Below the pieces are notes generated by a model that made no database searches, was not told the origin of the DNA, and worked only from the letters and a program-made list of their open reading frames with translations. From positions 300,248-364,247 of IMG/VR virus record IMGVR_UViG_3300043418_000114: a stretch of DNA of 64,000 nt; one strand, written 5' to 3'. Below are positions 1-64,000 of this stretch, one piece after another. The position numbers were made by a program, and so were the translations under genes. Within the stretch, counting starts at the first letter, position 1, and the number at the start of each line of letters is the position of its first letter.

Positions 1-727
1 AGAACTTGGAATATTAAAGCCATTGGCAGCCACCGATGGCATCATTTTCCCATACACTCCAAGTATAAGTGTTGCATATAACGCATCTTATGACAATACC
101 GAATTGACACATAGCAACTATAGAATGTATCAATACAAGTCAAGTAGTGTTGATAATATCACGATTTCATGTGATTTTACTGCTCAAGACACACAGGAAG
201 CAAACTACTTACTAGCGACGATTCACTTCCTACGAACAATCACGAAAATGTTCTATGGTCAAGATAAAGGACCTGCTCCTGGAACACCACCTCCACTGGT
301 TTATCTAACCGGCTTAGGCGCATTCCAATTCGATAGACATCCACTAGCGATTACCAATTTTAATTATACGTTGCCCAATGAGGTTGACTATATACGTGCT
401 GGTGTACCTGCATCGCCACCTGGTGTCGCTAAAAATACACCTGGAGAAACCAATAAGCCATCTCTATTCAGTCAAGTAACATCCGTTGCTAGTAGATTAT
501 TTGGATCTAATTTATTGGCCGGCGCACAAGCCGCCCCTCCAGCGTGGAAAACAACCCAAACAGGAACAGTAACTGAGCCAACTTATGTACCTACCAAGAT
601 GCAGATACAAATAACAGCAGTGCCAATTGTTTCACGTGGAGATATTAGTAATAGATTCAGTTTGACTAAGTATGGAACAGGCGATTTATTGAGAGGTTCT
701 AAGAATAATGCTGGAGGAATTTGGTAA
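1..727 (+). CDS. Baseplate/tail-tube initiator-like structural protein (gp48/gp54-like), 5'-truncated by the window edge
   Basis: The frame is open from the window edge (ELGILKPLAATDGIIFPYTP...). It has FPYTP and PPP-VYL-G-G motifs typical of tail tube initiator/baseplate proteins and lies directly before a gp53-like gene. Confidence 0.55.
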   Translation, partial: ELGILKPLAATDGIIFPYTPSISVAYNASYDNTELTHSNYRMYQYKSSSVDNITISCDFTAQDTQEANYLLATIHFLRTITKMFYGQDKGPAPGTPPPLVYLTGLGAFQFDRHPLAITNFNYTLPNEVDYIRAGVPASPPGVAKNTPGETNKPSLFSQVTSVASRLFGSNLLAGAQAAPPAWKTTQTGTVTEPTYVPTKMQIQITAVPIVSRGDISNRFSLTKYGTGDLLRGSKNNAGGIW

Positions 728-1047
728 TGGCAGTTAATAACACAAACCCTTTATATTCCGCGACGAGTCCATATAATGGAACAGGAATTGTAAATAATAA
801 ATTTTTAGATGTAATGGTCAATAGACCTATTCCAATGTTGGCAACTGATATCTATTGGAATATTACACCGACTTATGAATATCGTCCTGATCTATTAGCA
901 TATGACTTATATAACGACAGTAGATTATGGTGGGTATTTGCACAACGTAATCCAAACAGATTGAAAGATCCATATTTTGATTTTGTTGCAGGAGTTGGAA
1001 TTTATTTGCCAAAGCTAGACACATTACAACAGACACTAGGACTATAA
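727..1047 (+). CDS. Baseplate wedge protein, T4 gp53-like (LysM-like)
   Basis: Motif YEYRPDLLAYDLYNDSRLWWVFAQRN; TAATG overlap with the upstream stop favours the ATG at 727. Confidence 0.8.
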   Translation: MAVNNTNPLYSATSPYNGTGIVNNKFLDVMVNRPIPMLATDIYWNITPTYEYRPDLLAYDLYNDSRLWWVFAQRNPNRLKDPYFDFVAGVGIYLPKLDTLQQTLGL

Positions 1048-3912
1048 ATGTCAAAAGTAGATGATATTACCTCTGCGGCCAATGGCCTGAATGATATTTT
1101 AGGCACATTCGCCATCGATCAAAAAGCATTGCAAGACGATACGATTGCATTAATGGCAGAGGATCCATGCTCACAGGGCGCAAGCGATAAACTCAAAGCC
1201 ATTGTAGATAGAGCCGCCGAACTAAACGCACAGAAAACAGGATACGCCCAGTTATTAGACACGTTGCAGTCTCAGTATGATAATCTTGGCATATTTGACT
1301 TTGGTGATAAGGCTGCCGCAAAGGCTGCCATTGATGCGACAAAGGCCGCATATCTTAATATCAATACAATAGCTAAAGACTTTACAGGCCCAACTAAACG
1401 TGCTGATTTAACAGCGGCAATTGCCGCATGTCCAGTTGATGCAACTGCAGGTGAACAGGCGACTAGTCCAGCTAGCACTAATGCCGACCCTGCAACTGCA
1501 ACAACAGATGCTAATGGTGCACCATCATCACAGGGTGAAAATCAATCAACTGATGATAATCCAGATCCTACACAAAAAAGTCCACCATCTACCTCTACAA
1601 CAACACCTGTACAGGAAGTCGTCGTTACTGCTAATAGACCAAAGAAACAAAAGCCTGGCATCAGAACGAAAAACCCACTAAGCAACTTCTCCAGTTACAC
1701 GTATCAAATAACACTATACATGATTACCCCTGATGCATATCAGGCATTCGTGTTGTCCGATCGAACTAAAATCAATGCTATCAATAATACAACTAGCGCA
1801 GATGCGGCCAAAGCGGTCGGCGGTAACGGCGCGTATATTGTTGCACAATCGGGTGGCATAAACAACTCAACTTCTAAACGTCTTCCAAATTCGCCGTTTG
1901 ATTACTACATCGACGATTTGAAGATGAACACTATGATCTCCAGTAGAGATACCAAGACTGAAACTAACACGACTGAATTTTCATTCAACGTGTATGAGCC
2001 TTATGGTTTCTCCTTTATTTCTGAATTGAAACGTGCAAGAGCCGCATTGACATCATCATCAAATAAGTCAGCACAATTTAAAGACAATGAAGATCCTATG
2101 AAACAATTCTTTGTATTAGGAATTAAATTCAGAGGTTACGATAAAGATGGCAAAGTACTATCTGGCAACGAACACTTTGCTAGTGATACTGCAAATCCAG
2201 TTGGCAATAGTGATGGCGTATTCGAACGATTCTTTGACATTGCAATCAAGACGTTCAAGTTTAAGCTAGATGGCAAAACCACAGTCTATAACATCACTGC
2301 GGCATCATTGCCAATCATTGAAGCGGCAAGTTTAAAGCGTGGTACACTTGATAAAGATACTACCGTTACTGCAGGAACAGTGGGTGACGCAATCGACGAT
2401 TTGATTTCTAAATTGAACAACATTGAAAAGCAAATGTTGAACAAAGAAAAACCAGACATTGAGAAAGCAAACACGTATGCAGTGAAGTTTCTTCCAGGTG
2501 CTGAGATTCTACAAAATGCAAAGTTAGCCACCAAGAACAACTTAGATAAGTCCAGATGGGCAGGTAATCCTATTAAAGATACCAAAGATGTTAATGCTAA
2601 ACTCGAAGTATCAAGTACACCTAACAACACAGAAGTTACGGTGAAGATGGTCCAAGGTACTCCTATATTGCAACTGATTAGTGATTTGGTCAAGAATAGT
2701 AGTTATTTGGCAGATGCCATGATAGTGTTAAATGAAGCAAACTCACAGGGCAATCAAGACATACAGAATAGTAAAAATCCAAAAACATTGCGTTGGTTCA
2801 ATATATCACCAAACGTAGTTTGTACTGGATGGGACAAGAAACGTAACGACTATGTATATGACATTACGTATGTGATTCAAACATACGAAACGCCTGCGGC
2901 AATCGCATTGTTAGCTGGCAAAGTAACACCATACTACGGACCACATAAACGTTACGACTATCTCTACACAGGTCAAAACTCGGAAGTCATATCATATGAA
3001 CAGCAAATGAATAATACATTCTTTGTTAACATGTATGAGAACCCAGATGATCCAGGTGCTAGTAAAGGACCTCCTGGCATATCAAAAGCTACTGGTAAAC
3101 CATCAAACGTTTCTAACCAAAACAACGCTGACACTGGCCCACAATCGTTCGGTCCGTATCTAACTAGCTTGTTTGATCTTAGCGCATATGCAACTGCGAA
3201 GATGACGATTATGGGTGATCCAGATTACCTAATGCAAACCACATCAAGTGGAACACAGCTAAGTGATGTGTATAACCAATTCTATGGTGTCGATGGCTTT
3301 ACCATTAATCCAAACGGCGGACAAGTATTCGTCGAGGTTGATTTCAAAGAAGCAAAAGACTACAACAACGAAACAGGGTATTTAAAAATTAACGACAGTA
3401 TTTTATTCTGGAATTATCCAAAAGAAGCACAGGTACAAGGAGTTAGTTATCAACTACGTCAAGTAACAAGTGTGTTCAGTAAAGGTAAGTTTACACAGTC
3501 ATTGGACATGTTTATGAATACGTTTGATGATTATCCAACATCAGATACAACAGACGCAGGTAGAGAAAATCAATCTGACGCAGAAACAGCACGATTAGCT
3601 AGACAAAGTGCCGCATCAGGTCCTACTGGTCAGACCGCAAGCAATCCATCTGGTTCAACAACTGAACAAACTGCCGCAACATCAGACGCCGCAGGCTCAT
3701 TGACGCCATCAACTGCGCCTGCCAATAACACACTGACTAGTCCAACGGGCGGAGTATCAGATCAACCTCCAACAGCGGCATCAATCATTGCTAATTCTCC
3801 AATTATTCAAGCATCTAACTCTGTACCTGTAATTAAAACAGTGCAAGATGATGATAGTACTAGTGGAAATACTCCTACAATTGCATCCGATCAGGGAGGC
3901 AGAGAAAGTTAA
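1048..3912 (+). CDS. Putative baseplate hub protein (gp27-like) with low-complexity N- and C-terminal extensions
   Basis: Lies between gp53-like and gp5-like genes; NPL..FSSYTYQITL, IMGDPDYL and Y...VTSVFSKGKFTQ.L motifs resemble hub proteins. Confidence 0.6.
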   Translation: MSKVDDITSAANGLNDILGTFAIDQKALQDDTIALMAEDPCSQGASDKLKAIVDRAAELNAQKTGYAQLLDTLQSQYDNLGIFDFGDKAAAKAAIDATKAAYLNINTIAKDFTGPTKRADLTAAIAACPVDATAGEQATSPASTNADPATATTDANGAPSSQGENQSTDDNPDPTQKSPPSTSTTTPVQEVVVTANRPKKQKPGIRTKNPLSNFSSYTYQITLYMITPDAYQAFVLSDRTKINAINNTTSADAAKAVGGNGAYIVAQSGGINNSTSKRLPNSPFDYYIDDLKMNTMISSRDTKTETNTTEFSFNVYEPYGFSFISELKRARAALTSSSNKSAQFKDNEDPMKQFFVLGIKFRGYDKDGKVLSGNEHFASDTANPVGNSDGVFERFFDIAIKTFKFKLDGKTTVYNITAASLPIIEAASLKRGTLDKDTTVTAGTVGDAIDDLISKLNNIEKQMLNKEKPDIEKANTYAVKFLPGAEILQNAKLATKNNLDKSRWAGNPIKDTKDVNAKLEVSSTPNNTEVTVKMVQGTPILQLISDLVKNSSYLADAMIVLNEANSQGNQDIQNSKNPKTLRWFNISPNVVCTGWDKKRNDYVYDITYVIQTYETPAAIALLAGKVTPYYGPHKRYDYLYTGQNSEVISYEQQMNNTFFVNMYENPDDPGASKGPPGISKATGKPSNVSNQNNADTGPQSFGPYLTSLFDLSAYATAKMTIMGDPDYLMQTTSSGTQLSDVYNQFYGVDGFTINPNGGQVFVEVDFKEAKDYNNETGYLKINDSILFWNYPKEAQVQGVSYQLRQVTSVFSKGKFTQSLDMFMNTFDDYPTSDTTDAGRENQSDAETARLARQSAASGPTGQTASNPSGSTTEQTAATSDAAGSLTPSTAPANNTLTSPTGGVSDQPPTAASIIANSPIIQASNSVPVIKTVQDDDSTSGNTPTIASDQGGRES

Positions 3913-3914
3913 TC

Positions 3915-6900
3915 ATGGCAGATAATTTATTTAAAACAAGAGGTCAAGTTAAGTCAGCTAGTTCAGAAGCTGGTAGTGGCGTCACTAGATCATTGCCAGT
4001 TTATGGCATCGTAAAAAACAACATCGATGCAACTAGAACAGGCCAGCTACAAGTCTACATTGAAAACTTTGGATCAAGTAATCCAGACGATAGCAATTCA
4101 TGGATACCAGTATCATACATGATGCCGTTTTATGGCGTGACTGCACCAACTGCACCAAATACTGGCTACGGTGACTATGTTGGTAACCCAACAAGCTACG
4201 GCATGTGGTACAGTCCACCAGACATTGGCAGTAAAGTAATTTGTATTTTCATCAACGGTGACCCAGGTAGTGGTTTCTGGATTGGCTGTGTACCTCAGGC
4301 AGAAGCATTAACAATGGTACCTGCAATTGGTTCAAGTGATAATGTCACCATGAACAAAGGCGAAGCAGATAGCTACGGCGGAGCAACACGCTTGCCAGTA
4401 ACTAACATGAACACCAATGATACTAACAAAGCAGACAGTGCTAATTTCTTAAACACTGCGAAGCCTGTTCACAGTTATGCCGCTAGTATTCTAGCACAGC
4501 AAGGTTTAATTCGTGATACAGTTAGAGGCACGATTGGCACTAGCGCACAGCGTGAAAGTCCTAGTAGAGTTGGATGGGGCGTCAATACACCAGGTCGACC
4601 AATTTATCAAGGTGGATTCAATGATGATAACTTGCTTGATAATATAAAGTCAAACAAAGAAAAACTACAACTAATCAATCGTCGTGCTGGTCATTCTATC
4701 GTAATGGACGATGGTGATATCACTGGTAAAGATCAGTTGATTCGTTTGCGTACTGCATTAGGTCATCAGATTTTAATGAGTGACGATGGACAAACTTTGT
4801 TCATTATACATAGTAACGGTCAAAGCTACATTGAGTTGGGCAAAGAGGGTACAATTGACATGTATTCTACAAACTCAGTGAACGTTAGAACACAGGGCGA
4901 TTTAAATCTACATGCAGACAACAACATTAACATTAATGCCGCAAAAGATTTAAACATTTCTGCAAAGAATATGAATGTGAATACCGAAACTGATACTAAC
5001 TTCCGTGTCGGTGGAAATTATAGCAACTACATTCAAGGCAATTACACTGTAAAAGTTGATAGCAGTTTAAGTTTATATGCAAGTGGCGAATCAAGTATTG
5101 CTAGCGCAGGCACAACTTACGTAACCGGTCCGTCCGCTGTTAACTTGAACACAGGTTCAGCATCGTTGGTTCCAGCAACAGTCTCTCCTATTCCAATTAT
5201 TGCACAAACAGATACCTTATTTGATAAAGTCAAGGGATGGGCAGCCGCACCTGGAAAGTTGTTAACTATTGTAAGTCGTGCACCTGCACACGCTCCATGG
5301 GCTAGTGCAAATCAAGGTGTAGATGTTAAGGTTGATAATGATGCCGATGCATCATTACCATCAGTACCATCTAGTTCAGTTGCCGCTGTGAACAATGCAA
5401 CTGCCGGTGTGCCAGAAGTACCAACCGCTCCAGCATTGATTGCCACGGTTCCAGGTGCAAGTGCGGCCAGTTCTGCACTAGATGCTAGCACAACCGCATC
5501 ATTAGTTGGTGCCGCGGCATCAACCGCATCAGCAACTGCCGCATCAGTGGTAAAGGCAGGAACAGGTACGATAACAGATGCCACTGGCAAACTAACCGCC
5601 GCGGTTGGATCATTGGCACAAACACCACAGCAACTAGAAACTGCCGGCATATTGAAGCCTGGCGCGGCATCAGTCGTGAATGGATTAGTTCAAGCTGGTA
5701 AATCAGTTACTGACGCCATGACTTCTAATCTATTCACTGGTAAGCCAGGCGCACAATCATTAACTGCATTGGTAAACAACACCAAGGCACAAGTTGGTTC
5801 AGTAATTTCCAACATACAGTCTGCTCAAGCTGGATTGACACAAACCGGCGTGATTACCGGCAAAGAATCGCCTACTCAGATTGCTGGTCTAGTGAGCGCG
5901 GCCGCGAGTAGCGGTGTGAAAGCAGTCACTGACTTTGTTAACAATGCATCAGGAAGTATCGGATCAGCAATCAGTGGAATTGGAAATAAGCTAACCGCCG
6001 GCCCAAGTTCAATCGCAGGTCAGATTAGTGCAGGCAACTTTGCCGCAGGACTTTCTAGCACAGTGACAGGTGGATTAAGTTCCATCGCCACCTCATTGAG
6101 TGGTATGGGAGCTAGTGCGATCAAGGGCGTTTCAGGCTTGTTAGATAGTGCTAAGGGTGTTGCTGGTTCAGCATTCGCCGCAATTACCAAATCGTTCAAG
6201 TCGTTTACACCAGGTGTGCCACAGAACCTAACAGAAATTGCCAAGAAGAATGCCGCAGAAGCATCTACAGCAGACGCCACAAGTGCCGGTTCAGGCGGAC
6301 TATTTGATTCGATCAAGGGTGCCGCTAGCGGTGCACTATCATCTGCGAAGAATGCATTGGCTAGCTTAACATCAGGTGCAGGATCAGGTGTAGGTAACTT
6401 ACCAGGTGGCCTCGGTGCAATCACCTCCAATTTGAACAAGGCAGCCGATATTACTGCAAAGGTTCCAGGTTTAGCTGGAGTTTCTGCACTAGCTAAATCA
6501 GCATCATCGGCAGTAAACAATGGAATTTCATTGGCAAAGAGTGCATCTAGTGCAGTTGCCAGCCTAACAAACACCGCGAATAGTATATCTGGTGGCATTG
6601 ATAAGTTAACTAGCAGTGTTTCAGGCAGTGGTATACCTGGCGCAGGAGGTCTAGGAGGACTTGCGGCCAGCGCACAGGGCGCATTATCCAAGCTAGGTAG
6701 TACTAGCCTGTCATCCTTGGTGTCTGCTGGTCTTCCAGCAAGCGTAGGAGCCCAGTTGAATTCAGCTATCAGTTCGTTAAGTGCAGGCGGTCCGTTCCCG
6801 ATCAAACTTCCAACGGTCGCATCGGACACAAGTAATCGTGCTAGCTTAGGTACACAGATCACTTCTGTTCTTGGAAACGCTAAGATTCCTGCTCCTAATT

Positions 6901-7163
6901 TCAATAAGAATGTGGACGCACAAAAAGCAGAAGCAGACCGTCTATCTGCGTTGGTAGAACAACAGCAGGCATTATTGAAGCAACTAGAAGAACAAAGCAC
7001 CGTGGTTGACAAAGCACAGGATGCATTTGCTACCGCTAGAGATAGCTTACCGGCTGGCGACCCAGGAATCACTGCCGCGTTGGACGCATACAAAGCAGAA
7101 ATGACTAAGCACAGTGAAATTGCAACAAAAATCAGAGCTATAGCAGATTCTGCGCTGGGATAA
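3915..7163 (+). CDS. Baseplate central spike, gp5/VgrG-like (OB-fold plus beta-helix), with long Ala/Ser/Gly-rich C-terminal extension
   Basis: GIVKNNID..RTGQLQVYI, W..PPDIGSKVICIF.NGDP..GFWIGC and GHSIVMDD motifs; sits immediately upstream of the gp25-like gene. Confidence 0.8.
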   Translation: MADNLFKTRGQVKSASSEAGSGVTRSLPVYGIVKNNIDATRTGQLQVYIENFGSSNPDDSNSWIPVSYMMPFYGVTAPTAPNTGYGDYVGNPTSYGMWYSPPDIGSKVICIFINGDPGSGFWIGCVPQAEALTMVPAIGSSDNVTMNKGEADSYGGATRLPVTNMNTNDTNKADSANFLNTAKPVHSYAASILAQQGLIRDTVRGTIGTSAQRESPSRVGWGVNTPGRPIYQGGFNDDNLLDNIKSNKEKLQLINRRAGHSIVMDDGDITGKDQLIRLRTALGHQILMSDDGQTLFIIHSNGQSYIELGKEGTIDMYSTNSVNVRTQGDLNLHADNNININAAKDLNISAKNMNVNTETDTNFRVGGNYSNYIQGNYTVKVDSSLSLYASGESSIASAGTTYVTGPSAVNLNTGSASLVPATVSPIPIIAQTDTLFDKVKGWAAAPGKLLTIVSRAPAHAPWASANQGVDVKVDNDADASLPSVPSSSVAAVNNATAGVPEVPTAPALIATVPGASAASSALDASTTASLVGAAASTASATAASVVKAGTGTITDATGKLTAAVGSLAQTPQQLETAGILKPGAASVVNGLVQAGKSVTDAMTSNLFTGKPGAQSLTALVNNTKAQVGSVISNIQSAQAGLTQTGVITGKESPTQIAGLVSAAASSGVKAVTDFVNNASGSIGSAISGIGNKLTAGPSSIAGQISAGNFAAGLSSTVTGGLSSIATSLSGMGASAIKGVSGLLDSAKGVAGSAFAAITKSFKSFTPGVPQNLTEIAKKNAAEASTADATSAGSGGLFDSIKGAASGALSSAKNALASLTSGAGSGVGNLPGGLGAITSNLNKAADITAKVPGLAGVSALAKSASSAVNNGISLAKSASSAVASLTNTANSISGGIDKLTSSVSGSGIPGAGGLGGLAASAQGALSKLGSTSLSSLVSAGLPASVGAQLNSAISSLSAGGPFPIKLPTVASDTSNRASLGTQITSVLGNAKIPAPNFNKNVDAQKAEADRLSALVEQQQALLKQLEEQSTVVDKAQDAFATARDSLPAGDPGITAALDAYKAEMTKHSEIATKIRAIADSALG

Positions 7164-7166
7164 ATA
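7159..7166 (+). promoter_or_regulatory. T4-type late promoter box (GATAAATA)
   Basis: Matches the TATAAATA late consensus at 7 of 8 positions; the same motif recurs in intergenic positions across the window. Confidence 0.65.
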
Positions 7167-7181
7167 TCATAGGGAATAATC

Positions 7182-7631
7182 ATGCCATCATATTACGGAT
7201 TTAGCACAATAAACGCAAACAAACCACAGTCTACTAACTTAAACGCAGGGGTAGACGGTGGATATGGTGGCACAGTCAGACCTGTCGTGTTTGGTAAGAA
7301 GTATGTATTGGTTGACGAACAATTGATTATCCAAGACTTTATCAATGCATTGAATATCCAACAGGGTCAGAAAGTGGGTCAACCTCAATATGGTACTACT
7401 ATCTGGTCATTCATTTTTGAGCCAAACACACTGGACACTCAGACTAAACTACAAAACGAAATCCTTCGAGTGGCTAGCCAGGACCCACGAATGATCATTA
7501 ATACGATCAATGTATATCCACAAGACAATGGCATCTTAATCGAAATCGAGATGGCTATTACGCCAATGAACAACGCATTTCAGTTGTCAGTATTTTTTGA
7601 TAACCTAACAAATCGAGCGGTAGCACAGTAA
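7182..7631 (+). CDS. Baseplate wedge subunit, gp25/GPW family
   Basis: LIIQDFINALNIQQGQKVGQPQYGTTIWSFIFEP...DPRM pattern, 149 aa, located between gp5- and gp6-like genes. Confidence 0.85.
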   Translation: MPSYYGFSTINANKPQSTNLNAGVDGGYGGTVRPVVFGKKYVLVDEQLIIQDFINALNIQQGQKVGQPQYGTTIWSFIFEPNTLDTQTKLQNEILRVASQDPRMIINTINVYPQDNGILIEIEMAITPMNNAFQLSVFFDNLTNRAVAQ

Positions 7632-7658
7632 TCCTTAAAAACCAGTGTTTTCAGGTAT

Positions 7659-7666
7659 GATAAATA
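7659..7666 (+). promoter_or_regulatory. T4-type late promoter box (GATAAATA)
   Basis: Intergenic, upstream of the gp6-like gene. Confidence 0.65.
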
Positions 7667-7686
7667 CTTAAAAGAGAACACTATCC

Positions 7687-10600
7687 ATGGCTACAAGTTC
7701 AAGACAATCCGCACTATTTGGCGTTAATGACTGGCAGGCATTATATCAAACCTTCCGCCAGGCAGACTTTAGAAGTTATGACTATGAAACCATTCGCAAG
7801 AGTTTCATTGATTACTTACGTACCTATTATCCAGAGACATTCAATGACTACATTGAATCGTCAGAATTTATTGCCTTACTTGACGTTATGGCGTTTATGG
7901 GTCAAGGTCTTGCTTTCCGCAACGACTTGAACACCCGTGAAAACTTCATTGACACCGCAGAGCGTAGAGATTCTGTAGTTAAGTTGGCCAACTTAGTTAG
8001 CTATAATCCAAAGCGCAACTTGTCTGGTCAAGGATATATCAAAGTCACCAGCATTCAGACTACCCAAAATATCTCAGACTTGAATGGCTTTAATCTTTCT
8101 AATGTTCCTATCCTATGGAACGACCCTGCTAACCCAAACTGGCAAGAACAGTTCAACACTATCGTTAACGCCACACTAATCGATACTCAACGTGTTGGTC
8201 GACCTGGCAATAGTGCTACGATTCTAGGCGTAAAAACCGACGAATACGCAATGAATATTCCTGTTTCTAGTTTGCCGATTGTGCCATTTACCACATCAGT
8301 TAATGGTCAAGACATGAACTTTGAATTGGTATCAGTAACAAGTGTTGGTGAAGACTATGTATATGAGTTGCCACCAGCACCAAGTCAAAAATTTAACATG
8401 TTGTATCGTAACGACAAGTTAGGTTATGGCAGTCCTAACACAGGATTCTTCTTCTATTTCAAACAAGGTTCCTTGTTGAATTATGATTTCATCCTTCAAC
8501 AACAAATTAGTAACCAAGTAGTTGACATTGATATCCAAGGTATCAATAACACAGATACATGGTTATATCAGTTGAATGCAAACAATTCTCCTACTGGTCT
8601 TTGGAAACAAGTCGAAGATGTATATGCTGACGCTTATCTACAAACTGAATCTAGTATCAAGAATATCTTCTCAGTTACTTCACGTTTCAACGATCAAGTA
8701 ACTTATGTGTTCGGTGATGGTGTTTTCAGTCAGATTCCAGTTGGTTCTTTCCGTGCATATGTTCGTTCAAGTAACGGATTGACATACACAATTGATCCTA
8801 CTGAAATGCAGGGCGTGTTTGTCACATTCAACTATGTAAGTCGTTATGGTCGTACTGAAACATTGACAATTGGTTTAGAACTAGCTACACCTGTTTCTAA
8901 CGCACAGTCACGTGAAAGCATTGCTAACATTAAGCAAAATGCGCCAGCCCGTTACTACACACAGAACCGTATGGTCAACGGTGAAGACTATAACAACTTC
9001 CCATACACTCTATACAGTTCAATCATCAAGTCAAAAGCTATCAATCGTAGCTCAGTTGGTGTATCTAAGAATCTAGACTTACTTGATCCAACTGGCAAGT
9101 ATTCTAGTACCAATAGTTTCGCCAGTGACGGCGCAATGTATCTGAATGATGATGACGGTGTGTTGGCATTTACTATCACGAATGCTGGCGATATCATTAC
9201 ATTCTTGACTGATTCATTGGCGGCTGTGTTGGCAGACAACAGAGCAATGCAATATTATATTCAGAACTATCCTCGTTACTCGATTAATTCTGCTAGTGGC
9301 GACGGAACAGTTTATTGGAATACAAGTACAGTTGACGCAAACAGCAACTCTGGATATTTCTACAACACAATTAACAATGATAATACTCCTATTCCAGTAG
9401 GAACGTATTCTACTCACAATGTGAAGTACATCACCAAAGGTGCTATGTTGAACTTTACAGCACCTCCTGGATATTACTTTGATAGTAACAACCGCTTGGT
9501 GCCTGGTATTGCAGGTCCTAGTTCTCTAACATCTATTTGGACAACTGCATTGAATGTAATCGGCGACGGTTATAACAATGGCGTAGGACAGTTCAGCAAC
9601 GGTAAAGGCCCAATCACACTTAACGGATATATTCCAAACGGCGCAATCTTAAACACAGTTATTCCTGCGTTCAGCAGTTCATTGCCAAACTCCGTTGTTC
9701 AAGAGTGTATCACTAAACTTGAATTGAATCAAAGTTTCAGCTTGGTGTTTGACAATAGCTTAACTATCGCTCAAGATCGTTGGAGCATTGGAACATACAA
9801 TCAAAGCAATTACTTTGTAAACTTTTCCAGCAAGCCTGGAACAAACATGTACACTGTAACATATCGCTCATTGGCATACTACTTCGGTAGTGTTAAGGAC
9901 ACTCGATTCACCTTTGAATTGGGTAAACTAGTTTACGATCCATTTAGCGGTAAGATTCTACAAGACTTCGTGAATGTGTTACAGACTAACACACAGCCAA
10001 CCAGCAACTATCCATTGGCAACAAATGTCCAAGCTAGTGTTCTTGGTCAGACAGTTTTAAGCGATGGCTACATTAACGACTTTGAAGTTGAGATTGCAAG
10101 TATAGATGTTAATGATAGAACAGTTATCATGAATCCTGACTTCTTTACTCAAGTTACTGGCTATGTCAACGGTTCAGCTAACATAGGCATCTACACATTT
10201 TTTGAATTGATTCAAGATTCCGTTACGCTTTCAAATTATCAATTACTCGACAGTACTACTATCAATTATCAATTCAGTAATTCTACACAAATTGAAGTTG
10301 TTAAATATGAGTATCCAGTTGGTCAAGTGTTCTATGCATATGCCGAAAACAAATTCTATACGACAGTGCAAGATCCAACAGTTCAAACGTTGGACTATTC
10401 ATTAGTACCTCAGCCACAATATATCATGAAGCCAGGTCGTCAAGGATTGAATTTCCAATATCGTCACAACAGTAACAATACAACTCGTATTGATCCTGCG
10501 ACTACAAACATTATCGACATGTACATTGTTACATTGGCATACTACACCGCGTATCAGAACTACATTCAAGATACTACCAACACTATTCCTGAGCCTAATA

Positions 10601-11061
10601 AGCCAACGATCAATGATTTGAATCAGGAATATGGTAAGATTCAAGATTACAAAATGTTGTCAGACAGCGTTGTATTAAACTCTGTTGTCTTTAAGCCATT
10701 ATTTGGACCTAAGGCCGCACCAGCATTGCGTTCTACTATCAAGGTTATTAAGAACCATGCGACAAACGCAAGTGATAGTGAGATTCGTAGTGCTGTGTTA
10801 GCAACTATGAACAACTATTTTAGTATCCAGAACTGGAACTTCGGTGATACGTTCTACTTCTCTGAGTTGAGTGCATACATTCATAATCAGATTGGTGAAT
10901 TGGTAAGCTCCGTGGTACTAGTACCAAATGATCCTACAATGCACTTCGGTGACTTGTATGAAATTAAATGCATGCCGTTTGAAATTTTTGTCAATGCGGC
11001 AACAGCGAACGATGTAGTAGTAATTGCAGGTCTTACACCAGCACAATTACAAATAGCATAA
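7687..11061 (+). CDS. Baseplate wedge protein, T4 gp6-like
   Basis: DF.SYDYETIR, FND..ESSEFIALLD, ENF.DTAERRDSV.KLA..VSYNP, FGDG.F and ESI..IK.NAP..YYTQNRMV..EDY motifs. Confidence 0.85.
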   Translation: MATSSRQSALFGVNDWQALYQTFRQADFRSYDYETIRKSFIDYLRTYYPETFNDYIESSEFIALLDVMAFMGQGLAFRNDLNTRENFIDTAERRDSVVKLANLVSYNPKRNLSGQGYIKVTSIQTTQNISDLNGFNLSNVPILWNDPANPNWQEQFNTIVNATLIDTQRVGRPGNSATILGVKTDEYAMNIPVSSLPIVPFTTSVNGQDMNFELVSVTSVGEDYVYELPPAPSQKFNMLYRNDKLGYGSPNTGFFFYFKQGSLLNYDFILQQQISNQVVDIDIQGINNTDTWLYQLNANNSPTGLWKQVEDVYADAYLQTESSIKNIFSVTSRFNDQVTYVFGDGVFSQIPVGSFRAYVRSSNGLTYTIDPTEMQGVFVTFNYVSRYGRTETLTIGLELATPVSNAQSRESIANIKQNAPARYYTQNRMVNGEDYNNFPYTLYSSIIKSKAINRSSVGVSKNLDLLDPTGKYSSTNSFASDGAMYLNDDDGVLAFTITNAGDIITFLTDSLAAVLADNRAMQYYIQNYPRYSINSASGDGTVYWNTSTVDANSNSGYFYNTINNDNTPIPVGTYSTHNVKYITKGAMLNFTAPPGYYFDSNNRLVPGIAGPSSLTSIWTTALNVIGDGYNNGVGQFSNGKGPITLNGYIPNGAILNTVIPAFSSSLPNSVVQECITKLELNQSFSLVFDNSLTIAQDRWSIGTYNQSNYFVNFSSKPGTNMYTVTYRSLAYYFGSVKDTRFTFELGKLVYDPFSGKILQDFVNVLQTNTQPTSNYPLATNVQASVLGQTVLSDGYINDFEVEIASIDVNDRTVIMNPDFFTQVTGYVNGSANIGIYTFFELIQDSVTLSNYQLLDSTTINYQFSNSTQIEVVKYEYPVGQVFYAYAENKFYTTVQDPTVQTLDYSLVPQPQYIMKPGRQGLNFQYRHNSNNTTRIDPATTNIIDMYIVTLAYYTAYQNYIQDTTNTIPEPNKPTINDLNQEYGKIQDYKMLSDSVVLNSVVFKPLFGPKAAPALRSTIKVIKNHATNASDSEIRSAVLATMNNYFSIQNWNFGDTFYFSELSAYIHNQIGELVSSVVLVPNDPTMHFGDLYEIKCMPFEIFVNAATANDVVVIAGLTPAQLQIA

Positions 11062-11087
11062 GTACTATATAACAATAGAGACTTGAA

Positions 11088-14000
11088 ATGGCAAACAGAA
11101 TTAGAACACTAAACTTTCTTCCAGAGATTTTTCAAACACCTACTAACGCTCAATTTTTGAGTGCGACATTAGATCAATTAGTCGATCAGCCGAATGTGGC
11201 TAGAATGCAGGGATTTATTGGCAGTAAGTTTGGTTATGGTATCAATGCAAAAGATTATTATGTAACTGAGCCTACAAAGGTTCGTACTGATTATCAATTG
11301 GAACCTGGCGTTGTTTTCACTAAAGCAAATGAAACAACAGCACAAGACTTCATCAGCTATCCAGGCATTGTTGATGCATTGAAACTAGAAGGCGGTGTTA
11401 CTAATAATAACAATCGTCTATTCAATAGTCAATTCTATTCATGGGATTCGTTTACGGACCTAGATAAGATCATTAACTTTAACCAGTACTACTGGTTGCC
11501 AGAAGGTGCACCAAGTGTTAACGTTTCCAACAGTGTAGTGTACAACGCTACAGACTACATTGTTACTAACTTAGCTAACGAGTATCTAATCTCTAGTCCT
11601 GCAAACATTCAGGGCGATATTAACCCTACGCTAACACTCTTGCGCGGCGGCACTTACTCATTCACCGTATCACAACCAAGTCAGTTTTGGATTCAAGGCG
11701 CTCCTGGTGTAACCGGTTTCAGCCCAACACAACCTAACGTACAAACACGTGACGTATTGGGTGTTTCAAACAATGGTGCTACTGCTGGCGTTGTAACGTT
11801 CACAGTGCCACAAAAGGATGCATTTGCAGAATACAATTTCCCATCTGGTGGCAATGTTGGCGTTGTGTCTTCTTTACCATTTGCACAAGTAAATGGCGCA
11901 CGTTTGGCAGATTTGCCTAATGGCATCGATGGTGTAACATCACTAGCAGGCTTGACTGTATTGTTTTATAATACAGGTGTTGTTGATGAAATGGGCTTCA
12001 CTAGCAAGTTCTACGACACCACATTGTATGATGAAAATGGTGGCGTAACTTATGTTGAGCCAGGCACAAGTGCCGACTTTAATAACTACGAAGGTGGATA
12101 TTACTCTCCTGTCAACTCTAACTTCTACACAATTAGTTACGTAGGCGATCCATCAGATCCTATCTTGTACCTAACACCTACAAGTCCTATTCCTACCAAT
12201 CAATCTATCACAGCTACATTCGGTACTGAGTGGATTGGTCGACAGTTCTTTAAGAATGTCAATGGCGACATTCAAATTATTCCATACAACAGCGCAATTC
12301 TAGATACATTGTACTATCAAGATGGTTCGAATCCCGATAAAGTCGGCGCAATGCGAATCATTGATAGCAACTACACAAACAAGTTAAATGTAACTACAGA
12401 CATTCTTGGCCACAAACAATACACTGCGACAAATGGTGTGGTGTTTACTAACGGATTGAAAGTAACATTTAGCGGAGACATTTTCCCAACATCATACAAG
12501 TCTGGCGAATACTATGTTCAAGGCGTTGGTACTGCGATTGAATTGATTGCAACCACAGACTTAGTAAGTCCTGGTCTGTTCAGTGAAGGCACATATATTC
12601 CATACGATATTGTGCCGTATGATACTACCAACTACGATAGTACACTTTACATTCCAGTAACTCAAGATTATATCACAATCGCACGTGATGCTATCAATAA
12701 GAATGCTTGGTCACGTAGTAATCGTTGGTTCCATATTGACGTTATTAACGCATCTGCAACTTACAACAACAATCCTAGTATTGTAACTCAGTACGCTACT
12801 CCAGAAAACAAAGCAAAGCGTCCTATTATTGAGTTTTATCCTAATCTACGCTTGTTCAATTCAGGCGTGTATGGCAAAGCTCCTGTTGACTTCATTGATT
12901 TCAGAACCGATGATGCATTTGAGACAGTAGAAGGCGCAACTAACTATTATCCAGACGTTGCAGGTTGGACAACTAACACTGCATCATTGGTTGGAATTAC
13001 TGCACAACAAACAACCACTGTTGTGGTAAGTTCCAGTGATATATCTGGTCAATTCACAGTCGGTCAATACGTTGCTGATAGTCTAGGCATTTTGCCAGAA
13101 GACGCATTTATCAGTGATATCGAAGTAGTTTCTGGTGTTACCACTATTACCATCACATGGACTAGTGCCGCATTGACATTCTCCACTACGGATATGTCTT
13201 TAGTATCTGCCGACACAACTCTAAGCAATTATGGTTTGTTCCCAGGCGCACGTATTGTATTCGCTAGTGATAAAAACTTGTTCACCAGAAACAAAATTTA
13301 CGTTGCAGAATTCTCTATATTGTCACCTGGTGCAACACCGGTAATCACATTGACAGAGGCCGCTGATGGCGAAGTATTGGTTGACGATCAAACTGCTGTT
13401 TATCGTGGTTATAATTACCAAGGTAAAGATTTCTATTTTGATGGCGATGCATGGATTCAAGGTCAACAAAAAACAACTGTCAATCAACCTCCACGATTTG
13501 ACGTATTCGATACTAACGGCATTAGCTTCGGCGACATCGTTTCATACTTAGGTACCAGCTTTACCGGTACCACATTGTTCCAATACGGCATCGGTTCAGG
13601 CACCAACGACAGTGTTCTTGGTTTCCCAATTCGCTATTCTAACATCGACAACGTTGGTGACATTTCTTTCGATGTGTCATTCAACAACGATACTTTCACA
13701 TACGTAGAGGGCATCAAGCCAATCACATTGGCAGTAAATACCGGATACGTTTACAACTATACCACACGTACTGATTATGTACGTCAATTGGGATGGCAAA
13801 CTGCCGAAGCACCAAGTGAACAATATCAACTATTCTCATTTGATTATGTTGCCGGCACAGATCCAAGTTTTATCTGTGATATTCCAGCGAACTTAACAAC
13901 CGAATGGCCAGTTGTACAAGTATACATTAACAACGTCATTCAATCACGTACTTCATATACATACGCATCCACTGGTATCAATACGTTAGTTGCGCTATCA

Positions 14001-17000
14001 TCTGCACCAACAATTGACACTGTTGTTCAAATCTTGATCTTGAGTACAGAAGTAAGCCCAACAGCATACTACACTATTCCTGTTAACTTGAACAACAACC
14101 CATTGAATGAAAATCTAACTACAGTTAGTGTTGGTGACATTCGTGGTCAATATCAAAGTATTTTCTACAACAACCCAAATACAACTGGTACAGTGTTCGG
14201 TTCCAACAACTATCGTGACTTGGGCAACCTAGTACCATGGGGCAACAGAATCATTCAAAACAGTGCTAGCTTGGTATTACCAGGCACGTTCTTACGTAAG
14301 CAAGATCACAACTTGTTCAATTCATTGCAATACAACAGCAATGAGTATATCAAGTTTAAGACATTGTTAGTGGATACTGTAAACAACACAGATTATAATA
14401 TCTACATGACTCCTGCTACGATGCTAGATGATGCATTGGATCAAATGTCAGCTACCAAGATTGAAAGTGCTCCTTTCTTCTGGTCAGACATGATTCCAAG
14501 CAAAGCACCGTACATTACCAATACATACTCTTTTGCTAACTCATTGGACGTTTCTATCTATCCATTGAGTCATGTTTACAACTTTGAAACAGCAAACTAC
14601 AACGGCGTTTTAGTATACCTAACACGCAATGGTACCACAATTCAGTTGATCAAGGGCGTTGACTATACAGTTAGTGTAGATGCTCCATCATTGACAGTAA
14701 CTTATGGATTGTTGCCAAACGACCAGATCACTATCAACGAATACAATCAAACATATGGCTCATACGTGCCAAATACTCCAACTAAGTTGGGATTGTATCC
14801 AGCGACTGTGCCAAATGTCTTCTTAGACACCGGTTATCAAAAGCCAACTTACTTCATCGTTGGTCATGACGGTTCTTTCAACAAACTATATGGGTCATAT
14901 GATCCAGAAACTGGCAAGTTGCAAGACTTCCGCGATCAAGTATTGTTCGAATATGAAACACGTGTGTACAACAACTTAAAGTTGTCAAACGCTATTCCAG
15001 TTCAAGCATATGAAGTATTGCCTGGTTTCTTCCGCAACACTGACTATTCATATGACGAAGTTCTACAGATTTATTCTGAGAGTTTCCTAAATTGGGTAGG
15101 TCAAAACAGAATTGATTACAAGACTCAGTATTTCACTAATGGAAATCAATTCACTTACAACTATCGTGATAGCGGTAACAAACTAAATGGTGCGCCTATT
15201 GAGCAAGGCTACTGGAGAGGCGTGTATCAATACTTCTATGATACAAGCATTCCAGATATTGCTCCATGGGAAATGCTAGGCTATCGCAACATGCCTACAT
15301 GGTGGACAGATCGCTACGGCCCTGCACCATACACAAGTGATAACTTGGTTCTATGGACTGACCTACAAAACGGCTACGACTATAACGATGGCAATTCATT
15401 CACTACAACCACATATGCTCGTCCAGGACTATTAAACATTATTCCTGTTGACAGTGCAGGTAATCTAGTAAGCCCGTTCGTTTCTATTGTTGGCAACTAT
15501 GACAATAATCTATTCAAAGCAGATTGGCAAGTTGGTGACGTTGGTCCTGCTGAATTCTCATATCGTCGTAGTAGCTCATGGCCATTTGACTTGATGCGTA
15601 TATTGGCTCTAACTAAGCCAGCAGAATTCTTCAACTTGGCAGTTGACTTGGACAATTACAAATACAACGTTGAATTCAACCAATATTTGGTTAATGATCG
15701 TAGTCACTTGAATATTTCCAACATCGAAGTATATGGTAACGGTACTGCAAAAACATCTTACCTAAACTGGATCGTTGACTATGAAAAACAAGTTGGTATC
15801 GATGCAACCACTCAAATCAGCAACCTGTTCCAACAACTGGACGTTCGTCTAGTATATCGTTTGGCTGGGTTCTCTGACAAAGCGATGTTGAAATTCTATG
15901 TTGAGAAATCATCAGCTAACAGCAATAACAGTTCATTGTTGATTCCTGACGAAAGCTATCAAGTTCTATTGTACGATAACCAACCATTTGAACAGTTGGT
16001 ATACAGTGGATTGATCGTTCAAGTTTCTCAATATGGTTTCAAGGTGTTTGGTAACAGCCAGACAAATGCATATTTCACAACATATGCGCCAAAGAACAAC
16101 GGTAACACATCAACGATTACGATTGAAAAGTCTACTGTAAAGTTGGCCAACGACTACACAAATATCGAAGTAAAAGTACCATATGGCATCGAACTACATT
16201 CTGTTCAAGAAGTTTCACAGTTTATTGCTAGTTATGGTGCATATCTAGTTGACAAAGGATTGGTCTTAGATCAGTCTGAGAATGGTCTGACCCTAAACTG
16301 GGAACAGATGGTAGCTGAATTTATGTACTGGTCACAAATGGGATGGGAAGTTGGTTCTATTGTTACCCTAAACCCAGCGGCAACATTCTTGTCTATCAAC
16401 AAAGATAGCAATGTTGTACAGCCATTGACAATTCAAAAACAAAACTTTGTGTTGAATCAAAACTTGTATCCAATTCAAATGAGCAACCTTTCAGTTGTTC
16501 GTGATGGTACATTGTTTACAGTACAGCCAATGAATCAAGGCGATACATTAGCATACGGTCAATTCAACATCAGTAACTTTGAACATGGTATTGTTTTCGA
16601 TAATACAACATTATTCAACGATACAATTTACAATCTAGTTACAGGTCTACGTCAGAATCGTATTTCAGTTCGTGGTTCTAAGACAGCCGATTGGAACGGT
16701 ACAATTGACGCACAAGGCTTCATTTTAAATCAAGACAACGTTATTGATTGGGACCCAACCTTCAAGTATACTACTGGATCAATTGTAAAGTACAAAAACA
16801 AATACTGGACTGCATTGACTATTATTCAGCCTAGTGTTAAATTTGACGAAACACAGTGGAAACAAACCAATTATGATGAAATTCAAAAAGGCTTGTTACC
16901 TAATCCAAGCGCACGTAGCTATGAATCTACATTGTATTATGATATCAACCGTGCTAACCTAGAAACAGATGCAGACTTGCTAAGTTTCAGCTTAATTGGA

Positions 17001-20000
17001 TATCGTCCACGTGACTATCTAGCACTTGCTGACTTAACAGATATCACTCAAGTCAACGTATACAAGAATCTAATCAGAAACAAGGGTACGCTAAATGCCG
17101 CTAGTGCATTCAAGGGTGCAAACTTGCCACAGGGTGGCATTGATTATGATATCTATGAAAACTGGGCGATCAAGGCTGGCGAATTCGGCGGCACTTTAAA
17201 TGACAACTTCATTCAGTTCAGATTAAATGAATCTGAGTTGACTGGTAACCCAACAACAGTTGGCTTAACTAATGGTCTTGTCAGTAACGATGTTGAGCAG
17301 GAAGTTCCTCTATACTCATTGTTCAACTATGGCATGCCAATCACCGATGTGAACGTATTGCCTACTGTACCTACAGAAGACCCTTCATTATTGTACCCAA
17401 CTGCTGGCTACGTAAACTTCAATGACGTTAAGTTGGCAAGTTACTACTATTCTGGATTGACAGCGGCAGTAAATGGCAACGGGACACCTGTGCCAATCGA
17501 TCAATTGTACGTTCGTGATTATCTATGGTTGGCTGATTACCTAGCCGACTGGCAAGTATACACTCCATTGTCTCTAGGTTCAATTGTCGAAGCTAAAAAC
17601 AACTTGAACGGGACTGTCACTATTACGTTCAGCGCACCACATAATTTGACGAAGTATCAGTTATTTGGTATCGTAAACTTTGATCCACAAGTTAATGGAT
17701 ATTATCTAGTTACTGCGACAGTAAATCCATACAAAGTAATCATCAATGCTAACTTAAATCCATCAATCACTACGATTACTGGTCAAGGTGTTGGCTTCAT
17801 GATGCAAAATCAACGCACTGACAAGCCAAGTGACATTGGTACTTTGCCACTACTAAACAACGAGTTTACTAAAAACAAAGTTTGGGTAGATACAAATACA
17901 GATGGTGGCTGGGCAGTATATCGCAAGAGTTTGAATTATCAATATAGCGATGCCGTCACAAAACAAGGCTCAATCACATTTGGTGATGCAGTTGCACACA
18001 CTAATAATGTTGGGTACTTGGTAGGTGATGCTGGATTGGGTGAATTGTACCGCTACACATACAATGCTCTATTGAAAGAATATTTGTTGACCGGTACCAT
18101 TACCAATGGTGCATCATTCGGTTCGACCATCGCATATTCAGGAGATACGTTTGTTGTGTCAGAACCAACAAGTGGCACACCTAAAGTATATGTTTACGAT
18201 CTTGTTCAAAACAATGACGTTGACGAACTACAATTGACCCAGACGATTTCTGCACCAAGCGGATGTGCTAACTGGGGTTCAAGTGTTGCGATTTCTGGCG
18301 ACAAGAACTGGATGTACATCAGTGATCTAACACACAATCCAGGTCGTGTTTACGTGTATCGTAAATCACAGTTAACTGGATTATATGTACAAGTTACTTA
18401 CTTGACAGATTCTAGCTTGACAAGCTACATGGCTGGCTTCGGCACATCCATTTCAACTGATTATTATGGTGATACAATCGTAGTAGGTGCGCCTAACTAT
18501 AGATTCAATACTGACCATCTAAACTGGGGTCAATCATACATTTACAATCGCTTGTATCAAAACATCGAGGCACAGTACACCAATAACTTTGGTGCACCAC
18601 AGGCTCTTAGCGTAAACATTCAACTTAATAGCTGGACTGTATCTACAAATGGTACTGCAACAGGAAGCTCTGGTATCACAGTAGATAGCTCTAGTGGCAT
18701 GGCAGTTGATATGCCAGTGACATTCAGTGGCTCAATATTGTCAAGTGGTGCAATCAGCGCAAACGTTGTGTACTACATCAAGTCTATTCCAGATGGCACT
18801 CATATTAAGATTTCTCGCACTCGTGGCGGCCCAGAAATTGCATTGAATGCTAGCTCTGGCTCAATGACAGTAACAGCACAATCTACTCCAATTTTTGTTG
18901 CAGTTAATGGCTCGGTGTTGACTGACAGCCAATACTTCATGATCGGATCTACACTATACGTTATCGCAGTCTTGAAAGCAGGCGATATCGTCAATGTAAG
19001 TTCAGGTGAATTTGTACTATCACAAACCTTGAACAACGATCAAGATCCAAGTACTGGCGTCGAGTATGGCTATAGCACTGCTACCAACACTTATGCAAGT
19101 GAAATTTTAATTGGTGCACCGTTTGAATTGAACAACAGTGTAGAAGGTGCAGTACATCGCTACACAAACGGCGGCGAAAAGTATGGCATGCTTGTTGCGA
19201 CACAAACAGCTAGCGTGTTGTCTGCTAGAACTATTCTATTGAATGGTTACGCAGTTGTTATTCCAAGTGGATATGTCAACGATGCGGCCACAGCAATCAA
19301 CAGTGCCAACCTAACAAATATCTCTGCATCAGTAGTTAACAACTTATTGGTAATTCAATTAGTTAACAACGACCTTGCTACTCCAAACAACAAACTAACA
19401 TTTGTTGCAACAGATGCCGCCGCCTATGGCGATTTGGGAATTGTTCCATATACTGAAACTCAGTTGATTACTAACCCACACGCTGGTCCAGTAAGTCAAT
19501 TCGGTAATGCAATCAAGTTCAATGAATCTAATTCAATTGTTATTAGCGCACCAACAGCAACTCGCTACAGTGCTACTACGTTTGATTTCACAGACGATGA
19601 ATCAGACAATGACACCGTATTTGATAACAACACCACACAGTGGATTGATACATTTGCTAATGCTGGCGCAGTATACATGTTTGATTATCTATCAAACTTC
19701 AACGAGACATTGACTAACGTTGGACAATTTGTATATGCACAAAGCATCAACAGCGAAAAGTTAGTATATGGCGCACAGCCAATGTACGGCACAAGTCTTG
19801 ATTTCAATCAAGGTGTTGTTGTAGTTGGTACACCAGGATTCATGTCAGGCGTGATCGATGGTGATGTGACAGTGTATGTCAACCCAACTGGCGACCAAGA
19901 CTGGTCAGTATACAGACAGTCAAGTTCAATCGTTGATATTGAAAGAATTCAAAACATTCAATTGTTTAGTGCTGAAACTAACAACACATTGGACAACTTA

Positions 20001-23000
20001 GATTACATGGATCCGCTACAAGGCAAATTGCTAGGCGCTATTCGTGAAAACATTGACGTAGTGTCCAATATTGATCCTGCATTCTATACAACTGGTAGCA
20101 ACACTGGTGGTCTAACATGGGGAGCAGATAAAGTTGGACAATTATGGTTCAACACTTCTACTGTTCGTTTTGTTAACTATCACCAAGATGATTTAAACTA
20201 CAACGCCAAGTACTGGGGTTCTATTTTCCCAGGAAGTGATGTAGCAGTTTACTCATGGATTTCAAGTAACGTTGTTCCTAGCGCATATACAGGCCCAGGA
20301 ACACCATTCGATGTTGGTTCATACACAACACAGTATGTAATCAATGCTGAAGGTACATTGACACCAGTTTATTTCTTCTGGGCGCGTAACACAAATATCG
20401 TGTTCACTAAGCAAGGTAATACTCTAGCGGATTCTACACTAGAGCAATACATTTCTAGCCCAATCAACACTGGCATCAGCTATCTAGCTCCATTGTTGCC
20501 AAATGTATTTGCATTGTACAACATTCAAGAATTCTTGAATGCAACTGATACTGTATTGAACGTAGGTTTCTCTACTGGCAACAACAATGATGTTGGACAC
20601 AATCTATACAACTTGATTCGTGCTAACTATGCAGATGATTTCTTGCCTGGATTGCCAAGTGTAAAAACTGGTAAAGAACCTCACTCATTGTATGCTAGAT
20701 TACTAGACAGCTTGAGTGGTACAAACTTGACTGGTGCGATTGTTCCTGATCCATACTTGCCTAAAGCAGTTCAGTATGGCGTGTTGGCTCGTCCAAATCA
20801 AAGTTTCTTTATCAATCGCTTCGGTGCACTGCAAAACTACATTCAGTATATCAACAGCGTATTGTTACAATATCCATTCGTTGAGACAACTAACTCTACT
20901 TTCTTGTTTAAGTTAGGAGATATCAATCCATCAACTGGATTACCATTCTTTGATACTTCTGCATATGTCAATACTGTTAACTGGTGGGCTCCTGGTTATA
21001 ATGATAACACAAAGTCATCAGTTCAAGTTTCAATCTATGCCGATCTTGCAACATTAACAGTTCCATCAGGAACTATTGCAACAGTAGCAATGAACGGTAC
21101 CGGCTCAGCCGAAACATACATCCTAGATGCATCAGGCACATGGACTAGAATTGGTCTAGCTAACGGCACGATCCAAATCTCAGATGCAATTTGGAACTAT
21201 CCAAGTGCAAGTATTGGCTTCGGCGATAACTTCTTTGATACTACTCCATTCGACACTTATCCAAGTGAAGAAACACGCTACATTGTACGTGCAATCAACG
21301 AAGAAATCCCTACTGACTTATTAATTGTCAGAAACAAAGCATTGATCTTGTTGTTCGAATACATCCAAAGCGAAACTGGTGAGTCTCAGAACTATCTACC
21401 ATGGTTGAATAAGACCTCATTCATTGACGTATCTCATACAATTCGTGAATTGTTGCCTTATCGTGTATTCCAAAGCGATAACCAAGACTTCTTATCAGGC
21501 TATATCAATGAAGTCAAGCCTTATCACGTAGTGATCAAGGAATTCTTGTTCAAGTATACAGGCACTGACGTATTCGAAGGCGATATCACAGACTTTGACT
21601 TGCCAGCACAATACAACACTGCAAGTCAACAATTCATCAGCCCTGAGTTGGTATATTCCAACCCAAGTACTGATAGTCAGTATCTACCATCAGATCCTAT
21701 TTGGCAAACTGCACCGTACAGTCAGTGGTTCGCAAATCATGGCTTGAGTATTACTGGTCAACCTGATTTCTTGATGACCACTTTGGCAAGCTATGTAAGT
21801 TTGAATTCATCTACCCTAGTTGTTGCCAACGCATATGGTTTGCCAGTAACAGGTGTGATTCAAATTGACGATGAGCAAATTGCGTACTCATCACTAAACA
21901 GAGATAACAATACTCTGGCAGGTTTAACACGCGGCTATAACGGCACTGCAACTACAACACACATTCCTGGTGCAAACATCTTCATGGACTTGCCTCCTGT
22001 CGTTGTTCTAAACACAGGTCGTGGATATATCGAACCTCCAAAGGTTACTGCATACATTGATACTACTGTTTATCCAGAGCCAACCGTTGCGGCGATTCTA
22101 GAGCCAATCATGGATTTGGACAAAGTTATCGGCGTTAATGTTATCAACGCGGGTCAAGGTTATGCTGTATTGCCTCAGATCATCATCGAACCATCAGTGA
22201 TTGTGCCGTTCAACAGCACACAAGTGAGTGTAATTACCGATACAATTGAATTGTACTCTCCACTACTACAAACTGGCGACTTGGTTCGCTACGCAGTTAC
22301 CGAGGGTTCCGAAGCAATCGGCGGTCTTGTCGATGGTCAACAATACTATGTGAACGTTTTAGAAATTGTTCCAGTAGTAACAGTTGCACTATTCAACAAC
22401 TATGCAGACGCAATCAATAACAACAGCAGAATAGCACTACAAAGCACTGGCGCTGGTATGCAGTCATTGAGCGTTGTAGCCACCGCAAGTTGTATCACAT
22501 CAGCTAGCCCAGTTCGTGAAACTCAAATTGCAATGCGTTTTGATAGAACTAGCTACAACTCACAAGTTGTTGATTGGTTACCTGGTAGCTACTATGGTAG
22601 CTTCTATGCAGGTGATTATTACAACGGAGACAGTGTTGCAAGTTCATCTATCCAACTACAAAGCACTGAGCCACCAATTGATAGCATTCTAGCTAGTGCA
22701 AACGGCGCCGCATTTGAAATTCTTGCAGTTGATAACGTACAAGAAACTACATGGTCAGGCAGAACACGTGACTTGGTATCTACTACAAGTACTGGTAATG
22801 TCATTGCAATCGTTCCTAGCTCAGGTGGTGCACCTGCAAGTGGCACAATCACTGCTACCACTGGCTTCTACATTGGTATGCCAGTTAAATTTGAAGGTGC
22901 AGTCGCTGGAACTGGCTTGAACTTTGATCAAGTTTACTATGTAAAAACTATAGTGTCTACAGGCTTCACCGTATCTGATACCATCAGCAACGGTGTGCCA

Positions 23001-26000
23001 GGCACAGTTGTTACATTGAACAATCAGACTATTAGCTCTGCCGGAGCCACTTGCTTGATCGGTGAAGTAACCAACCGTGCATTGTTGACAATTGATTATT
23101 CTGGCATCAGAAAAATCACAAACACAACAGCAACTACAAACACAGTAACTGTTCCGTTGAATATTGCCGGCAAAGGTGGCACTAGTGGATTCTACACTGG
23201 ATTGCCAATCTTCTTTGTTGGAGAAAATCCAATCGGCGGCATCGTGTCTAACAACACGTACTATGTAACTACAGTAATCGACGATCAGACATTCACAATG
23301 TCTACAACAGCGACACCAACAATGTTGAATGTCACTGCAACAGTTGGCGCAACTGATAGAGTTATCGTAGAAAGCACATTGGAGCTACACGTAAATGATC
23401 CAGTTATTTTCACTGGAACAACGTTCGGTGACATCGTCGCTGGCACTCAGTACTATGTTGCGACCATCGTAAATGGAACAGCAATTACATTATCACAGAC
23501 AGTCAATGGCGGCACATTTAACCTAACAGATGGCTCTGGTTCATGCACATTGACAATTCAAGTAAATGTCACTCAATTGACAACTGATTCTGGTTCAATG
23601 ACGATGAACATTAACTTGCCTGTCAGTCCAGGTCAAGTCAATGGACAACAATTTACATTGTACAAGACTTCTGGTAGCTATCCAACAATCAGCGGCACAA
23701 ACGGTGACTTGTTGACTAGAACAATTACTAGTGCGTTGGCTACCGTAAATCGTGTTTGTTTGGATAATTATACTGGTGGCATCACAAACATCTACGCTGG
23801 AATGCAATTCAATGTTAGTGATAACATTGGTGGATTGACAACTGGTACAAACTACACAGTTACTGGCGAAGGCACTACTTCTATCGTAGTAACCAATACA
23901 AGTTCATCTGGTAACAAACTAACATGTACAAACACGAACGTGTTATATGTTGACATGCCAATTGTCTTCACTGGAACTAGCTTAGGCGGCATTTCATTGA
24001 ACACCTATTATTATGTTCAGGATATCACTAGCTCTACGCAGTTCACTATCGCCACCTCACCTGGTGGTTCCGCAATAACAGTGACTCAAGACAACGGTAC
24101 TATGAATGGCATCGGTGATCAATATATTACAGTTTCAAATTCATTATCTAATGAAACAAAGACTGTGACATTGACACAATACATCAACCCAGCTAACGAT
24201 CCAGTATTCACGATCAGTTACATGTTGGGAGGATATTTTGCAGAGATTACAGATGCGGGTGAGGGATTTGCAATCAACAACACTATCTTCGTTCCTGGCT
24301 CTGATATCGGCGGCGTAGATGGCGTCAATGATTTGACAATGACAGTTGCTAGTGTAACATCGTCTGGCGCAATTACGAATGTAATTTGCACAGGTACTCC
24401 AGCAGGTGCAGTAAATCAATACTACTTTAAGGTTGTTGATGCGGATCAGGTAGAAGTATGTAGTGACCCATTGCTACGAGTTCCTGTATCAGGTATCAAT
24501 TTCCCTTATGTTGGCGTAACAACTACACCTTCCCTAATCCAAGGCGATTACGCATTGTTACCAGAACCATTCTACTTCAACAGTAGCATTGTCAAGTACA
24601 ATAACCGTGTTTACGAATGTATCGTAAGTAACAATGATTCAACTTTCGTTATCGGCAAGTGGAAACTTCTACAATCTGATTCACGCAGATTGAATGCACT
24701 AGATAGAATCATTGGATACTATCAGCCAACTATCAACATGCCTGGGCGTGACTTGACACAGTTGGTAGCTGGCATCACATATCCTAACAGCACCTACAAA
24801 GGTAACGCATTCGATCCAAATCAAGAATTTGCATTGGATACTATCCTTCAAGATCAGCCATTCTATCCAAATGACATTACTATGTCAGGTATTGTATGGA
24901 ACGGTTTAACATATGTTGTTAGCTCAGATGCAACCAACTACTCTGCGGCACTAATGAGTGCTACAAGTGCAGATTGGGCAATCAACAAGCTATCTAACAT
25001 TCCGTTGAACACAACTGACTTGATCTATGCTGGTGGCAAGTATGTTATGACTACCAATAATACTGCAACACCAGTATTGACAAGTACTGATGGAGTTGTT
25101 TGGTCAGCAAGTACACATTATACTAACACCGTGCCTGGCACAGTCATGCTATCAAGTGTTGCATATAACAATGGCGTATACGTTGCAGTTGGCGATGTAG
25201 CAGTAACATCAACTGATTTGATAACATGGGAGCAAACATATAACTTCACTAATGGGTTAACCAATATGCTAAGTGGTGTAACATACATGTACACTGCTGG
25301 CTTCACTGGCTTCATTGCAGTAGGTACAGGTCAACAAGTTGTTAATAGCAACACTGTTGCAGTAACTGTTGTTAGAACTAGTGTAGATGGTTACGACTGG
25401 AGAGAAGTCACATTCCCAGGCGTTGCAACGGGATTAAATTCTATTGCATCCAATAACCAAATCGCGGTCGCTGTCGGCAACAATAACGTAATTTACACGA
25501 CATTCAATACAAATCAATGGTTCGTGCAAACTACAGTTGGCACAGACAACTTGAACTATGTAACCTACATTAACAATTTGTTTGTTGCAGTAGGCGACAA
25601 TGGTGTTGTTAAATCATCTCCTGATGGCGTAACATGGACTGACTATTCAACTGGAACAACAAGCAATCTATCAAGTGTCACTTACAGCGTTGACAGAAGC
25701 GAGTATGTGGTAGTTGGTGATAACAATACAATTCTACTAAGTCCAGATTTGACAACATGGACGAATAATCCAGTGTTCAACGTTGCACCAACTGTGTATG
25801 ACGTACAAGGTGACCCATTCGTTTCTGGCTACGGTCCTGAAGAAATGGTACCAGGCGTTGTTACAGACACATTGATGATGACAATTACTACTCGTCCTGG
25901 CACAAACTGGGAGGCAGAAGAATATGCCCACGTTGGTTATAACGTAGTATCTATGCAATTGTCTCCAACATCAGGAACACAAACTAGATATAGTTTTGCA

Positions 26001-29000
26001 TCACAAGTTGAGACACCAACCCAAGTTGGCGTGTTTGTCATTGATCAATATACTCAAGTATCCACAACGATGTATGTTGGATTAGACTACACAGTTGATT
26101 GGGTCAACAAAGTGATCGTGTTGAACGCTCCATTGAGCTTCACTACTCCTGGAAACAGTGATTCATTGCGTATCGATATCTATGAAACTGGCAACGGTGA
26201 TCAGTTAGTTAAGTCTAACACTGAAACCGATCCGATTCGTCCAAACGAGACCACTGGCTTTGATGAAATCTTCTTGAATTGCAATTACAGTGCATCTATC
26301 TTCTTGGGTTCTGGTGTAATTAGACCTAATACTCAACCGATAGAAACACGTGCATTTGAGACAGAAGCTACAACAAATGCAATCAGTGTGGACGATACCA
26401 GTGATTTTGTCCTAAACAGCCCAATCACGTTCAGTGGTAATGTTTTCGGTGGCATCGTTGAAGATCAAATTTACTACGTAAAGACGATCAGCAATGCATC
26501 ACAGAAAATTACTGTATCAACTTCATATAATGTTACTACAGGTATCGCTGGTCCTACTTACCAATTGTCAGATGCTACTGGTAGCATGGAAGTCATCATT
26601 CAAGTTGGCTCTGGTCAAGTATGGACAGCGCCAGTTGTGTTGAACAATGGCGACAAGTTAGTGCTAGGTACAACAGGCTTCATCACAAGAACACGTGCTG
26701 ACCGCAACACAATTACAACTAATACAACTGGTGCGTTAATCGTTAATACACCAATCGTATTTGATGCAACTATGTTCGGTGGAGTAATTGTTCCAGGCCA
26801 GACATATTATGTCAATAGCATCTATGATGCGAACGAGTTTACTATCAGTGAAACATCTGGTGGTAGTACGTTACAATTGACAAATGCAACAGGTGGAGCA
26901 ACGTTTGTAACAAACGATTATGCATTTGGTATCGCTCCAAACGGCATCTCTGCGAAGATCATATTTGCTAATACATATGATCCAGTATTGCATTATATCA
27001 CGTACACTGTCTTTGGCGAAACTTATCCAGTTCAGTATGGTTACACATTACCAGAAACACAGTATTTTATCGCCAATGGCACACAGTCAGTATTTGCGTT
27101 GACTAACTATGTTGGCGATGTAAATGCCGAGAATGCAATTGTGGAAGTTGATGGTCGTCGTTTAACGATCACTGCATACACAATCAACACTACCACGAAC
27201 CAATTGGTATTGAATAGTGCACCTACTGCTGGTTCACGTGTTGCTGTAACGTCATACAATAACACAGATCGTCAGTATTTGAATACTCAGTACAACATCA
27301 CTGGAGTAGCTGGCGCAACAGCAGGAACTTATGTCATTGGTAGTACTACACACTTGACAGGCACATATGACCAGGACACCCCAACTGTACAGACATATGA
27401 TGAAAATTCTCCTTCTGTTGTTTTATATGATGAAGTACTTGATTATCTAACATTGTCATCGGGTAGTACCTCTACATTGACTATCAACAGTAACATTGTC
27501 TTCCAGGCACCTACTATCGGTGGTTTAATTGCGGGCCAATCATACTATGTCACGAGCATTCTAAACAGCACTGACTTTACCGTGTCTGCTCAAGTTGGTG
27601 GCACACCGGTGACGGTTACGACTGATTCTGGTTCAATGACAGCGGTTGTCAATGGCTTGACTGTCGCACCAATTGTTGATATTGACAACAGCCTAACAGC
27701 GCCATTAGCTATCACCAATGTATCTGCTACTGCGAGTGGAACTAACTACATTACCTGCACGGATACGACTGATATGGTAGTAGGTCAGACTGCACAGTTC
27801 AAGAGTGCATCATTGACCAGCTTTGGTGGAATTGATTTGACAGGCACTGTTTACTTTATCAAGACAATTGTTGACTCCACTACATTCACCATTGCCGATC
27901 AATATGGAGTGACAATCACATTGTCAACCGATTCTGGCAACATCGTTGTTTATGTAGGTGGCCTCGAGGCAGTTCGTGTAACTACTGGAATTAACCACAA
28001 CTTGACAACGAACCAAGTGGTTCGCATCGATGGTACACGTGGCTCTGTCCAGTTGAATAACAACACATACTATGTTCGAGTTATCAACAACACTCAATTC
28101 GACCTGTATACATCAGCATACAACCCTGTATTGAATGCAGTGAATTTCCCAGTAACTACAATCAGTGCATATACCGGTGGCGGCTATGAATGGTTAACAG
28201 GATTGTTTACAATCTACACCACGATTGCAACTGCAACTACTTCAGGTGTCAACACGATCACTGTAAATGATACTACTGGATTGATTCCACAAACTCCTAT
28301 TATATTCACAACAACTAACACAGATGTTGGCACTGATGTATTAGGTGGAATCATTGCAGGACAGACTTATTACATCCTTGCAGTAATCGATGGTACAACA
28401 TTGACTATTTCTGATACACGTGATTCATTAGATGCAGTCACATTGACAACTGACACCGGCTCAGTCAAGGTGTCCCAATGGGAGCAAATGAACGTTGATC
28501 GTCTATGGGTAACAGTTAATGGTTATCGTATCCCATCAAGTAATTTGTACTTGAATTCAGATAACGATTTGAGTATCTTAACCGAGATCCAAACCGGCGA
28601 TGAGGTGGTTATCACTAGCATGATGCCAAGTGCTACTCCGAATGAACAGGTATACCTAACGAATGTATCTACAACCAACCAAGCATCAGTATATCGTGCT
28701 GGTACCGGTACCCGTACATGGCTAACTCATCCATTGTCCAATACAGACGAAACTATCTATGTTCATGATGTTACTCACTTAACTGATAACGTCATCCAGG
28801 AAGTAGTTGCGCCAGCTCCAGTGAATGGCAGTATCATGATTGGCTTAAATGCTGATAAAAACTTGATTAGTCAAGTAATTGTCTATAATAACACAACCGA
28901 TCTGTTGGTGCCTTCTACTGATTATAGCATTGTCTTGGTTGATACTGCTCCTCAGATTCAAATTACTACTGGAGTCTCCACTGGCGATAGCATCACGGTT

Positions 29001-29291
29001 ACAGTTCTAGTTGGAAACTTGATTTATCTAAATGGTGAGCAAATCCGTTTCACTAGTGTGGATGTATTGACTAACTCGATCACTGGCCTACAGCGTGGAA
29101 CGAATGGAACAGGTGTTACCGCACTAAGTCCGGAGTTTACAGAGGTATATGGTTTGTTATCTGGAAATCTAATGGACGATGCATCCTACGCTGAAACCTG
29201 GAATTCCTACAATTATGACCCAGTTGACGGAGATCCACTACAGATCAGTACAACAACAGGGGCAAATTTCTTAAATGTCAACCGTAATTGA
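11088..29291 (+). CDS. Giant 6067-aa virion structural protein (gp7-position baseplate/fibre scaffold) with beta-propeller-like segments and about 13 beta-rich repeat modules
   Basis: Uninterrupted 18.2-kb ORF after gp6; YINEVKPYH wedge-like motif; FG..VAIS/GAP propeller blades; SxDGxTW Asp-box blades; repeated GG(I/L)xxxxxYYV modules; rich in T, S, N and V. Confidence 0.75.
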   Translation: MANRIRTLNFLPEIFQTPTNAQFLSATLDQLVDQPNVARMQGFIGSKFGYGINAKDYYVTEPTKVRTDYQLEPGVVFTKANETTAQDFISYPGIVDALKLEGGVTNNNNRLFNSQFYSWDSFTDLDKIINFNQYYWLPEGAPSVNVSNSVVYNATDYIVTNLANEYLISSPANIQGDINPTLTLLRGGTYSFTVSQPSQFWIQGAPGVTGFSPTQPNVQTRDVLGVSNNGATAGVVTFTVPQKDAFAEYNFPSGGNVGVVSSLPFAQVNGARLADLPNGIDGVTSLAGLTVLFYNTGVVDEMGFTSKFYDTTLYDENGGVTYVEPGTSADFNNYEGGYYSPVNSNFYTISYVGDPSDPILYLTPTSPIPTNQSITATFGTEWIGRQFFKNVNGDIQIIPYNSAILDTLYYQDGSNPDKVGAMRIIDSNYTNKLNVTTDILGHKQYTATNGVVFTNGLKVTFSGDIFPTSYKSGEYYVQGVGTAIELIATTDLVSPGLFSEGTYIPYDIVPYDTTNYDSTLYIPVTQDYITIARDAINKNAWSRSNRWFHIDVINASATYNNNPSIVTQYATPENKAKRPIIEFYPNLRLFNSGVYGKAPVDFIDFRTDDAFETVEGATNYYPDVAGWTTNTASLVGITAQQTTTVVVSSSDISGQFTVGQYVADSLGILPEDAFISDIEVVSGVTTITITWTSAALTFSTTDMSLVSADTTLSNYGLFPGARIVFASDKNLFTRNKIYVAEFSILSPGATPVITLTEAADGEVLVDDQTAVYRGYNYQGKDFYFDGDAWIQGQQKTTVNQPPRFDVFDTNGISFGDIVSYLGTSFTGTTLFQYGIGSGTNDSVLGFPIRYSNIDNVGDISFDVSFNNDTFTYVEGIKPITLAVNTGYVYNYTTRTDYVRQLGWQTAEAPSEQYQLFSFDYVAGTDPSFICDIPANLTTEWPVVQVYINNVIQSRTSYTYASTGINTLVALSSAPTIDTVVQILILSTEVSPTAYYTIPVNLNNNPLNENLTTVSVGDIRGQYQSIFYNNPNTTGTVFGSNNYRDLGNLVPWGNRIIQNSASLVLPGTFLRKQDHNLFNSLQYNSNEYIKFKTLLVDTVNNTDYNIYMTPATMLDDALDQMSATKIESAPFFWSDMIPSKAPYITNTYSFANSLDVSIYPLSHVYNFETANYNGVLVYLTRNGTTIQLIKGVDYTVSVDAPSLTVTYGLLPNDQITINEYNQTYGSYVPNTPTKLGLYPATVPNVFLDTGYQKPTYFIVGHDGSFNKLYGSYDPETGKLQDFRDQVLFEYETRVYNNLKLSNAIPVQAYEVLPGFFRNTDYSYDEVLQIYSESFLNWVGQNRIDYKTQYFTNGNQFTYNYRDSGNKLNGAPIEQGYWRGVYQYFYDTSIPDIAPWEMLGYRNMPTWWTDRYGPAPYTSDNLVLWTDLQNGYDYNDGNSFTTTTYARPGLLNIIPVDSAGNLVSPFVSIVGNYDNNLFKADWQVGDVGPAEFSYRRSSSWPFDLMRILALTKPAEFFNLAVDLDNYKYNVEFNQYLVNDRSHLNISNIEVYGNGTAKTSYLNWIVDYEKQVGIDATTQISNLFQQLDVRLVYRLAGFSDKAMLKFYVEKSSANSNNSSLLIPDESYQVLLYDNQPFEQLVYSGLIVQVSQYGFKVFGNSQTNAYFTTYAPKNNGNTSTITIEKSTVKLANDYTNIEVKVPYGIELHSVQEVSQFIASYGAYLVDKGLVLDQSENGLTLNWEQMVAEFMYWSQMGWEVGSIVTLNPAATFLSINKDSNVVQPLTIQKQNFVLNQNLYPIQMSNLSVVRDGTLFTVQPMNQGDTLAYGQFNISNFEHGIVFDNTTLFNDTIYNLVTGLRQNRISVRGSKTADWNGTIDAQGFILNQDNVIDWDPTFKYTTGSIVKYKNKYWTALTIIQPSVKFDETQWKQTNYDEIQKGLLPNPSARSYESTLYYDINRANLETDADLLSFSLIGYRPRDYLALADLTDITQVNVYKNLIRNKGTLNAASAFKGANLPQGGIDYDIYENWAIKAGEFGGTLNDNFIQFRLNESELTGNPTTVGLTNGLVSNDVEQEVPLYSLFNYGMPITDVNVLPTVPTEDPSLLYPTAGYVNFNDVKLASYYYSGLTAAVNGNGTPVPIDQLYVRDYLWLADYLADWQVYTPLSLGSIVEAKNNLNGTVTITFSAPHNLTKYQLFGIVNFDPQVNGYYLVTATVNPYKVIINANLNPSITTITGQGVGFMMQNQRTDKPSDIGTLPLLNNEFTKNKVWVDTNTDGGWAVYRKSLNYQYSDAVTKQGSITFGDAVAHTNNVGYLVGDAGLGELYRYTYNALLKEYLLTGTITNGASFGSTIAYSGDTFVVSEPTSGTPKVYVYDLVQNNDVDELQLTQTISAPSGCANWGSSVAISGDKNWMYISDLTHNPGRVYVYRKSQLTGLYVQVTYLTDSSLTSYMAGFGTSISTDYYGDTIVVGAPNYRFNTDHLNWGQSYIYNRLYQNIEAQYTNNFGAPQALSVNIQLNSWTVSTNGTATGSSGITVDSSSGMAVDMPVTFSGSILSSGAISANVVYYIKSIPDGTHIKISRTRGGPEIALNASSGSMTVTAQSTPIFVAVNGSVLTDSQYFMIGSTLYVIAVLKAGDIVNVSSGEFVLSQTLNNDQDPSTGVEYGYSTATNTYASEILIGAPFELNNSVEGAVHRYTNGGEKYGMLVATQTASVLSARTILLNGYAVVIPSGYVNDAATAINSANLTNISASVVNNLLVIQLVNNDLATPNNKLTFVATDAAAYGDLGIVPYTETQLITNPHAGPVSQFGNAIKFNESNSIVISAPTATRYSATTFDFTDDESDNDTVFDNNTTQWIDTFANAGAVYMFDYLSNFNETLTNVGQFVYAQSINSEKLVYGAQPMYGTSLDFNQGVVVVGTPGFMSGVIDGDVTVYVNPTGDQDWSVYRQSSSIVDIERIQNIQLFSAETNNTLDNLDYMDPLQGKLLGAIRENIDVVSNIDPAFYTTGSNTGGLTWGADKVGQLWFNTSTVRFVNYHQDDLNYNAKYWGSIFPGSDVAVYSWISSNVVPSAYTGPGTPFDVGSYTTQYVINAEGTLTPVYFFWARNTNIVFTKQGNTLADSTLEQYISSPINTGISYLAPLLPNVFALYNIQEFLNATDTVLNVGFSTGNNNDVGHNLYNLIRANYADDFLPGLPSVKTGKEPHSLYARLLDSLSGTNLTGAIVPDPYLPKAVQYGVLARPNQSFFINRFGALQNYIQYINSVLLQYPFVETTNSTFLFKLGDINPSTGLPFFDTSAYVNTVNWWAPGYNDNTKSSVQVSIYADLATLTVPSGTIATVAMNGTGSAETYILDASGTWTRIGLANGTIQISDAIWNYPSASIGFGDNFFDTTPFDTYPSEETRYIVRAINEEIPTDLLIVRNKALILLFEYIQSETGESQNYLPWLNKTSFIDVSHTIRELLPYRVFQSDNQDFLSGYINEVKPYHVVIKEFLFKYTGTDVFEGDITDFDLPAQYNTASQQFISPELVYSNPSTDSQYLPSDPIWQTAPYSQWFANHGLSITGQPDFLMTTLASYVSLNSSTLVVANAYGLPVTGVIQIDDEQIAYSSLNRDNNTLAGLTRGYNGTATTTHIPGANIFMDLPPVVVLNTGRGYIEPPKVTAYIDTTVYPEPTVAAILEPIMDLDKVIGVNVINAGQGYAVLPQIIIEPSVIVPFNSTQVSVITDTIELYSPLLQTGDLVRYAVTEGSEAIGGLVDGQQYYVNVLEIVPVVTVALFNNYADAINNNSRIALQSTGAGMQSLSVVATASCITSASPVRETQIAMRFDRTSYNSQVVDWLPGSYYGSFYAGDYYNGDSVASSSIQLQSTEPPIDSILASANGAAFEILAVDNVQETTWSGRTRDLVSTTSTGNVIAIVPSSGGAPASGTITATTGFYIGMPVKFEGAVAGTGLNFDQVYYVKTIVSTGFTVSDTISNGVPGTVVTLNNQTISSAGATCLIGEVTNRALLTIDYSGIRKITNTTATTNTVTVPLNIAGKGGTSGFYTGLPIFFVGENPIGGIVSNNTYYVTTVIDDQTFTMSTTATPTMLNVTATVGATDRVIVESTLELHVNDPVIFTGTTFGDIVAGTQYYVATIVNGTAITLSQTVNGGTFNLTDGSGSCTLTIQVNVTQLTTDSGSMTMNINLPVSPGQVNGQQFTLYKTSGSYPTISGTNGDLLTRTITSALATVNRVCLDNYTGGITNIYAGMQFNVSDNIGGLTTGTNYTVTGEGTTSIVVTNTSSSGNKLTCTNTNVLYVDMPIVFTGTSLGGISLNTYYYVQDITSSTQFTIATSPGGSAITVTQDNGTMNGIGDQYITVSNSLSNETKTVTLTQYINPANDPVFTISYMLGGYFAEITDAGEGFAINNTIFVPGSDIGGVDGVNDLTMTVASVTSSGAITNVICTGTPAGAVNQYYFKVVDADQVEVCSDPLLRVPVSGINFPYVGVTTTPSLIQGDYALLPEPFYFNSSIVKYNNRVYECIVSNNDSTFVIGKWKLLQSDSRRLNALDRIIGYYQPTINMPGRDLTQLVAGITYPNSTYKGNAFDPNQEFALDTILQDQPFYPNDITMSGIVWNGLTYVVSSDATNYSAALMSATSADWAINKLSNIPLNTTDLIYAGGKYVMTTNNTATPVLTSTDGVVWSASTHYTNTVPGTVMLSSVAYNNGVYVAVGDVAVTSTDLITWEQTYNFTNGLTNMLSGVTYMYTAGFTGFIAVGTGQQVVNSNTVAVTVVRTSVDGYDWREVTFPGVATGLNSIASNNQIAVAVGNNNVIYTTFNTNQWFVQTTVGTDNLNYVTYINNLFVAVGDNGVVKSSPDGVTWTDYSTGTTSNLSSVTYSVDRSEYVVVGDNNTILLSPDLTTWTNNPVFNVAPTVYDVQGDPFVSGYGPEEMVPGVVTDTLMMTITTRPGTNWEAEEYAHVGYNVVSMQLSPTSGTQTRYSFASQVETPTQVGVFVIDQYTQVSTTMYVGLDYTVDWVNKVIVLNAPLSFTTPGNSDSLRIDIYETGNGDQLVKSNTETDPIRPNETTGFDEIFLNCNYSASIFLGSGVIRPNTQPIETRAFETEATTNAISVDDTSDFVLNSPITFSGNVFGGIVEDQIYYVKTISNASQKITVSTSYNVTTGIAGPTYQLSDATGSMEVIIQVGSGQVWTAPVVLNNGDKLVLGTTGFITRTRADRNTITTNTTGALIVNTPIVFDATMFGGVIVPGQTYYVNSIYDANEFTISETSGGSTLQLTNATGGATFVTNDYAFGIAPNGISAKIIFANTYDPVLHYITYTVFGETYPVQYGYTLPETQYFIANGTQSVFALTNYVGDVNAENAIVEVDGRRLTITAYTINTTTNQLVLNSAPTAGSRVAVTSYNNTDRQYLNTQYNITGVAGATAGTYVIGSTTHLTGTYDQDTPTVQTYDENSPSVVLYDEVLDYLTLSSGSTSTLTINSNIVFQAPTIGGLIAGQSYYVTSILNSTDFTVSAQVGGTPVTVTTDSGSMTAVVNGLTVAPIVDIDNSLTAPLAITNVSATASGTNYITCTDTTDMVVGQTAQFKSASLTSFGGIDLTGTVYFIKTIVDSTTFTIADQYGVTITLSTDSGNIVVYVGGLEAVRVTTGINHNLTTNQVVRIDGTRGSVQLNNNTYYVRVINNTQFDLYTSAYNPVLNAVNFPVTTISAYTGGGYEWLTGLFTIYTTIATATTSGVNTITVNDTTGLIPQTPIIFTTTNTDVGTDVLGGIIAGQTYYILAVIDGTTLTISDTRDSLDAVTLTTDTGSVKVSQWEQMNVDRLWVTVNGYRIPSSNLYLNSDNDLSILTEIQTGDEVVITSMMPSATPNEQVYLTNVSTTNQASVYRAGTGTRTWLTHPLSNTDETIYVHDVTHLTDNVIQEVVAPAPVNGSIMIGLNADKNLISQVIVYNNTTDLLVPSTDYSIVLVDTAPQIQITTGVSTGDSITVTVLVGNLIYLNGEQIRFTSVDVLTNSITGLQRGTNGTGVTALSPEFTEVYGLLSGNLMDDASYAETWNSYNYDPVDGDPLQISTTTGANFLNVNRN

Positions 29292-29293
29292 AA

Positions 29294-29301
29294 GATAAAT
29301 A
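29294..29301 (+). promoter_or_regulatory. T4-type late promoter box (GATAAATA)
   Basis: Lies 6 nt upstream of the ATG at 29308. Confidence 0.65.
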
Positions 29302-29307
29302 AATATT

Positions 29308-29460
29308 ATGAATAGTACGGAAGCAAATAAGCAACAGCCTGTTGCCCCTGTCTCAGAAAAGAAGCCAAACGAAGTGGGTGGCTTCTATTTCTCATCTTTT
29401 TTGAAGATTTCAGACCCAAATACTAAAGAAATACTAGTCCAAACACGAGGCGATAACTAA
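29308..29460 (+). CDS. Small 50-aa protein absent from the ORF track (MNSTEANKQQ...FLKISDPNTKEILVQTRGDN); resembles the N-terminus of the next gene
   Basis: Translated by hand; it fills the gap exactly, has a late box upstream and overlaps the next gene by TAATG. Confidence 0.75.
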   Translation: MNSTEANKQQPVAPVSEKKPNEVGGFYFSSFLKISDPNTKEILVQTRGDN

Positions 29461-30080
29461 TGTCAGTAATAACTCTATCATACAAAGTTGAAGGTTTTTT
29501 GAAGATTTACGATCCAAATAACGGGGAAGTATTCGTAGATAAACACAATGCCATCAACTACGAAAACATGTCAGAGGCTATTGCTGACACTCTAAGCAGT
29601 CGTGGTTACGGCGAAATCTATCAAATGGCATTCGGTAACGGCGGCGCGTCAGTTGACCAAACTGGTGTTATTACGTATTTGCCACCTAATACCACTGGCC
29701 AGAACGCCGCACTATACAACCAGACTTATGCCAAGATTGTAGACGATACTTCTGTTTTTAACTTGGATCCTACCAGAAACAAAATGACAGTATCACATAC
29801 TCCAGGTAAAGTTTATACAGATATCCTGGTTCAATGTCTACTGGACTATGGTGAGCCGGCTGGCCAAGCCGCATTCGACAACAGCACACAAACTAACTCT
29901 ACTTATGTTTTCGACGAGTTGGGTTTATTAGCTAATTATGGCACTGATAACAACGGAAACGTCATCACTAGATTGTTGACTCACGTTATTTTCCACCCAG
30001 TGCAAAAGAGTTTAAACAGACAAATCCAGATAGATTATACAGTCAGAATCCAATCCTTGACTAATCTGGTGACAATATAA
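29460..30080 (+). CDS. Conserved-type virion/baseplate structural protein
   Basis: MAFGNGG, LDYGEP.GQ..FD, FDELGL and THVIFHPVQKSLNR motifs; position between the giant protein and the fibres. Confidence 0.6.
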   Translation: MSVITLSYKVEGFLKIYDPNNGEVFVDKHNAINYENMSEAIADTLSSRGYGEIYQMAFGNGGASVDQTGVITYLPPNTTGQNAALYNQTYAKIVDDTSVFNLDPTRNKMTVSHTPGKVYTDILVQCLLDYGEPAGQAAFDNSTQTNSTYVFDELGLLANYGTDNNGNVITRLLTHVIFHPVQKSLNRQIQIDYTVRIQSLTNLVTI

Positions 30081-30088
30081 GATAAATA
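30081..30088 (+). promoter_or_regulatory. T4-type late promoter box (GATAAATA)
   Basis: Intergenic, upstream of the fibre gene, followed by a GGAG RBS. Confidence 0.65.
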
Positions 30089-30109
30089 AGAGATACGGAG
30101 CAAACACAA

Positions 30110-31321
30110 ATGGCATATACAATCGTAAAGACGGATGGTACAGTACTAACCACCATCGCTGACGGAACAATCAATACCACAAGTACTAGTCTAGGACTTC
30201 CTGGTAGAAACTTTGCGGGGTATGGTAATACTCTAGACACTAACTTTGTTCATCAGCTAGAAAATTTCGCAAATACTGCACCTCCTGCTAACCCATTGCG
30301 TGGCCAGTTGTGGTATGATACTAACAACAGCTTACTTAAGGTATGTCCAACAGACGGCGCTACTGCTAGTAACTGGCTAGCCCTAACATCAACCAGTTCT
30401 GGTGGTACAACATCATTCGGCGCAGTCACGATCACAGGTAACTTAACTGCTGGCAATGCCACAATTGCTGGCAATACGATTTCAGCTAACATTACTGCAA
30501 CTAACTTAACAGTAACCGCAAACACAACGCTGGCAAATGCAAACGTCACCACTGCCAATATCAATACGTTGAATACCCAAGTAATTAGTACTGGTGCCAC
30601 AACAACTGCTGGTACCATGACAGGTACTTGGACAGTTAACGGCGGTCTGTCAGGTAACGCATTGATTGTAACTAACGGTAACGTATATGCCGCAGGTGTT
30701 CGCACTGACCACTATTACTACGCTAACGGTTCGCCATTCAACCCAACTGGCACATATACTAACACAAACGTATATGACTATTTGACTGGTTCTAATGCAA
30801 TTACACAGTTCAATGGTATTATCAACCCATCTAGTGTAACCACAGCTAACATCACAACTGGTGCAAATACAACTGCTGGTACAATCACAGGTAACTGGTC
30901 ATTGACTACTGGTTCACGTTTACTAGCTACATACGCTGACTTGGCAGAACGCTTTGCCGCAGATGCGGAATATGATGCAGGTACAGTTGTTGAATTAGGT
31001 GGTTCTAGAGAAATTACCGCCGTTCAATACGAACTTTCAGAAGATGTATTTGGTGTTGTCTCAGACACAGCCGCATATTTAATGAACGCATTTGCAGGCG
31101 ACGATCAATCTCACCCTGCAATCGCTATCTCTGGACGTGTACAAGTTAAAGTAACTGGCAAAGTTCGCAAAGGTCAACGTCTTGTCTCTGCTGGAAATGG
31201 CGTAGCACGTGCGGCAAAACCAGGTGAAGCTACAGCGTTTAACGTTATTGGTCGCTCATTAGTAGATAAAACAGACGATGGAATTGGCGCAGTAGAAGCG
31301 ATTGTATCTGTAACTAAATAA
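30110..31321 (+). CDS. Tail fibre/spike-like protein with a C-terminal intramolecular chaperone (peptidase G2/IMC-like) domain
   Basis: N-terminal LENFA...P.NPLRGQLWYD attachment motif; T/N/A-rich shaft; C-terminal YADLAERF..D..Y..GTVV..GG and A.SGRV.VKV.G.V.KG.RLV motifs. Confidence 0.7.
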   Translation: MAYTIVKTDGTVLTTIADGTINTTSTSLGLPGRNFAGYGNTLDTNFVHQLENFANTAPPANPLRGQLWYDTNNSLLKVCPTDGATASNWLALTSTSSGGTTSFGAVTITGNLTAGNATIAGNTISANITATNLTVTANTTLANANVTTANINTLNTQVISTGATTTAGTMTGTWTVNGGLSGNALIVTNGNVYAAGVRTDHYYYANGSPFNPTGTYTNTNVYDYLTGSNAITQFNGIINPSSVTTANITTGANTTAGTITGNWSLTTGSRLLATYADLAERFAADAEYDAGTVVELGGSREITAVQYELSEDVFGVVSDTAAYLMNAFAGDDQSHPAIAISGRVQVKVTGKVRKGQRLVSAGNGVARAAKPGEATAFNVIGRSLVDKTDDGIGAVEAIVSVTK

Positions 31322-31331
31322 GGAATAGATA

Positions 31332-32282
31332 ATGTCATACGCACAATTCGGAACAATCGCCGCATCAGATTTTAACACGTTAGTTGGTAGCAACCCAGTT
31401 ACCACATCTAACACATTGAATACAGTATGGGCAACAGGTGGCACAGCCGCCGGATATGGACAATCTGCTGTACCTACAGTTTCTGTCGGTGGAACAGTTG
31501 CCGCATCCGACTGGGCTAACTTAGTTAATAAAACATCTAACAGTGCGAGTCATCAAGGCTCGTCAATCACCGCAGTTACTGCGCCATCTACTGGTGGTAC
31601 CGTAACGTATTTGTCTGCTATTCCAACTAACTTAGCAACAGTTTACACAAATAAACTAAATGCAACATCACAAGGTGCAACGTCATCAAACACCGCAACT
31701 TATGGTTCTGCATGGAGCACAGGCTTAACATTTACTCACACTGTTACATTTGCTAACGGCGATGCGGCACGTTATTTCTTTAATTCAGGTGGTCAACTTA
31801 AAGTAACAGTTTCTCATCCTACCGGTACGAACATGAACCTTCTATTGAACAACTTATGTTCCAACGTTGGTACAGTAGTCTTGAGTGCACCTAGTTCTGG
31901 TACTGCTGTAATCGGTGGTGTCACCTACAACGGTGTGACTAAAATCGGTGGCGGCGGTAACGCTCCTACCATCAGCCAGAACAGTGGTTACTTTGCACAG
32001 ACTACAACAAACGTGACTTGCTTCACACAAACTGCTAGTACAGGACCATCTAGTTACTTGGCAACGAACATCAAAGTTCTTACCAAGACTAACGGTACTC
32101 AGGGCACTAACGGCGATACAGGCTCAGTGTATACCATTTATACAACTTGGAACGAAGTTCCAACTGGTATGAGTGCTACATCTGGTTCAGCAACTACTTT
32201 AACACTAGTGCCACCAGAAACAACATACATTGCAAATACCTGGGGTGCAATCACTATCGCTGGCACAGTTACCGGCGCATAA
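31332..32282 (+). CDS. Thr/Ser/Gly-rich virion structural protein (short fibre-like)
   Basis: Composition, GYGQ and ARYFFNSGG motifs, AAGGA RBS, and position at the end of the tail module. Confidence 0.55.
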   Translation: MSYAQFGTIAASDFNTLVGSNPVTTSNTLNTVWATGGTAAGYGQSAVPTVSVGGTVAASDWANLVNKTSNSASHQGSSITAVTAPSTGGTVTYLSAIPTNLATVYTNKLNATSQGATSSNTATYGSAWSTGLTFTHTVTFANGDAARYFFNSGGQLKVTVSHPTGTNMNLLLNNLCSNVGTVVLSAPSSGTAVIGGVTYNGVTKIGGGGNAPTISQNSGYFAQTTTNVTCFTQTASTGPSSYLATNIKVLTKTNGTQGTNGDTGSVYTIYTTWNEVPTGMSATSGSATTLTLVPPETTYIANTWGAITIAGTVTGA

Positions 32283-32295
32283 TTTTTAAATCTAA

Positions 32296-32331
32296 CTTAG
32301 TGTCCGTGTAAATAGCTACATGGACACTAAG
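32296..32331 (+). promoter_or_regulatory. 15-bp RNA hairpin covering the start codon, with a late promoter box (TAAATA) at its loop
   Basis: CTTAGTGTCCGTGTA-AATAGC-TACATGGACACTAAG: the arms pair with one G-U; ATG 32320 is in the 3' arm; TAAATA is at 32309-32314. Confidence 0.7.
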
Positions 32332-32625
32332 ACTCTCATTTCCGAAGCCAAAGCCCGCTTCAATCATAATTCAGCAAAAGCATACCTCAAAGACAAATAC
32401 GACAGCAAGTTAATTGTTGCCGAGCAAGGTGGTTTATGGAAAGCCACTCCAGAACTAATTGGGTATCTCGCGTCCAACACGGACGAGCATGTCGTTTTAA
32501 TTGACAATTTTGAAAACCCAGTCTTTGTCAATCGAGTATCATTACTAGAAGTGTTGAACAAGACATACAACGATACCATGCAACTATGGTACAGTGAATG
32601 GAAAGAGTTGGAAAGCAAAAGATGA
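32320..32625 (+). CDS. Hypothetical protein, first gene of the tailoring cluster
   Basis: 101-aa ORF with an ATGA overlap into the next gene. Confidence 0.7.
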   Translation: MDTKTLISEAKARFNHNSAKAYLKDKYDSKLIVAEQGGLWKATPELIGYLASNTDEHVVLIDNFENPVFVNRVSLLEVLNKTYNDTMQLWYSEWKELESKR

Positions 32626-33428
32626 GCAAGGGCGTATTGCTATTCGCATTCAATTCTCCCAAATACAACTACTATGAAATGGCAGTTGCGACTGCAAAGC
32701 GAATCAATCATTTTTTGGGATTACCAGTAACAATCGTTACTGATGAAACCTCTTTGCCTGAGAGAATCACGTATGAATTTGACAATGTAATATTGGCAGA
32801 TGCTGATGCGTCAAATGTACGTGATTGGGGTATTTGGATCAACAAAGGTAGATATCGTGCATACGCATTGAGTCCATACGATGAAACTATCTTACTTGAT
32901 ACTGACTACATGGTAAACTCTGACAAACTATTAGCTTTATTCAATCTACCTACTGACTTTGCTTGTCATGATAATGTGAATTTCTTGATGCATCCAAACT
33001 TACCACAGGAAGTATTGAGTTCTTATAGTTTTAAGACCTTATGGGCAACAGTGGTTTACTTTAAGAAAACCGAACGAGCAAAGCAAATCTTTGATTGCTT
33101 GGAAATGGTTCAGAAAAACTTCGAACATTATTCCATGATTCATAGCTTTATCAGTGGCACATTCAGAAATGATTATGCACTAACATTGGCACTACGTATC
33201 GTGAATGGTCATACCTATCCAAAGGCAGATATCATCCCTTGGAACTTAGTTCACGTTGGCAAGAATACTCAAGTATATCGTAACACAGACGATCCACTAA
33301 ACACAGAATACACAGTTATGTTTGATAATTGGAATCGTGGCAAGATTCGCAAAGAATATATGACAGTGAAAGACATGGACTTTCATATGATGGTCAAAGA
33401 AAACTTCTTGGAGCTAATCAATGACTAA
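32622..33428 (+). CDS. GT-A-fold glycosyltransferase-like protein
   Basis: SPYDETILLDTDY (DxD) motif; the start is set at the ATGA overlap (MSKGVLLFA). Confidence 0.6.
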   Translation: MSKGVLLFAFNSPKYNYYEMAVATAKRINHFLGLPVTIVTDETSLPERITYEFDNVILADADASNVRDWGIWINKGRYRAYALSPYDETILLDTDYMVNSDKLLALFNLPTDFACHDNVNFLMHPNLPQEVLSSYSFKTLWATVVYFKKTERAKQIFDCLEMVQKNFEHYSMIHSFISGTFRNDYALTLALRIVNGHTYPKADIIPWNLVHVGKNTQVYRNTDDPLNTEYTVMFDNWNRGKIRKEYMTVKDMDFHMMVKENFLELIND

Positions 33429-34158
33429 AGGATTTGTTATTATGGCACAAGGTGACGTATACGTAAAGTGCGCCACTACCTTAAAGAACAGCATACTCAA
33501 AGTGATGCCATCTGCCAATATTACAATTATCACCACAGACATGTTGCCTCATGGCGATCTTGGTGGCTTCCACAATGATTGGCAAGTATATGAGTGCAGT
33601 CCTTACGACGAGACTATCAAGCTGGAGGCAGACATGATCATACCTCGGAACATTGATCATTGGTGGGATATTCTGTCACAGAAAGATATTGTAGTCTCGT
33701 CAACTATTCGCAACTTCATGGGTGAGATTTCAGACATTAGAGCATATCGCAAATTCATTGACGATAATAGTCTTCCAGACGTATACAATGCCATTACGTA
33801 CTTTAAAAAGTCAGATACTGCAAAGCAGTTCTTTGAAATTGTGCGTGATGTATTTGAGAACTGGCAAGATTATAAAGCTATTCTCAAGTGTAACCCACAA
33901 GAGGATGCAAGCACTGATTGGGTATATGCAATTGCATGCCTTATCATGAAACCAGAAAATACAACGATGCCTGGATTTACTGAAATGAGTATGATCCACA
34001 TGAAACAGTTCATTAATGGCATGCCAACCGAAGATTGGACTGATACGCTAGTTTATGAAATACTACCAGATGTTGTCAGAGTAAATACAGTTCCTCAGTT
34101 GTATCCATTTCACTATCATGTGAAAGACTTTTCTGATAAACTATTGAGAGTTGTATGA
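33421..34158 (+). CDS. GT-A-like protein, paralog of the upstream gene
   Basis: SPYDETIKLEADM (ExD variant); shares the YFKK....KQ.F motif with the upstream gene. Confidence 0.55.
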   Translation: MTKGFVIMAQGDVYVKCATTLKNSILKVMPSANITIITTDMLPHGDLGGFHNDWQVYECSPYDETIKLEADMIIPRNIDHWWDILSQKDIVVSSTIRNFMGEISDIRAYRKFIDDNSLPDVYNAITYFKKSDTAKQFFEIVRDVFENWQDYKAILKCNPQEDASTDWVYAIACLIMKPENTTMPGFTEMSMIHMKQFINGMPTEDWTDTLVYEILPDVVRVNTVPQLYPFHYHVKDFSDKLLRVV

Positions 34159-34499
34159 CAGAAAATAATGATGATTTTGTAATTATTTGGGAAGCTCCCG
34201 TTATCGTTCCGCCTGTGTTTCGTCTATATTATGATGACACAGGCAAAGTACTTTTCTATTCGTGTGAAGAACACGAAGGTAATCACATCGTTATCGACGC
34301 ACAGACTTATGCAGAAGCAAGACCAGACGTTAGAGTAATAGATGGTAAAATTTCTACGGTACCTAGACACATGGTAATATCAAAATTGATGCCAAGTGAA
34401 ACAGGTACAAAGTGTGCTAGTGAAGACATGAGTATTATCGTCGATGATGATTATGAAGGTACAACTGCACATTGGAAATTAAACATTTATGAACTATGA
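34155..34499 (+). CDS. Hypothetical protein
   Basis: 114-aa ORF overlapping both neighbours. Confidence 0.65.
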   Translation: MTENNDDFVIIWEAPVIVPPVFRLYYDDTGKVLFYSCEEHEGNHIVIDAQTYAEARPDVRVIDGKISTVPRHMVISKLMPSETGTKCASEDMSIIVDDDYEGTTAHWKLNIYEL

Positions 34500-35445
34500 A
34501 AATATTATTGATGTTGCAGACTTGGATTGCATCTATCTCAGCTATGATGAACCGCAAAAAGAAGAATTTTGGCTCAAGATTAAGAACATGGTACCTTGGG
34601 CCAAACGTGTTGACGGTGTTAAGGGTAGTGACGCGGCTCACAAGGCTGCCGGGGAAGCATCAGACACCGAACGATTTATTCTAATCGACGGGGATAATAT
34701 GCCAAATGAAGATTTCTTCAATATCCAATTAGACTTCACTGGCAAAGACGAAACATTTAAACAAGCACAGTTTAGATGGAAAGCTATCAACGCTATTAAT
34801 GGATTACGTTATGGCAACGGTGGCATGAGTAGTTGGACAAAAGAATATGTTGCCAACATGAAGACTCATGAACATCAAACAGACGGTGATATCTCACGTG
34901 TTGCTGACTTCTGCATGGATAGCAAAGATAGCCTCTATTGGGCGATGTGGGATTGCTATTCTACTACTTACCCCAACATGACTCCGTTTCAAGCGTGGAG
35001 AGCTGGATTCCGTGAAGGTGTCAAGATGGTTTTAGACAAAGGCGCAGTGCCACCAATTGAAACATTCAAAGAAAGTCTATCAACACGCAATCTAGACAAC
35101 TTGACTATTTGGCATAACGTTGGTACAGACGTTGAGAATGGTATCTGGGCAATATATGGCGCCAGAATGGGCACGTTCTACACGCTTTTGCTAGATAATT
35201 GGGACCACAAGGACGTACAATGGTTTGATAACTATCCAGTCATGTGGGAAACAATCAAAGATTTAGATCCAGTAGCAGAGAGTGATGGCATTGGTCATCA
35301 CCTATCAACTAAGCTAGGTCTACCAATTTGCACATTGAGTCCAGAACAAAGCAAGTTCTTCAAGCGCCACTACGGCGCAGACAAATACAATCGCGGACCA
35401 CTCGTCACTGAGATGGAAGTAGTTCGTCAAATTCAAGGATGGTAA
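34489..35445 (+). CDS. Glycosyltransferase-like protein (GT-A type)
   Basis: YLSYDEP, RVDGVKG..AAH, FILIDGDN (DxD), N..NGL.YG and AWRAGFRE motifs; paralogous to the C-terminus of 57362-61066. Confidence 0.55.
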   Translation: MNYENIIDVADLDCIYLSYDEPQKEEFWLKIKNMVPWAKRVDGVKGSDAAHKAAGEASDTERFILIDGDNMPNEDFFNIQLDFTGKDETFKQAQFRWKAINAINGLRYGNGGMSSWTKEYVANMKTHEHQTDGDISRVADFCMDSKDSLYWAMWDCYSTTYPNMTPFQAWRAGFREGVKMVLDKGAVPPIETFKESLSTRNLDNLTIWHNVGTDVENGIWAIYGARMGTFYTLLLDNWDHKDVQWFDNYPVMWETIKDLDPVAESDGIGHHLSTKLGLPICTLSPEQSKFFKRHYGADKYNRGPLVTEMEVVRQIQGW

Positions 35446-36848
35446 TGAGCGAGAACTACGAACAAAAACGAATCAAAGACATTAAGATCAAAATCGAAAA
35501 CGAAGTTGGTCCTACGTTTTGTCTTGCCAAGTGGCATCATGTGACTATGTACTTGCAGAGTGGCGAGACACATAGTTGCTATCACCCGCGTCCTCACAAG
35601 ATTCCAATTCACGAGATTAAAGAGAACCCATCTGCATTGCACAATACGCAAGAAAAGAAGATGGAGCGTAAACTCATGCTCGAAGGTGGCAAGCCTGAAG
35701 GCTGTCAATACTGTTGGAACATCGAAGCAATGGGTCCTGATTATATCAGCGATAGACACATTCGCAACGCTAGTATCTTCACAGAAGAAAGATACAATCA
35801 AACTAAGAACAGTTGGACAGTTGACGTTAATCCAGAATACCTAGAAATCAATTTCGGCAACGAATGTAATTTCAAGTGTGGCTATTGTCATCCAAAATAC
35901 AGCACAAGTTTCTACAACGAGATTAAGCAAAATGGACCTGTAACCAGTGTCAAGAATCATCGTTGTGATATTGACTGGATGACACTGTATCAGCGTGAAG
36001 ACGAAAACCCATATGTTGACGCATTCTGGGAATGGTGGCCTGAACTACGCAAGACTCTAAACATCATGCGTGTAACAGGTGGCGAACCAACGATGCACAA
36101 GAGTACATGGACTCTGTTAAATAAGATTGCAGAGGATCCCATGCCTGAGTTGGAGTTGAATGTCAACAGCAACTTGGGAACAAAAACAGCGTTAGTTGAA
36201 AAGCTAGCTGATAGCGTTAAAACTCTGTGCGATGAAAAGAAAATCCGCGCCTTTAAACTCTTTACTAGCTTAGACACATGGGGTCCTCGTGCTGAATATA
36301 TTCGCACAGGTCTAGACTTGGAGTTGTGGGAAAAGAACTTTCACACATACCTAACTCGCACTGATAGTCCAATCACGTTCATGATTACGTTCAATATTTT
36401 CAGTGTAACAACTTTCAAGTCATTCTTAGAGAAGTTCATTGAATGGCGTAAGATTTATGGCTGGTACGACGATCCAGTTAACCCACAACATCGTGTACGT
36501 TTTGACACACCATACTTGCGTGAACCACTGCAATATGATATGAACATTCTTCCTAAAGAGGAATTCATGCCATACATGCATGAAGCACTTGAGTACATGA
36601 AAGCCAACACTGACGACAAACGAAGCGATGCATTCAGTACAATGGAATATGAAAAGTTCAAGCGTGTTGTTGACTACATGGCAGAGACAGTGTATCCAGA
36701 AGAAAAGCTAATTGAAGGTCGCAGGGACTTCTACAACTGGTTCAACGAATTAGATGAACGCAGAGACACGGACATGCTATCCATTTTCCCAGAGTACATG
36801 AACTTCTATCGTGTGTGCCAAGAAGTAAACAGGCTTAATCCTAAATGA
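35445..36848 (+). CDS. Radical SAM protein with N-terminal twitch/SPASM-like Cys motif
   Basis: CNFKCGYC, TGGEPT, and N-terminal FCLAKW...SCYH...CQYC. Confidence 0.85.
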   Translation: MSENYEQKRIKDIKIKIENEVGPTFCLAKWHHVTMYLQSGETHSCYHPRPHKIPIHEIKENPSALHNTQEKKMERKLMLEGGKPEGCQYCWNIEAMGPDYISDRHIRNASIFTEERYNQTKNSWTVDVNPEYLEINFGNECNFKCGYCHPKYSTSFYNEIKQNGPVTSVKNHRCDIDWMTLYQREDENPYVDAFWEWWPELRKTLNIMRVTGGEPTMHKSTWTLLNKIAEDPMPELELNVNSNLGTKTALVEKLADSVKTLCDEKKIRAFKLFTSLDTWGPRAEYIRTGLDLELWEKNFHTYLTRTDSPITFMITFNIFSVTTFKSFLEKFIEWRKIYGWYDDPVNPQHRVRFDTPYLREPLQYDMNILPKEEFMPYMHEALEYMKANTDDKRSDAFSTMEYEKFKRVVDYMAETVYPEEKLIEGRRDFYNWFNELDERRDTDMLSIFPEYMNFYRVCQEVNRLNPK

Positions 36849-38116
36849 GTTCACCATTCTTTAAAAAGTACTTGCTAGAAAAAAGCGATACCTTTTGTAT
36901 GGCTCCATGGACGCACATTCACACTACACCAACTGGTGTAGTTACTCCTTGTTGCATTTCAAAATCATGCGGATCACAGATTGGCATGGCTAATGCTAGA
37001 AACGTGTCATTAATGGAAGCAGTCAATTGTAACCAGATGAAGAAACTACGTCTGGACATGCTCAATGGTGTCAAGAATCCTGAGTGCGCCGCCTGTCATT
37101 CACATGAAGAACAGGGTGTTAAGAGTTTTCGAATGAACATGAATTCAGACTTTGCTCACCATTTCGACGAATTGATTGAATACACTAATGTCGATGGATC
37201 ATTGAATGAATTTCAAATGAAATATTTTGATATTCGATTTTCAAATATCTGTAACTTCAAATGCCGAACCTGCAATTCGAGTTTCAGTACTCAATGGGAA
37301 CAGGAAGACCTTAAATCAAAGTTATTTCATGCACGAATTGTTCCTAAGAATGACAATCCAGAGTTCTTGGCTGACGTTATTGGTCAGATTGAACACATGG
37401 AGAAAGCATACTTTGCTGGTGGTGAACCCTTAATCACAGAAGAACATTACATTCTACTAGAGGAAATGATTAAGCAAGGTCGTACAGATATTAAACTGAG
37501 CTATAATACCAATCTAAGTAATTTGAAATTCAAAGACAAAGACCTGCTGGCATTATGGAAAAACTTTGATAACCCAATTTATATTTCTGCAAGCATTGAT
37601 CACTATGGTGAACGTGCTGAGTATATTCGTTCAGGCACAGATTGGGGCAAAGTAGAAGCTAACTTTAAAAAAGCCAAGAAGACACCATACATCAACCTAC
37701 AAATGAACACGGTATTGAGTGTGTTCAATTACTTGACCATTTATGAGTTCTATGAGTATTTGATAGACAAGAAACTCTATACTCCACGAGACGGAACATT
37801 CTCGTTATATAACATGAGTACGCCTCCTCATCTTACGGCACATATCTTGCCATCTGATTTGAAACAAATTGGCATAGAAAAGATGGACAAAACAATAGAA
37901 CTATTCACTGCGAAGAAATTCCAACCAGAACAAATCAACCAGTTGGCTATCACGACACCATGGGTACAGTCACAAGACACCTGGAACGAACATAAGAAAC
38001 TTTTTAAAGAAGAAGTAAAGCGATTAGATAAGATCAGGGGAGAAGACTTTCAGAAAGTTTTTCCTGAATTAGCAGTGCTACTAGATGATGAACGCAAACG
38101 CCTTTGGCCCGTATGA
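36845..38116 (+). CDS. Radical SAM protein with N-terminal twitch/SPASM-like domain
   Basis: FCMAPW...PCC...CAAC, CNFKCRTC and AGGEPL. Confidence 0.88.
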   Translation: MSSPFFKKYLLEKSDTFCMAPWTHIHTTPTGVVTPCCISKSCGSQIGMANARNVSLMEAVNCNQMKKLRLDMLNGVKNPECAACHSHEEQGVKSFRMNMNSDFAHHFDELIEYTNVDGSLNEFQMKYFDIRFSNICNFKCRTCNSSFSTQWEQEDLKSKLFHARIVPKNDNPEFLADVIGQIEHMEKAYFAGGEPLITEEHYILLEEMIKQGRTDIKLSYNTNLSNLKFKDKDLLALWKNFDNPIYISASIDHYGERAEYIRSGTDWGKVEANFKKAKKTPYINLQMNTVLSVFNYLTIYEFYEYLIDKKLYTPRDGTFSLYNMSTPPHLTAHILPSDLKQIGIEKMDKTIELFTAKKFQPEQINQLAITTPWVQSQDTWNEHKKLFKEEVKRLDKIRGEDFQKVFPELAVLLDDERKRLWPV

Positions 38117-39357
38117 AAACAATTCCAATTATAAATAAAGACCATCTGTTGAATGACAGTAAAACATTCTGCATGTTTCCATGGCTACACTTGAACGTAA
38201 CGCCGAAGGGTGATATCTATCCATGTTGTAGCAATGACTATACTCAGCCGTTTGGCAACACAAAACAAACCTCTCTAAAGGATGCATTCAATGATCCAAA
38301 GATGAAAGAATTGCGTTTGGACATGCTAAATGATCGTAAGAATGATATTTGTAAATTCTGCTATCAGCACGAAGAAGCAGGCCCTCATTCATTCAGAAAC
38401 TATAGCAAAGAACACTTTGCAAAGCACTTCGATGAAACAGTTCCAACTACACTAGAAGATGGCTCAGTTCCTGAGTTCAAGATGCACTATTTTGATATTC
38501 GATTTAGCAACATCTGCAACTTCAAATGCCGAACATGTGGAAGCGAGTTTAGTAGTCAATGGGGCGCAGAAATGCGAGCCAATCATGATCCAAAACATCC
38601 AATCGTGATTCATGCCGATGAACAAGGCAATCTATTACAGGAAGTATTGGATCAAGTTGAACATATTGACTTGGCCTACTTTGCAGGCGGGGAACCTACA
38701 CTAACCGAAGAGCATTACATTATGCTTGAGGAAATGATTCGTAAAGGCCGCACTGACATTACTCTTAGATACAACACTAATGCTAGTAATATCAAGTTCA
38801 AGGACTATGACCTACTAGACATGTGGAAACACTTTAAAAAGATCGAATTGAGTTGTTCAGTTGATCATTATGGTGAACGTGCTGAGTGGCTACGATCTGG
38901 CACAGATTGGGGTGTAGTTGAATCCAACCTACTCAAATTTAGAGAATTAGATTATGTGTCATTCCAAATGAACACTGTATTCAGCATCTTCAATTATAGC
39001 ACAATTGGAGAGTTCTATCAGTATTTGAAAGATAAAGGAATTGTACGCAGGGAAGACTGGTATCATAGTCTTTATCTTGCAGTTCACCCTAGTTACTACA
39101 GCGCCAAGAGTTTGCCAAAGGAACTAAAACTAGATGCGGCAAGTAAAGCACTAGCATGGGCAAAATCAAATGAAGGCGATGGCACGAGTCTATCAAGATT
39201 AATCACTGATGCTGTTAATTTCGCGGGTGATAGTGATACATGGAATGAGAATAAGCCTATTTTCTTGCAACACACTGATAGTATTGATAGAATTAGAAAG
39301 GAAAGTTTCTGGAAAACTTTTCCCGAGTTAAATAAATTGCGTGATTTGACGGAGTAA
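38113..39357 (+). CDS. Radical SAM protein with N-terminal twitch/SPASM-like domain
   Basis: FCMFPW...PCC...CKFC, CNFKCRTC and AGGEPT; close paralog of the upstream gene; ATGA overlap. Confidence 0.88.
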   Translation: MKTIPIINKDHLLNDSKTFCMFPWLHLNVTPKGDIYPCCSNDYTQPFGNTKQTSLKDAFNDPKMKELRLDMLNDRKNDICKFCYQHEEAGPHSFRNYSKEHFAKHFDETVPTTLEDGSVPEFKMHYFDIRFSNICNFKCRTCGSEFSSQWGAEMRANHDPKHPIVIHADEQGNLLQEVLDQVEHIDLAYFAGGEPTLTEEHYIMLEEMIRKGRTDITLRYNTNASNIKFKDYDLLDMWKHFKKIELSCSVDHYGERAEWLRSGTDWGVVESNLLKFRELDYVSFQMNTVFSIFNYSTIGEFYQYLKDKGIVRREDWYHSLYLAVHPSYYSAKSLPKELKLDAASKALAWAKSNEGDGTSLSRLITDAVNFAGDSDTWNENKPIFLQHTDSIDRIRKESFWKTFPELNKLRDLTE

Positions 39358-39358
39358 T

Positions 39359-40630
39359 ATGCAAGATCCAATCGAAGTAGAAAATTTAGTAAAGAATGGT
39401 AAACACTTTTGTGTCTTGCCTTGGGTACACTTTCATTCATGGCCAGATGGACGAGTAATGCCATGCTGTATTGCAGACAGCAACATGCCTGTTGCCGAAA
39501 TCAAAGAGAATGAATCAATCATTCAAATGATGAATAGCGATGACTACAAAAAGATGCGTAGTGCTATGTTAAACGACGAGCCAGTAGAAGCGTGTAAGCG
39601 ATGCTATGACTTGGAGTTGATGGGCACGTGGACGATGCGTCAAAGTCACAATAAGCGCCGCGGCTTGGAGTATGCTAAAGAAATCGCAGAAACAACCAAA
39701 GACAATGGCGAGATTACAGACTTCAAGATGAAGTACATGGACTTGCGTTTTAGCAACATGTGCAACATGAAGTGTCGTAGTTGCGGTCCTGGATGTTCTA
39801 GTCTATGGGCACAAGAGTTCTTAGATGAACGTGGCCCCGAAGTATTCGAACAGTACTTTAAGACTAGAAAGATCGTAATCAACAAGGCAGAAGAAGTTGG
39901 GTTCATGAACAAACTCAAGCCTTATTTGAAAGACGTAACTGAAGTGTACTTTGCTGGTGGTGAAATCATCATCACTCCTGAACACTACGAATGCCTTGAC
40001 TATTGGATCGAAAATGGGTTGAATGAACAAATTGAATTGACATACACCACCAACCTAAGTTCATTAAAATACAAAGACAAAGATTTGATTGGCTATTGGA
40101 AGAAGTTTCCTAAGCTACAAATTTGGGCAAGTCTCGATGGCATGGGCGATGTTGCAGAAGTCATTCGCAAGGGCACAGACTGGGATAGAATTGTTAAGAA
40201 CATTAAAGCTATCAAAGAACAAGTGCCACATGCACAGTTTCAGATCACTCCTACAATTAGTATTTGGAACGTGTTCCATTTCCCAGACTTCTTTGACTAC
40301 ATGATCGAGAATGGCTTTATCAACACAAAGTCTAGTCCTCGTTTCAATCTGGCAACGAATCCATGGTACGCAAATATTATGATTTTACCAGTTCACGTTA
40401 AACGTAGATTGGCAGAGTTGTACAGAGTGTATCAAAACAAATACAAAGACAACCAAGACATATATAACGGCTTTAAGATGATTATCTACAACCTAACAGT
40501 TGGTGATGAAAATAAAGGCGGTATTTTAGAGTTCAAGCAGTTCAATGATGAACTAGACGAATTCCGTAATGAAAAGTTTGAGGACATATGTCCGGAAATT
40601 AAAGAGGTATACGAATGGGCAAAAAGCTAA
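39359..40630 (+). CDS. Radical SAM protein with N-terminal twitch/SPASM-like domain
   Basis: FCVLPW...PCC...CKRC, CNMKCRSC and AGGEII. Confidence 0.88.
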   Translation: MQDPIEVENLVKNGKHFCVLPWVHFHSWPDGRVMPCCIADSNMPVAEIKENESIIQMMNSDDYKKMRSAMLNDEPVEACKRCYDLELMGTWTMRQSHNKRRGLEYAKEIAETTKDNGEITDFKMKYMDLRFSNMCNMKCRSCGPGCSSLWAQEFLDERGPEVFEQYFKTRKIVINKAEEVGFMNKLKPYLKDVTEVYFAGGEIIITPEHYECLDYWIENGLNEQIELTYTTNLSSLKYKDKDLIGYWKKFPKLQIWASLDGMGDVAEVIRKGTDWDRIVKNIKAIKEQVPHAQFQITPTISIWNVFHFPDFFDYMIENGFINTKSSPRFNLATNPWYANIMILPVHVKRRLAELYRVYQNKYKDNQDIYNGFKMIIYNLTVGDENKGGILEFKQFNDELDEFRNEKFEDICPEIKEVYEWAKS

Positions 40631-41586
40631 TAGCGATTGAGGCTCCACAGCCCTATCTAGCAGTTACATGGCAAGTTAATAACTACTGTAACTTCAAATG
40701 CAGTTATTGCAATCCTGGTAATTGGGGTGGTACTGATATCAATGATGGTAACTTAGACCTGTACATCAGCAATCTAGAAATCATCATTAACAAATACAAA
40801 GCCGCAGGGTATAAAAACTTCAAGTTCTTTTTCTCTGGTGGTGAGCCTACCGCATGGAAGAACTTCATTCCAATTTGTGAATGGATTTACGAAAAGCTAC
40901 CACGTGCAACTCTTGCAGTAAACACTAACTTGAGTCGTCCATTGGCATGGTGGCAAAAGCATTACCATCTATTCGATGACGTAGTTGCTAGCTTCCACGT
41001 AGAGTTTTCTGACAAGAAACGCTATGAAGAAAATTCTCTTTTCTTGTGTGATAAAGTAAACTACTTGTCAACCAAAATGTTGATGCATGAGGAACGTTTC
41101 TGGGAAGTCGTAGAGTATGGCAACTATCTAAAGACTGTGATGCCAAACTACTTCTTAGAATGGACTCCGTTATTTGATGAAATGTCAGTCAATGCTGGTC
41201 CTTGGCACTACAAAGACCCTGCTAAAGAACAATGGCTACGTGAGCATACAACTGAAATTCAGCAGACTAAGCGCAAGCCAATGAAGCGAACAACCCTAAC
41301 TGTTAGCTACAACAAATATGACGATGATAGCACAGAAGTATGTAACTCAAATGAGGTCATTGTTGCAGGTAACAACTTCTTTAGTGGCTGGAACTGCAAC
41401 GTTGGTGACGCTATCTTTATCAATCCAGTCGGCGAAATGAGTCTGGCAAGTTGTGGCATGGGCGGCTATGTTGGTCATATTCTAACTGACATTAATCGAG
41501 TAGGTCCAAAACAAATTGTCTGTGAGAAAGAACATTGTCACTGTGGCACAGATATCATTATTCCTAAGTTTATGGATACCGAATAA
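40615..41586 (+). CDS. Radical SAM protein with C-terminal auxiliary Cys cluster
   Basis: CNFKCSYC, SGGEPT, and C-terminal GWNC...SC...C..EHCHC. Confidence 0.85.
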   Translation: MGKKLIAIEAPQPYLAVTWQVNNYCNFKCSYCNPGNWGGTDINDGNLDLYISNLEIIINKYKAAGYKNFKFFFSGGEPTAWKNFIPICEWIYEKLPRATLAVNTNLSRPLAWWQKHYHLFDDVVASFHVEFSDKKRYEENSLFLCDKVNYLSTKMLMHEERFWEVVEYGNYLKTVMPNYFLEWTPLFDEMSVNAGPWHYKDPAKEQWLREHTTEIQQTKRKPMKRTTLTVSYNKYDDDSTEVCNSNEVIVAGNNFFSGWNCNVGDAIFINPVGEMSLASCGMGGYVGHILTDINRVGPKQIVCEKEHCHCGTDIIIPKFMDTE

Positions 41587-41594
41587 TACTGGTA

Positions 41595-41602
41595 GATAAA
41601 TA
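41595..41602 (+). promoter_or_regulatory. T4-type late promoter box (GATAAATA), 4 nt before the ATG
   Basis: Intergenic; there is no SD sequence between the box and ATG 41607. Confidence 0.6.
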
Positions 41603-41606
41603 AAAC

Positions 41607-42917
41607 ATGGAAAAACCTATTAAGATTGTATATAGTTGGATTGGTCCACGTGGACCAATTGTCAACACTGAATTACCAAACATACTATGTTTTTCTGCCG
41701 TTGCAGAGGGTACTAATACCACATCAGGCAATTTCTGGTCCGATGATGTATGGTGGAGAATCTTTTTACCACACGATGATTATGCGTTATCATCGACTAT
41801 GGCAATTGATGAAAATGATAAATTTATCTTCCCATTCACACTTGGATGGAGAATTCCATTCAACATGTTGTTTTTTCCAAAGAGTGGCATTTTAGAATTT
41901 TCACACACTCCTGCACACATTATACATCACGTGCGATCAAACGGTGGATACTTCTTAATTGACATGTCAGCCGAAGCGTTTATCAAAGACGATCATTTGA
42001 ACGCATTGCATTCATATTTTTCATTCTACAATCATATTCCAATGGGAAAGATTATCTATCTAACAGGATGTATGAATGCCGACGAGGTATATAATAATTA
42101 CTGCGCTAGACATGGAATTCCAGAAGGCACCAGAGACCGCATCAAGATGGTATCGTTCCCAGTGTCGCAACATTCACTATCGCAAAATTTAGATTCTGTT
42201 CCTGAACCCAAGTATGATCCAACGTTTGTTCCAGAAAAGCGTTTCTTATGTTGGAATAGAAGATTCAGAAAGCATAGAAGTGCGCTGGCATTAGCATTCG
42301 AGAAATTTGGAATGATCGACAAAAGCTACTACAGTCTTGATCTAGTGGATCCAGAAAACGTATCATATCACTTTAGAAATTCCGTTGACATGTACAGTGA
42401 TCCTCAAATTGGAATCACAACTGAATTAGTAAATCAATTAATGGCCAAGTTGCCATTGGTAATCGACGGTGAAACAGAAATCAATCAGATGTGTCAAGAT
42501 TTCAATGCAAGTGCTAGAAAATTTTACACTAACAGTTTGGTCAGTGTTGTAACTGAAACTAACTTTGATGCAACAGAACTAACATTGACAGAAAAATCAT
42601 GGAAGCCTGCCAAGGAAAAGCATCCATTTATTATTGTAGGTGTGCCAGGCGCATTAAAGGCAATGCGTGAACTAGGACTAATGACATTCAGTGAATTCTG
42701 GCCAGAAGACTACGATGAAATTCAAGATCATTCAGAACGATTATATCGCATAGTTGAAATATGCAAAATAATCAATAACTGGTCTGATGCAAAGATATTG
42801 GATTTTAAACACCGAGTACAATATATTCTAGAACATAATTATACTGCACTGAAAGCCAACACGGCTTATAATGTCGCAGACGTTCTATCAAAACACATAA
42901 GAAAGACTAACCCATGA
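41607..42917 (+). CDS. Hypothetical protein with a C-terminal 'VTET...TEK..KP...PF' domain (possibly GT-B/GT10-like)
   Basis: FLCWNRR.R.HR, SVVTETNF, LTEKSWKP, HPFIIVG, G..TFSEFW.E.YD and ILEHNY motifs, shared with the C-terminus of 52495-54279. Confidence 0.45.
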   Translation: MEKPIKIVYSWIGPRGPIVNTELPNILCFSAVAEGTNTTSGNFWSDDVWWRIFLPHDDYALSSTMAIDENDKFIFPFTLGWRIPFNMLFFPKSGILEFSHTPAHIIHHVRSNGGYFLIDMSAEAFIKDDHLNALHSYFSFYNHIPMGKIIYLTGCMNADEVYNNYCARHGIPEGTRDRIKMVSFPVSQHSLSQNLDSVPEPKYDPTFVPEKRFLCWNRRFRKHRSALALAFEKFGMIDKSYYSLDLVDPENVSYHFRNSVDMYSDPQIGITTELVNQLMAKLPLVIDGETEINQMCQDFNASARKFYTNSLVSVVTETNFDATELTLTEKSWKPAKEKHPFIIVGVPGALKAMRELGLMTFSEFWPEDYDEIQDHSERLYRIVEICKIINNWSDAKILDFKHRVQYILEHNYTALKANTAYNVADVLSKHIRKTNP

Positions 42918-43894
42918 AGAAAATATTAGTATGTGGTGCTGGCGGATTCATTGGCACCCATCTAGTTGAGAAACTTAAAGAGCAAGGACACTATGTTGTT
43001 GGTGTTGATTTGCACTATCCTTTGTACTGTGAGACAAAGGCTGATAAGTTTTACCTCGTCGATTTGCGAGAGCAATACAGTGTTCGTAGTTTATTTGATG
43101 AAGTCAAGTACGACGAAGTATATCAGTTAGCGGCAGACATGGGTGGAGCAGGCTATATCTTTACTGGTGAACACGATGCTGACATTATGCATAATAGTTG
43201 TCAAATCAATTTAAACATACTTGCCGAAATGGTAAAGACTGGCGTGAAGAAAGTATTCTATAGCTCAAGTGCTTGTATGTATCCAAGTCATAATCAGGAA
43301 GATCCTGATAATCCACTATTGGCAGAAGATTCGGCATATCCTGCTAATCCAGACAGTGAGTATGGATGGGAGAAACTATTCTCAGAACGATTGTACATGA
43401 CATATGCAAAGAATTATGGCATTACTGCACGTATCGCACGTTTTCACAATATCTTTGGTCCACGTGGCTCATGGAACAACGGCAAAGAAAAAGCACCTGC
43501 GGCATTGTGTCGCAAAGTGGCAATGTGCGAAAACGGTGGCATCATCGATGTATGGGGTCCAGGCAATCAAACACGTAGTTTCTTATTCATCGATGAATGC
43601 ATTGAAGGCATTCAACGAATCATGGAAAGCGATTACGACAAGCCATTGAACTTAGGTAGCACTAGAATGATTTCAATCAATCAACTAGTCTTTTTGATTG
43701 CAAAGCTGAATGGGAAAAGTGTTTCTATTCGTAACATCGATGGACCCATGGGTGTAATGGGTCGCAACAGCGACAACAAGTTAATCAAAGAAACAATTGA
43801 TTGGACACCTGACGAAGATTTAGAATCCGGCTTGGTAAAGACGTATGCATGGATTCAAGAGCAAATTGCCAATGGCGAGAAAGACGTAGAATGA
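42914..43894 (+). CDS. NAD-dependent epimerase, GDP-mannose 3',5'-epimerase-like extended SDR
   Basis: GAGGFIG, LAADMGGAGYI, YSSSACMYP, YGWEK (YxxxK), RFHNIFGP and GKEKAPAALCRK. Confidence 0.85.
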   Translation: MKKILVCGAGGFIGTHLVEKLKEQGHYVVGVDLHYPLYCETKADKFYLVDLREQYSVRSLFDEVKYDEVYQLAADMGGAGYIFTGEHDADIMHNSCQINLNILAEMVKTGVKKVFYSSSACMYPSHNQEDPDNPLLAEDSAYPANPDSEYGWEKLFSERLYMTYAKNYGITARIARFHNIFGPRGSWNNGKEKAPAALCRKVAMCENGGIIDVWGPGNQTRSFLFIDECIEGIQRIMESDYDKPLNLGSTRMISINQLVFLIAKLNGKSVSIRNIDGPMGVMGRNSDNKLIKETIDWTPDEDLESGLVKTYAWIQEQIANGEKDVE

Positions 43895-44766
43895 CCAAAA
43901 AGTATATCGTTGGTCTAGGATGCAGTTGGACACAAGGTGAAGGCGGATGGACAGATGAAGTTATGCGCCAGTACCCAGAAGGTCGTGTGCAAATCGCACA
44001 TCGTGGCAAAGATGATTACCATTTGCGTAAAATGGAACACGAGAATAGTTGGGTAAATGTACTGTGTCGTGATTATTTTCCAGATCACACTCCAATGAAT
44101 TTGGGTATCAAGGGAATTGGAAATGAAGCGGCAGTACGTCAACTACATTTTTGCAATAGAATTGATTGGGACAACAGCACTGGTATTATCGTACTGATGT
44201 TAAGTGGCTTTGAGCGATGGACAATGTTTAACCCACGCATACATCCTGGATTTGGTCAAGATGACTTTTATTCTAACAACGAGATAGTTCACAACAAATG
44301 GCGCACAGCATGGCCAAACGACAATGACGCAGTGACCTCAATGTATGCCAGAGAACTTTGGTCTGAGCAATTTGTTTCAGGGTTCAATATGATGGCGTTG
44401 TTGGAACTACAACTATTTGCCAAAGCACACAACTTTAAAGTAGTTGTTGCCAACGCATTTAACGATAGACCAGAAGGTATAGTAAACTACCTACGAAACA
44501 ACTTAGGATCATTAGTAGATACATTTGATTGGGAATCAGCCTATGTTCATAACACAACATCACATGTGTCAATGATGCAACACTTGGTTGGTCTAGATGA
44601 CTTAATTCCAAGAGAACACTGGGCTGGATATTATCAATTCTATCGTAGCAGATCATGGCCGGCCACGTATTTAACTAACTGCGATGGAGCACATCCTACA
44701 ATCGAAGGATATAAGGCAATCAGTGAAGAACTTGCCAAGTTTATCAGATTGCGCGGCTATGTATAA
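43891..44766 (+). CDS. SGNH/GDSL-like protein
   Basis: GCSWT block I, GIGN, and C-terminal DGAHP. Confidence 0.6.
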   Translation: MTKKYIVGLGCSWTQGEGGWTDEVMRQYPEGRVQIAHRGKDDYHLRKMEHENSWVNVLCRDYFPDHTPMNLGIKGIGNEAAVRQLHFCNRIDWDNSTGIIVLMLSGFERWTMFNPRIHPGFGQDDFYSNNEIVHNKWRTAWPNDNDAVTSMYARELWSEQFVSGFNMMALLELQLFAKAHNFKVVVANAFNDRPEGIVNYLRNNLGSLVDTFDWESAYVHNTTSHVSMMQHLVGLDDLIPREHWAGYYQFYRSRSWPATYLTNCDGAHPTIEGYKAISEELAKFIRLRGYV

Positions 44767-46681
44767 GAAGAAAATTAGTTTTGTCAACCCAAATTTTCAG
44801 CAAGGACCAAAAGAGTTCAATGCGTATTATTTGCCATATAGCCCTGCTATACTATGGTCTTATGTAGCACAATTTGAAAACATTACTGACGAATATGAGC
44901 TAGGTGAATTCATCTGGCGTAGAGATTTAATTGAAGATGCAGTAGCAAGATTGAAGGATCATGCTATTGTGGGATTCAGTACCTATATTTGGAATCGTAG
45001 TTATAATGCAGTGCTAGCACGTGAGTTAAAGAAAGCCAACCCAGACATTCTTATTCTTGCAGGTGGACCTGAGTACCCAATTGAGAAGCCTAACTTCTTT
45101 AAGACGTACCCATTCATTGATATTTGTGCTAAGTTAGAAGGGGAAAAATCATTCAAGCGAATACTTGAACACTTTTTAACCGACAAAGACTACACAAAGA
45201 TTCCAGGTCTATTGATTAATGACAATGGCAAGACTATTGATACTGGCGATGCAGTGCGTATAGACGACTTAGACACGATACCAAGTCCATATCTAACAGA
45301 CGTATTCAAGCCACTCATGGACAAACATCCTGAGATACGATGGAATGCTACACTAGAGACAAACAGAGGTTGCCCATACGCATGTACATTCTGTGACTGG
45401 GGTTCACTGACGTACAACAAAGTCAAGAAGTTTGACTTAGAACGTGTGTATGCTGAATTAGAATGGATCGGTAAGAACAAGTGTGATTTCGTTTCACTAA
45501 CTGATGCAAACTTTGGCATCTTCCCTGAGCGTGATAGTTTGATTGCTGATAAACTGATTGCCGTACAAAAAGAATACGACAATCCAAAAGCATACACGAT
45601 TGCATGGGCAAAGAATCAAAAGCGTGAAGTTGTGGAGATTGTACGCAAGTTGATTTACGAGGGTGGTTCTAAGATGGGACTTAACCTGAGTGTGCAATCA
45701 ATGGATGACAATGTACTTGAAATCATCAAGCGTAAGAATCTTGAAATGAACAAGATTACCGAAGTGTTTGAAATGTGTGAAGAATACAACATTCCATTAT
45801 ACACTGAATTGATTCTAGGATTACCTGGCGAGACATTGGAAACTTGGAAAGATAACTTCTACAAGTTGTACAAAGCAGGTAATCATACCGGTATTACCGT
45901 GTATCAGGCACAGTTACTAGAGAACGCTGAAATGAACTTGTTGCAACGCAAACTCTACAAACTAGAAGGTCGCATCGTATATGACTATCTAGTTGGTACG
46001 TACAATGAGCATGAGTTAAAAGAGGGCATTGAAGTTATTGTATCAACAAAAGACATGCCATTCGACAAAATGGTTGAAGCACAAGTGTTTAGTTGGTTTA
46101 TGAATACGTTCCATATCAATGGCATCACAAACTATATCAGTCGCTTTCTTGAAAAGTACAGTAACGTAGAGTACGAAGTATTCTACGGCAAACTTCTAGA
46201 GCATATCAAACAAGACGAATGGTTTGCAAGCGAGATTAAGCGCATAGAAGAACACTATAGCAATTGGACAACACACGGTCGCATTGACCACGAACCAATT
46301 CAAGGCATCGAGATTCATGGGTGGAACTTGATTCATAGTACACTGATTAATTTGCATGGCCAAGGTAAACACACGCATGTGTTCGATATCGTAGAAGACT
46401 TCACAAAGCAATTCAAATTGCCTGATGATATCTTTGCAGAATTGATGACACTGCAACGTACATTCTTAGTAGACCATAACAGTATTCAGCAATACCCAAA
46501 AACGCTATCATTCAAGCATGATATCCTAGGATATATTCAAACGAATATGGAACTGGACAAAGATGCAAGTTATGAGTTTGAGTTCCCGGAAGATAAAACA
46601 ATGAGTTTGCAAAGATTCTGCGAACAGATTTTCTTTGCTAGACGTAGAAACTTTGGCAAGTCTTGGATAACAAGGAAATAA
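44759..46681 (+). CDS. Cobalamin-binding radical SAM enzyme (class B methyltransferase-like)
   Basis: GFSTYIWN...AGGP B12-binding region, ETNRGCPYACTFCDWG, ILGLPGET; likely start MYKKKISF at 44759. Confidence 0.85.
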   Translation: MYKKKISFVNPNFQQGPKEFNAYYLPYSPAILWSYVAQFENITDEYELGEFIWRRDLIEDAVARLKDHAIVGFSTYIWNRSYNAVLARELKKANPDILILAGGPEYPIEKPNFFKTYPFIDICAKLEGEKSFKRILEHFLTDKDYTKIPGLLINDNGKTIDTGDAVRIDDLDTIPSPYLTDVFKPLMDKHPEIRWNATLETNRGCPYACTFCDWGSLTYNKVKKFDLERVYAELEWIGKNKCDFVSLTDANFGIFPERDSLIADKLIAVQKEYDNPKAYTIAWAKNQKREVVEIVRKLIYEGGSKMGLNLSVQSMDDNVLEIIKRKNLEMNKITEVFEMCEEYNIPLYTELILGLPGETLETWKDNFYKLYKAGNHTGITVYQAQLLENAEMNLLQRKLYKLEGRIVYDYLVGTYNEHELKEGIEVIVSTKDMPFDKMVEAQVFSWFMNTFHINGITNYISRFLEKYSNVEYEVFYGKLLEHIKQDEWFASEIKRIEEHYSNWTTHGRIDHEPIQGIEIHGWNLIHSTLINLHGQGKHTHVFDIVEDFTKQFKLPDDIFAELMTLQRTFLVDHNSIQQYPKTLSFKHDILGYIQTNMELDKDASYEFEFPEDKTMSLQRFCEQIFFARRRNFGKSWITRK

Positions 46682-46682
46682 G

Positions 46683-47453
46683 ATGATTGTTGACTGGAAA
46701 AAGTACAACAGATTTTTCGCATTTGGATGTAGCTATACCAAATATATGTGGCCAACATGGGCAGATGTTGTATCTAAAACAATGCCAAATGCTGAGTTCT
46801 ATAACTTAGGCAAATCAGGTGGCGGTAACCCCCTCATATCGTATAGAGTTGCAGAAGCAAATAATAGATTTAAGTTCACTGATACTGATTTGATAATGAT
46901 CATGTTTTCTTCATATACTCGTGAAGATAGATGGGTAGAATCATCTTGGCAAAGTTTCGGGAACGTGTATCAAAATAGTTACTATGGTGATGCATGGTGT
47001 AGAAAATATGCAGATGAACGAGGATATATGATTCGTGACGCCGCCGTTATTGATATGACACTCAAGTATGTTGATAGTATGCCATGTGATTCTTATAGCA
47101 TGTTGAGTGTTCCATTCGTGACTGAGGTGGAAGATAACAACAGCGGTGTAACACCAGAAGATATAGCTACACTATACAAGGACACATTTGGTCGATTTAA
47201 ACCATCGTTCAAAGAATTAGAAATAATGCCAAACCCAGTTCTGGACTATAGTGGATTTCAAGATGGACATCCTGCTACGATTCGTCACTATAATTATCTA
47301 AGTAAATTGGGATTTGCACTTTCGGATGCATCCAAACAATTCGCAGACGAATCTACTGAAATATTGAAAACAATAAAGGCACGTAATCTAGTGCCAACTT
47401 ATTTTCCTGAACAAGACAACATGATTTCACTCACTGATAGGATAATGTTTTGA
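46683..47453 (+). CDS. SGNH/GDSL-like protein
   Basis: FGCSYT, NLGKSGGGN and C-terminal DGHP. Confidence 0.6.
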   Translation: MIVDWKKYNRFFAFGCSYTKYMWPTWADVVSKTMPNAEFYNLGKSGGGNPLISYRVAEANNRFKFTDTDLIMIMFSSYTREDRWVESSWQSFGNVYQNSYYGDAWCRKYADERGYMIRDAAVIDMTLKYVDSMPCDSYSMLSVPFVTEVEDNNSGVTPEDIATLYKDTFGRFKPSFKELEIMPNPVLDYSGFQDGHPATIRHYNYLSKLGFALSDASKQFADESTEILKTIKARNLVPTYFPEQDNMISLTDRIMF

Positions 47454-48631
47454 AGAAGCGCATCGCTATGATTGGTGTAGGCAAGCTAGGCAAAGACTGT
47501 GCCGAAGTTATGTCTGAACACAATGACGTTGTTGGATATGACGTTGAACAGGTAGATGCCACATTTCCAATGTGTGATACTGTCGAGCAGGCAGTAAAGG
47601 ATAGAGATATTATTTTTGTAGCAGTTCCAACTCCACATGATTCGATATACGGTGGAGAATCTCCAACTAGTCATTTGCCAAATAAGGACTTCGACTACAC
47701 AATTGCTACTGATGTTTTAACGGAGATTAACCGACACGTTAATGAAAGTCAATTGGTTGTCCTCATCAGCACCGTGCTACCCGGAACAGTACGCCGCTTC
47801 CTCGAACCCTGTATCACTAACGCAAGGTTCATTTACAACCCTTACCTAATAGCTATGGGTACCGTAAAACAGGATATTGTTAACCCAGAGATGGTTATCA
47901 TTGGCACGAAAAATGGTAGCCTTACTGGTGATGCTAGTGAACTAGTTGACTTTTATAAAGTGTTTGTTAACCCTGACACTCGTTTCGAGGTAGGTACATG
48001 GGACGAAGCAGAAGCTATTAAGATATTCTATAACACATTCATCAGTACTAAGATAGCACTGGTAAACATGATACAAGACGTTGCAGAAAAGAATGGCAAT
48101 ATGAATGTGGACGTAGTTACAAACGCATTAGCTAAGTCTACCCAGCGTATCATGGGTCCTCAGTACATGACTGCTGGCATGGGCGATGGTGGTTCATGTC
48201 ATCCTAGAGACAACATCGCACTGAGACATTTGGCTAGTAGATTGAATTTAGGTTACGATTTGTTCGATTCAATCATGAGAGCTAGAGAAGTTCAAGCAGA
48301 AAATCTAGCACTCAAATGTATATCCAATGGCAAAAGAGTTACAATTGTTGGCAAAGCGTATAAGCCTGGAGTACCATACACCAATGGTAGTTCAAGTCTG
48401 TTAGTTGGACACTACATTGAGCATCATGGTGGCACAGTAAACTACTATGATGTGAATACTGGTGATAGTGAATTTGCAACAGACTCAGATGTATATCTGA
48501 TTGGGTATTGGGAAGAATATGTAAATCGAATCAACTTCCCGCCACATGCAGTTGTGATTGATCCATGGAGAAAACTATCACCAGAGCAACACTCAGGTGA
48601 GATTATCTATTACGGTAATACTAGAAAATAA
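47450..48631 (+). CDS. UDP-glucose/GDP-mannose 6-dehydrogenase family protein
   Basis: IGVGKLG Rossmann motif, AVPTP, STVLPGT, AEAIK...N, GGSCHPRD catalytic Cys and AYKP. Confidence 0.9.
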   Translation: MKKRIAMIGVGKLGKDCAEVMSEHNDVVGYDVEQVDATFPMCDTVEQAVKDRDIIFVAVPTPHDSIYGGESPTSHLPNKDFDYTIATDVLTEINRHVNESQLVVLISTVLPGTVRRFLEPCITNARFIYNPYLIAMGTVKQDIVNPEMVIIGTKNGSLTGDASELVDFYKVFVNPDTRFEVGTWDEAEAIKIFYNTFISTKIALVNMIQDVAEKNGNMNVDVVTNALAKSTQRIMGPQYMTAGMGDGGSCHPRDNIALRHLASRLNLGYDLFDSIMRAREVQAENLALKCISNGKRVTIVGKAYKPGVPYTNGSSSLLVGHYIEHHGGTVNYYDVNTGDSEFATDSDVYLIGYWEEYVNRINFPPHAVVIDPWRKLSPEQHSGEIIYYGNTRK

Positions 48632-48689
48632 CGCTATTGCTTTTTTCTCTTAAATATCATATAATTTAAGAAGATAAAGGAGCTTGTTT

Positions 48690-50945
48690 TTGGATTTCAA
48701 TTTAAAATCACTTGCGGTTGATGAATTAAAACCGAAGGAACGTCCCACAGAGGACATTGCAGATGCTCGTCATCGTAGTATGATGGAAGCAATTGCACCG
48801 TATGCTAAGAAATCTGTACAAAAAAACTTAACTCCAGTTTACGTAAACTACAAAACTCGTAGCACTAAACTAGCATTGGTTCTATGCCCAGAATGGAGCC
48901 CTCATATGCCACCATTCAGTCTTGCTAGACTAAGTGGCGTTGCAAAGAGTGCTGGTTATGAAACTCACATCATGGACTTGAACGTGAAAGCGTACAATGC
49001 ATATCGTGATGATTGGTCAGTTAACAACAAACTACCGTTTAGACTGTGGGATCCAAGTGCATCATGGCATTGGCTAGGTGATACCTATCTGAAAGATATT
49101 CACCCTGTACTTGAACCTATCTTATCTGAGGCAGTAGATCAGATCGTAGAGATGAATCCAGATGTAGTTGGTTTCTCGGTATATTACATCAGTGAAGAAC
49201 CAACTAAGTGGATGTGTCAAGAGATTAAACGCAGAGCGCCACACATCAAGATCGCAGTTGGTGGTCCAAACGTACACAAGAGTTGGTTCAAGATTGAAGA
49301 CTACTATGATTACGTTGTAGTGGGTGAGGGTGAAGCTAACTTACTTGTCATGCTCGATGAAATCGAAGACAAGAAAGAAGTAGAGTATCCTCGCATTCTA
49401 ACACAACCAGAAGAAGAACGAATTAACATTAACGGGCTACCAATGCCTGATTATGAATCAATCGACTTTAACCTATACGAGTTGCCAAACGGCGTTAACT
49501 CAGAGATTAGTCGAGGCTGTACAGCTAAGTGTACATTCTGTGAAGAAACTCACTTCTGGAAATATCGTCAACGTCAAGCAGTTGACTTGATTGATGAAAT
49601 CGAATGGTTGTACTACAACAAGGGCACAGATATTATCTGGTTCATTGACAGTCTTATCAATGGCAACCCTAAAGAACTACGTGCATTCGCATTAGCACTC
49701 AAAGAAAAGAATTTGAAAGTTCGTTGGACTGGCTATGCTCGTTGTGATGGCCGCATGGACTATGAATATCTCAAAGACTTGGCCGATGGTGGTTGTATTA
49801 TGTTCAACTTTGGTGTTGAATCAGGTTCGCAAAAAGTACTTGATGATATGGCCAAAGGTGTAACCATTGCAGAGATGGAACAGAACTTCATCGACTGTAA
49901 GAAAGTTGGCATCTATTGCGCTACTAATTGGATTGTTGGATTCCCGACAGAAGATTACCAAGACTATGCAGATAGCATGACGTTGCTATGGCGTATGCGT
50001 AATAACAATATCAACAACGCTGGTCTAGGTGTCGGATATGGCCTAGGTCCTGAGACAATTGTAGGTCAACACCCACACAAGTTCAACATCAGTTGGCACA
50101 AGTATCAAGGACATTGGATTACTAAAGATTTGTCACGTGGCGGCACACATCTAATGATGCGTGTTAAAACATGGCACATGTTTGCTGACTTCCTACAGGG
50201 TTGTACCGAAGTGCCTATTGGATATCCTGTACGACATGCATTAGCAAAAGAACATTACAAAGTAACATTCGATGATCCTACAGTGATGAATGAAATCGAA
50301 TATGAAAAGTTTGACTATAACATAATCAAAGACAATGGAACTCCATTTGCCGATCAGTTGGTAAATGAAATGTGGCCGTTCTTTAGAATGTTGTGGAAGT
50401 GCAGAGGCGGATACGAAGCAGAAGTTAAGTTTAATCCAGAGATTGACTTGCGAGAATTTGGCCAGCAGTTTGGCCCTGGTATGTTCAACGCAGTGTTCAA
50501 GTTCAAGATCGATGCCGCAGGTAAATGGTCTGCTGACTTTGATATTGATTTTAAACAGATTGATAATCCATTTGATGATAGATTGCCACCGCCAGAAGGA
50601 CGCAAAGGTCCGTTCTATGCACAAGACTATTCTCGTTTACAAAGCAACACTAGCAAACGTGCTAGAAAGCTAGCAAAGCCTGAATGGGACATTGAAGAAG
50701 GTCGTAGTGGTACTGACTTTGGCGCATTACTTGATGAGGAAGCACACTTGAACGCTACAGTAGATTTTACATTCAATCTACAGTGGGCAGGTACTGGTGA
50801 TTGGGGAGACTTTGCAAACTATCAAGTTGAAGTTAGTAAAGTCAAACGTGAAGTGATGCCAGAAAAAGAAGTGATGCATTCACCCGAGATCATATCTATT
50901 CCTCTATCTGACATTAAACGTAAACGTCCACAATTTCCAGTATGA
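48690..50945 (+). CDS. Cobalamin-binding radical SAM enzyme
   Basis: DVVGFSVY, VGGP, GEGE, SRGCTAKCTFC, GVESGSQKVL and IVGFPTE; AGGAG RBS spacing favours TTG 48690; TAAATA box at 48651-48656. Confidence 0.85.
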   Translation: MDFNLKSLAVDELKPKERPTEDIADARHRSMMEAIAPYAKKSVQKNLTPVYVNYKTRSTKLALVLCPEWSPHMPPFSLARLSGVAKSAGYETHIMDLNVKAYNAYRDDWSVNNKLPFRLWDPSASWHWLGDTYLKDIHPVLEPILSEAVDQIVEMNPDVVGFSVYYISEEPTKWMCQEIKRRAPHIKIAVGGPNVHKSWFKIEDYYDYVVVGEGEANLLVMLDEIEDKKEVEYPRILTQPEEERININGLPMPDYESIDFNLYELPNGVNSEISRGCTAKCTFCEETHFWKYRQRQAVDLIDEIEWLYYNKGTDIIWFIDSLINGNPKELRAFALALKEKNLKVRWTGYARCDGRMDYEYLKDLADGGCIMFNFGVESGSQKVLDDMAKGVTIAEMEQNFIDCKKVGIYCATNWIVGFPTEDYQDYADSMTLLWRMRNNNINNAGLGVGYGLGPETIVGQHPHKFNISWHKYQGHWITKDLSRGGTHLMMRVKTWHMFADFLQGCTEVPIGYPVRHALAKEHYKVTFDDPTVMNEIEYEKFDYNIIKDNGTPFADQLVNEMWPFFRMLWKCRGGYEAEVKFNPEIDLREFGQQFGPGMFNAVFKFKIDAAGKWSADFDIDFKQIDNPFDDRLPPPEGRKGPFYAQDYSRLQSNTSKRARKLAKPEWDIEEGRSGTDFGALLDEEAHLNATVDFTFNLQWAGTGDWGDFANYQVEVSKVKREVMPEKEVMHSPEIISIPLSDIKRKRPQFPV

Positions 50946-51532
50946 ACAAGGTAAGAGAATTTGAGTATGAAATGGCGCACTTCTACAATGCGCCATATGC
51001 TGTTGCCACCGACTGTTGCACTCATGCTATTGAATTGTGTCTACGCTTGTTTAATCCAGTTGCTGTGACATGTCCTAATCATACCTATGCAAGTATCCCA
51101 ATGACATTTGAGAAGTTGAAGATACAATGGAATTTCCATTCTATTCATTGGAAAGACTATTATTTTATCGGCAACACAAACATCATCGATGGTGCAGTTT
51201 ATTGGAAACAGAATGGATACATTCGCAACACCATGATGTGTTTGAGTTTTCAATACAAGAAACACTTGAACATTGGTCGTGGCGGAATGATTCTGTTAGA
51301 TAACAAAGAACAATACGACCAGCTATTAAAGATGCGGTACGACGGTAGGACAGATGATAAGCCTTGGGCAGAGCAAGATATCGACTCCTTAGGATATCAC
51401 TACTATATGACGCCTGAGCAAGCAGAGATTGGTCTAGAAAAACTAAAGACAGCCAGAGCGACAGAACCTAAGCGATGGTCATCAAAAGACTATCCAGATT
51501 TGAAACAAATGAAAGTATTCAATGCTAAGTAA
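50942..51532 (+). CDS. Short DegT/DnrJ/EryC1/StrS-family PLP aminotransferase
   Basis: FE..MA...APYAVATDCCTHAIELCL, IIDGA and LSFQYKKHLNIGRGGMIL (PLP-lysine region); only 196 aa. Confidence 0.75.
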   Translation: MNKVREFEYEMAHFYNAPYAVATDCCTHAIELCLRLFNPVAVTCPNHTYASIPMTFEKLKIQWNFHSIHWKDYYFIGNTNIIDGAVYWKQNGYIRNTMMCLSFQYKKHLNIGRGGMILLDNKEQYDQLLKMRYDGRTDDKPWAEQDIDSLGYHYYMTPEQAEIGLEKLKTARATEPKRWSSKDYPDLKQMKVFNAK

Positions 51533-52502
51533 AAACGAATGGGATCCACTAGAAGTAGTAATGGTAGGCAGTGCCAGTGGAGCACGTATTCCATTACTAG
51601 ATACAAGTCTACGCTGTGTGAATTATGCAGACAGGCATTATACATATAATATTCCAATGGGTCCTTACCCACAGCAAGTTATTGATGAGGCAAACGAAGA
51701 CTTAGACACACTTGCTAAGTGGCTAGAGAGTAAAGATATTACGGTACTACGTCCAGACGATTCAGTTGTTCCTAAATACTATAACTACTGCCCAAGAGAC
51801 AACATCATCGTACATGACTATCAGATGTTTGCTACTCCTATGCCACTCAAAGCTAGACAGGATGAATTCAAAGCATTTGCAAAAGAACTCACTGGTTATG
51901 GCAAAATACTTGCTACAAGATTTGAACGTAACCTTAGCTTGTACAACACCAAGTGCATTGAGAACCCAGACATTCTTGCATTGACAGAGACCGAGCCTGC
52001 ATTTGATGCCGCTAATATACTACGTTCAAACGACGATCTATTTTATCTCGTGAGTAATAGTGGCAACAAGAAAGGTGCAGAGCTATTGCAGTTTATGTAT
52101 CCTGATAAGAAGGTCCATCTAATTGAAGGCGTGTATAGTTACATGCATTTAGATAGCACGATTGCATTGTTACGTGAAGGTCTTATGTTGTTGAATCCTG
52201 CACGAATCAAAAGCGTAGATCAATTGCCAGAGGCACTCAGAAACTGGGATGTGATTTGGTGTCCTGAGCCAGTAGATATCGGTCATTACCCTGATTACTG
52301 CAATGCCAGCACGTGGATAAATATGAATCTACTCAGTGTTAATCCTGAGTTAGTTATCATTGAAGAACATCAGAACAATTTACGAGTTGAATTAGAAAAG
52401 CATGGCATTGAATCAGCTATGTTACCAATGCGACATGCACGTACATTGGGAGGTTGTTTTCACTGTGTAACTTTAGATATAAAGAGAAAGCACAATGCAT
52501 AA
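51522..52502 (+). CDS. Amidinotransferase (StrB1 inosamine-phosphate / glycine amidinotransferase family)
   Basis: NEWDPLE..MVG, YCPRD, FDAAN, SNSGN, HLDST, W..MN.LS and C-terminal RTLGGCFHCVTLD catalytic Cys motif. Confidence 0.9.
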   Translation: MLSKNEWDPLEVVMVGSASGARIPLLDTSLRCVNYADRHYTYNIPMGPYPQQVIDEANEDLDTLAKWLESKDITVLRPDDSVVPKYYNYCPRDNIIVHDYQMFATPMPLKARQDEFKAFAKELTGYGKILATRFERNLSLYNTKCIENPDILALTETEPAFDAANILRSNDDLFYLVSNSGNKKGAELLQFMYPDKKVHLIEGVYSYMHLDSTIALLREGLMLLNPARIKSVDQLPEALRNWDVIWCPEPVDIGHYPDYCNASTWINMNLLSVNPELVIIEEHQNNLRVELEKHGIESAMLPMRHARTLGGCFHCVTLDIKRKHNA

Positions 52503-54279
52503 ATGGTCACGTGGACATATTGGTAGATTTTGGGATTTGAATAGTTTCAAAGAATTCCAATACACCAAGCAACCAGTCACTCAAGAAGAAATCGATGAAT
52601 GGCTAGCCAATGGCTATGATCATGTAAAGAGTTTCACTGGGTCAATGTATGACAGTAGAAACCCAATGCCAGAATGGGTCAATAACTTTGGCGCCATATT
52701 TGGTCATGAGTATATAAATCTAACATACACATTCTATAGAATGTCCACGTTAGAAATAATGCCGACTCACGTGGATCATTATAGAACATATCGAAAGATA
52801 TTCAGTGCAGAATATAAGAATGTGCGAAGAATCTTGGTGATGCTAGAAGATTGGAAGCCTGGACATTATCTAGAGATTAATGGCACTGGCATTGTCAACT
52901 GGGTAGCAGGAGATTATTTCATGTGGGAAGGCGATTGTCCTCATGCCGCTAGTAATATAGGCATAGACGATAGATACACATTGCAAATAACATGTGAACA
53001 AGTAGATAATACTCCAGTGTGGGACGCAGATAGAATATGGAAAAACATTCATTGGTATAACGTGCCTGATCTACGCACTATCAAAGAGTCAACTAGTCCA
53101 ATGATGTCCAGAGTAATTGAGGCATGTGATAATCATAATGGTGATCCATGGATGGTATACATGTACAATGAAAAAATTGCCTCATTGGAACAAATTACCC
53201 ATACTCCAGAAACTGTAGCACACTTGAACGAAAAGGGTTTACAGATATATCTATATGAACCTCTGTGTAGTTACAAAGTAGGTGCCACTCAGTTATATCC
53301 TCCAACGGGAACCAAGCACACTCGATGGTTCTATTCTGAATTTGACGATATCGATCCACAGGATTTGCGTAGTGATGAATTAGATAGTATTCGTGAGTAT
53401 GTCATTAAAAACAAATTAACTAACGTCACTGTTAGAACGTGTGATTATGATGCACATAAATATTACCCTTACTATGCAGAGCATATGAATGTGGTGACAG
53501 ATGACATGTTCCTAAAGACGATCTTTCCTATCACATTGCGTAAGCCTGAATTAGCGAAACACTTCACCAAGCGATTTATATGCTTGAATTGGCGATATAC
53601 TCCACATAGACATTTGATCGCTAGTTATGTAGCAAACAAGAATAGTTTAACTGGCTGGTATTTCAAGGGCGATGTATTTACCATTCACAAGAATGTATGG
53701 TACAACATATATGAGTGGGAAAACAAAAACCCAACTGCATTTCAGGGAGTGCTCCAAGGTTTATCATATATCAATACACACGCTCCATTGAACGTTGATT
53801 TAGATATCGAAGATGCTGTACTGATTACTGATCCATATTTCATGGATTATTGGCCTAAGTCCAAAACGCTTACATCAGGAGTAACTCCGTCAAATACAAA
53901 TCCAGAAACAAACGTCTTGGAGAAGTTTTACAATGATGTGTTTTGTGATATTGTCAATGAAACTAGATTTGCACAACCCACTGGCAATTATAGTGAGAAA
54001 ACATATCAAGCAATGTATTACTTAAAGCCATTTGTATTATGTGCGCCGCCCCATACTCTGAAATATCTAAAAGAGCAGGGGTTTAAAACGTTCAGTGATT
54101 TCTGGGATGAATCATATGATGAATGTGAAAATCACGAGCAACGATTGTTTAAGATATTCGAAGTGATAGATTTCATCAATGGAAAATCAATGAATGAACT
54201 AAGAGAAATGTACGCCAAAATGAGTGATATTTTGGAACACAATAAAGAATTATTGAATAAGAAAGTTATTCCTGTATGA
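52495..54279 (+). CDS. Fusion of an N-terminal 2OG-Fe(II)/cupin-like oxygenase domain and a C-terminal 'ET...SEK...KPF' domain
   Basis: HVD...H...R (PTHVDHY...CPHAASN...RYTLQIT); the C-terminal half resembles 41607-42917. Confidence 0.55.
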   Translation: MHKWSRGHIGRFWDLNSFKEFQYTKQPVTQEEIDEWLANGYDHVKSFTGSMYDSRNPMPEWVNNFGAIFGHEYINLTYTFYRMSTLEIMPTHVDHYRTYRKIFSAEYKNVRRILVMLEDWKPGHYLEINGTGIVNWVAGDYFMWEGDCPHAASNIGIDDRYTLQITCEQVDNTPVWDADRIWKNIHWYNVPDLRTIKESTSPMMSRVIEACDNHNGDPWMVYMYNEKIASLEQITHTPETVAHLNEKGLQIYLYEPLCSYKVGATQLYPPTGTKHTRWFYSEFDDIDPQDLRSDELDSIREYVIKNKLTNVTVRTCDYDAHKYYPYYAEHMNVVTDDMFLKTIFPITLRKPELAKHFTKRFICLNWRYTPHRHLIASYVANKNSLTGWYFKGDVFTIHKNVWYNIYEWENKNPTAFQGVLQGLSYINTHAPLNVDLDIEDAVLITDPYFMDYWPKSKTLTSGVTPSNTNPETNVLEKFYNDVFCDIVNETRFAQPTGNYSEKTYQAMYYLKPFVLCAPPHTLKYLKEQGFKTFSDFWDESYDECENHEQRLFKIFEVIDFINGKSMNELREMYAKMSDILEHNKELLNKKVIPV

Positions 54280-55028
54280 AGAAAAAGATATTTTTAATAG
54301 CTGGTTGCAGTCACGCCGCTGGCAGTGAGATAGATGGCACAGAAGATAGTGAGTACAATCGTCATCATTGTTTTGGTAGCGTACTAGCAAACAGATTGGG
54401 ATATTATCCAATCAACTTAGCGATTGCAGGTAACTCAAATAGCGGTATAGCTAGAAGTGTATTGAAATGGTTTGAAGCAAACTATAATCCAGATGAAATG
54501 GAAGTGTTTGTGTCAATTACATGGACAGACAGTTCTAGATTCGAAGCTCCTGTAGAGCGTCCAGTCAATCTACCTGAGCCTATATGTGCAAATTGGGTAG
54601 ATATTACAGCTAGAAGTTTTTATAGAATAACTATGGGTTATAAAGGTTGTGATGCTATTCCAGGTGAAGTCGAAATGACCAAACGCATTCATCGATTTGT
54701 CGCCGAGAATGAACGATTTATGGAAATACTTTCCATGAACTATGTGTTACAAATGCAATACTTCTTGAATTCCAAAAACGTCAAGTATGTTATGTCTAAT
54801 AGTATGCCAATGTATTATGGCAATCACGAGCATCTTGGTTTCTATATGAGTTTGGTAGACGCAACTAAATATTATGGATTGTATAACACAAACGAGGCAT
54901 TCTTTCTTAAATACCAACAAGAAGGATATGTAAACAAAAAGGCAAAGTATTGGCATCATGACGAAACCCCGCATGAGCTATTTGCGGATGAGTTATACAA
55001 TTTTATCGAGAACAACAAATGTTTATAA
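54276..55028 (+). CDS. SGNH/GDSL-like protein
   Basis: AGCSHAAG, NLAIAGNSN and C-terminal YWHHDE. Confidence 0.55.
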   Translation: MKKKIFLIAGCSHAAGSEIDGTEDSEYNRHHCFGSVLANRLGYYPINLAIAGNSNSGIARSVLKWFEANYNPDEMEVFVSITWTDSSRFEAPVERPVNLPEPICANWVDITARSFYRITMGYKGCDAIPGEVEMTKRIHRFVAENERFMEILSMNYVLQMQYFLNSKNVKYVMSNSMPMYYGNHEHLGFYMSLVDATKYYGLYNTNEAFFLKYQQEGYVNKKAKYWHHDETPHELFADELYNFIENNKCL

Positions 55029-55117
55029 TCAACTTTTTCAAGAACTTAGTGCGAGAATACAAGTATCGCAAACGCATTAAAGAATTACGCAAACGAGATC
55101 CATTCATCTACAAATGA
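55019..55117 (+). CDS. 32-aa basic peptide (MFIINFFKNLVREYKYRKRIKELRKRDPFIYK), absent from the ORF track
   Basis: Fills the gap exactly; overlaps the upstream gene and is ATGA-coupled to the carbamoyltransferase. Confidence 0.7.
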   Translation: MFIINFFKNLVREYKYRKRIKELRKRDPFIYK

Positions 55118-56592
55118 AATATCTAGGAATCTCAGCAGGCTTTCATGATGCCGCGGTTAGCGTCACCGATGATAATGGCAATATCTTATTTGCAGGTCAT
55201 AGTGAACGCTACAGCAAAATCAAACATGACAAGAATCTATGTCCTGGTATCATCCAGGATGCATTGTCGTATATAGGCAATGAAGACTACGAAGTTCATT
55301 ATTATGAGCGTCCTTGGCTAAAAACACTACGTCAAATTCGTTCTGGAGAACCACTTACTAGTATTTTTGCTAGTAATATCATTGGCAAAGACATTCATAG
55401 AATGCTAGGTCTAAGAAAGATTCACACTCATAATCACCATTTGTCACATGTTGCGTCTGGTTTTCAAACTAGCCCATTTGAAGATGCTACGGTGGTCGTG
55501 ATTGACGCTATTGGTGAGTTTGATACTGTCACAATTTGGGATGCACGTTACGAGAACGGCAAAGCTAAGTACAAGAAATTGTACAGCGTTAAATACCCAG
55601 ATTCGATAGGCTTGTTCTATTCAGCAATGACAGAACGAGTTGGTCTAAGACCGCTAGACGAAGAATACATTCTAATGGGAATGGCGGCATACGGCAAGCC
55701 TATCTATTACTCCGAAATGCATAGTGAATTGCTTGATTCTAGTTTAGACTTACGTTTTAAAAACAATTTGCATACTGGTGTTGGTAAAGAGTTTCTAGCA
55801 GATGCCGATGACATGGACATTGCGGCCAGTGCCCAAGTATTAGTAGAGCACCTAATTCAAAACGTGATGCACAAAGCTAGTATCTATGGCAAGAGCAAGA
55901 ATCTTGTTTATGGCGGCGGGGTAGCATTGAATTGTTTGGCTAATAGACTGATAGGAAAATACTTTGAAGATATTTGGATTATGCCTAATCCTGGTGACGC
56001 CGGTAATAGCCTCGGGGCTTGCGCTTTGGGCTATGGGAGAAAACTTAACTGGGATAATGCTTATCTCGGTCATGATATTCGAGGCCCTTATCCTAGTAAT
56101 GACATTGTTACTGAGTTACTTACTCGAAAAATTGTGGGAGTGGCATCCGGGAGAGCCGAGTTCGGGCCCCGCGCACTCGGAAACCGTAGCCTCCTTGCGG
56201 ACCCTAGAGGCGGCAAAATTAAGGAGACAGTAAATGAAATTAAACGTAGACAACAATTCAGACCATTTGCGCCAGTCATTCTGGAAGAAATGGTTGATGA
56301 TTACTTTATTATGCCTGACGGTTGGCGTGATAGTAGGTATATGCAAGTCATCGCTACTTGTAGGTATCCTGAGTTATTTCCTGCTATCGTTCATGCTGAC
56401 GGCACTTCTCGTGTCCAGACTGTGCCAAAAGATGGAAGCGGAATCAGAGAACTCCTTGAAAAGTGGTATGTAATGACTGAATGTCCGATTCTACTCAACA
56501 CGAGTTTGAACATTCGAGGCGAGCCTATGGTCAATGACCGCAGTGATGCAGACAGATTTGAAAAACAATACAACGTTAAAGTGATATCATGA
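55114..56592 (+). CDS. O-carbamoyltransferase (NodU/CmcH/TobZ family)
   Basis: LGISAGFHDAAV, ERYS..KHD, HHLSH, DAIGE, MGMAAYG, GGVALNC.AN, EFGPRALGNRSLLADP, FRPFAP, HADGTSRVQTV and LNTSLN. Confidence 0.93.
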   Translation: MKYLGISAGFHDAAVSVTDDNGNILFAGHSERYSKIKHDKNLCPGIIQDALSYIGNEDYEVHYYERPWLKTLRQIRSGEPLTSIFASNIIGKDIHRMLGLRKIHTHNHHLSHVASGFQTSPFEDATVVVIDAIGEFDTVTIWDARYENGKAKYKKLYSVKYPDSIGLFYSAMTERVGLRPLDEEYILMGMAAYGKPIYYSEMHSELLDSSLDLRFKNNLHTGVGKEFLADADDMDIAASAQVLVEHLIQNVMHKASIYGKSKNLVYGGGVALNCLANRLIGKYFEDIWIMPNPGDAGNSLGACALGYGRKLNWDNAYLGHDIRGPYPSNDIVTELLTRKIVGVASGRAEFGPRALGNRSLLADPRGGKIKETVNEIKRRQQFRPFAPVILEEMVDDYFIMPDGWRDSRYMQVIATCRYPELFPAIVHADGTSRVQTVPKDGSGIRELLEKWYVMTECPILLNTSLNIRGEPMVNDRSDADRFEKQYNVKVIS

Positions 56593-57356
56593 TGAATGAT
56601 ACTATAGTCGTATGTGGCGATAGTTTTATGTCTCCTGTTATTGGTAAATATGCAAATACACACTTTTCAGAACTACTAGCAAAAAAACTAGGGTATGAAT
56701 TAGTTTGCCTATCACGTGGCGGCGCAAGCAATGGTGCTATATGCCTACAGATAACAGAGGCCATTAAATTAAAGCCAAGTCTGATTTTATATGGCATTAC
56801 ATCATCGGACAGAATAGAAGTCAATGCCACTAGTGATCCATATCATTCGTTGAATCGTCCAATAGACATTCGTGATGTAATATATTCACATTCAAGTAGT
56901 CTTAGTTCACGGGACAACTCACTCAATATCACTGCAACATTAATTAGTGATACGTTACTTCCAATGTTAGATACAGCACATCCATCAAATATCAAAACAG
57001 CTTATGCTAGTGTAAAGGATATTGATATGAAAGCAGATGCAATCAAACAGTGGTTTACTCATATGTATCATGCGGAATGGAAACGACAGCAGGATTCTTG
57101 GATGTTATACGCTGTTGTACATTTATTGCATTCTAGTGGAATTCCATATGTAAAAGTTCATGATTTGATGCAAGATACTGTGCCTACACCAGAGTGGTCG
57201 ACCGTACCAGGCGTGGTCGTAGATAACGAATTGTTTCCTGTAATATATGATCCTAGTCCTGATGCACCAATGTATCACACATCACCCGAATCGCAATTAA
57301 TAATCCTAGAAAAGATTGAGAAAATCTTAGCTGACACCTATAACATTCATAAGTAA
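56589..57356 (+). CDS. SGNH/GDSL-like protein
   Basis: CGDSF, RGGASN and C-terminal MYHT. Confidence 0.5.
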   Translation: MMNDTIVVCGDSFMSPVIGKYANTHFSELLAKKLGYELVCLSRGGASNGAICLQITEAIKLKPSLILYGITSSDRIEVNATSDPYHSLNRPIDIRDVIYSHSSSLSSRDNSLNITATLISDTLLPMLDTAHPSNIKTAYASVKDIDMKADAIKQWFTHMYHAEWKRQQDSWMLYAVVHLLHSSGIPYVKVHDLMQDTVPTPEWSTVPGVVVDNELFPVIYDPSPDAPMYHTSPESQLIILEKIEKILADTYNIHK

Positions 57357-57361
57357 CATAT

Positions 57362-60300
57362 ATGCTAAGAGATGTATTTTATTATGGGAAGAAACCTAAC
57401 GTTCATCCCAGAGAAAAGTTTGCAATAAATTTAGATGATGCCAAGCGGCAATCATCCACTGAACACTTCTGGATCATAAACGAGTTTTGTGACTATAAGG
57501 GATTTGACTGGGACTTTGATTTTGAATTCTTGCCTGACGAAGATGTGTGGGCAGAAGAACACAATAACGTATGGCCAAGTGTACATCAAAAAGATAGTGG
57601 CACGTGGCTATGCAACACTGATAACAACGAAGCATTGACAATTTATCGTGCCGATGTTGAACCACTAAAGCGTAAAAAAGAAGCATTCGATCACTGGGTA
57701 GTTAACTATGCTATCACAGATGGGTTTGATTTTTCATGGCATCATGACCCGTCAGATCCACCATTCATTTATGTTTGGGGTAATCAATTTTACCCTGGGA
57801 CAGTTATGCCAACAGTTGAATATCATGTTGAAGGCGCAACTGAACGCAAATACATGGATTTGTTTGTGCCTACATTAGCACAGAACAAAGATAGATTCGA
57901 AGTACTAGACGATATTGAAGATTTTGATTATAGTTGGATGCCAGATCCAACTAGTCCACCCTACATTTACGTATGGGGCAATCAATGGAACTCAGCAGAA
58001 GATAAAGCGGCTATAAAATATACAGTCGAGGGCGCGACTGAATACAAGTATATGGCTACACGTGCAAAACGTAGAGCTAATATGCAGTATTGGACCGTGC
58101 CGGATAATGTTGATGTTAGTGATTTCGATTTTAGTTGGGAACCTAACCCTCATGATCCACCATTCGTGTATCAATTCGGCACTCAGCACCAACGCACGGG
58201 TGGCCCTGTTTATACTATTCCAGGAGCAACAGAAGTTAAGTACGTTGATGTAATTCATGCAATGGCTCCTGTTGATATGACATATTGGCACGTGCCAGAC
58301 AATCTAAAAATAGTTGACTTCGACTTCTCATGGCATCCAGATGCACTAGACGGGCCATACATTTATGTTTTTGGAACACAATGGGCACTGACTGGTGGTC
58401 CAAAATACGTAGTGCCAGGCGCAGATCAAAAGAAGTACATTGATGCAATCATTGCCACTGTGCCACCAAACCTAGCTAACTGGGAAATTCCTACTGATAT
58501 TGCAGTAGATGAATTTGATTTCTCATGGCATCCATACGAAGATGATGAGCCCTACATCTATCAGTTTGGCACTCAGTGGCAGAAGACTGGCGGCCCACGT
58601 TACGTTACACCTGGTACTGATGAAATGTCTCCCATCAAATATGTAGACACTCGCATTATCAAAGCTAGAAAACTTCCTAAGCGTGATAACTGGACAGTGC
58701 CAGATACCATTGAAGAAGACAGTATTGATTTCTCATGGCATCCTGATGACACTGAACCAGCATTTGAGTATCAGTTTGGTACTCAATGGCAGAAGACAGA
58801 TGGTCCAGTTTACACCGTGCCAGGTGCAACACAATCTAAGTTTGTATCAGTCAACAAAGCACGTATCAAACCTAACATGAGTAATTGGCAATTGCCAGAG
58901 GGACTTGATGCTAAGAAGTTTGACTTTTCATGGCACCCTGACAGCACAGTTCCTGTATATGTTTACCAGTTCGGTACATTACTAGATGATATTCACCTAG
59001 AAGACGGCCCACGTTATGTAACACCTGGCAATGATGGTCATGTTGTGTACATGGAAAACGACGAGATTCTTACTGATGCCATCGAATATCCAAAGTACTA
59101 TATCACAACTACATTAGATGATTTGATTCAGCAACACAAAGATGAAACATTCTGGGCGTTACGTGAAAACATTGATTACGCTGATTTTGATTTTGCATGG
59201 AGACCTACGAAAGAAAACGTCTTCCACATTAACGCATTTGGTTCACCTGATAGCGAATCAACTCAGTCATATCTTGTCAATGGCAAGATGATTCAGCAAG
59301 GTCATTCTCATATCAATTTCATCGAGAATATTAAGCTAGACGAAGAATACTTGGCCAAATTGTTTAAGCCAGTTAGTATGTTCTTTGTTGATCGTGGTAA
59401 CAGTGAAACCCAAGAACGATTTGATAGATTGAAGCTACGTTTCCCTGACATTCAAAAGACTAGATTCTTGAACACATGGGTAGATACAATCAACCGTTGT
59501 ATCAATCGTAGTTCAACTGAATTGTGCTGGATTCTGAACAGCGAACTTGACTATAGCGATTTCAACTTTGAGTACTATCCTAATCCATGGCAAATGAAAA
59601 TGGTCCACGTGTTTGGTACTCAATGGTCTCATTGGGGCACAACGTTTATGGTCAATCGTGATTCGTTTGCAGAAGATACCAAGTACATTAAAGTCATTGA
59701 ACACTTGAGTAACTTGAACTTTGTAAAGAATCGCAGAGCAAAGGCCACTAACGTTCTATATGACGTTATCTACATTGATCATGGCACTACCGATATTACT
59801 CCTGGCACAAACGTAATTGTGTATGAAGATAGCTATCTCACAACGTTCAAAAAGATGTTGGAGAAGTTACCTACAAAGAAAGAACACTATGTTTGGGTTT
59901 GCTCAAGCGTATGTGATTATGCTGACTTTGATTTCACTTACATTTGTGATCCATTTGCACGTGAGCAATTGCACGTATTCCCTAGTGACAAACAAAAGTT
60001 TGGCGATACATTCTTAATCAACGTAAACAAGTTGCGTGAGTTGATTACGGACATGGAGAAACTAGAAGATTACGAAAAGATCAGCTATAACCAGCACCAA
60101 AGAGCAAAGCGATTGCCTGCTCCAACTATAATTACAAAGGAAGATACACATGTCTCTACTATTCACACTGATTTTAATTGGCCTTATGCTACGTTTGTCA
60201 CGGAAGACAACGCCGAAATAGAATCTGTTTACTCAGAACCAATGAGCCTATGGGCACCTGAACACAAGAATATCACAATCACCAGTACCGGCGGCACTCG

Positions 60301-61066
60301 CATTGTTGTACCGCGTGAGGCCAAAGAACATGTTAAGCGTGAATTGTATGATTACCCATACATCATCACCAATAGTAAATTGGCTAAGTCTACACCAATG
60401 GACATTGTATTCTTGTCGAACGGCGAGACAGGAGCAGAGGAAAACTATGAGCATTTGTTGAAAACAACACATGGATTAGCCAATCGTGTTGTTCGAGTCG
60501 ATGGAGTTAAAGGTCGTGTTCAAGCGTATCATGCCGCACTTGAAGCAAGTAACACACCTTGGGCTTTCACAGTCTTTGCGAAGTTAAAAGTCAGTAACAA
60601 ATTTGATTGGAACTGGCAACCAGATAGACTACAGATTCCTAAGCATTATGTATTTCATGCTAAGAATCCGGTGAACGGACTAGTCTATGGTCACCAAGCA
60701 ATGATTGCCTATAACAAGAAACTTACACTTGCCAATCAAGGCAAAGGTCTAGACTTTACAATGGACGATGAACATGAAGTTGTTGAAATTGTCTCAGGTG
60801 TTGCAAACTTTAATACTGATGAATGGTCAACCTGGCGTACTGCATTCCGTGAAGCACTCAAACTACGTGCTAACACAGACGAAGTAAGTAAGAATAGACT
60901 AGAGTTTTGGCTAACAGTTGGGTCAGGTAAGTTCTCTCAGTATAGTATTGATGGAGCATCTGACGCAGTTAAGTACTATGAGGAAGTCAATGGAGATTTT
61001 GAGAAATTGAAGTTGAGTTATGAATGGGAATGGCTACGCGAATTCTATCAGCGCAAGTATAAATAA
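57362..61066 (+). CDS. 1234-aa repeat protein with a C-terminal glycosyltransferase-like domain
   Basis: Seven tandem ~66-aa FDFSWxP repeats; C-terminal DIVFLSNGE..A..N, RVDGVKGR..AYH, NPVNGLVYG and WRTAFRE motifs shared with 34489-35445. Confidence 0.65.
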   Translation: MLRDVFYYGKKPNVHPREKFAINLDDAKRQSSTEHFWIINEFCDYKGFDWDFDFEFLPDEDVWAEEHNNVWPSVHQKDSGTWLCNTDNNEALTIYRADVEPLKRKKEAFDHWVVNYAITDGFDFSWHHDPSDPPFIYVWGNQFYPGTVMPTVEYHVEGATERKYMDLFVPTLAQNKDRFEVLDDIEDFDYSWMPDPTSPPYIYVWGNQWNSAEDKAAIKYTVEGATEYKYMATRAKRRANMQYWTVPDNVDVSDFDFSWEPNPHDPPFVYQFGTQHQRTGGPVYTIPGATEVKYVDVIHAMAPVDMTYWHVPDNLKIVDFDFSWHPDALDGPYIYVFGTQWALTGGPKYVVPGADQKKYIDAIIATVPPNLANWEIPTDIAVDEFDFSWHPYEDDEPYIYQFGTQWQKTGGPRYVTPGTDEMSPIKYVDTRIIKARKLPKRDNWTVPDTIEEDSIDFSWHPDDTEPAFEYQFGTQWQKTDGPVYTVPGATQSKFVSVNKARIKPNMSNWQLPEGLDAKKFDFSWHPDSTVPVYVYQFGTLLDDIHLEDGPRYVTPGNDGHVVYMENDEILTDAIEYPKYYITTTLDDLIQQHKDETFWALRENIDYADFDFAWRPTKENVFHINAFGSPDSESTQSYLVNGKMIQQGHSHINFIENIKLDEEYLAKLFKPVSMFFVDRGNSETQERFDRLKLRFPDIQKTRFLNTWVDTINRCINRSSTELCWILNSELDYSDFNFEYYPNPWQMKMVHVFGTQWSHWGTTFMVNRDSFAEDTKYIKVIEHLSNLNFVKNRRAKATNVLYDVIYIDHGTTDITPGTNVIVYEDSYLTTFKKMLEKLPTKKEHYVWVCSSVCDYADFDFTYICDPFAREQLHVFPSDKQKFGDTFLINVNKLRELITDMEKLEDYEKISYNQHQRAKRLPAPTIITKEDTHVSTIHTDFNWPYATFVTEDNAEIESVYSEPMSLWAPEHKNITITSTGGTRIVVPREAKEHVKRELYDYPYIITNSKLAKSTPMDIVFLSNGETGAEENYEHLLKTTHGLANRVVRVDGVKGRVQAYHAALEASNTPWAFTVFAKLKVSNKFDWNWQPDRLQIPKHYVFHAKNPVNGLVYGHQAMIAYNKKLTLANQGKGLDFTMDDEHEVVEIVSGVANFNTDEWSTWRTAFREALKLRANTDEVSKNRLEFWLTVGSGKFSQYSIDGASDAVKYYEEVNGDFEKLKLSYEWEWLREFYQRKYK
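57695..59070 (+). repeat. Seven tandem ~200-nt coding repeats (W.VP....FDFSWHPD...PYIYQFGTQWQKTGGP.Y.VPGA...KY)
   Basis: Visible in the protein, and in the DNA as recurring tt(c/t)tcatggca and tttggcactcagtggcagaagac-like strings; boundaries are approximate. Confidence 0.85.
61058..61065 (+). promoter_or_regulatory. Perfect T4 late promoter box TATAAATA
   Basis: Exact consensus, 4 nt upstream of ATG 61070. Confidence 0.7.
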
Positions 61067-61069
61067 TTG

Positions 61070-61162
61070 ATGATATACTTTTGGATAATTATCGCCGTCG
61101 TTGTTGGAGCTGGCATCTACTGGCTCATGGACTGGCAATCACATCACGAGGACGGTGAATAA
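61070..61162 (+). CDS. 30-aa single-pass membrane peptide (MIYFWIIIAVVVGAGIYWLMDWQSHHEDGE), absent from the ORF track
   Basis: Fills the gap exactly; has a ~19-residue hydrophobic stretch and an acidic tail; late box upstream. Confidence 0.6.
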   Translation: MIYFWIIIAVVVGAGIYWLMDWQSHHEDGE

Positions 61163-61729
61163 ATGCGCTTTAGTGAAATACTATCAGAATTGCGTGGCAT
61201 CAAAGGCGATGTAGCTCACCTTGAACCCGATGCAGGACATGAGTCCTGGGAAGAACTATTATCACAGCATGGATTTCAGCCAATTGGCAGAGGCTATCAT
61301 GGTCAAGTCTATCGTAATCCAAAGTTACCATATGTACTGAAAGTCTTTACTAAGCAAGACGTTGCATATCAGCAATGGGTAAAAGATTGCAAGGGACCAC
61401 TACTTGGTAATCCTTATGTTCCAGTGTTTCGTGGTGATGTAACGAGACTAACACCTGATGCAGTGGCCATTCGTATGGAAACACTTGAACCAGCATCACT
61501 CAAGCAACTTGAACTTGCTAGACAAATTCAAAGTATGCTATTGAGTAGCAGACGAGAAAAACGTGATTGGACGACATATTCATTGGCCAAAGAAATGGAT
61601 GATAGTCTATTTGAGGCAGTTAGTTACATCCAGTCAGAAGCTACCAAACACAATTACATGTTAGACATGCGTGGCGCAAACGTCATGCAACGGTCAGGTC
61701 AGCTGGTAATTATTGACCCATTAGCTTGA
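61163..61729 (+). CDS. Minimal protein-kinase-like (PKL-fold) protein
   Basis: IGRGYHGQVY Gly-loop, YVLKV lysine, DMRGANVM catalytic loop and IIDP (DFG-equivalent). Confidence 0.7.
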   Translation: MRFSEILSELRGIKGDVAHLEPDAGHESWEELLSQHGFQPIGRGYHGQVYRNPKLPYVLKVFTKQDVAYQQWVKDCKGPLLGNPYVPVFRGDVTRLTPDAVAIRMETLEPASLKQLELARQIQSMLLSSRREKRDWTTYSLAKEMDDSLFEAVSYIQSEATKHNYMLDMRGANVMQRSGQLVIIDPLA

Positions 61730-61754
61730 CTTTTAAAATAAAAAGATATATACT
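61726..61754 (+). promoter_or_regulatory. Sigma70-type promoter of the tmRNA gene
   Basis: TTGACT (61726-61731), 17-nt spacer, TATACT (61749-61754); predicted start near 61761. Confidence 0.8.
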
Positions 61755-61760
61755 ATTGAG

Positions 61761-61825
61761 AACAGCGTAAACTGTTATTAAGAAAAGTGTTCTGGGCGCG
61801 GGTTCGACTCCCGCCAGGTCCACCA
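61761..61825 (+). ncRNA. ssrA: Two-piece (permuted) tmRNA, acceptor piece
   Basis: GCGGG-TTCGACT-CCCGC T-arm followed by CAGGTCC-ACCA; TGTTCT pairs with AGGGCA of the coding piece; the 5' end is inferred from the promoter. Confidence 0.88.
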
Positions 61826-61837
61826 TAAGGAAGTTTA

Positions 61838-62044
61838 ATGAGTCGTAGTAGTCCGTGGTTAAGTAAAGATAGTCCAAAAACTCTCAAGGAGTTTTGGATT
61901 GAACTACACCCAGATTGGGTAGAGATTGATGGTCAGAACTTAACTGAGGATAGATGGAACGACATTAAACCAGAGACAATGGTTGCCATGAAGCGAGAAT
62001 ATGTTAAGTGTTCTGAACTTCTTGGTTGGCAAGTTTCTTTATGA
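61838..62044 (+). CDS. 68-aa hypothetical protein encoded inside the tmRNA intervening segment
   Basis: TAAGGA SD immediately after the CCA with a 6-nt spacer; the ORF spans 207 of the 220 intervening nt; its stop ends one nt before tmRNA G1. Confidence 0.6.
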   Translation: MSRSSPWLSKDSPKTLKEFWIELHPDWVEIDGQNLTEDRWNDIKPETMVAMKREYVKCSELLGWQVSL

Positions 62045-62045
62045 T

Positions 62046-62226
62046 GGGCCTGCCATGGTTTCGACAGGGCAAAGAGTAGGGATAATGGCGCTCGGCAAGG
62101 TAGAAGCCGTAGGATTGGGGGAACCCGGTCGAAGACAACAAAAAACTTAAATGCAAACGATTCCGTTTTCGCATTAGCGGCCTGATAACCGCTTAGGGTA
62201 AGACATACCTCGTAACAGAAACTCAG
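62046..62226 (+). ncRNA. ssrA: Two-piece (permuted) tmRNA, coding piece; tag (A)ANDSVFALAA at 62153-62185
   Basis: GGGCCTG pairs with CAGGTCC, giving the G3-U70 alanine determinant; GGTTTCGAC D-loop motif; TTAAAT-GCA resume context; tag ends in ALAA then TGA TAA; the 3' end is approximate. Confidence 0.92.
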
Positions 62227-62251
62227 AACCCGCTTCGGCGGGTTTTCTTTT
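62227..62251 (+). terminator. Rho-independent terminator after the tmRNA
   Basis: AACCCGC-TTCG-GCGGGTT followed by TTCTTTT. Confidence 0.9.
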
Positions 62252-62298
62252 GTCAACGTAACGTAAGGCTGATACGTTGTATATGTATAGGAGCTAAT

Positions 62299-62445
62299 AT
62301 GCTAAACACACTATGCAATCAAGAGAAGCCAGGTAAAAACGAGAAAAATTACTTTTTCTCCGAGCGTTTTCACTATAATAAAAACCCAGAATGTGATAAG
62401 AAACGCACTACCCCATATCGAACTTCACCGATTAACTTGAAGTAA
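62299..62445 (+). CDS. Possible 48-aa hypothetical protein, absent from the ORF track
   Basis: AGGAG SD at 62289-62293 and ATG 62299 (MLNTLCNQEKPG...PINLK); no other support. Confidence 0.35.
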   Translation: MLNTLCNQEKPGKNEKNYFFSERFHYNKNPECDKKRTTPYRTSPINLK

Positions 62446-62540
62446 ACTACTACTTTCTTCATAATAGAAAAAGATTCGTGATACATGTCACAGTCTAAAT
62501 AAAAATCTATACTCGAAAGAGTTTAACAAAAGGAAATTAA

Positions 62541-63092
62541 ATGAAGAAAATTTTAGCAATCTTGGCTCTTGCCACATTCGGTTCTGCTTTCGCCGCAGAT
62601 TTTGTCGCTGTTGACGTTGACAATGTTCAAGGTCGTAAAGGCGCATCTGACAGCACAGCACAATATGTTCGTGCAGGCAAAGGCTTCGGAGACTATCAAT
62701 TCAACTTGCAATCACGCACTGCTACTGTTACCGGTGGTGGTTTGTTGAATAGCATGGAAGTCACAGCCGCTAAGAACTCTGTTAACGTTGCGGGTATCAC
62801 TCCATTCGTTGGTGTTGGTCATGACAACGGTTTCAACGGCGCTCGTAGTGCAGGTTACAATTATGGCCTAGTTGGTGCAACTTATGGTCGCCCAGTTGGT
62901 CCAGGCTTCTTGTTGCTAGGTGCAAAAACCCGTGTTGGTTCTACTGAATCAGTTAACACAAAGCAGACTGTTAGTTTCGCTACTTACAGCGTACCAGTCG
63001 CAAAGAATGTTTCTGTGAATTTGAATGCTAGCCGTTCAGCACAGGATATCAAGGAAAAGGCTTTCGGTCTTGGCTTGACATTCGGTTTCTAA
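62541..63092 (+). CDS. Outer-membrane beta-barrel protein (small porin-like)
   Basis: Sec signal peptide MKKILAILALATFGSAFA; alternating amphipathic strands; C-terminal beta-signal FGLGLTFGF ending in Phe; AAGGA RBS; TAAATA box at 62496. Confidence 0.8.
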   Translation: MKKILAILALATFGSAFAADFVAVDVDNVQGRKGASDSTAQYVRAGKGFGDYQFNLQSRTATVTGGGLLNSMEVTAAKNSVNVAGITPFVGVGHDNGFNGARSAGYNYGLVGATYGRPVGPGFLLLGAKTRVGSTESVNTKQTVSFATYSVPVAKNVSVNLNASRSAQDIKEKAFGLGLTFGF

Positions 63093-63112
63093 TCAATTCA
63101 TTTGATTTAACC

Positions 63113-63140
63113 AAAGGCTCTTTACAGAGCCTTTTCTTTT
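63113..63140 (+). terminator. Rho-independent terminator after the OMP gene
   Basis: AAAGGCTCT-TTAC-AGAGCCTTT followed by TCTTTT. Confidence 0.8.
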
Positions 63141-63149
63141 GTCTATAAT
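63121..63149 (+). promoter_or_regulatory. Sigma70/early-type promoter for the tRNA, overlapping the terminator
   Basis: TTTACA (63121-63126), 17-nt spacer, TATAAT (63144-63149); the tRNA starts at 63161. Confidence 0.7.
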
Positions 63150-63160
63150 AAATGCATATT

Positions 63161-63235
63161 GCGCTAGAGGCTAATTGGTATAGCAAGGGTCTCTAAAGCC
63201 TGAGAGAGTCGGTTCGATTCCGGCCTAGCGCACCA
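63161..63235 (+). tRNA. tRNA with CUA anticodon (amber suppressor); amino acid identity unknown
   Basis: Acceptor GCGCTAG/CTAGCGC plus ACCA; D-arm GCTA/TAGC; anticodon loop CT-CTA-AA (anticodon 63193-63195); T-arm GTCGG-TTCGATT-CCGGC. The anticodon stem is weak. Confidence 0.8.
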
Positions 63236-63261
63236 TCTTTAACTTAACGTCAGGTAGTATT

Positions 63262-63477
63262 ATGACAATTGAATCAGCATCTAATTTTTTCATCGGTAGT
63301 ATTTTGTATATGTTAGCAATCGTGGTGATTGTTGCAGGTATCACATTCATTAATAACATCTTGAGCAAGTACTGGAAACCCGTAAAGATTTGGTTGCCTC
63401 ATTATTTCAATGAGCCACAGCGATTCGCAACACAAGAAGAAATGGCAAAGATTGCCCCGACTCTGGACAAAAAATGA
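63262..63477 (+). CDS. Small membrane protein
   Basis: One hydrophobic helix (FFIGSILYMLAIVVIVAGITFI); AGGT RBS. Confidence 0.65.
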   Translation: MTIESASNFFIGSILYMLAIVVIVAGITFINNILSKYWKPVKIWLPHYFNEPQRFATQEEMAKIAPTLDKK

Positions 63478-63752
63478 AAACTTGGTTCTTGCCACCGCCA
63501 TACTCACAAGATGATGTTGAATGGATCAACAACTCTGGTCTAGACTATGATCTTGAGACACCGTATGAAGCGGGTGATAGTGGGTGGTGCGACTATGACA
63601 CTGGTCATCAGATACTAACTAATCAACACAAAATCTACTTGAACACACATACCGATAAAGAAGAAACATGGTTATTGCTCAAGTATGACAACCGAGTTAC
63701 TCTGAGATATCAGAGTCTAACCGACAAAGAATTAGAAAAAGTAAACTTCTAA
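63474..63752 (+). CDS. Hypothetical protein
   Basis: 92 aa; ATGA overlap with the upstream gene. Confidence 0.65.
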   Translation: MKTWFLPPPYSQDDVEWINNSGLDYDLETPYEAGDSGWCDYDTGHQILTNQHKIYLNTHTDKEETWLLLKYDNRVTLRYQSLTDKELEKVNF

Positions 63753-63785
63753 TAAATACATATGACACAACACAAGGAGATAAAA

Positions 63786-64000
63786 ATGTCAAACGAAAAA
63801 ATCCCACGTATCTAGATTGAATACGCATGTAAAGACGTAGTGTTCCACTTTAACAAGGCACACCTCGCAGATCAGACCATTCCAATGTGGGTCTTAAAAT
63901 CACATGGAGAAACCTTTTATGTTAATCATGTGGAATGCAATGTTCCATGGAGTACGAAAGAGACACCAGATAACCCAAGTACAAAAGGTAGCATCAAAGT
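63786..64000 (+). CDS. Hypothetical protein interrupted by an in-frame TAG at codon 10; runs off the window end
   Basis: ATAAATA box at 63752-63758, AAGGAGA SD, ATG 63786; reads MSNEKIPRI-TAG(63813-63815)-IEYACKDVVFHFNKAHLADQTIPMWVLKSHGETFYVNHVECNVPWSTKETPDNPSTKGSIK, open to the edge. Confidence 0.65.

Follow-up and report, generated by a model that had tools for sequence, protein, structure and literature searches.

What does a giant freshwater phage build with a 29-kb block of sugar-tailoring enzymes placed right after its tail-fibre genes? We analysed a window of 64,000 nucleotides (positions 300,248 to 364,247 of IMG/VR record IMGVR_UViG_3300043418_000114), which is the end of a 364-kb jumbo myovirus genome. 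The block, also carried by hundreds of uncultured relatives, encodes soluble enzymes whose product, never yet seen, most likely coats the virus particle. The initial annotation had proposed about 25 co-oriented, mostly overlapping genes making a heavily decorated virion glycan; its description of the locus was confirmed, whereas its reading of the function was only partly supported.

Gene content of the island

Twenty-four plus-strand ORFs were found between 32320 and 61066 of the window. Most overlap by 4–80 nt, and only four gaps reach 20 nt or more. The ORFs and associated control elements are as follows.

32296..32331 (+), conserved hairpin; the 5' arm lies just upstream of the TAAATA box (32309-32314), the 3' arm is the start codon and codons 2–4 of the first gene, and the box lies in the loop, together with the AGGAG ribosome-binding site in most relatives (the window's shorter loop has no AGGAG).
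32320..32625 (+), 101-aa conserved soluble protein of unknown function, first gene of the island; found in 77/79 related loci at 60–85% identity, no family hit.
32598..33428 (+), 276-aa paralog of the next gene (hhalign 98% to the 33421 family), GT-A-like by motif only (LLFAFNS ... LLDTDY); found in 77/79 loci, no Pfam, NCBIfam, PHROG or PDB hit.
33421..34158 (+), 245-aa paralog of the previous gene (phrog_1903, unknown function), GT-A-like by motif only.
34155..34499 (+), 114-aa conserved protein of unknown function; found in 74/79 loci, no family hit.
34489..35445 (+), 318-aa protein, the most conserved unknown (85% mean column identity), with a putative GT2-like nucleotide-sugar transferase domain (YLSYDEP / VDGVKGSD / ILIDGDN).
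35439..36848 (+), radical SAM with an N-terminal twitch domain (NF033640, 315 bits against a cutoff of 170), divergent paralog; CNFKCGYC at residue 143, 33% identical to RsoM2USA_202.
36845..38116 (+), radical SAM with an N-terminal twitch domain (NF033640, 379 bits); SPASM at residues 18–85 precedes Radical_SAM at 131–284.
38104..39357 (+), radical SAM with an N-terminal twitch domain (NF033640, 374 bits), 48% identical to the previous gene.
39359..40630 (+), radical SAM with an N-terminal twitch domain (NF033640, 371 bits); relatives reach 97% identity.
40615..41586 (+), short radical SAM protein (323 aa) without the N-terminal twitch domain and with a Cys-rich C-terminus; Radical_SAM at 1.9e-5, below the gathering score, CNFKCSYC at residue 25 and GGE at 75, up to 95% identity in relatives.
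41595..41602 (+), GATAAATA box.
41607..42917 (+), predicted GT-B fold glycosyltransferase; extra paralogs occur in relatives.
42914..43894 (+), NAD-dependent sugar epimerase/reductase (extended SDR; epimerase/dehydratase family PF01370, 4e-43); the best model is GDP-L-fucose synthase-like, far below its cutoff (NF047922, 113 bits against 500).
43849..44766 (+), DUF6071-like protein with SGNH-like motifs (GCSWTQG ... DGAHP), hhalign 96% to the DUF6071 family; JGI calls its start at 43891, and it always co-occurs with the next gene (phi 1.0).
44684..46681 (+), B12-binding radical SAM, KedN5-like C-methyltransferase type (Radical_SAM 1.7e-14, B12-binding 1.6e-6; NF033712 at 3e-73, below its cutoff).
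46683..47453 (+), DUF6071-like protein with SGNH-like motifs, hhalign 91–93% to the 43849 and 54276 families.
47450..48631 (+), NDP-sugar 6-dehydrogenase family protein (PF00984 and PF03721; TIGR03026 at 2e-46, 159 bits against a cutoff of 190).
48637..48665 (+), TTGCTT-17 nt-TATAAT sigma-70-like site containing TTAAATA (48650-48656).
48684..50945 (+), B12-binding radical SAM (class B, methyltransferase-like; Radical_SAM 1.9e-19, B12-binding 1.3e-11), conserved in every relative fetched with it; 194 IMG/VR relatives.
50942..51532 (+), 196-aa "mini-DegT" sugar aminotransferase fragment, conserved at this length (PF01041 at 1.1e-17, covering profile positions 164–243 only); 54% identical to the 195-aa ORF305 of cyanophage S-SCSM2R.
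51522..52502 (+), arginine-dependent amidinotransferase of the StrB1 (inosamine-phosphate amidinotransferase) type; 59% identical to S-SCSM2R ORF309.
52495..54279 (+), fusion of an N-terminal cupin/2OG-oxygenase-like domain (about 1–170) with a GT-B-type region (about 291–591).
54276..55028 (+), DUF6071 protein (PF19547, 5.9e-7) with SGNH-like motifs (GCS ... HHxExPH).
55114..56592 (+), NodU/CmcH/TobZ-family O-carbamoyltransferase with both domains (PF16861 at 2.8e-46, PF02543 at 3.6e-37); 44% identical to Ralstonia phage RsoM2USA gp199.
56589..57356 (+), DUF6071-like protein with a classical GDSF block, rare in relatives; hhalign 92% to the DUF6071 family over residues 24–78.
57362..61066 (+), 1234-aa soluble protein of a virus-only family, with 8–10 repeats carrying FDFSW(H/E)P...PYIY-FG-QW and a C-terminal domain (about 1013–1168) homologous to the 34489 protein; no Pfam, PHROG or PDB hit.

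Family models thus confirmed the epimerase, dehydrogenase, aminotransferase and carbamoyltransferase named in the initial annotation, and its seven radical SAM proteins, each with an intact CX3CX2C (four N-terminal-twitch paralogs, one short, and two B12-type). The amidinotransferase was missed by Pfam and NCBIfam, but a family profile hit StrB1 (PDB 1bwd) at 5e-86 and AGAT at 2e-49, as well as HsvA and SxtG, and the invariant GG-FHC motif carries the catalytic Cys.

Other calls were confirmed in part. The proposed 2OG-Fe-like oxygenase is the N-terminal 170 aa of 52495..54279 and rests on a conserved HxD...H pattern, an Atlas structural lead to Asp_Arg_Hydrox, and 33% identity to S-SCSM2R ORF308, which gives a sub-threshold Asp_Arg_Hydrox hit (E 0.023). 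The four SGNH-like proteins are mutually related DUF6071-type proteins (hhalign 91–96%), assigned to SGNH by motif only. Of the four to six proposed GT-like proteins, 41607..42917 is a GT-B by predicted fold (AF2 pLDDT 89, pTM 0.86; Foldseek probability 1.0 to OtsA, VldE, LmbT, SenB, and GT1/GT4 models), and residues 291–591 of 52495..54279 are a GT-B part by homology to that family (hhalign 100%). The 34489 family (1232 representatives) is only weakly linked to GT2, as distant members give sub-threshold Glycos_transf_2 hits on this domain or are fused to GT28/EryCIII-type GT-B domains; its AF2 model was poor (pLDDT 56), and PDB searches by sequence profile and by fold found no significant match. 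The two remaining candidates are GT-A-like by motif only.

Late-type control and conservation

None of the three boxes called late in the initial annotation (32309, 41595, and 48651) is the canonical TATAAATA. The first is GTAAATA (CTAAATA in most relatives), with its TAAATA core present in 63/63 relatives. The second is GATAAATA, the form found before the gp25, gp6 and tail-fibre genes, but it is conserved in only 9/27 relatives. The third, TTAAATA inside the sigma-70-like site, is conserved in 30/60 relatives and also fits a host sigma-70 promoter; a generic scan did not list this site. ATAAATA occurs 11 times in the window, six of these in or beside the roughly 3% of the window that is intergenic. 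The box type of the first gene also precedes the tail-fibre gene in 56/57 relatives.

The hairpin at the first gene comprises a 15-pair stem. In 51 distinct relatives 92% of cells pair, against 22–48% when the partner is slid, with AU-to-GC and UA/AU/GC compensatory changes. As in late-only translation of T4 gene e, it would block the start codon in read-through transcripts but not in transcripts that start at the box. Late control is well supported only for the first gene and not for the whole 29 kb.

The island follows the tail-fibre gene (Peptidase_G2 chaperone domain) and a tail protein with 31% Ser+Thr in 77 of 79 related contigs. It has a fixed core of three GT-A-like proteins, two small proteins, four or five N-terminal-twitch radical SAM enzymes, and one short radical SAM. 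Around it are swappable cassettes: GT-B paralogs; SDR; NDP-sugar dehydrogenase; DUF6071 with a B12-radical SAM; mini-DegT with amidinotransferase and a cupin-GT fusion; and DUF6071 with carbamoyltransferase. None of the 24 proteins has a membrane segment. A freshwater metatranscriptome holds 86% and 68% of the sampled words of two parts of the island, with uneven depth (41 over the tail genes, 3–10 over the first enzymes), which argues for RNA rather than DNA carry-over, although metatranscriptome contigs give no timing.

The statement in the initial annotation that no characterised phage pathway has this enzyme set stands. However, sub-modules had been noticed without function: five radical SAM genes plus an amidinotransferase in Campylobacter phages CP220/CPt10 (PMC2853527), and DegT, radical SAM and inosamine amidinotransferase in cyanophage S-SCSM2R (PMC12801897). 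No phage with the whole island is in culture; S-SCSM2R (amidino cassette) and RsoM2USA (twitch radical SAM, DUF6071 and carbamoyltransferase module) each carry only part of it.

Inferred product and its target

Our preferred reading, to which we give a probability of about 0.45, is a cytoplasmic pathway, switched on late, that builds and heavily decorates a glycan, most likely attached to virion proteins of the tail-fibre apparatus during assembly. The analysis itself establishes the enzyme families (with the GT-A, SGNH and 2OG assignments weak), the conserved placement after the tail-fibre genes, the core and cassettes, and the late-type control element at the first gene; the chemistry, the product, its acceptor on the virion, and late timing beyond the first gene are inferred. 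In this view, the NDP-sugar dehydrogenase and the SDR would supply uronic or deoxy/epimerised sugars, and the twitch radical SAM enzymes would oxidise or epimerise sugar carbons, as BtrN and HygY do. The mini-DegT would turn a keto group into an amine, which the StrB1-like enzyme would convert to a guanidino group using arginine. The B12-radical SAMs would C-methylate, the carbamoyltransferase would O-carbamoylate, the DUF6071 proteins would add or remove acyl groups, and the GT-A-like and GT-B proteins would assemble the chain, while the cupin-GT fusion may hydroxylate an acceptor residue and then glycosylate it.

The absence of membrane segments places the work in the cytoplasm, where virions assemble, and the cassette structure resembles that of glycan loci. 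Virus-encoded virion glycosylation exists in mycobacteriophages and giant viruses (cited in PMC12619734). By contrast, in S-SCSM2R the shared cassette is not next to tail genes, and N-terminal-twitch radical SAM genes in KVP40-type phages and in bacteria sit in unrelated contexts, so their substrate may not be a glycan. The placement, the co-conservation in many relatives, the first-gene control, the solubility of all the proteins, the Ser/Thr-rich neighbour and the presence of the region in a freshwater metatranscriptome support the interpretation in the initial annotation, but no glycan product or acceptor was observed.

The best-surviving alternative, though unlikely, is radical post-translational modification of virion proteins, with or without glycosylation, which does not exclude the main reading. 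The SPASM/twitch and B12-radical SAM enzymes and the cupin hydroxylase would act directly on tail-fibre residues (epimerisation, C-methylation, hydroxylation), as in proteusin/polytheonamide maturation. The best NCBIfam model for 48684..50945 is the RiPP C-methyltransferase subfamily TIGR03975 (3e-30), secondary hits of the twitch enzymes are peptide maturases, the cupin domain has the Asp/Asn-hydroxylase-like lead, and the island lies next to huge Ser/Thr-rich structural proteins. However, all these hits are far below family cutoffs, no RiPP recognition element, leader-type peptide or protease was found, and the NDP-sugar enzymes, amidinotransferase, carbamoyltransferase and glycosyltransferases point to sugar substrates.

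DNA hypermodification, in which a decorated glycan or amino/guanidino group is built on a modified base of the phage genome to evade restriction, is somewhat less likely. The proteins are cytoplasmic and soluble, and phage GTs put mono- and disaccharides on 5hmC (Pyle et al. 2024, cited in PMC12619734). Campylobacter phages with radical SAM plus amidinotransferase modules have unusual DNA, and in KVP40 a twitch radical SAM gene lies beside a QueC-like gene. The late-only control of the first gene and its position in the tail operon fit poorly with a function needed during replication, and within the window, leaving aside the other 300 kb of the genome, there is no base hydroxymethylase, kinase or DpdA-type gene.

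Host-surface remodelling, in which unusual NDP-sugars are installed by the host's own LPS, capsule or S-layer machinery and change receptors or grazing, is doubtful. It is the usual reading of cyanophage "LPS" islands, related cassettes in large T4-like cyanophages are interpreted this way (PMC12801897), and the island is cassette-like and variable, as O-antigen loci are. However, no initiating polyprenyl-phosphate transferase, flippase, polymerase or exporter is present, there is no membrane segment at all, late-type control at the first gene leaves little time before lysis, and the linkage to tail genes is tight.

A free guanidino-, carbamoyl- and methyl-decorated pseudo-oligosaccharide of aminoglycoside type, released at lysis or acting inside the cell, is equally doubtful, as no cyclitol-forming enzyme (2-deoxy-scyllo-inosose synthase or inositol-phosphate synthase), kinase, phosphatase, exporter or resistance gene was recognised by the family searches, six or more GT-like proteins are more than such molecules need, and a late-made antibiotic has no evident benefit to a lytic phage, even though the enzyme set mirrors aminoglycoside pathways in its amidinotransferase (far closer to StrB1, 292 bits, than to AGAT, 172 bits), TobZ-family carbamoyltransferase, GenK/KedN5-type B12-radical SAMs, BtrN-like twitch radical SAMs, DegT/StrS aminotransferase, and a GT-B resembling VldE and LmbT.

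Genomic setting and enzyme content of the island

The window is the last 64 kb of the IMG/VR contig IMGVR_UViG_3300043418_000114 (364,247 bp; window position 1 is contig position 300,248). The same genome occurs in a second JGI record of identical length with a different start point, indicating that it is probably complete and circularly permuted. Megablast of 30 kb of the window against GenBank phages found no match, and the lineage has no cultured close relative. The first 32 kb encode a T4-type baseplate and tail module with gp53-like, gp5-like, gp25-like, and gp6-like proteins, of which the gp6-like protein is about 35% identical to those of Rak2/GAP32/CBB-type 350-kb phages.

Main features of the region. 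Positions are those of the window, and entries with one number give the gene start.
11088-29291, single 6067-aa ORF following the gp6-like baseplate gene
30110-31321, tail fibre with a Peptidase_G2 intramolecular-chaperone end
31332-32282, protein of 31% Ser+Thr
32296-32331, hairpin at the first island gene
32320-61066 (+), the island, 24 mostly overlapping ORFs
32598 and 33421 (+), paralogs, GT-A-like by motif only
34489-35445 (+), best-conserved unknown
35439 (+), N-terminal-twitch radical SAM
40615 (+), short radical SAM
41607-42917 (+), predicted GT-B glycosyltransferase
43849, 46683, 54276, and 56589 (+), DUF6071-type proteins
44684 and 48684 (+), B12-binding radical SAMs
50942-51532 (+), DegT fragment of 196 aa
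51522 (+), StrB1-like amidinotransferase
52495-54279 (+), cupin/2OG-oxygenase-like domain fused to a GT-B-type region
57362-61066 (+), 1234-aa repeat protein

The gene content described in the initial annotation was confirmed in its main components, with some assignments resting on motifs or weak matches as set out below. Seven radical SAM proteins were identified, all with the CX3CX2C cluster motif. Five score above or near the Pfam gathering score of PF04055, whereas 35439 and 40615 fall below it, although 35439 passes NF033640. Four are paralogs whose Cys-rich twitch/SPASM domain is N-terminal to the radical SAM core (NF033640 at 315, 379, 374, and 371 bits against a cutoff of 170), with SPASM at residues 18-86 preceding Radical_SAM at 131 onward and with invariant Cys18, Cys37, Cys81, and Cys84. 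One is a short radical SAM, and two have the B12-binding plus radical SAM architecture of class B methyltransferases. The B12-binding domain of 48684 scores 44.8 bits against a cutoff of 32.1 and that of 44684 scores 28.4 bits, below the cutoff, and every named subfamily hit (KedN5, TIGR03975) is below its own cutoff.

Family models also identified an extended-SDR sugar epimerase/reductase, an NDP-sugar dehydrogenase, a DegT fragment, a DUF6071 protein, and a NodU/CmcH/TobZ-type carbamoyltransferase with both Carbam_trans_N and Carbam_trans_C domains (129 and 158 bits against cutoffs of 24 and 27). The amidinotransferase escaped Pfam and NCBIfam, but a profile of 21 relatives hit the inosamine-phosphate amidinotransferase StrB1 (1bwd) at 5e-86 over 318 of 321 positions, well ahead of AGAT, HsvA, and SxtG. 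The catalytic GG-FHC is invariant, as are C315, H314, H209, and D211. The DegT-type aminotransferase (window 50942-51532; locus L235, 11293-11880) covers only about positions 164-243 of the 360-position profile. It is not a pseudogene, because its length is conserved across lineages, including cyanophage S-SCSM2R (195 aa, 54% identical), and we refer to it as a mini-DegT.

The 41607-42917 protein was modelled confidently (pLDDT 89) as a GT-B glycosyltransferase, with Foldseek probability 1.0 to OtsA, VldE, LmbT, and SenB, though TM is only 0.4 because of domain opening. Residues 291-591 of 52495-54279 are homologous to it (hhalign 100%). The N-terminal 170 residues of the latter protein look like a cupin/2OG oxygenase, but only through a conserved His/Asp pattern (H92 and H124 are invariant, and the window sequence reads H92-V-D94), an indirect ESM Atlas lead from a neighbour cluster rather than from this protein, and a PF05118 hit at E 0.023, below the cutoff, in the homolog ORF308 of S-SCSM2R. 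The window domain itself gave no PF05118 hit.

The four DUF6071-type proteins form one family (hhalign 91-96%). They carry conserved motifs resembling SGNH blocks (I, GxS; II, G; III, GxN; V, DxxH), but their only PDB hits were GDSL-like proteins at E 0.4-0.9, and the DUF6071 profile gave no PDB hit. The family of 34489-35445 has 1232 representatives. Distant members give weak, sub-threshold GT2 hits (PF00535) on the same domain or are fused to GT28/EryCIII-type domains, and the same domain ends the 1234-aa protein. In the window protein itself the GT-A resemblance rests on motifs only; its AF2 model was too poor (pLDDT 56) to be used, and fold searches with it were meaningless apart from unnamed sequence relatives. 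The paralogs 32598 and 33421 (hhalign 98%) had no hit in any library. Profile searches of PDB sequences found nothing for the 34489, 41607, 52495, 32598/33421, DUF6071, and 1234-aa families, and ESM Atlas searches returned virus-only unnamed clusters.

Conservation, late-type control and environmental transcripts

The tail protein upstream of the island has 378 IMG/VR relatives, and in 77 of 79 fetched loci the genes 32320 to 40615 follow in the same order. The radical SAM genes reach 86-95% identity, while the tail protein reaches 73%. The B12-radical SAM at 48684 has 194 relatives; around it the frame is conserved but the content varies. Two cassettes are inherited as units: the DUF6071-like 43849 with the B12-radical SAM 44684 (phi 1.0), and the mini-DegT with the amidinotransferase and the cupin-GT fusion (phi 0.91-0.96). 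Cassettes also move between unrelated phages. Cyanophage S-SCSM2R has the mini-DegT (54% identical), cupin (33%), and amidinotransferase (59%) set among GTs, Ralstonia jumbo phage RsoM2USA has a twitch radical SAM, two DUF6071 proteins, and a carbamoyltransferase in a row, and a marine single-cell viral contig has a carbamoyltransferase next to a twitch radical SAM.

A homolog search with one twitch radical SAM was saturated by close phage relatives. Among the hits was a 4.4-kb contig (P0038) carrying an 88%-identical gene and filed in NCBI under a ‘Candidatus Nanopelagicus’ MAG. It is probably a mis-binned phage fragment, but could hint at a freshwater actinobacterial host (window GC is about 40%). 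Bacterial homologs at 30-37% identity occur in 62 species genomes, mainly Bdellovibrionota, Flavobacteriales, and Saprospiraceae, where they stand alone or in tandem arrays beside two-component, ExbBD, or TPR genes, a context without glycan genes that was uninformative as to their function. One Halobacteriovoraceae MAG contig (locus L167, 10001-17533) carries five tandem or divergent copies, and other predatory Bdellovibrionota and Bacteroidota have one or two, without sugar genes nearby. In KVP40-type vibriophages these genes lie near a QueC-like gene and NAD salvage genes.

The canonical T4 late box TATAAATA is not enriched in the window (2 found against 4.3 expected), but a shorter ATAAATA/TAAATA box is. 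Six of the eleven ATAAATA copies lie in or beside the roughly 3% of the window that is intergenic, preceding the gp25, gp6, tail-fibre, and 41607 genes. The box before the tail-fibre gene is conserved in 56/57 relatives, and the one before 32320 in 63/63. The latter sits in the loop of the hairpin at 32296-32331, whose 5' arm (GTATCCAT in most relatives) lies just upstream of the box and pairs with ATGGATAC, the start codon and the next codons. In 51 distinct relatives 92% of cells pair, against 22-48% for slid controls, with compensatory AU-to-GC changes. A transcript starting at the box would lack the 5' arm, which is the logic of late-only translation of T4 gene e (lysozyme) and soc, in which only transcripts that begin at the box are open for translation; here, however, the box is CTAAATA or GTAAATA rather than TATAAATA. 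This is good evidence that the first gene is a late gene. Of the other two late boxes named in the initial annotation, that at 41595 is conserved in only 9/27 relatives, and that at 48651 lies within a TTGCTT-17-TATAAT site that could serve the host sigma-70. Generic sigma-70 and terminator scans were at chance level.

One freshwater metatranscriptome holds 86% of the sampled words of 29400-35400 and 68% of those of 48684-54600. One contig at depth 41 covers the tail genes up to 32491, and fragments at depth 3-10 cover 32893-35400. The unevenness argues for RNA rather than DNA carry-over, although contigs give neither timing nor transcript ends.

Inferred pathway, alternatives and related systems

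No hydrophobic segment (19-aa Kyte-Doolittle mean of 1.6 or more) was found in any of the 24 proteins, and no lipid-carrier transferase, flippase, polymerase, or exporter was found among their Pfam families, so that the features of a Wzx/Wzy- or ABC-type surface-polysaccharide locus are lacking. The pathway therefore works on cytoplasmic substrates. With BtrN, HygY, StrB1, TobZ, and GenK as precedents, the families imply sugar-nucleotide oxidation and epimerisation, radical oxidation or epimerisation of sugar carbons, transamination, amidino transfer from arginine to give a guanidino group, B12-dependent C-methylation, O-carbamoylation, acyl transfer or removal, and chain assembly by several glycosyltransferases. 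The fusion of a hydroxylase-like domain to a GT-B part suggests hydroxylation followed by glycosylation of an acceptor, as in the collagen lysyl hydroxylase-glycosyltransferases.

The position after the tail fibres, the late-type control, the soluble enzymes, and the cassette variation together favour a decorated glycan on virion proteins, a tentative reading to which we assign a probability of about 0.45. The principal enzyme families, the conserved order behind the tail genes, the cassettes, and the covarying hairpin were established by the analysis itself, whereas the chemistry, the donors and acceptors of the glycosyltransferases, the substrates of the radical SAM enzymes, and the attachment of a glycan to virion proteins are inferred. 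The virion-glycan interpretation of the initial annotation is thus supported only in part.

Direct radical modification of the structural proteins is compatible with the radical SAM and hydroxylase content and may coexist with glycosylation, but appears unlikely as the main explanation. DNA hypermodification, slightly less likely on evidence from the window alone, fits soluble enzymes but not the late control or the tail-operon position. A free aminoglycoside-like metabolite fits the enzyme families strikingly well, but no cyclitol-forming enzyme (2-deoxy-scyllo-inosose synthase or inositol-phosphate synthase), exporter, or resistance gene was recognised among the 24 ORFs by Pfam, NCBIfam, or PHROGs; as five ORFs have no family or motif lead at all, this absence is not absolute, and the reading is doubtful. 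Host-surface remodelling, the usual reading of cyanophage islands (PMC12801897), is equally doubtful, because any membrane component is lacking here.

A more far-reaching possibility, which we consider improbable, is that the phage makes an aminoglycoside-like, guanidino- and carbamoyl-bearing, C-methylated glycan through an array of radical SAM sugar-editing enzymes that act after polymerisation, and displays it on its tail fibres as a cationic ‘chemical adhesin’ or releases it as a bioactive guanidino-glycoside. This would be a new class of viral natural-product chemistry, and the N-terminal-twitch radical SAM family would be a new type of glycan-editing enzyme.

Virus-encoded glycan machinery linked to structural genes is known from mycobacteriophages (Freeman et al. 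2023) and giant viruses (Mimivirus fibril glycans, chlorovirus capsid glycans). There the virus itself encodes glycosyltransferases and sugar-nucleotide enzymes, the genes sit with structural genes, and the work is done in the cytoplasm without the host secretory or lipid-carrier route. Those sets have a few GTs and classical NDP-sugar enzymes, and none is known to have seven radical SAM enzymes, an amidinotransferase, a carbamoyltransferase, or DUF6071 proteins.

Among the ‘LPS/cell-wall’ and ‘antibiotic synthesis’ islands of large T4-like cyanophages (P-SSM2, S-SCSM1, S-SCSM2R; PMC12801897), that of S-SCSM2R shares the mini-DegT, cupin/2OG, and inosamine-type amidinotransferase cassette, flanked by GTs and a radical SAM. 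It lies in a hyperplastic region away from the tail genes and lacks the twitch radical SAM array, the B12-radical SAMs, and the carbamoyltransferase-DUF6071 pair in that locus; its genes were called ‘antibiotic synthesis genes’ without a characterised function. Campylobacter phages CP220/CPt10 (PMC2853527) have a swappable block in a T4-related genome with five radical SAM genes and one amidinotransferase, likewise uncharacterised. The latter is only 25-26% identical to that of the window, the block is much more distant in sequence, no sugar-nucleotide enzymes or GTs were reported in it, and it has no link to tail genes.

Aminoglycoside/aminocyclitol clusters (streptomycin StrB1, tobramycin TobZ, gentamicin GenK, butirosin BtrN) share the enzyme families and probably the chemical steps, namely alcohol to ketone by a twitch radical SAM, transamination, amidino transfer from arginine, O-carbamoylation, and B12-dependent C-methylation. 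The island, which has no recognised cyclitol synthase, kinase, exporter, or resistance gene, is phage-borne, follows the tail genes, and has many GTs, so that membership is not supported and the resemblance is in chemistry. We found no paper describing this lineage or this island; the ‘moraphage’ lineage paper (PMC12619734) describes a different group. The kind of system is known, but the enzyme set is not.

Virus-made glycans on virions are known from only a few systems, which use ordinary sugar chemistry, whereas here a lineage with hundreds of environmental relatives keeps a 29-kb enzyme set at the end of its tail operon, with radical SAM genes more conserved than the tail proteins themselves. 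If the product is a virion glycan, it would be the most elaborately tailored viral glycan known (guanidino, carbamoyl, C-methyl), and would give a function to three orphan groups that recur in jumbo phages, cyanophages, and Campylobacter phages: N-terminal-twitch radical SAMs, DUF6071 proteins, and phage carbamoyltransferases. The cassette structure suggests diversifying selection on the product, which would be relevant to host recognition or to evasion of grazers and host defences, and the late-only hairpin is a clean, testable regulatory element.

Repeat protein and flanking ORFs

The 1234-aa protein (57362-61066) has 8-10 repeats with the signature FDFSW(H/E)P...PYIY-FG-QW...GP-Y-VPGAT-KY, about 65 aa apart at first and then wider. 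No library recognised the repeat, and the family is virus-only. Relatives of the 6067-aa ORF (11088-29291) share about 50% identity over long stretches; Pfam found only a weak FG-GAP repeat and nothing else useful, and the product is probably a giant baseplate or fibre protein.

An unlisted 50-aa ORF (29308-29460) lies in the 168-nt gap before the 29460 gene. It is preceded by GATAAATAAATA, its stop overlaps the next start (TAATG), and it is probably a small late gene. Just after the island, a 188-aa ORF (61163-61729) gives a weak PHROG match (1.3e-6) to a T7-type protein kinase/host-transcription inhibitor family. From 61730 to 64000 the layout changes, with long gaps, two strong terminator-like hairpins (62225-62246, 63113-63134), and an 11/12 sigma-70-like site (63121-63149), suggesting the end of the late structural operon and the start of differently regulated small genes.

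What the first reader, a model, noticed from the sequence alone, without database searches (positions are those of the whole stretch)
35445..41586. Tandem array of five radical SAM genes, four with the auxiliary Cys domain placed N-terminally
Seen: four consecutive paralogs share FC..(P/K)W.H...G...(PCC/SC)...CxxC ahead of the CxxxCxxC core. Genes 2 and 3 are the closest pair (both YFDIRFSNICNFKCRTC). A fifth enzyme has a C-terminal Cys cluster. Known: SPASM/twitch domains are normally C-terminal, and such enzymes include sugar or aminocyclitol dehydrogenases and epimerases (BtrN, NeoN) and peptide maturases. Inference: the retained paralogs may act in sequence on different positions of one substrate or form a heteromer.
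Basis: partly seen in the sequence, partly recalled or inferred. Interest (0 to 1): 0.6.

Follow-up and report, generated by a model that had tools for sequence, protein, structure and literature searches.

The report
Radical SAM array in phage glycan island
A freshwater jumbo phage carries five tightly packed, strongly conserved radical SAM enzyme genes, four of them from an already-named but never-studied family with its extra iron-sulfur domain at the front, set among sugar-handling genes, so they most likely tailor sugars for a phage-made glycan.

Summary
Five consecutive + strand genes (35445-41586) are intact radical SAM enzymes. Genes 1-4 score 315-379 bits on NCBIfam NF033640 "N_Twi_rSAM" (cutoff 170). 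Their four conserved N-terminal Cys align with BtrN's twitch-domain Cys pattern at the same spacing. Gene 5 has five invariant C-terminal Cys. The N-terminal placement is therefore real but already a curated family; I found no characterised member.

The copies are ancient paralogs (23-48% identity) under strong purifying selection (dN/dS about 0.02-0.03). Their junctions overlap, and the array is syntenic in related contigs. All 78 related viral loci carry 2-5 copies in a modular pattern: gene 1 plus one gene-2/3-type copy is the minimum, the gene 4-gene 5 pair is added together, and gene 2 is optional and fast-evolving.

The recurring partners look like glycosyltransferases (GT8-like, GT-A fold), with an NDP-sugar dehydrogenase, an epimerase, aminotransferases, B12 radical SAM enzymes and a carbamoyltransferase nearby. 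No island gene has a membrane segment.

Best reading, as an inference: stepwise radical tailoring of sugars in a cytoplasmic glycosylation pathway, possibly targeting virion fibres. A protein-modifying role is not excluded. The heteromer idea was not tested. These are new members of a known, uncharacterised family.

The parts
35445..36848 (+). g1: N-terminal-twitch radical SAM enzyme (N_Twi_rSAM), the long 'g1-type' orthogroup found once in almost every related viral locus. The ORF opens at 35439; the likely start is 35445 (TAATG overlap with the upstream gene).
   Evidence: NF033640 315 bits; tree clade; junction; 95% aa identity and dN/dS 0.030 against L162
36845..38116 (+). g2: N_Twi_rSAM of the virus-only g2/g3 clade. 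It is the optional and fastest-evolving member of the array.
   Evidence: NF033640 379 bits; 62% identity to the L086 ortholog where g1, g3 and g4 are 85-87%; absent from g1-g3-g4-g5 arrays; AlphaFold model pLDDT 93.7
38104..39357 (+). g3: N_Twi_rSAM, sister paralog of g2 (48% identity). The likely start is 38113 (ATGA overlap).
   Evidence: NF033640 374 bits
39359..40630 (+). g4: N_Twi_rSAM of the g4-type orthogroup, whose sisters are Bdellovibrionota genes. It occurs together with g5.
   Evidence: NF033640 371 bits; tree; g4 and g5 both present in 43 loci, both absent in 32
40615..41586 (+). g5: shorter radical SAM enzyme with N-terminal CxxxCxxC and five invariant C-terminal Cys, probably an auxiliary Fe-S site. 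It overlaps g4 by 16 nt.
   Evidence: Pfam Radical_SAM weak hit; invariant Cys; homologs next to N_Twi genes in 10 bacterial loci; nearest atlas clusters are viral
32598..34158 (+). Two paralogous GT8-like (glycogenin-like) glycosyltransferase genes (32598-33428 and 33421-34158).
   Evidence: Profile against PDB sequences: glycogenin at 3e-7; paralogy; present in 61-62 of 78 viral loci
34489..35445 (+). o318: GT-A-fold protein with an invariant DxD motif; its end overlaps the start of g1. It is the most constant partner of the array.
   Evidence: AlphaFold model pLDDT 78; Foldseek RmlT/TarP/TarS/PBCV-1 A64R and VIA Z 7-8.8 to GT-A enzymes; invariant D67 and D69; in 72 of 78 viral loci
41607..42917 (+). 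o436: virus-only protein family, paralogous to the C-terminal part of o594 (52495-54279). A GT10-like glycosyltransferase is possible but is only a lead.
   Evidence: in 66 of 78 viral loci
42914..43894 (+). NAD-dependent NDP-sugar epimerase/dehydratase
   Evidence: PF01370 at 4e-43
43849..44766 (+). o305: member of the DUF6071-like family (with o256, o250 and o255); weak GDSL/SGNH resemblance.
44684..46681 (+). B12-binding radical SAM enzyme, most like KedN5-type C-methyltransferases but below that model's cutoff.
46683..47453 (+). o256: DUF6071-like family member
   Evidence: in 45 of 78 viral loci
47450..48631 (+). UDP-glucose/GDP-mannose dehydrogenase family enzyme, also found in most minimal 2-copy loci.
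48684..50945 (+). Second B12-binding radical SAM enzyme
50942..51532 (+). Short DegT/DnrJ/EryC1-like aminotransferase piece (196 aa)
52495..54279 (+). o594: its C-terminal ~300 aa are paralogous to o436.
54276..55028 (+). o250: DUF6071 protein
55114..56592 (+). NodU/CmcH/TobZ-type carbamoyltransferase
57362..61066 (+). o1234: large protein whose C-terminal domain (residues about 1006-1231) is an o318-like GT-A domain, with partial repeats further upstream.

Best explanation
The five genes are a co-transcribed, selectively maintained set of radical SAM enzymes inside a roughly 29 kb island of soluble glycan-building proteins. The host genome is a 364 kb freshwater phage with a T4-type capsid. 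Genes 1-4 belong to the curated but uncharacterised N_Twi_rSAM family. Each has the CxxxCxxC cluster that cleaves SAM, plus one auxiliary [4Fe-4S] site held by four Cys in a twitch domain that sits before the barrel rather than after it. Gene 5 is a different radical SAM enzyme with a C-terminal Cys cluster and travels as a fixed pair with gene 4. Shown here: family membership, the conserved Cys pattern, ancient paralogy, purifying selection, overlapping junctions, synteny, modular copy number, and co-occurrence with glycosyltransferase-like and nucleotide-sugar genes. Inferred: each paralog performs a different radical tailoring step (oxidation, epimerisation or deoxygenation type, as in BtrN-like twitch enzymes) on a sugar or nucleotide-sugar intermediate. 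The island's glycosyltransferases would then attach the product in the cytoplasm to a soluble acceptor, most plausibly the Ser/Thr-rich fibre-like proteins encoded just upstream. Gene 2, which is optional and fast-evolving, would add variety to the product.
For: Membership: NF033640 at 315-379 bits. Across 65 members the invariant residues are C18, C37, C81, C84, the C136/C140/C143 triad, GGE, and R96, N137, N223, S250, R262. The N-terminal domain aligns to BtrN's twitch domain with matching Cys spacing. The g2 model is confident, pLDDT 93.7. Maintenance: dN/dS is 0.017-0.030 where it could be computed, and 88-96% aa identity against the closest relative compares with 72-79% for most flanking genes. 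Operon: TAATG/ATGA overlaps and no + strand terminator-like site inside the array. Fragments 100% identical to g1-g5 occur in a freshwater metatranscriptome run. Conservation: syntenic arrays in L009, L010, L011, L013 and L162. All 78 viral loci have 2-5 copies, in defined orthogroups, with a g4-g5 pairing of 43 loci with both against 32 with neither. Glycan context: GT8-like pair; GT-A-fold o318 overlapping g1; epimerase, UGDH-family enzyme, B12 radical SAM enzymes, DegT piece and carbamoyltransferase. The fifth copy, g0, overlaps a DegT sugar aminotransferase at 7.6e-43. Two bacterial N_Twi + g5-like operons include GT2, an FkbM methyltransferase and a GDSL protein. No island ORF has a membrane-like segment.
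Against: No member of the family has a known reaction: I found no paper on it and no close solved structure (best Z 11.7, tied among unrelated radical SAM enzymes). In most bacterial loci the neighbours are not sugar genes (PhoX, ChaN, URO-D, ABC-F), and none of the window's epimerase or UGDH has a counterpart there. Several bacterial members are fused to TPR repeats, which suggests protein partners. o318 and o436 are assigned from fold or weak leads only (Z under 9; atlas score 0.78). The acceptor is a guess. Presence in an RNA library does not prove transcription.
Confidence: 0.5

Rival explanations
1. The enzymes are protein or peptide maturases. They would install cross-links or epimerise residues in virion proteins (the fibre-like proteins or the 6,067-aa protein upstream) or in another protein, as most SPASM/twitch enzymes do.
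For: Secondary model hits include many RiPP maturases. CteB, SuiB, SkfB and anSME are among the top structural neighbours. TPR-N_Twi fusions occur in Elusimicrobia and other bacteria. Bdellovibrionota arrays of up to 8 copies have no sugar genes nearby. The array lies downstream of fibre-like genes, which co-occur in 42-44 of 78 loci.
Against: Pfam finds only SPASM and Radical_SAM, with no peptide-recognition (RRE/PqqD-like) domain. The overlapping junctions leave no room for a precursor gene inside the array. The tightest partners are glycosyltransferase-like genes, not peptides. g0 is paired with a sugar aminotransferase. A strong hairpin separates the fibre-like genes from the island.
Confidence: 0.2
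2. The enzymes act on free nucleotides or nucleic acids, for example viperin-like or MoaA-like chemistry producing modified NTPs, or steps in DNA base hypermodification.
For: The best sequence-profile match of the core to a solved structure is viperin (1.3e-9), with weaker matches to viperin-like enzymes, BlsE and MoaA. NF038283 viperin_w_prok is the second-best model for g2 and g3. The KVP40 homologs sit near a QueC-like gene and NAD-salvage genes.
Against: Those scores are 10-40 bits against cutoffs of 180-284. Structural Z values tie with anSME, PFL-AE and CteB, so the similarity is generic. No nucleotide-metabolism gene is in the island.
Confidence: 0.1
3. The island makes a free small molecule (an aminoglycoside- or nucleoside-antibiotic-like compound) rather than a glycoconjugate, with the radical SAM enzymes as tailoring steps.
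For: KedN5-like and AprD4-like model hits for the B12 radical SAM enzyme. There is also a TobZ-type carbamoyltransferase, DegT aminotransferases and a BtrN-like twitch domain. All proteins are soluble. A similar idea was raised for an aminotransferase + radical SAM pair in a cyanophage (PMC12801897).
Against: At least five glycosyltransferase-like genes form the constant core, while the antibiotic-like tailoring genes are the variable accessories. No resistance or export gene was seen.
Confidence: 0.1
4. The paralogs are subunits of one obligate hetero-oligomeric enzyme rather than independent catalysts.
For: Overlapping genes suggest equal dosage. g4 and g5 occur together in both phages and a bacterial locus.
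Against: Arrays exist with 2, 3, 4 and 5 copies, and g2 is dispensable. Every copy keeps its own complete SAM-cluster and auxiliary-cluster Cys sets. No binding prediction could be run.
Confidence: 0.1

Closest known systems
NCBIfam NF033640 N_Twi_rSAM (twitch domain-containing radical SAM protein)
   Same: g1-g4 and the distant copy g0 match end to end, well above the curated cutoff, with the same N-terminal four-Cys domain followed by the CxxxCxxC core.
   Different: The family has no assigned reaction. Here the members form a fixed-order array of distinct orthogroups inside a phage glycan island, paired with a second kind of radical SAM enzyme (g5).
BtrN (2-deoxy-scyllo-inosamine dehydrogenase) and other twitch radical SAM sugar enzymes
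   Same: The auxiliary-cluster domain is homologous, with the Cys pattern aligned at the same spacing. Four conserved Cys are available for the cluster. The setting is sugar or aminosugar tailoring.
   Different: In BtrN the twitch domain follows the barrel; here it precedes it. The cores are not specifically related (the BtrN core match is insignificant). The proteins here are about 420-470 aa, against BtrN's crystallised chains of 269-270 residues. The substrate is unknown.
Viperin and viperin-like enzymes
   Same: Best sequence-profile match of the core barrel to a solved structure (1.3e-9).
   Different: The viperin chains match only over the core barrel, and the viperin models score 18-34 bits against cutoffs of 180-450. 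This is shared ancestry of the barrel, not membership.
Multi-copy radical SAM modules of T4-type phages (Campylobacter phages CP220/CPt10; Vibrio phage KVP40 group)
   Same: Large myoviruses with T4-type capsids that carry several radical SAM genes, including a five-gene module in CP220 (PMC2853527). KVP40 has three full-length N_Twi-like genes.
   Different: tblastn with g2, g0 and g5 found no Campylobacter phage. The KVP40 genes fall below the family cutoff (119-135 bits) and are not in a comparable glycosyltransferase island. None has a known function.
Phage and virus virion glycosylation systems (mycobacteriophage virion glycosylation; chlorovirus PBCV-1 capsid glycosylation)
   Same: Virus-encoded soluble glycosyltransferases acting in the cytoplasm. 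o318's fold neighbours include the PBCV-1 capsid-glycosylating enzyme.
   Different: As far as I know, those systems involve no radical SAM enzymes. Glycosylation of this phage's virion has not been shown.

Membership tests
NF033640 N_Twi_rSAM | Full-length match to the curated model at or above 170 bits | tested here: met
   g1 315, g2 379, g3 374, g4 371 bits; g0 346.5 bits. g5 scores 29 bits and is not a member.
NF033640 N_Twi_rSAM | Radical SAM CxxxCxxC cluster motif and GGE SAM-binding motif | tested here: met
   C136/C140/C143 and G192-G193-E194 (g2 numbering) are invariant in 65 members.
NF033640 N_Twi_rSAM | Twitch-type auxiliary-cluster domain placed N-terminal to the barrel | tested here: met
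   Pfam SPASM at residues 18-86; four invariant Cys; alignment to the BtrN twitch domain at i-E 8.5e-5 with Cys aligned.
NF033640 N_Twi_rSAM | Actual binding of two [4Fe-4S] clusters and SAM cleavage | not testable with these tools
   Needs anaerobic reconstitution, EPR or Mossbauer spectroscopy and 5'-deoxyadenosine assays.
Canonical SPASM/twitch radical SAM enzymes (SFLD subgroup 17) | Auxiliary domain located C-terminal to the barrel | tested here: not met
   The domain is N-terminal in g1-g4. The literature describes the C-terminal position as the usual one and notes N-terminal Cys sets in some members (PMC9477430).
RiPP-maturing radical SAM/SPASM enzymes | Peptide-recognition (RRE/PqqD-like) domain and an adjacent precursor peptide gene | tested here: not met
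   Pfam reports only SPASM and Radical_SAM. The genes overlap, leaving no room for a precursor gene inside the array. The small conserved flanking ORFs o101 and o114 have 0 and 2 Cys. A distant or unrecognised substrate protein is not excluded.
Viperin family (NF038283 / TIGR04278) | Match at or above the curated cutoff (180 / 450 bits) | tested here: not met
   22-34 bits on NF038283 and 18 bits on TIGR04278
MoaA GTP 3',8-cyclase (TIGR02666) | Match at or above 284 bits | tested here: not met
   22-30 bits
BtrN-like sugar/aminocyclitol dehydrogenases and epimerases | Specific sequence relationship of the catalytic core and a shared substrate class | tested here: inconclusive
   Only the twitch domain aligns significantly (24.9 bits); the core match is insignificant (3.6 bits). 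The substrate cannot be tested here.
STM4011 family radical SAM protein (NF038073), considered for g5 | Match at or above 200 bits | tested here: not met
   The bacterial g5 homolog L028:3776-4777 scores 48.5 bits. The model is not among the window g5's listed hits.

The most novel reading that the evidence does not exclude
N_Twi radical SAM arrays are a combinatorial radical sugar-editing system. Each orthogroup would perform a different, possibly new, radical reaction on a nucleotide-sugar or nascent glycan. The optional, fast-evolving members (g2, extra copies) would diversify a glycan coat on the fibres of a very widespread group of freshwater and marine phages with T4-type capsids. That would be a chemically new layer of phage surface variation, also used by predatory Bdellovibrionota.
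Probability: 0.2. Interest if true: 0.8.

Novelty: new member of a known kind. Interest (0 to 1): 0.45.

Why it matters
The family is large. It is curated by NCBI, yet I found no known reaction for it and no close solved structure. This window gives it a defined and repeatable setting: a fixed gene order, a fixed partner enzyme (g5), glycosyltransferase neighbours and candidate substrates made next door, such as the product of the UGDH-family dehydrogenase. Cultured relatives exist in which genetics is possible (KVP40 group, K566, RsoM2USA). If the sugar-tailoring reading is right, it would add radical chemistry to phage glycobiology and could yield new sugar-modifying enzymes. If the protein-modifying reading is right, it would be a new kind of virion maturation.

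Tried and rejected
- Near-identical DNA search against cultured phages found nothing.
- Sequence search of g2 against solved structures found nothing meaningful.
- Literature searches found no paper on the family: N-terminal twitch, NF033640/N_Twi_rSAM, jumbo phage + radical SAM + glycosyltransferase, phage-encoded radical SAM. One search was rejected for term length.
- Bacterial neighbourhoods gave no common functional theme. Clustering 435 neighbours from 70 loci returned only lineage-specific synteny: PhoX, ChaN, URO-D, ABC-F, a class-III aminotransferase, endonuclease I, penicillin amidase. A heme/tetrapyrrole link (URO-D and ChaN next to Flavobacteriales copies) was considered and set aside as lineage synteny.
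- dN/dS against five relatives at about 60-90% identity failed because synonymous sites were saturated. The closest relative was used instead, and dS is still high there.
- NCBIfam, PHROGs and permissive Pfam scans left o318, o436, o594, o1234, o256 and o326 without family names. The GT10 lead for o436 was not confirmed by Pfam.
- The g5 C-terminal Cys region has no sequence match to solved SPASM/twitch domains, so I do not call it a twitch domain.
This gives no verdict and is no evidence either way.
- The ESM Atlas structure library was unavailable.
- The large profile search was not used, because the family scans had settled membership.
Full report
**What is there.** The window is the last 64 kb of a 364,247-bp virus record with direct terminal repeats. 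The genome encodes a T4-type Gp23 major capsid protein (E 2.8e-99). Sequencing runs that hold the array are almost all freshwater metagenomes. The junctions read TAATG (o318/g1, so g1 probably starts at 35445), ATGA (g1/g2), ATGA (g2/g3, so g3 probably starts at 38113), a 1-nt spacer (g3/g4) and a 16-nt overlap (g4/g5). No + strand terminator-like site lies inside the array. A 15-bp-stem hairpin at 32296-32331 separates the last fibre-like gene from the genes that follow.

**The observation.** Pfam places a SPASM-type domain at residues about 18-86 of g2-g4, ahead of the Radical_SAM domain. NCBIfam NF033640, "N_Twi_rSAM, twitch domain-containing radical SAM protein", matches g1-g4 end to end at 315-379 bits against a cutoff of 170. 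A fifth member, g0, lies at G000:C1:14914-16098.

In an alignment of 65 viral and bacterial members, the invariant residues (g2 numbering) are C18, C37, C81 and C84; C136, C140 and C143; G192-G193-E194; and R96, N137, N223, S250 and R262. A profile of that alignment aligns its N-terminal positions 10-82 to the C-terminal twitch domain of BtrN. BtrN's SC...LPC...CxxC pattern falls on FC...PCC...CxxC at the same spacing (domain i-E 8.5e-5). g5 keeps CxxxCxxC, SGGEPT and five invariant C-terminal Cys. That C-terminal region has no sequence match to solved SPASM/twitch domains.

The N-terminal placement is real, but it is already a curated family, and RadicalSAM.org has noted N-terminal Cys sets in this megacluster (PMC9477430).

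**History and selection.** The paralogs are old. g2 and g3 share 48% identity, g4 shares 32% with them, and g1 and g0 share 23-29% with the rest. Against the closest relative (a 361-kb contig, L162), the five proteins are 88-96% identical, compared with 72-79% for most flanking genes. Where dS could be estimated, dN/dS is 0.017-0.030. Comparisons with more distant relatives were saturated at synonymous sites. Variants in related strains from DNA runs are spaced mostly three bases apart in the g1 stretch that was listed. None of the copies is decaying.

**Distribution.**
- The word search found 5,526 proteins at E <= 1e-5, with many at 60-88% identity to g2.
- The array and its flanks are syntenic in related contigs: giant protein, fibre-like genes, GT-like genes, g1-g5, o436, epimerase, B12 radical SAM gene.
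All 78 fetched loci carry 2-5 copies.
- The tree resolves three orthogroups. The g1-type occurs about once per locus, including the 2-copy loci. The g2/g3-type is virus-only: a single gene in 2-copy loci, duplicated in larger arrays. The g4-type groups with Bdellovibrionota genes.
- g2 is the fast member: 62% identity to its L086 ortholog, where g1, g3 and g4 are 85-87%. It is also optional, since g1-g3-g4-g5 arrays exist.
- g4-type and g5 co-occur: both present in 43 loci, both absent in 32. Of the three discordant loci, two have no g5 hit in the fetched stretch and one has a g4-type copy at 38%, under my 40% cutoff.
- In bacteria the family is found in Bdellovibrionota, Bacteroidota, Elusimicrobiota, Pseudomonadota, Spirochaetota and Synechococcus. 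Tandem arrays there reach 8 copies, and some members carry TPR fusions.
- g5-like genes sit beside N_Twi genes in 10 bacterial loci.
- Among cultured phages, RsoM2USA has a true member (305 bits) and Vibrio phage K566 has two of three above the cutoff. KVP40 has three full-length but sub-threshold relatives.

**Context.** The constant partners in viral loci are o318 (72 of 78), o436 (66), GT245 and o594 (62 each), GT276 (61), o1234 (55), g5 (50) and o256 (45). The epimerase, B12 radical SAM enzymes, UGDH-family enzyme, DegT piece and carbamoyltransferase are variable, although the UGDH-family enzyme is present in most minimal loci.

These partners form paralog families:
- GT276 and GT245.
- o318 and the C-terminal domain of o1234.
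- o436 and the C-terminal part of o594.
- o256, o305, o250 and o255 (DUF6071-like).

What could be assigned:
- The GT276/GT245 profile matches glycogenin (GT8) at 3e-7.
- The o318 model (pLDDT 78) has a GT-A fold in its first ~165 residues. Its neighbours are RmlT, TarP, TarS, chondroitin polymerase and the PBCV-1 capsid-glycosylating enzyme, at modest Z of 7-8.8, and the family keeps an invariant DxD motif.
- o436 has only a weak GT10 lead, which Pfam did not confirm.
- g0 overlaps a DegT/DnrJ/EryC1 sugar aminotransferase at 7.6e-43.
- Two bacterial operons with N_Twi and g5-like genes also hold GT2, an FkbM methyltransferase and a GDSL protein.
- None of the 24 island ORFs from 32.3 to 61.1 kb has a membrane-like segment. 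The fibre-like protein just upstream (31332-32282) is 31% Ser+Thr.

**Structure.** The g2 model is confident (pLDDT 93.7, pTM 0.90). Its neighbours are only generic radical SAM cores: anSME Z 11.7, BlsE 11.1, PFL-AE 10.9, CteB 10.7, viperin 10.5, SkfB 10.4, MoaA 10.3, and Foldseek TM-scores of 0.3-0.5. By sequence profile, the closest solved core is viperin (1.3e-9). Viperin, MoaA and the RiPP maturase models all score far below their cutoffs.

**Expression.** A freshwater metatranscriptome run holds 100%-identical fragments over parts of g1, g2, g3, g4 and g5. This suggests expression in nature but does not prove it, because DNA can be present in RNA libraries.

**Interpretation.** The best-supported reading is that the five genes are independent, sequentially acting tailoring enzymes in a cytoplasmic glycan pathway. 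The N_Twi auxiliary cluster has four conserved Cys, as in BtrN, and would serve electron transfer during oxidation- or epimerisation-type steps on sugars. g4 and g5 work as a pair. g2 adds optional variety. The acceptor may be the fibre-like proteins. Every statement about substrate and acceptor is an inference (confidence about 0.5).

The main rival is protein modification of virion proteins (about 0.2), supported by the TPR fusions and the family's kinship with peptide maturases. Nucleotide chemistry and small-molecule biosynthesis are less likely (about 0.1 each). An obligate heteromer of all copies is contradicted by the variable copy number. The g4-g5 pairing could not be tested.

**Novelty.** These are new members of a known, curated, but functionally uncharacterised family. 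Multi-copy radical SAM modules in T4-type phages have been reported before without a function (PMC2853527), and an aminotransferase + radical SAM pair has been noted in a cyanophage (PMC12801897). What is new here is the defined, modular array with a fixed partner, set inside a glycosyltransferase island across a large uncultured phage group.

No alternative genetic code was needed.

Noticed in passing
window 11088-29291 (+): A single 6,067-aa ORF directly upstream of the fibre-like genes. Relatives have syntenic ORFs of 6,178-6,527 aa with only faint FG-GAP or lactonase hits. It has three hydrophobic stretches and is 20% Ser+Thr.
   Followed up: partly
G000:C1:14914-16098 (L004:1483-2697) and L004:417-1505: A fifth N_Twi_rSAM copy near the other end of the genome record. 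It overlaps the end of a DegT/DnrJ/EryC1 sugar aminotransferase gene.
   Followed up: yes
window 44684-46681 and 48684-50945 (+): Two B12-binding radical SAM enzymes. The first is most like KedN5-type C-methyltransferases (247 bits, cutoff 700). This brings the window's radical SAM gene count to seven.
   Followed up: partly
window 32296-32331 (+): A 15-bp-stem hairpin followed by a T-rich tail, just after the last fibre-like gene and overlapping the start of the 101-aa ORF. It is a likely transcript boundary between the fibre-like genes and the island.
   Followed up: no
window 50942-51532 and 51522-52502 (+): The DegT-like ORF is only 196 aa and matches positions 164-243 of the 360-position model. 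In other viral loci it nearly always comes with the following unannotated 326-aa ORF, so it may be a split or remodelled aminotransferase.
   Followed up: no
L013:6983-7648 (-): In one related phage contig, a NUMOD3-containing (homing-endonuclease-like) ORF on the opposite strand is inserted between the o114 and o318 homologs.
   Followed up: no
window about 36005-36047 (inside g1): Contigs from three independent DNA runs stop matching or jump at this spot. One run shows a joint from 36040 to 37418 with 37 other letters at low depth. This may be a variation or recombination breakpoint in related strains.
   Followed up: no
L022, L025, L030, L054 (one Elusimicrobia MAG) and L020 (Bacteriovoracaceae): Bacterial genomes hold arrays of N_Twi genes: eight copies within 12 kb in L020, and repeated ~870-1,080-aa proteins that fuse long TPR repeat regions to an N_Twi enzyme in the Elusimicrobia MAG.
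   Followed up: partly
L028 and L041: Two bacterial operons combine N_Twi genes, g5-like genes and further radical SAM/SPASM proteins, one a 743-aa double enzyme. L041 also has a GT2 glycosyltransferase and an FkbM methyltransferase, and L028 has a GDSL-domain protein.
   Followed up: partly
window 41607-42917 (o436) and 36845-38116 (g2): These two genes evolve about three times faster at the protein level than their neighbours across the same genome pairs (dN 0.28-0.40 against 0.04-0.14), while still under purifying selection.
   Followed up: partly

Follow-up and report, generated by a model that had tools for sequence, protein, structure and literature searches.

In streptomycin biosynthesis, StrB1 serves as the L-arginine:inosamine-phosphate amidinotransferase, and its substrate is a phosphorylated cyclitol rather than a sugar. 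TobZ and NodU carbamoylate sugars, and the Ugd-ArnA-ArnB route leads to the cationic 4-amino-4-deoxy-L-arabinose on lipid A. The radical SAM enzymes BtrN, GenK, and AprD4 belong to aminoglycoside pathways, and PLOD3 and mimivirus L230 are bifunctional lysyl hydroxylase/glycosyltransferases. Phage carbamoyltransferases have long been known (PMC3037559), and one of them acts on 5-hydroxymethylcytosine in DNA (PMC8670742). In the cultured Synechococcus phage S-SCSM2R, ORF305 to ORF310 are annotated as "AHBA synthase," radical SAM, glycosyltransferase, 2OG-Fe(II) oxygenase, inosamine amidinotransferase, and GT2 (PMC12801897); a 2025 paper named them "antibiotic synthesis genes" and left their role unclear (PMC12801897).

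Here, we analyzed a 64-kb stretch (the window) of a 364-kb environmental phage genome, myovirus-like and of jumbo type, that carries a related cassette. Its mini-DegT and amidinotransferase are 54% and 59% identical to those of S-SCSM2R, where the same genes lie in a co-directional block with glycosyltransferases. However, the oxygenase domain is a separate gene in S-SCSM2R (33% identity), whereas that of the window is fused to a GT-B-like domain, and the window adds a dehydrogenase, a B12 radical SAM enzyme, a DUF6071 protein, a peptide, a carbamoyltransferase, and a repeat protein. The initial annotation had called a cationic guanidino and carbamoyl decoration not established for phages; this has to be qualified, as the same genes were published in S-SCSM2R without one (PMC12801897) and phage carbamoyltransferases were already known (PMC3037559, PMC8670742).

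Operon architecture and conservation

The cassette lies within a sugar-modification cluster of ~27 kb, directly preceded by baseplate and fiber genes, in which all genes are on one strand (plus). Six open reading frames occupy 50942-56592, exactly the positions initially proposed, and each start overlaps the preceding stop by 4 to 11 bases throughout. Overlaps of this size run from 46683 to 57356 in these translationally coupled genes, and sites resembling promoters or terminators did not exceed chance within the cluster. The same coupled operon includes two upstream partners. The first is an NDP-sugar dehydrogenase of UDP-glucose type (47450-48631; TIGR03026, 158.8 bits; phrog_9148, 1.9e-97); the second, a B12-binding radical SAM enzyme (48684-50945; B12-binding and Radical_SAM, Pfam), has a stop (50945) that overlaps the mini-DegT start (50942). 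Both are ~70 to 73% identical in 27 to 34 related loci, and relatives carry dehydrogenase-GT-B-like fusion proteins.

Farther upstream lie a GT-A-like protein (34489-35445; alignment), four N-terminal-twitch radical SAM paralogues with one short radical SAM (35439-41586), a GT-B-like paralogue (41607-42917), an NAD epimerase/dehydratase (SDR; 42914-43894; Epimerase, 148 bits) with weak similarity to ArnA (35 bits), a 305-amino-acid (aa) protein without family, a KedN5-type B12 radical SAM C-methyltransferase (44684-46681), and after it, still within 34489..47453, a 256-aa protein without family. NF033640 matches in the 34489-47453 region scored 315 to 379 bits (cut-off 170). The KedN5-type call is a best-hit assignment, because NF033712 scored 247 bits against a cut-off of 700.

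In 66 of 69 independent viral loci, S-SCSM2R among them, the amidinotransferase occurs together with both the mini-DegT and the oxygenase domain. A carbamoyltransferase lies downstream of the amidinotransferase in 31 loci, in two divergent forms (~70% and ~29% identity). The set recurs in dozens of viral contigs. A gene of 32 codons (55019..55117), which encodes a very basic peptide without a Pfam match, is kept in 19 other loci, and the C-terminal motif of the peptide is invariant. The gene overlaps the carbamoyltransferase start with its stop and sits beside a ~70%-identity carbamoyltransferase in 19 of 20 loci. Its codon differences are mostly at third positions (938 synonymous versus 89 nonsynonymous); together with the 66/69 co-occurrence, this indicates that the arrangement is not due to chance. 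The translational coupling, and the linkage of the cassette genes across divergent viral lineages, support the earlier proposal of a single pathway for amination, amidination, and carbamoylation. The gene inventory of the initial annotation is likewise supported.

Enzymes of the cassette

The first gene (50942..51532) encodes a DegT/DnrJ/EryC1/StrS-family PLP aminotransferase-like protein with predicted activity (PF01041, 64.8 bits; Pfam cut-off 19.8). At 196 aa, it is about half as long as is usual in the family (~360 aa), with ~40 aa missing from the N terminus, several loops absent, and no C-terminal small domain. Alignment with a full-length DegT placed the PLP lysine at an invariant Lys107 in an S-F-x-x-x-K motif, with T27, S102, and D83 conserved. 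The PDB sugar aminotransferases 4ZWV and 4XAU matched at ~6e-7, and the best 120 of 7,778 homologues were 192 to 207 aa long.

The second product (51522..52502; 326 aa) is predicted to be a StrB1-like arginine-dependent amidinotransferase of pentein fold. It matched StrB1 (PDB 1BWD) at 236.5 bits (E = 4.9e-69, residues 4 to 322), versus 137 bits for HsvA, 120 for AGAT, and 107 for SxtG. The similarity to StrB1 is full length at comparable size (StrB1 is longer, with 348 aa), AGAT-type extensions are absent, and the Cys, His, and Asp residues are kept. Across 15 viral homologues, there is no variation at the catalytic Asp (CPRD), Asp (FDAAN), His (YMHxD), or Cys (FHCVTLD). In a search covering 1.84 billion representatives, only ~10 of 888 representative clusters gave a bit score above that of StrB1. 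These results bear out the StrB1 likeness noted in the initial annotation.

The third protein (52495..54279; 594 aa) appears to join two domains. Residues ~1 to 175 are predicted to form an Fe(II)/2-oxoglutarate-oxygenase-like double-stranded beta-helix, and residues ~183 to 594 a divergent GT-B-like domain, a probable glycosyltransferase. The AlphaFold model had a pLDDT of 88.4, and the oxygenase domain matched the folds of AsqJ, AndA, SptF, FtmOx1, and proline hydroxylases (~3e-6). Its residues H92, D94, H150, and R160 do not vary across 41 distinct homologues. The oxygenase fusion first proposed is retained as an oxygenase-like fold, assigned by structure prediction and fold search together with an invariant HxD...H...R motif. 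A stand-alone oxygenase orthologue (locus L040) matched PF05118 (23.3 bits, cut-off 22.6), the Asp/Asn beta-hydroxylase family, which hydroxylates proteins and lipids. The C-terminal domain modeled well (pLDDT 91.2, pTM 0.91) and is paralogous to the protein at 41607-42917 (hhalign E = 2e-64); nearly all of the PDB matches listed for it were GT-B enzymes, with weak scores (E = 4e-4 to 2e-2; TM 0.2 to 0.37).

The fourth gene (54276..55028), present in 15 to 16 related loci, encodes a 250-aa protein that matched PF19547 (DUF6071) at 29.8 bits (cut-off 27); a PDB sequence search gave no match. It is possibly an SGNH-like esterase or acyltransferase; of the SGNH assignment made initially, what stands is this near-cut-off match and a Ser-containing N-terminal motif.

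The last cassette gene (55114..56592; 492 aa) has both Carbam_trans_N (129 bits) and Carbam_trans_C (157.6 bits) domains well past the Pfam thresholds, as well as a match to phrog_1601 (2.5e-93). Its PDB matches were NovN (4.3e-49), GdmN, and TobZ (1.4e-36), spanning 1e-36 to 4e-49. Like TobZ, NovN, GdmN, and NodU, it has a two-domain build, Kae1-like plus YrdC-like, and it is predicted to be a NodU/CmcH/TobZ-family O-carbamoyltransferase dependent on ATP and carbamoyl phosphate. It differs from the matched PDB chains in being shorter (492 versus 576 to 702 aa) and in the gene for the 32-aa basic peptide ahead of it, of which the matched entries give no sign.

Proposed sugar tailoring and the alternatives

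Judged from the genes alone, the cassette probably decorates a sugar with guanidino and carbamoyl groups. At roughly even odds (probability about 0.5), we read it as the tailoring core of a phage glycan pathway acting on a sugar, nucleotide-activated or glycan-bound, and not on a cyclitol. The NDP-sugar dehydrogenase, the SDR, and the GT-A-like and GT-B-like paralogues support a sugar substrate. The closest cellular relatives (43 to 52% identity over the full gene) also occur in sugar contexts, including an O-antigen-type cluster. An Acidobacteriota amidinotransferase (45% identity) lies among Wzy_C, GT4, GT2, polysaccharide deacetylase, full-length DegT, and SDR genes; in a Pseudobdellovibrionaceae metagenome-assembled genome, mini-DegT, GT-B-like protein, and amidinotransferase form a bare unit of three genes; and DegT and/or SDR genes were within 8 kb in 10 of 13 cellular loci. 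In Bdellovibrio sp. HCB2-146, an operon reads radical SAM, dehydrogenase, SDR, mini-DegT, with the amidinotransferase 5 kb off.

The gene order dehydrogenase, SDR, mini-DegT in this Bdellovibrio relative resembles the Ugd-ArnA-ArnB route, in which a dehydrogenase yields a keto sugar that a DegT-family enzyme transaminates to a cationic sugar. In contrast to that route, an ArnA-type formyltransferase and ArnT were not found with the phage cassette, which adds amidino transfer, an oxygenase, and carbamoylation.

From the observed family membership, catalytic motifs, gene coupling, and conserved synteny, we infer substrates, step order, and acceptor as follows. A keto group would be made on a sugar, possibly derived from UDP-glucose via the adjacent dehydrogenase, with either the SDR or, at a carbinol carbon, the oxygenase-like domain as oxidant. 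The mini-DegT, with PLP, would convert the keto sugar to an amino sugar, and the StrB1-like enzyme, through its Cys-His-Asp center, would transfer the amidino group of arginine to the sugar amine, giving a guanidino sugar. The GT-B-like domain of the fusion and its paralogues may transfer sugars to the acceptor. The NodU/TobZ-type enzyme would O-carbamoylate a hydroxyl via carbamoyl-AMP, perhaps assisted by the 32-aa peptide, and the DUF6071 and GDS-motif proteins may act on ester groups. A cationic, carbamoylated glycan would result. Among the candidate acceptors (virion, host surface, and DNA), a virion or host-envelope glycoconjugate is most likely, since the cluster directly follows the baseplate and fiber genes.

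Several observations count against a sugar substrate. The window yielded no nucleotidyltransferase, flippase, or polymerase; the mini-DegT is missing the small domain; the GT-B assignment comes from weak fold matches; and we know of no precedent for a guanidino sugar in a polysaccharide. In addition, StrB1, the closest characterized enzyme, uses a phosphorylated cyclitol; distant amidinotransferase relatives (31 to 43% identity) carry a fused TauD oxygenase, HalD-type halogenase, NRPS A-T module, or aaRS-like domain; and the stand-alone oxygenase orthologue matches a beta-hydroxylase family. Judging by these fusions, the amidinotransferase family also works on amino acids, and the pairing of oxygenase and amidinotransferase is found outside sugar chemistry as well.

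In an unlikely alternative, the oxygenase hydroxylates either a free amino acid or a residue in a phage protein (e.g., the repeat protein), and the GT-B-like domain attaches a sugar to it, as collagen lysyl hydroxylase/glycosyltransferases do; the amidinotransferase makes a guanidine from an amine, for instance on the side chain of lysine or ornithine. The TauD, HalD, and NRPS fusions and the Asp/Asn hydroxylase match of the stand-alone oxygenase favor it, as do the adjoining P4H-like oxygenases and GT25-like proteins in S-SCSM2R-type loci and the large repeat proteins that come after the cassette. The fusion also mirrors PLOD and L230 in joining a 2OG oxygenase and a glycosyltransferase-type domain in one polypeptide; however, domain order and families differ from those of PLOD3 and L230, with no sequence relationship detected and no match in any search. 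The top PDB fold matches include the protein glycosyltransferases SdgB, HMW1C, and EarP, although fold matches do not tell acceptors apart. It is hard to see what a DegT-family aminotransferase would do on a protein side chain, and the presence of the NDP-sugar dehydrogenase and the SDR, along with O-antigen-type surroundings in cells, favors sugar chemistry.

A route in which the cassette makes a cyclitol or aminoglycoside-like small molecule bearing guanidino and carbamoyl groups, with the twitch radical SAM enzymes acting, BtrN-like, on inosamine-type intermediates, is improbable. In its favor, StrB1 is the best characterized relative of the amidinotransferase, exceeded by few clusters; the cluster holds four N-terminal-twitch and two B12 radical SAM enzymes; and TobZ, a structural relative of the carbamoyltransferase, has an aminoglycoside substrate. 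However, Pfam and NCBIfam searches of the region from 29 to 64 kb, where several genes lack assignment, detected no inositol-phosphate synthase, inositol dehydrogenase, kinase, or phosphatase, and 2-deoxy-scyllo-inosose synthase was likewise not detected there. Unlike StrB1, the phage enzyme has no cyclitol-making or -phosphorylating genes around it; it is surrounded by nucleotide-sugar enzymes and glycosyltransferase-like proteins, and its nearest homologues in cells belong to polysaccharide or sugar operons, not antibiotic clusters. The streptidine/bluensidine route of the initial annotation is therefore not supported.

That the carbamoyltransferase, perhaps with glycosyltransferase-like and amidino steps, decorates hydroxymethylated phage bases against restriction is quite improbable, since inspection of the 64-kb window of the 364-kb genome revealed no gene for a hydroxymethylase, a TET/JBP-like enzyme, a DNA kinase, or a DNA glycosylase-type enzyme, and cellular homologues lie in polysaccharide clusters. 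A phage-encoded NodU/TobZ-type enzyme of the same family does produce 5-carbamoyloxymethylcytosine in DNA (Yang et al. 2021; PMC8670742), the GT-B fold matches include a phage DNA glucosyltransferase and T4 beta-glucosyltransferase, the very basic peptide could bind nucleic acid, and Campylobacter phages have distant amidinotransferases. However, the partner of that enzyme is an Asp177-type thymidylate-synthase homologue, whereas the window's gene sits in a sugar operon and the only such homologue seen, beside DHFR in a related phage, has the Asn177-type motif that is tied to unmodified contigs (PMC8670742).

Proteins downstream of the carbamoyltransferase

The next gene (56589..57356) encodes 255 aa, including an N-terminal G-D-S motif, and recurs in just 2 other loci; its product had no match in Pfam, NCBIfam, PHROG, or PDB searches and is a possible GDSL/SGNH-like protein. 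It is followed by a 1,234-aa protein (57362..61066) with six to seven copies of an F-D-F-S-W-x-P / Y-x-F-G-T-Q motif and no family match in Pfam, NCBIfam, or PHROG. Homology to the GT-A-like family of 34489-35445 extends over its C-terminal ~230 aa, which lack the D-G-D motif of that family. Repeat proteins of this type come after the carbamoyltransferase in ~19 loci, at times as two to four tandem paralogues.

Gene content of the cassette

The six plus-strand open reading frames (ORFs) of the cassette (50942 to 56592) had exactly the bounds assigned to them by the initial annotation, overlapping one another by 4 to 11 bases. The second ORF (51522 to 52502, +) encodes a pentein-superfamily amidinotransferase with full-length similarity to StrB1, scoring 236.5 bits against this enzyme (PDB 1BWD; residues 4 to 322) compared to 137 for HsvA, 120 for AGAT, and 107 for SxtG. 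The StrB1 likeness proposed in the initial annotation was therefore borne out, and bit-score ranking against PDB entries places the predicted enzyme in the StrB1-like branch. Although 888 related clusters were found among 1.84 billion representative proteins, only ~10 outscored StrB1; cluster look-up showed that the ten best-scoring were almost only unnamed metagenome proteins. The catalytic Cys (in a C-terminal F-H-C), His, and two Asp residues aligned with those of StrB1 and were invariant in 15 viral homologues. Four relatives in the representative library (P0256, P0264, P0282, and P0321; 31 to 43% identity) were fused to other domains: a class II aaRS-like domain, a TauD oxygenase, a HalD-type halogenase, and an NRPS adenylation-thiolation module.

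The first gene (50942 to 51532, +) encodes a half-size, 196-aa member of the DegT family (mini-DegT), which matched PF01041 at 64.8 bits (gathering score, 19.8). Rather than the complete fold-type-I architecture (~360 to 400 aa), the protein covers only profile positions ~30 to 243 of 360, with internal deletions; compared to full-length DegT, ~40 residues are missing at the N terminus, as are several of the internal loops and the entire C-terminal small domain. By its sequence, mini-DegT departs from DegT-family architecture yet keeps the cofactor motifs. Alignment with the full-length DegT of a bacterial relative showed K107 (the Schiff-base lysine of S-F-x-x-x-K) and S102 to be invariant, the phosphate-loop Thr to be retained, and Asp83 to be nearly invariant. 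Given 7,778 homologues, the best 120 of which are all 192 to 207 aa long, we regard mini-DegT as a stable family rather than a truncation.

The third gene (52495 to 54279, +) encodes a 594-aa protein with 463 homologues, all unnamed. Neither this protein nor the u436 and u318 families yielded anything significant in Pfam, NCBIfam, PHROGs, or PDB sequence searches, and its fold was obtained from structure prediction only (pLDDT 88.4), which gave two domains. The N-terminal domain was modeled as a double-stranded beta-helix, with AsqJ, AndA, SptF, FtmOx1, and proline hydroxylases as top PDB fold matches (E ~3e-6). The H-x-D...H iron triad and the downstream 2OG-carboxylate Arg (H92, D94, H150, and R160) were invariant in 41 distinct homologues, a set of fused and stand-alone genes (25 of them stand-alone). 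Predicted fold and motif thus agree in identifying an Fe(II)/2-oxoglutarate-oxygenase-like domain. One stand-alone orthologue also reached the Pfam threshold for Asp/Asn beta-hydroxylases. When the C-terminal domain was modeled alone (pLDDT 91.2, pTM 0.91), the PDB fold matches listed were nearly all GT-B and mostly glycosyltransferases, at weak scores (E 4e-4 to 2e-2; TM 0.2 to 0.37); the GT-B identity had no Pfam or PDB sequence match. The domain is paralogous to the product of 41607 to 42917 (hhalign E=2e-64), and no curated family covers either the fusion or this paralogue family. In a viral structure library, it matched uncharacterised Caudovirales proteins, one with a fused UDP-glucose dehydrogenase; that relatives carry such fusions with an NDP-sugar dehydrogenase speaks for a sugar-nucleotide role of the GT-B-like domain. 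One relative with a stop codon (L065:11468-12733) was left out of one alignment.

The remaining genes encode a DUF6071 protein (54276 to 55028, +; 29.8 bits, cut-off 27), a 32-aa peptide (55019 to 55117, +), and a NodU/TobZ/NovN-type carbamoyltransferase (55114 to 56592, +). A further protein, just downstream (56589 to 57356, +), carries a G-D-S motif in translation. PDB sequence search returned no match for an SGNH/GDSL assignment of this protein or the DUF6071 protein, and a literature search on DUF6071 was uninformative. The C-terminal 16 codons of the peptide showed 938 synonymous versus 89 nonsynonymous differences over 120 pairs, mainly at third positions, a synonymous excess that marks 55019 to 55117 as a real gene by its substitution pattern. 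The carbamoyltransferase matched Carbam_trans_N (129 bits, cut-off 24) and Carbam_trans_C (157.6 bits, cut-off 27), with NovN, GdmN, and TobZ as PDB matches; it is an ordinary member of its family, unusual in its peptide partner.

Conservation across viral loci

A megablast search with the cassette gave no match among GenBank phages. With the amidinotransferase, 69 viral loci were retrieved (52 to 100% identity), against which all window proteins were compared by tblastn. Mini-DegT and the oxygenase domain each had matches in 66 of the 69, and the carbamoyltransferase in 31 (20 at ~70% identity and 11 at ~29%). Matches to a B12 radical SAM enzyme (27 to 34 loci), the NDP-sugar dehydrogenase (28 loci), and the repeat protein encoded downstream (19 to 35 loci) were also found. 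The peptide occurred in 19 loci, always accompanying the ~70% carbamoyltransferase, and in one locus stood before mini-DegT instead. That the radical SAM enzymes act on the product of this ORF as a RiPP precursor was rejected as the main reading, because the peptide tracks the carbamoyltransferase (19/20 loci) and is absent from five radical-SAM loci that have no carbamoyltransferase.

Two arrangements were seen. The first, window-like and found in jumbo phages, runs from the dehydrogenase through a GT-B-like protein, the B12 radical SAM enzyme, mini-DegT, and the amidinotransferase to the oxygenase-GT fusion, DUF6071 protein, peptide, carbamoyltransferase, and repeat protein. The second is compact, consisting of mini-DegT, a stand-alone oxygenase, the amidinotransferase, a GT25-like protein, and the carbamoyltransferase. 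The cultured Synechococcus phage S-SCSM2R has the same core genes as the window; between its mini-DegT and oxygenase lie genes for a radical SAM enzyme and for a glycosyltransferase. Its describers called the core genes "antibiotic synthesis genes" and wrote that their purpose "remains unclear" (PMC12801897). This is the one earlier sighting of the cassette genes in a cultured phage, and it came without an explanation. Two further proteins of S-SCSM2R, both reported in its virion proteome (PMC12801897), are a distant second "glycine amidinotransferase" (ORF266) and a prolyl dihydroxylase-like protein (ORF269).

Sugars and other candidate substrates

We propose, with a probability of roughly one in three (about 0.35), that mini-DegT, the oxygenase domain, and the StrB1-like amidinotransferase, often together with the carbamoyltransferase and the 32-aa peptide, constitute a widespread, uncharacterised viral pathway that adds guanidino (N-amidino) and O-carbamoyl groups to sugars of virion or infected-cell glycans. 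The cassette lies in the middle of a cluster (~34.5 to 61 kb) in which all genes are on the plus strand and the majority of starts overlap the previous stop; promoter-like and terminator-like sites were no more frequent there than in shuffled sequence. The cluster encodes the NDP-sugar dehydrogenase and an SDR epimerase/dehydratase along with GT-A-like and GT-B-like paralogues. Its radical SAM enzymes include four of the N-terminal-twitch type and two of the B12 type, one of the latter having its best NCBIfam match in the KedN5 C-methyltransferase subfamily (247 bits, under the 700-bit cut-off).

Relatives of the amidinotransferase were found in 13 cellular loci (full-gene identity 43 to 52%, with one partial match at 58%), with DegT and/or SDR genes within 8 kb in 10/13. 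In an Acidobacteriota genome, the amidinotransferase gene has Wzy_C, GT4, GT2, polysaccharide deacetylase, full DegT, and SDR genes around it. In Bdellovibrio sp. HCB2-146, twitch-type radical SAM genes surround it, and the locus includes a radical SAM-dehydrogenase-SDR-mini-DegT operon. A Pseudobdellovibrionaceae MAG has a bare three-gene unit of mini-DegT, GT-B-like protein, and amidinotransferase. Literature searches on amidinotransferases in O-antigen clusters and on twitch radical SAM enzymes in phages were uninformative. Given these cellular contexts, the sugar enzymes of the cluster, and its lack of recognisable cyclitol-supply or phosphorylation genes, a sugar scaffold, nucleotide-bound or glycan-bound, is favoured. 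On this scaffold, a keto group would be converted to an amino and then a guanidino group, with O-carbamoylation in addition. The keto-forming step is uncertain and could fall to the SDR or to the oxygenase domain, the latter being far more constantly linked to mini-DegT and the amidinotransferase. We infer substrates, order of steps, and acceptor from gene-level evidence.

Some observations count against a sugar and bear on the alternative of a protein or amino-acid substrate: distant relatives of the amidinotransferase are fused to TauD, HalD, NRPS, and aaRS-like modules, and the oxygenase is similar to hydroxylases of proteins and lipids. The oxygenase-GT fusion also recalls collagen-type hydroxylase/glycosyltransferases in its architecture. 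Set against these are the sugar genes around the phage and cellular enzymes.

The carbamoyltransferase could instead act in DNA hypermodification, since a phage enzyme of the same family produces 5-carbamoyloxymethylcytosine in DNA (PMC8670742). Carbamoylation of 5hmC would be indicated if the carbamoyltransferase had an Asp177-type thymidylate-synthase homologue (dCMP hydroxymethylase) as its partner; none was found within the 64-kb window. The 10 kb past the window end have a DHFR gene at their end; in a related phage, taken as a proxy, the gene next after DHFR encodes a thymidylate-synthase homologue that has an Asn177-type motif. Because this motif is associated with unmodified DNA (PMC8670742), the related phage's enzyme makes DNA modification less likely. 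Right behind these two genes, the related phage (ENA ERZ19038934) has a second sugar block (11745 to 16651 of its own contig), comprising an Asp/Asn-hydroxylase-family protein, an SDR, a full-length DegT, and a radical SAM enzyme.

The initial annotation had proposed a streptidine- or bluensidine-like pathway to a guanidino- and carbamoyl-bearing sugar or cyclitol. Its cyclitol branch found no support: among ORFs of at least 100 aa between 29 and 64 kb, five of which stayed without assignment, Pfam and NCBIfam identified no inositol-phosphate synthase, inositol dehydrogenase, cyclitol kinase, or phosphatase. Despite its StrB1-like amidinotransferase, the predicted pathway is probably not that of streptidine. 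A saxitoxin-type pathway was rejected, SxtG being the weakest PDB relative and polyketide-like genes being absent.

Phage sugar chemistry is known mainly as simple glycosyltransfer or auxiliary LPS genes. We rate the cassette among phage glycan and sugar modification clusters, as a conserved tailoring line of several enzymes whose homologues abound in metagenomes and viromes (~7,800 for mini-DegT and 463 for the oxygenase-GT fusion). To our knowledge, a permanently cationic decoration of the guanidino/carbamoyl type is undescribed for glycans of any virus or for bacterial polysaccharides; sugars bearing both groups, if made, would represent a new kind of charged glycan. The sugar pathway would also explain what the "antibiotic synthesis genes" of a cultured cyanophage do, add two compact new enzymes (a PLP aminotransferase of half the usual size and an amidinotransferase directed at sugars), and be relevant to the ways in which large phages change adsorption, superinfection, or cell-surface recognition. 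This potential for new chemistry is real but unproven.

Genome setting and neighboring features

The window is the final 64 kb of a 364,247-bp IMG/VR contig. An equal-sized contig opened at another start point was found in a second sample, which makes a circular, complete phage genome probable. The first 11 kb of the window encode the hub and wedge proteins of a baseplate, and a single 6,067-codon ORF (11088 to 29291, +) lies between baseplate wedge genes and fibre-like genes. One fibre-like gene had a sub-threshold match to the Peptidase_G2 intramolecular-chaperone domain (21.1 bits, cut-off 25).

Four N-terminal-twitch radical SAM paralogues (NF033640, 315 to 379 bits) stand in tandem at 35439 to 41586 (+), together with a shorter fifth radical SAM gene; NF033640-type homologues are those flanking the Bdellovibrio amidinotransferase. 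Downstream of the cassette, the 1,234-aa repeat protein (57362 to 61066, +) has a terminal domain homologous to the GT-A-like family, a stand-alone copy of which is encoded at 34489 to 35445 (+). The conserved D-G-D motif of this family is lost in the repeat protein. Related loci encode 2 to 4 tandem copies of the protein, up to 2,220 aa in length.

A permuted (two-piece) tmRNA gene was found at 61764 to 62185 (+; Rfam RF04321, 113.7 bits, cut-off 47), with a tag predicted by ARAGORN as ANDSVFALAA and a terminator-like hairpin downstream (62225 to 62246). Because permuted tmRNAs are confined to few bacterial lineages, it may hint at the host. The region's best promoter-like match (63121 to 63149) precedes a tRNA gene (63161 to 63235, +; Rfam tRNA, 54.9 bits) with anticodon CTA, which reads amber UAG and is labeled tRNA-Pyl by ARAGORN; long ORFs nearby read well in the standard code.
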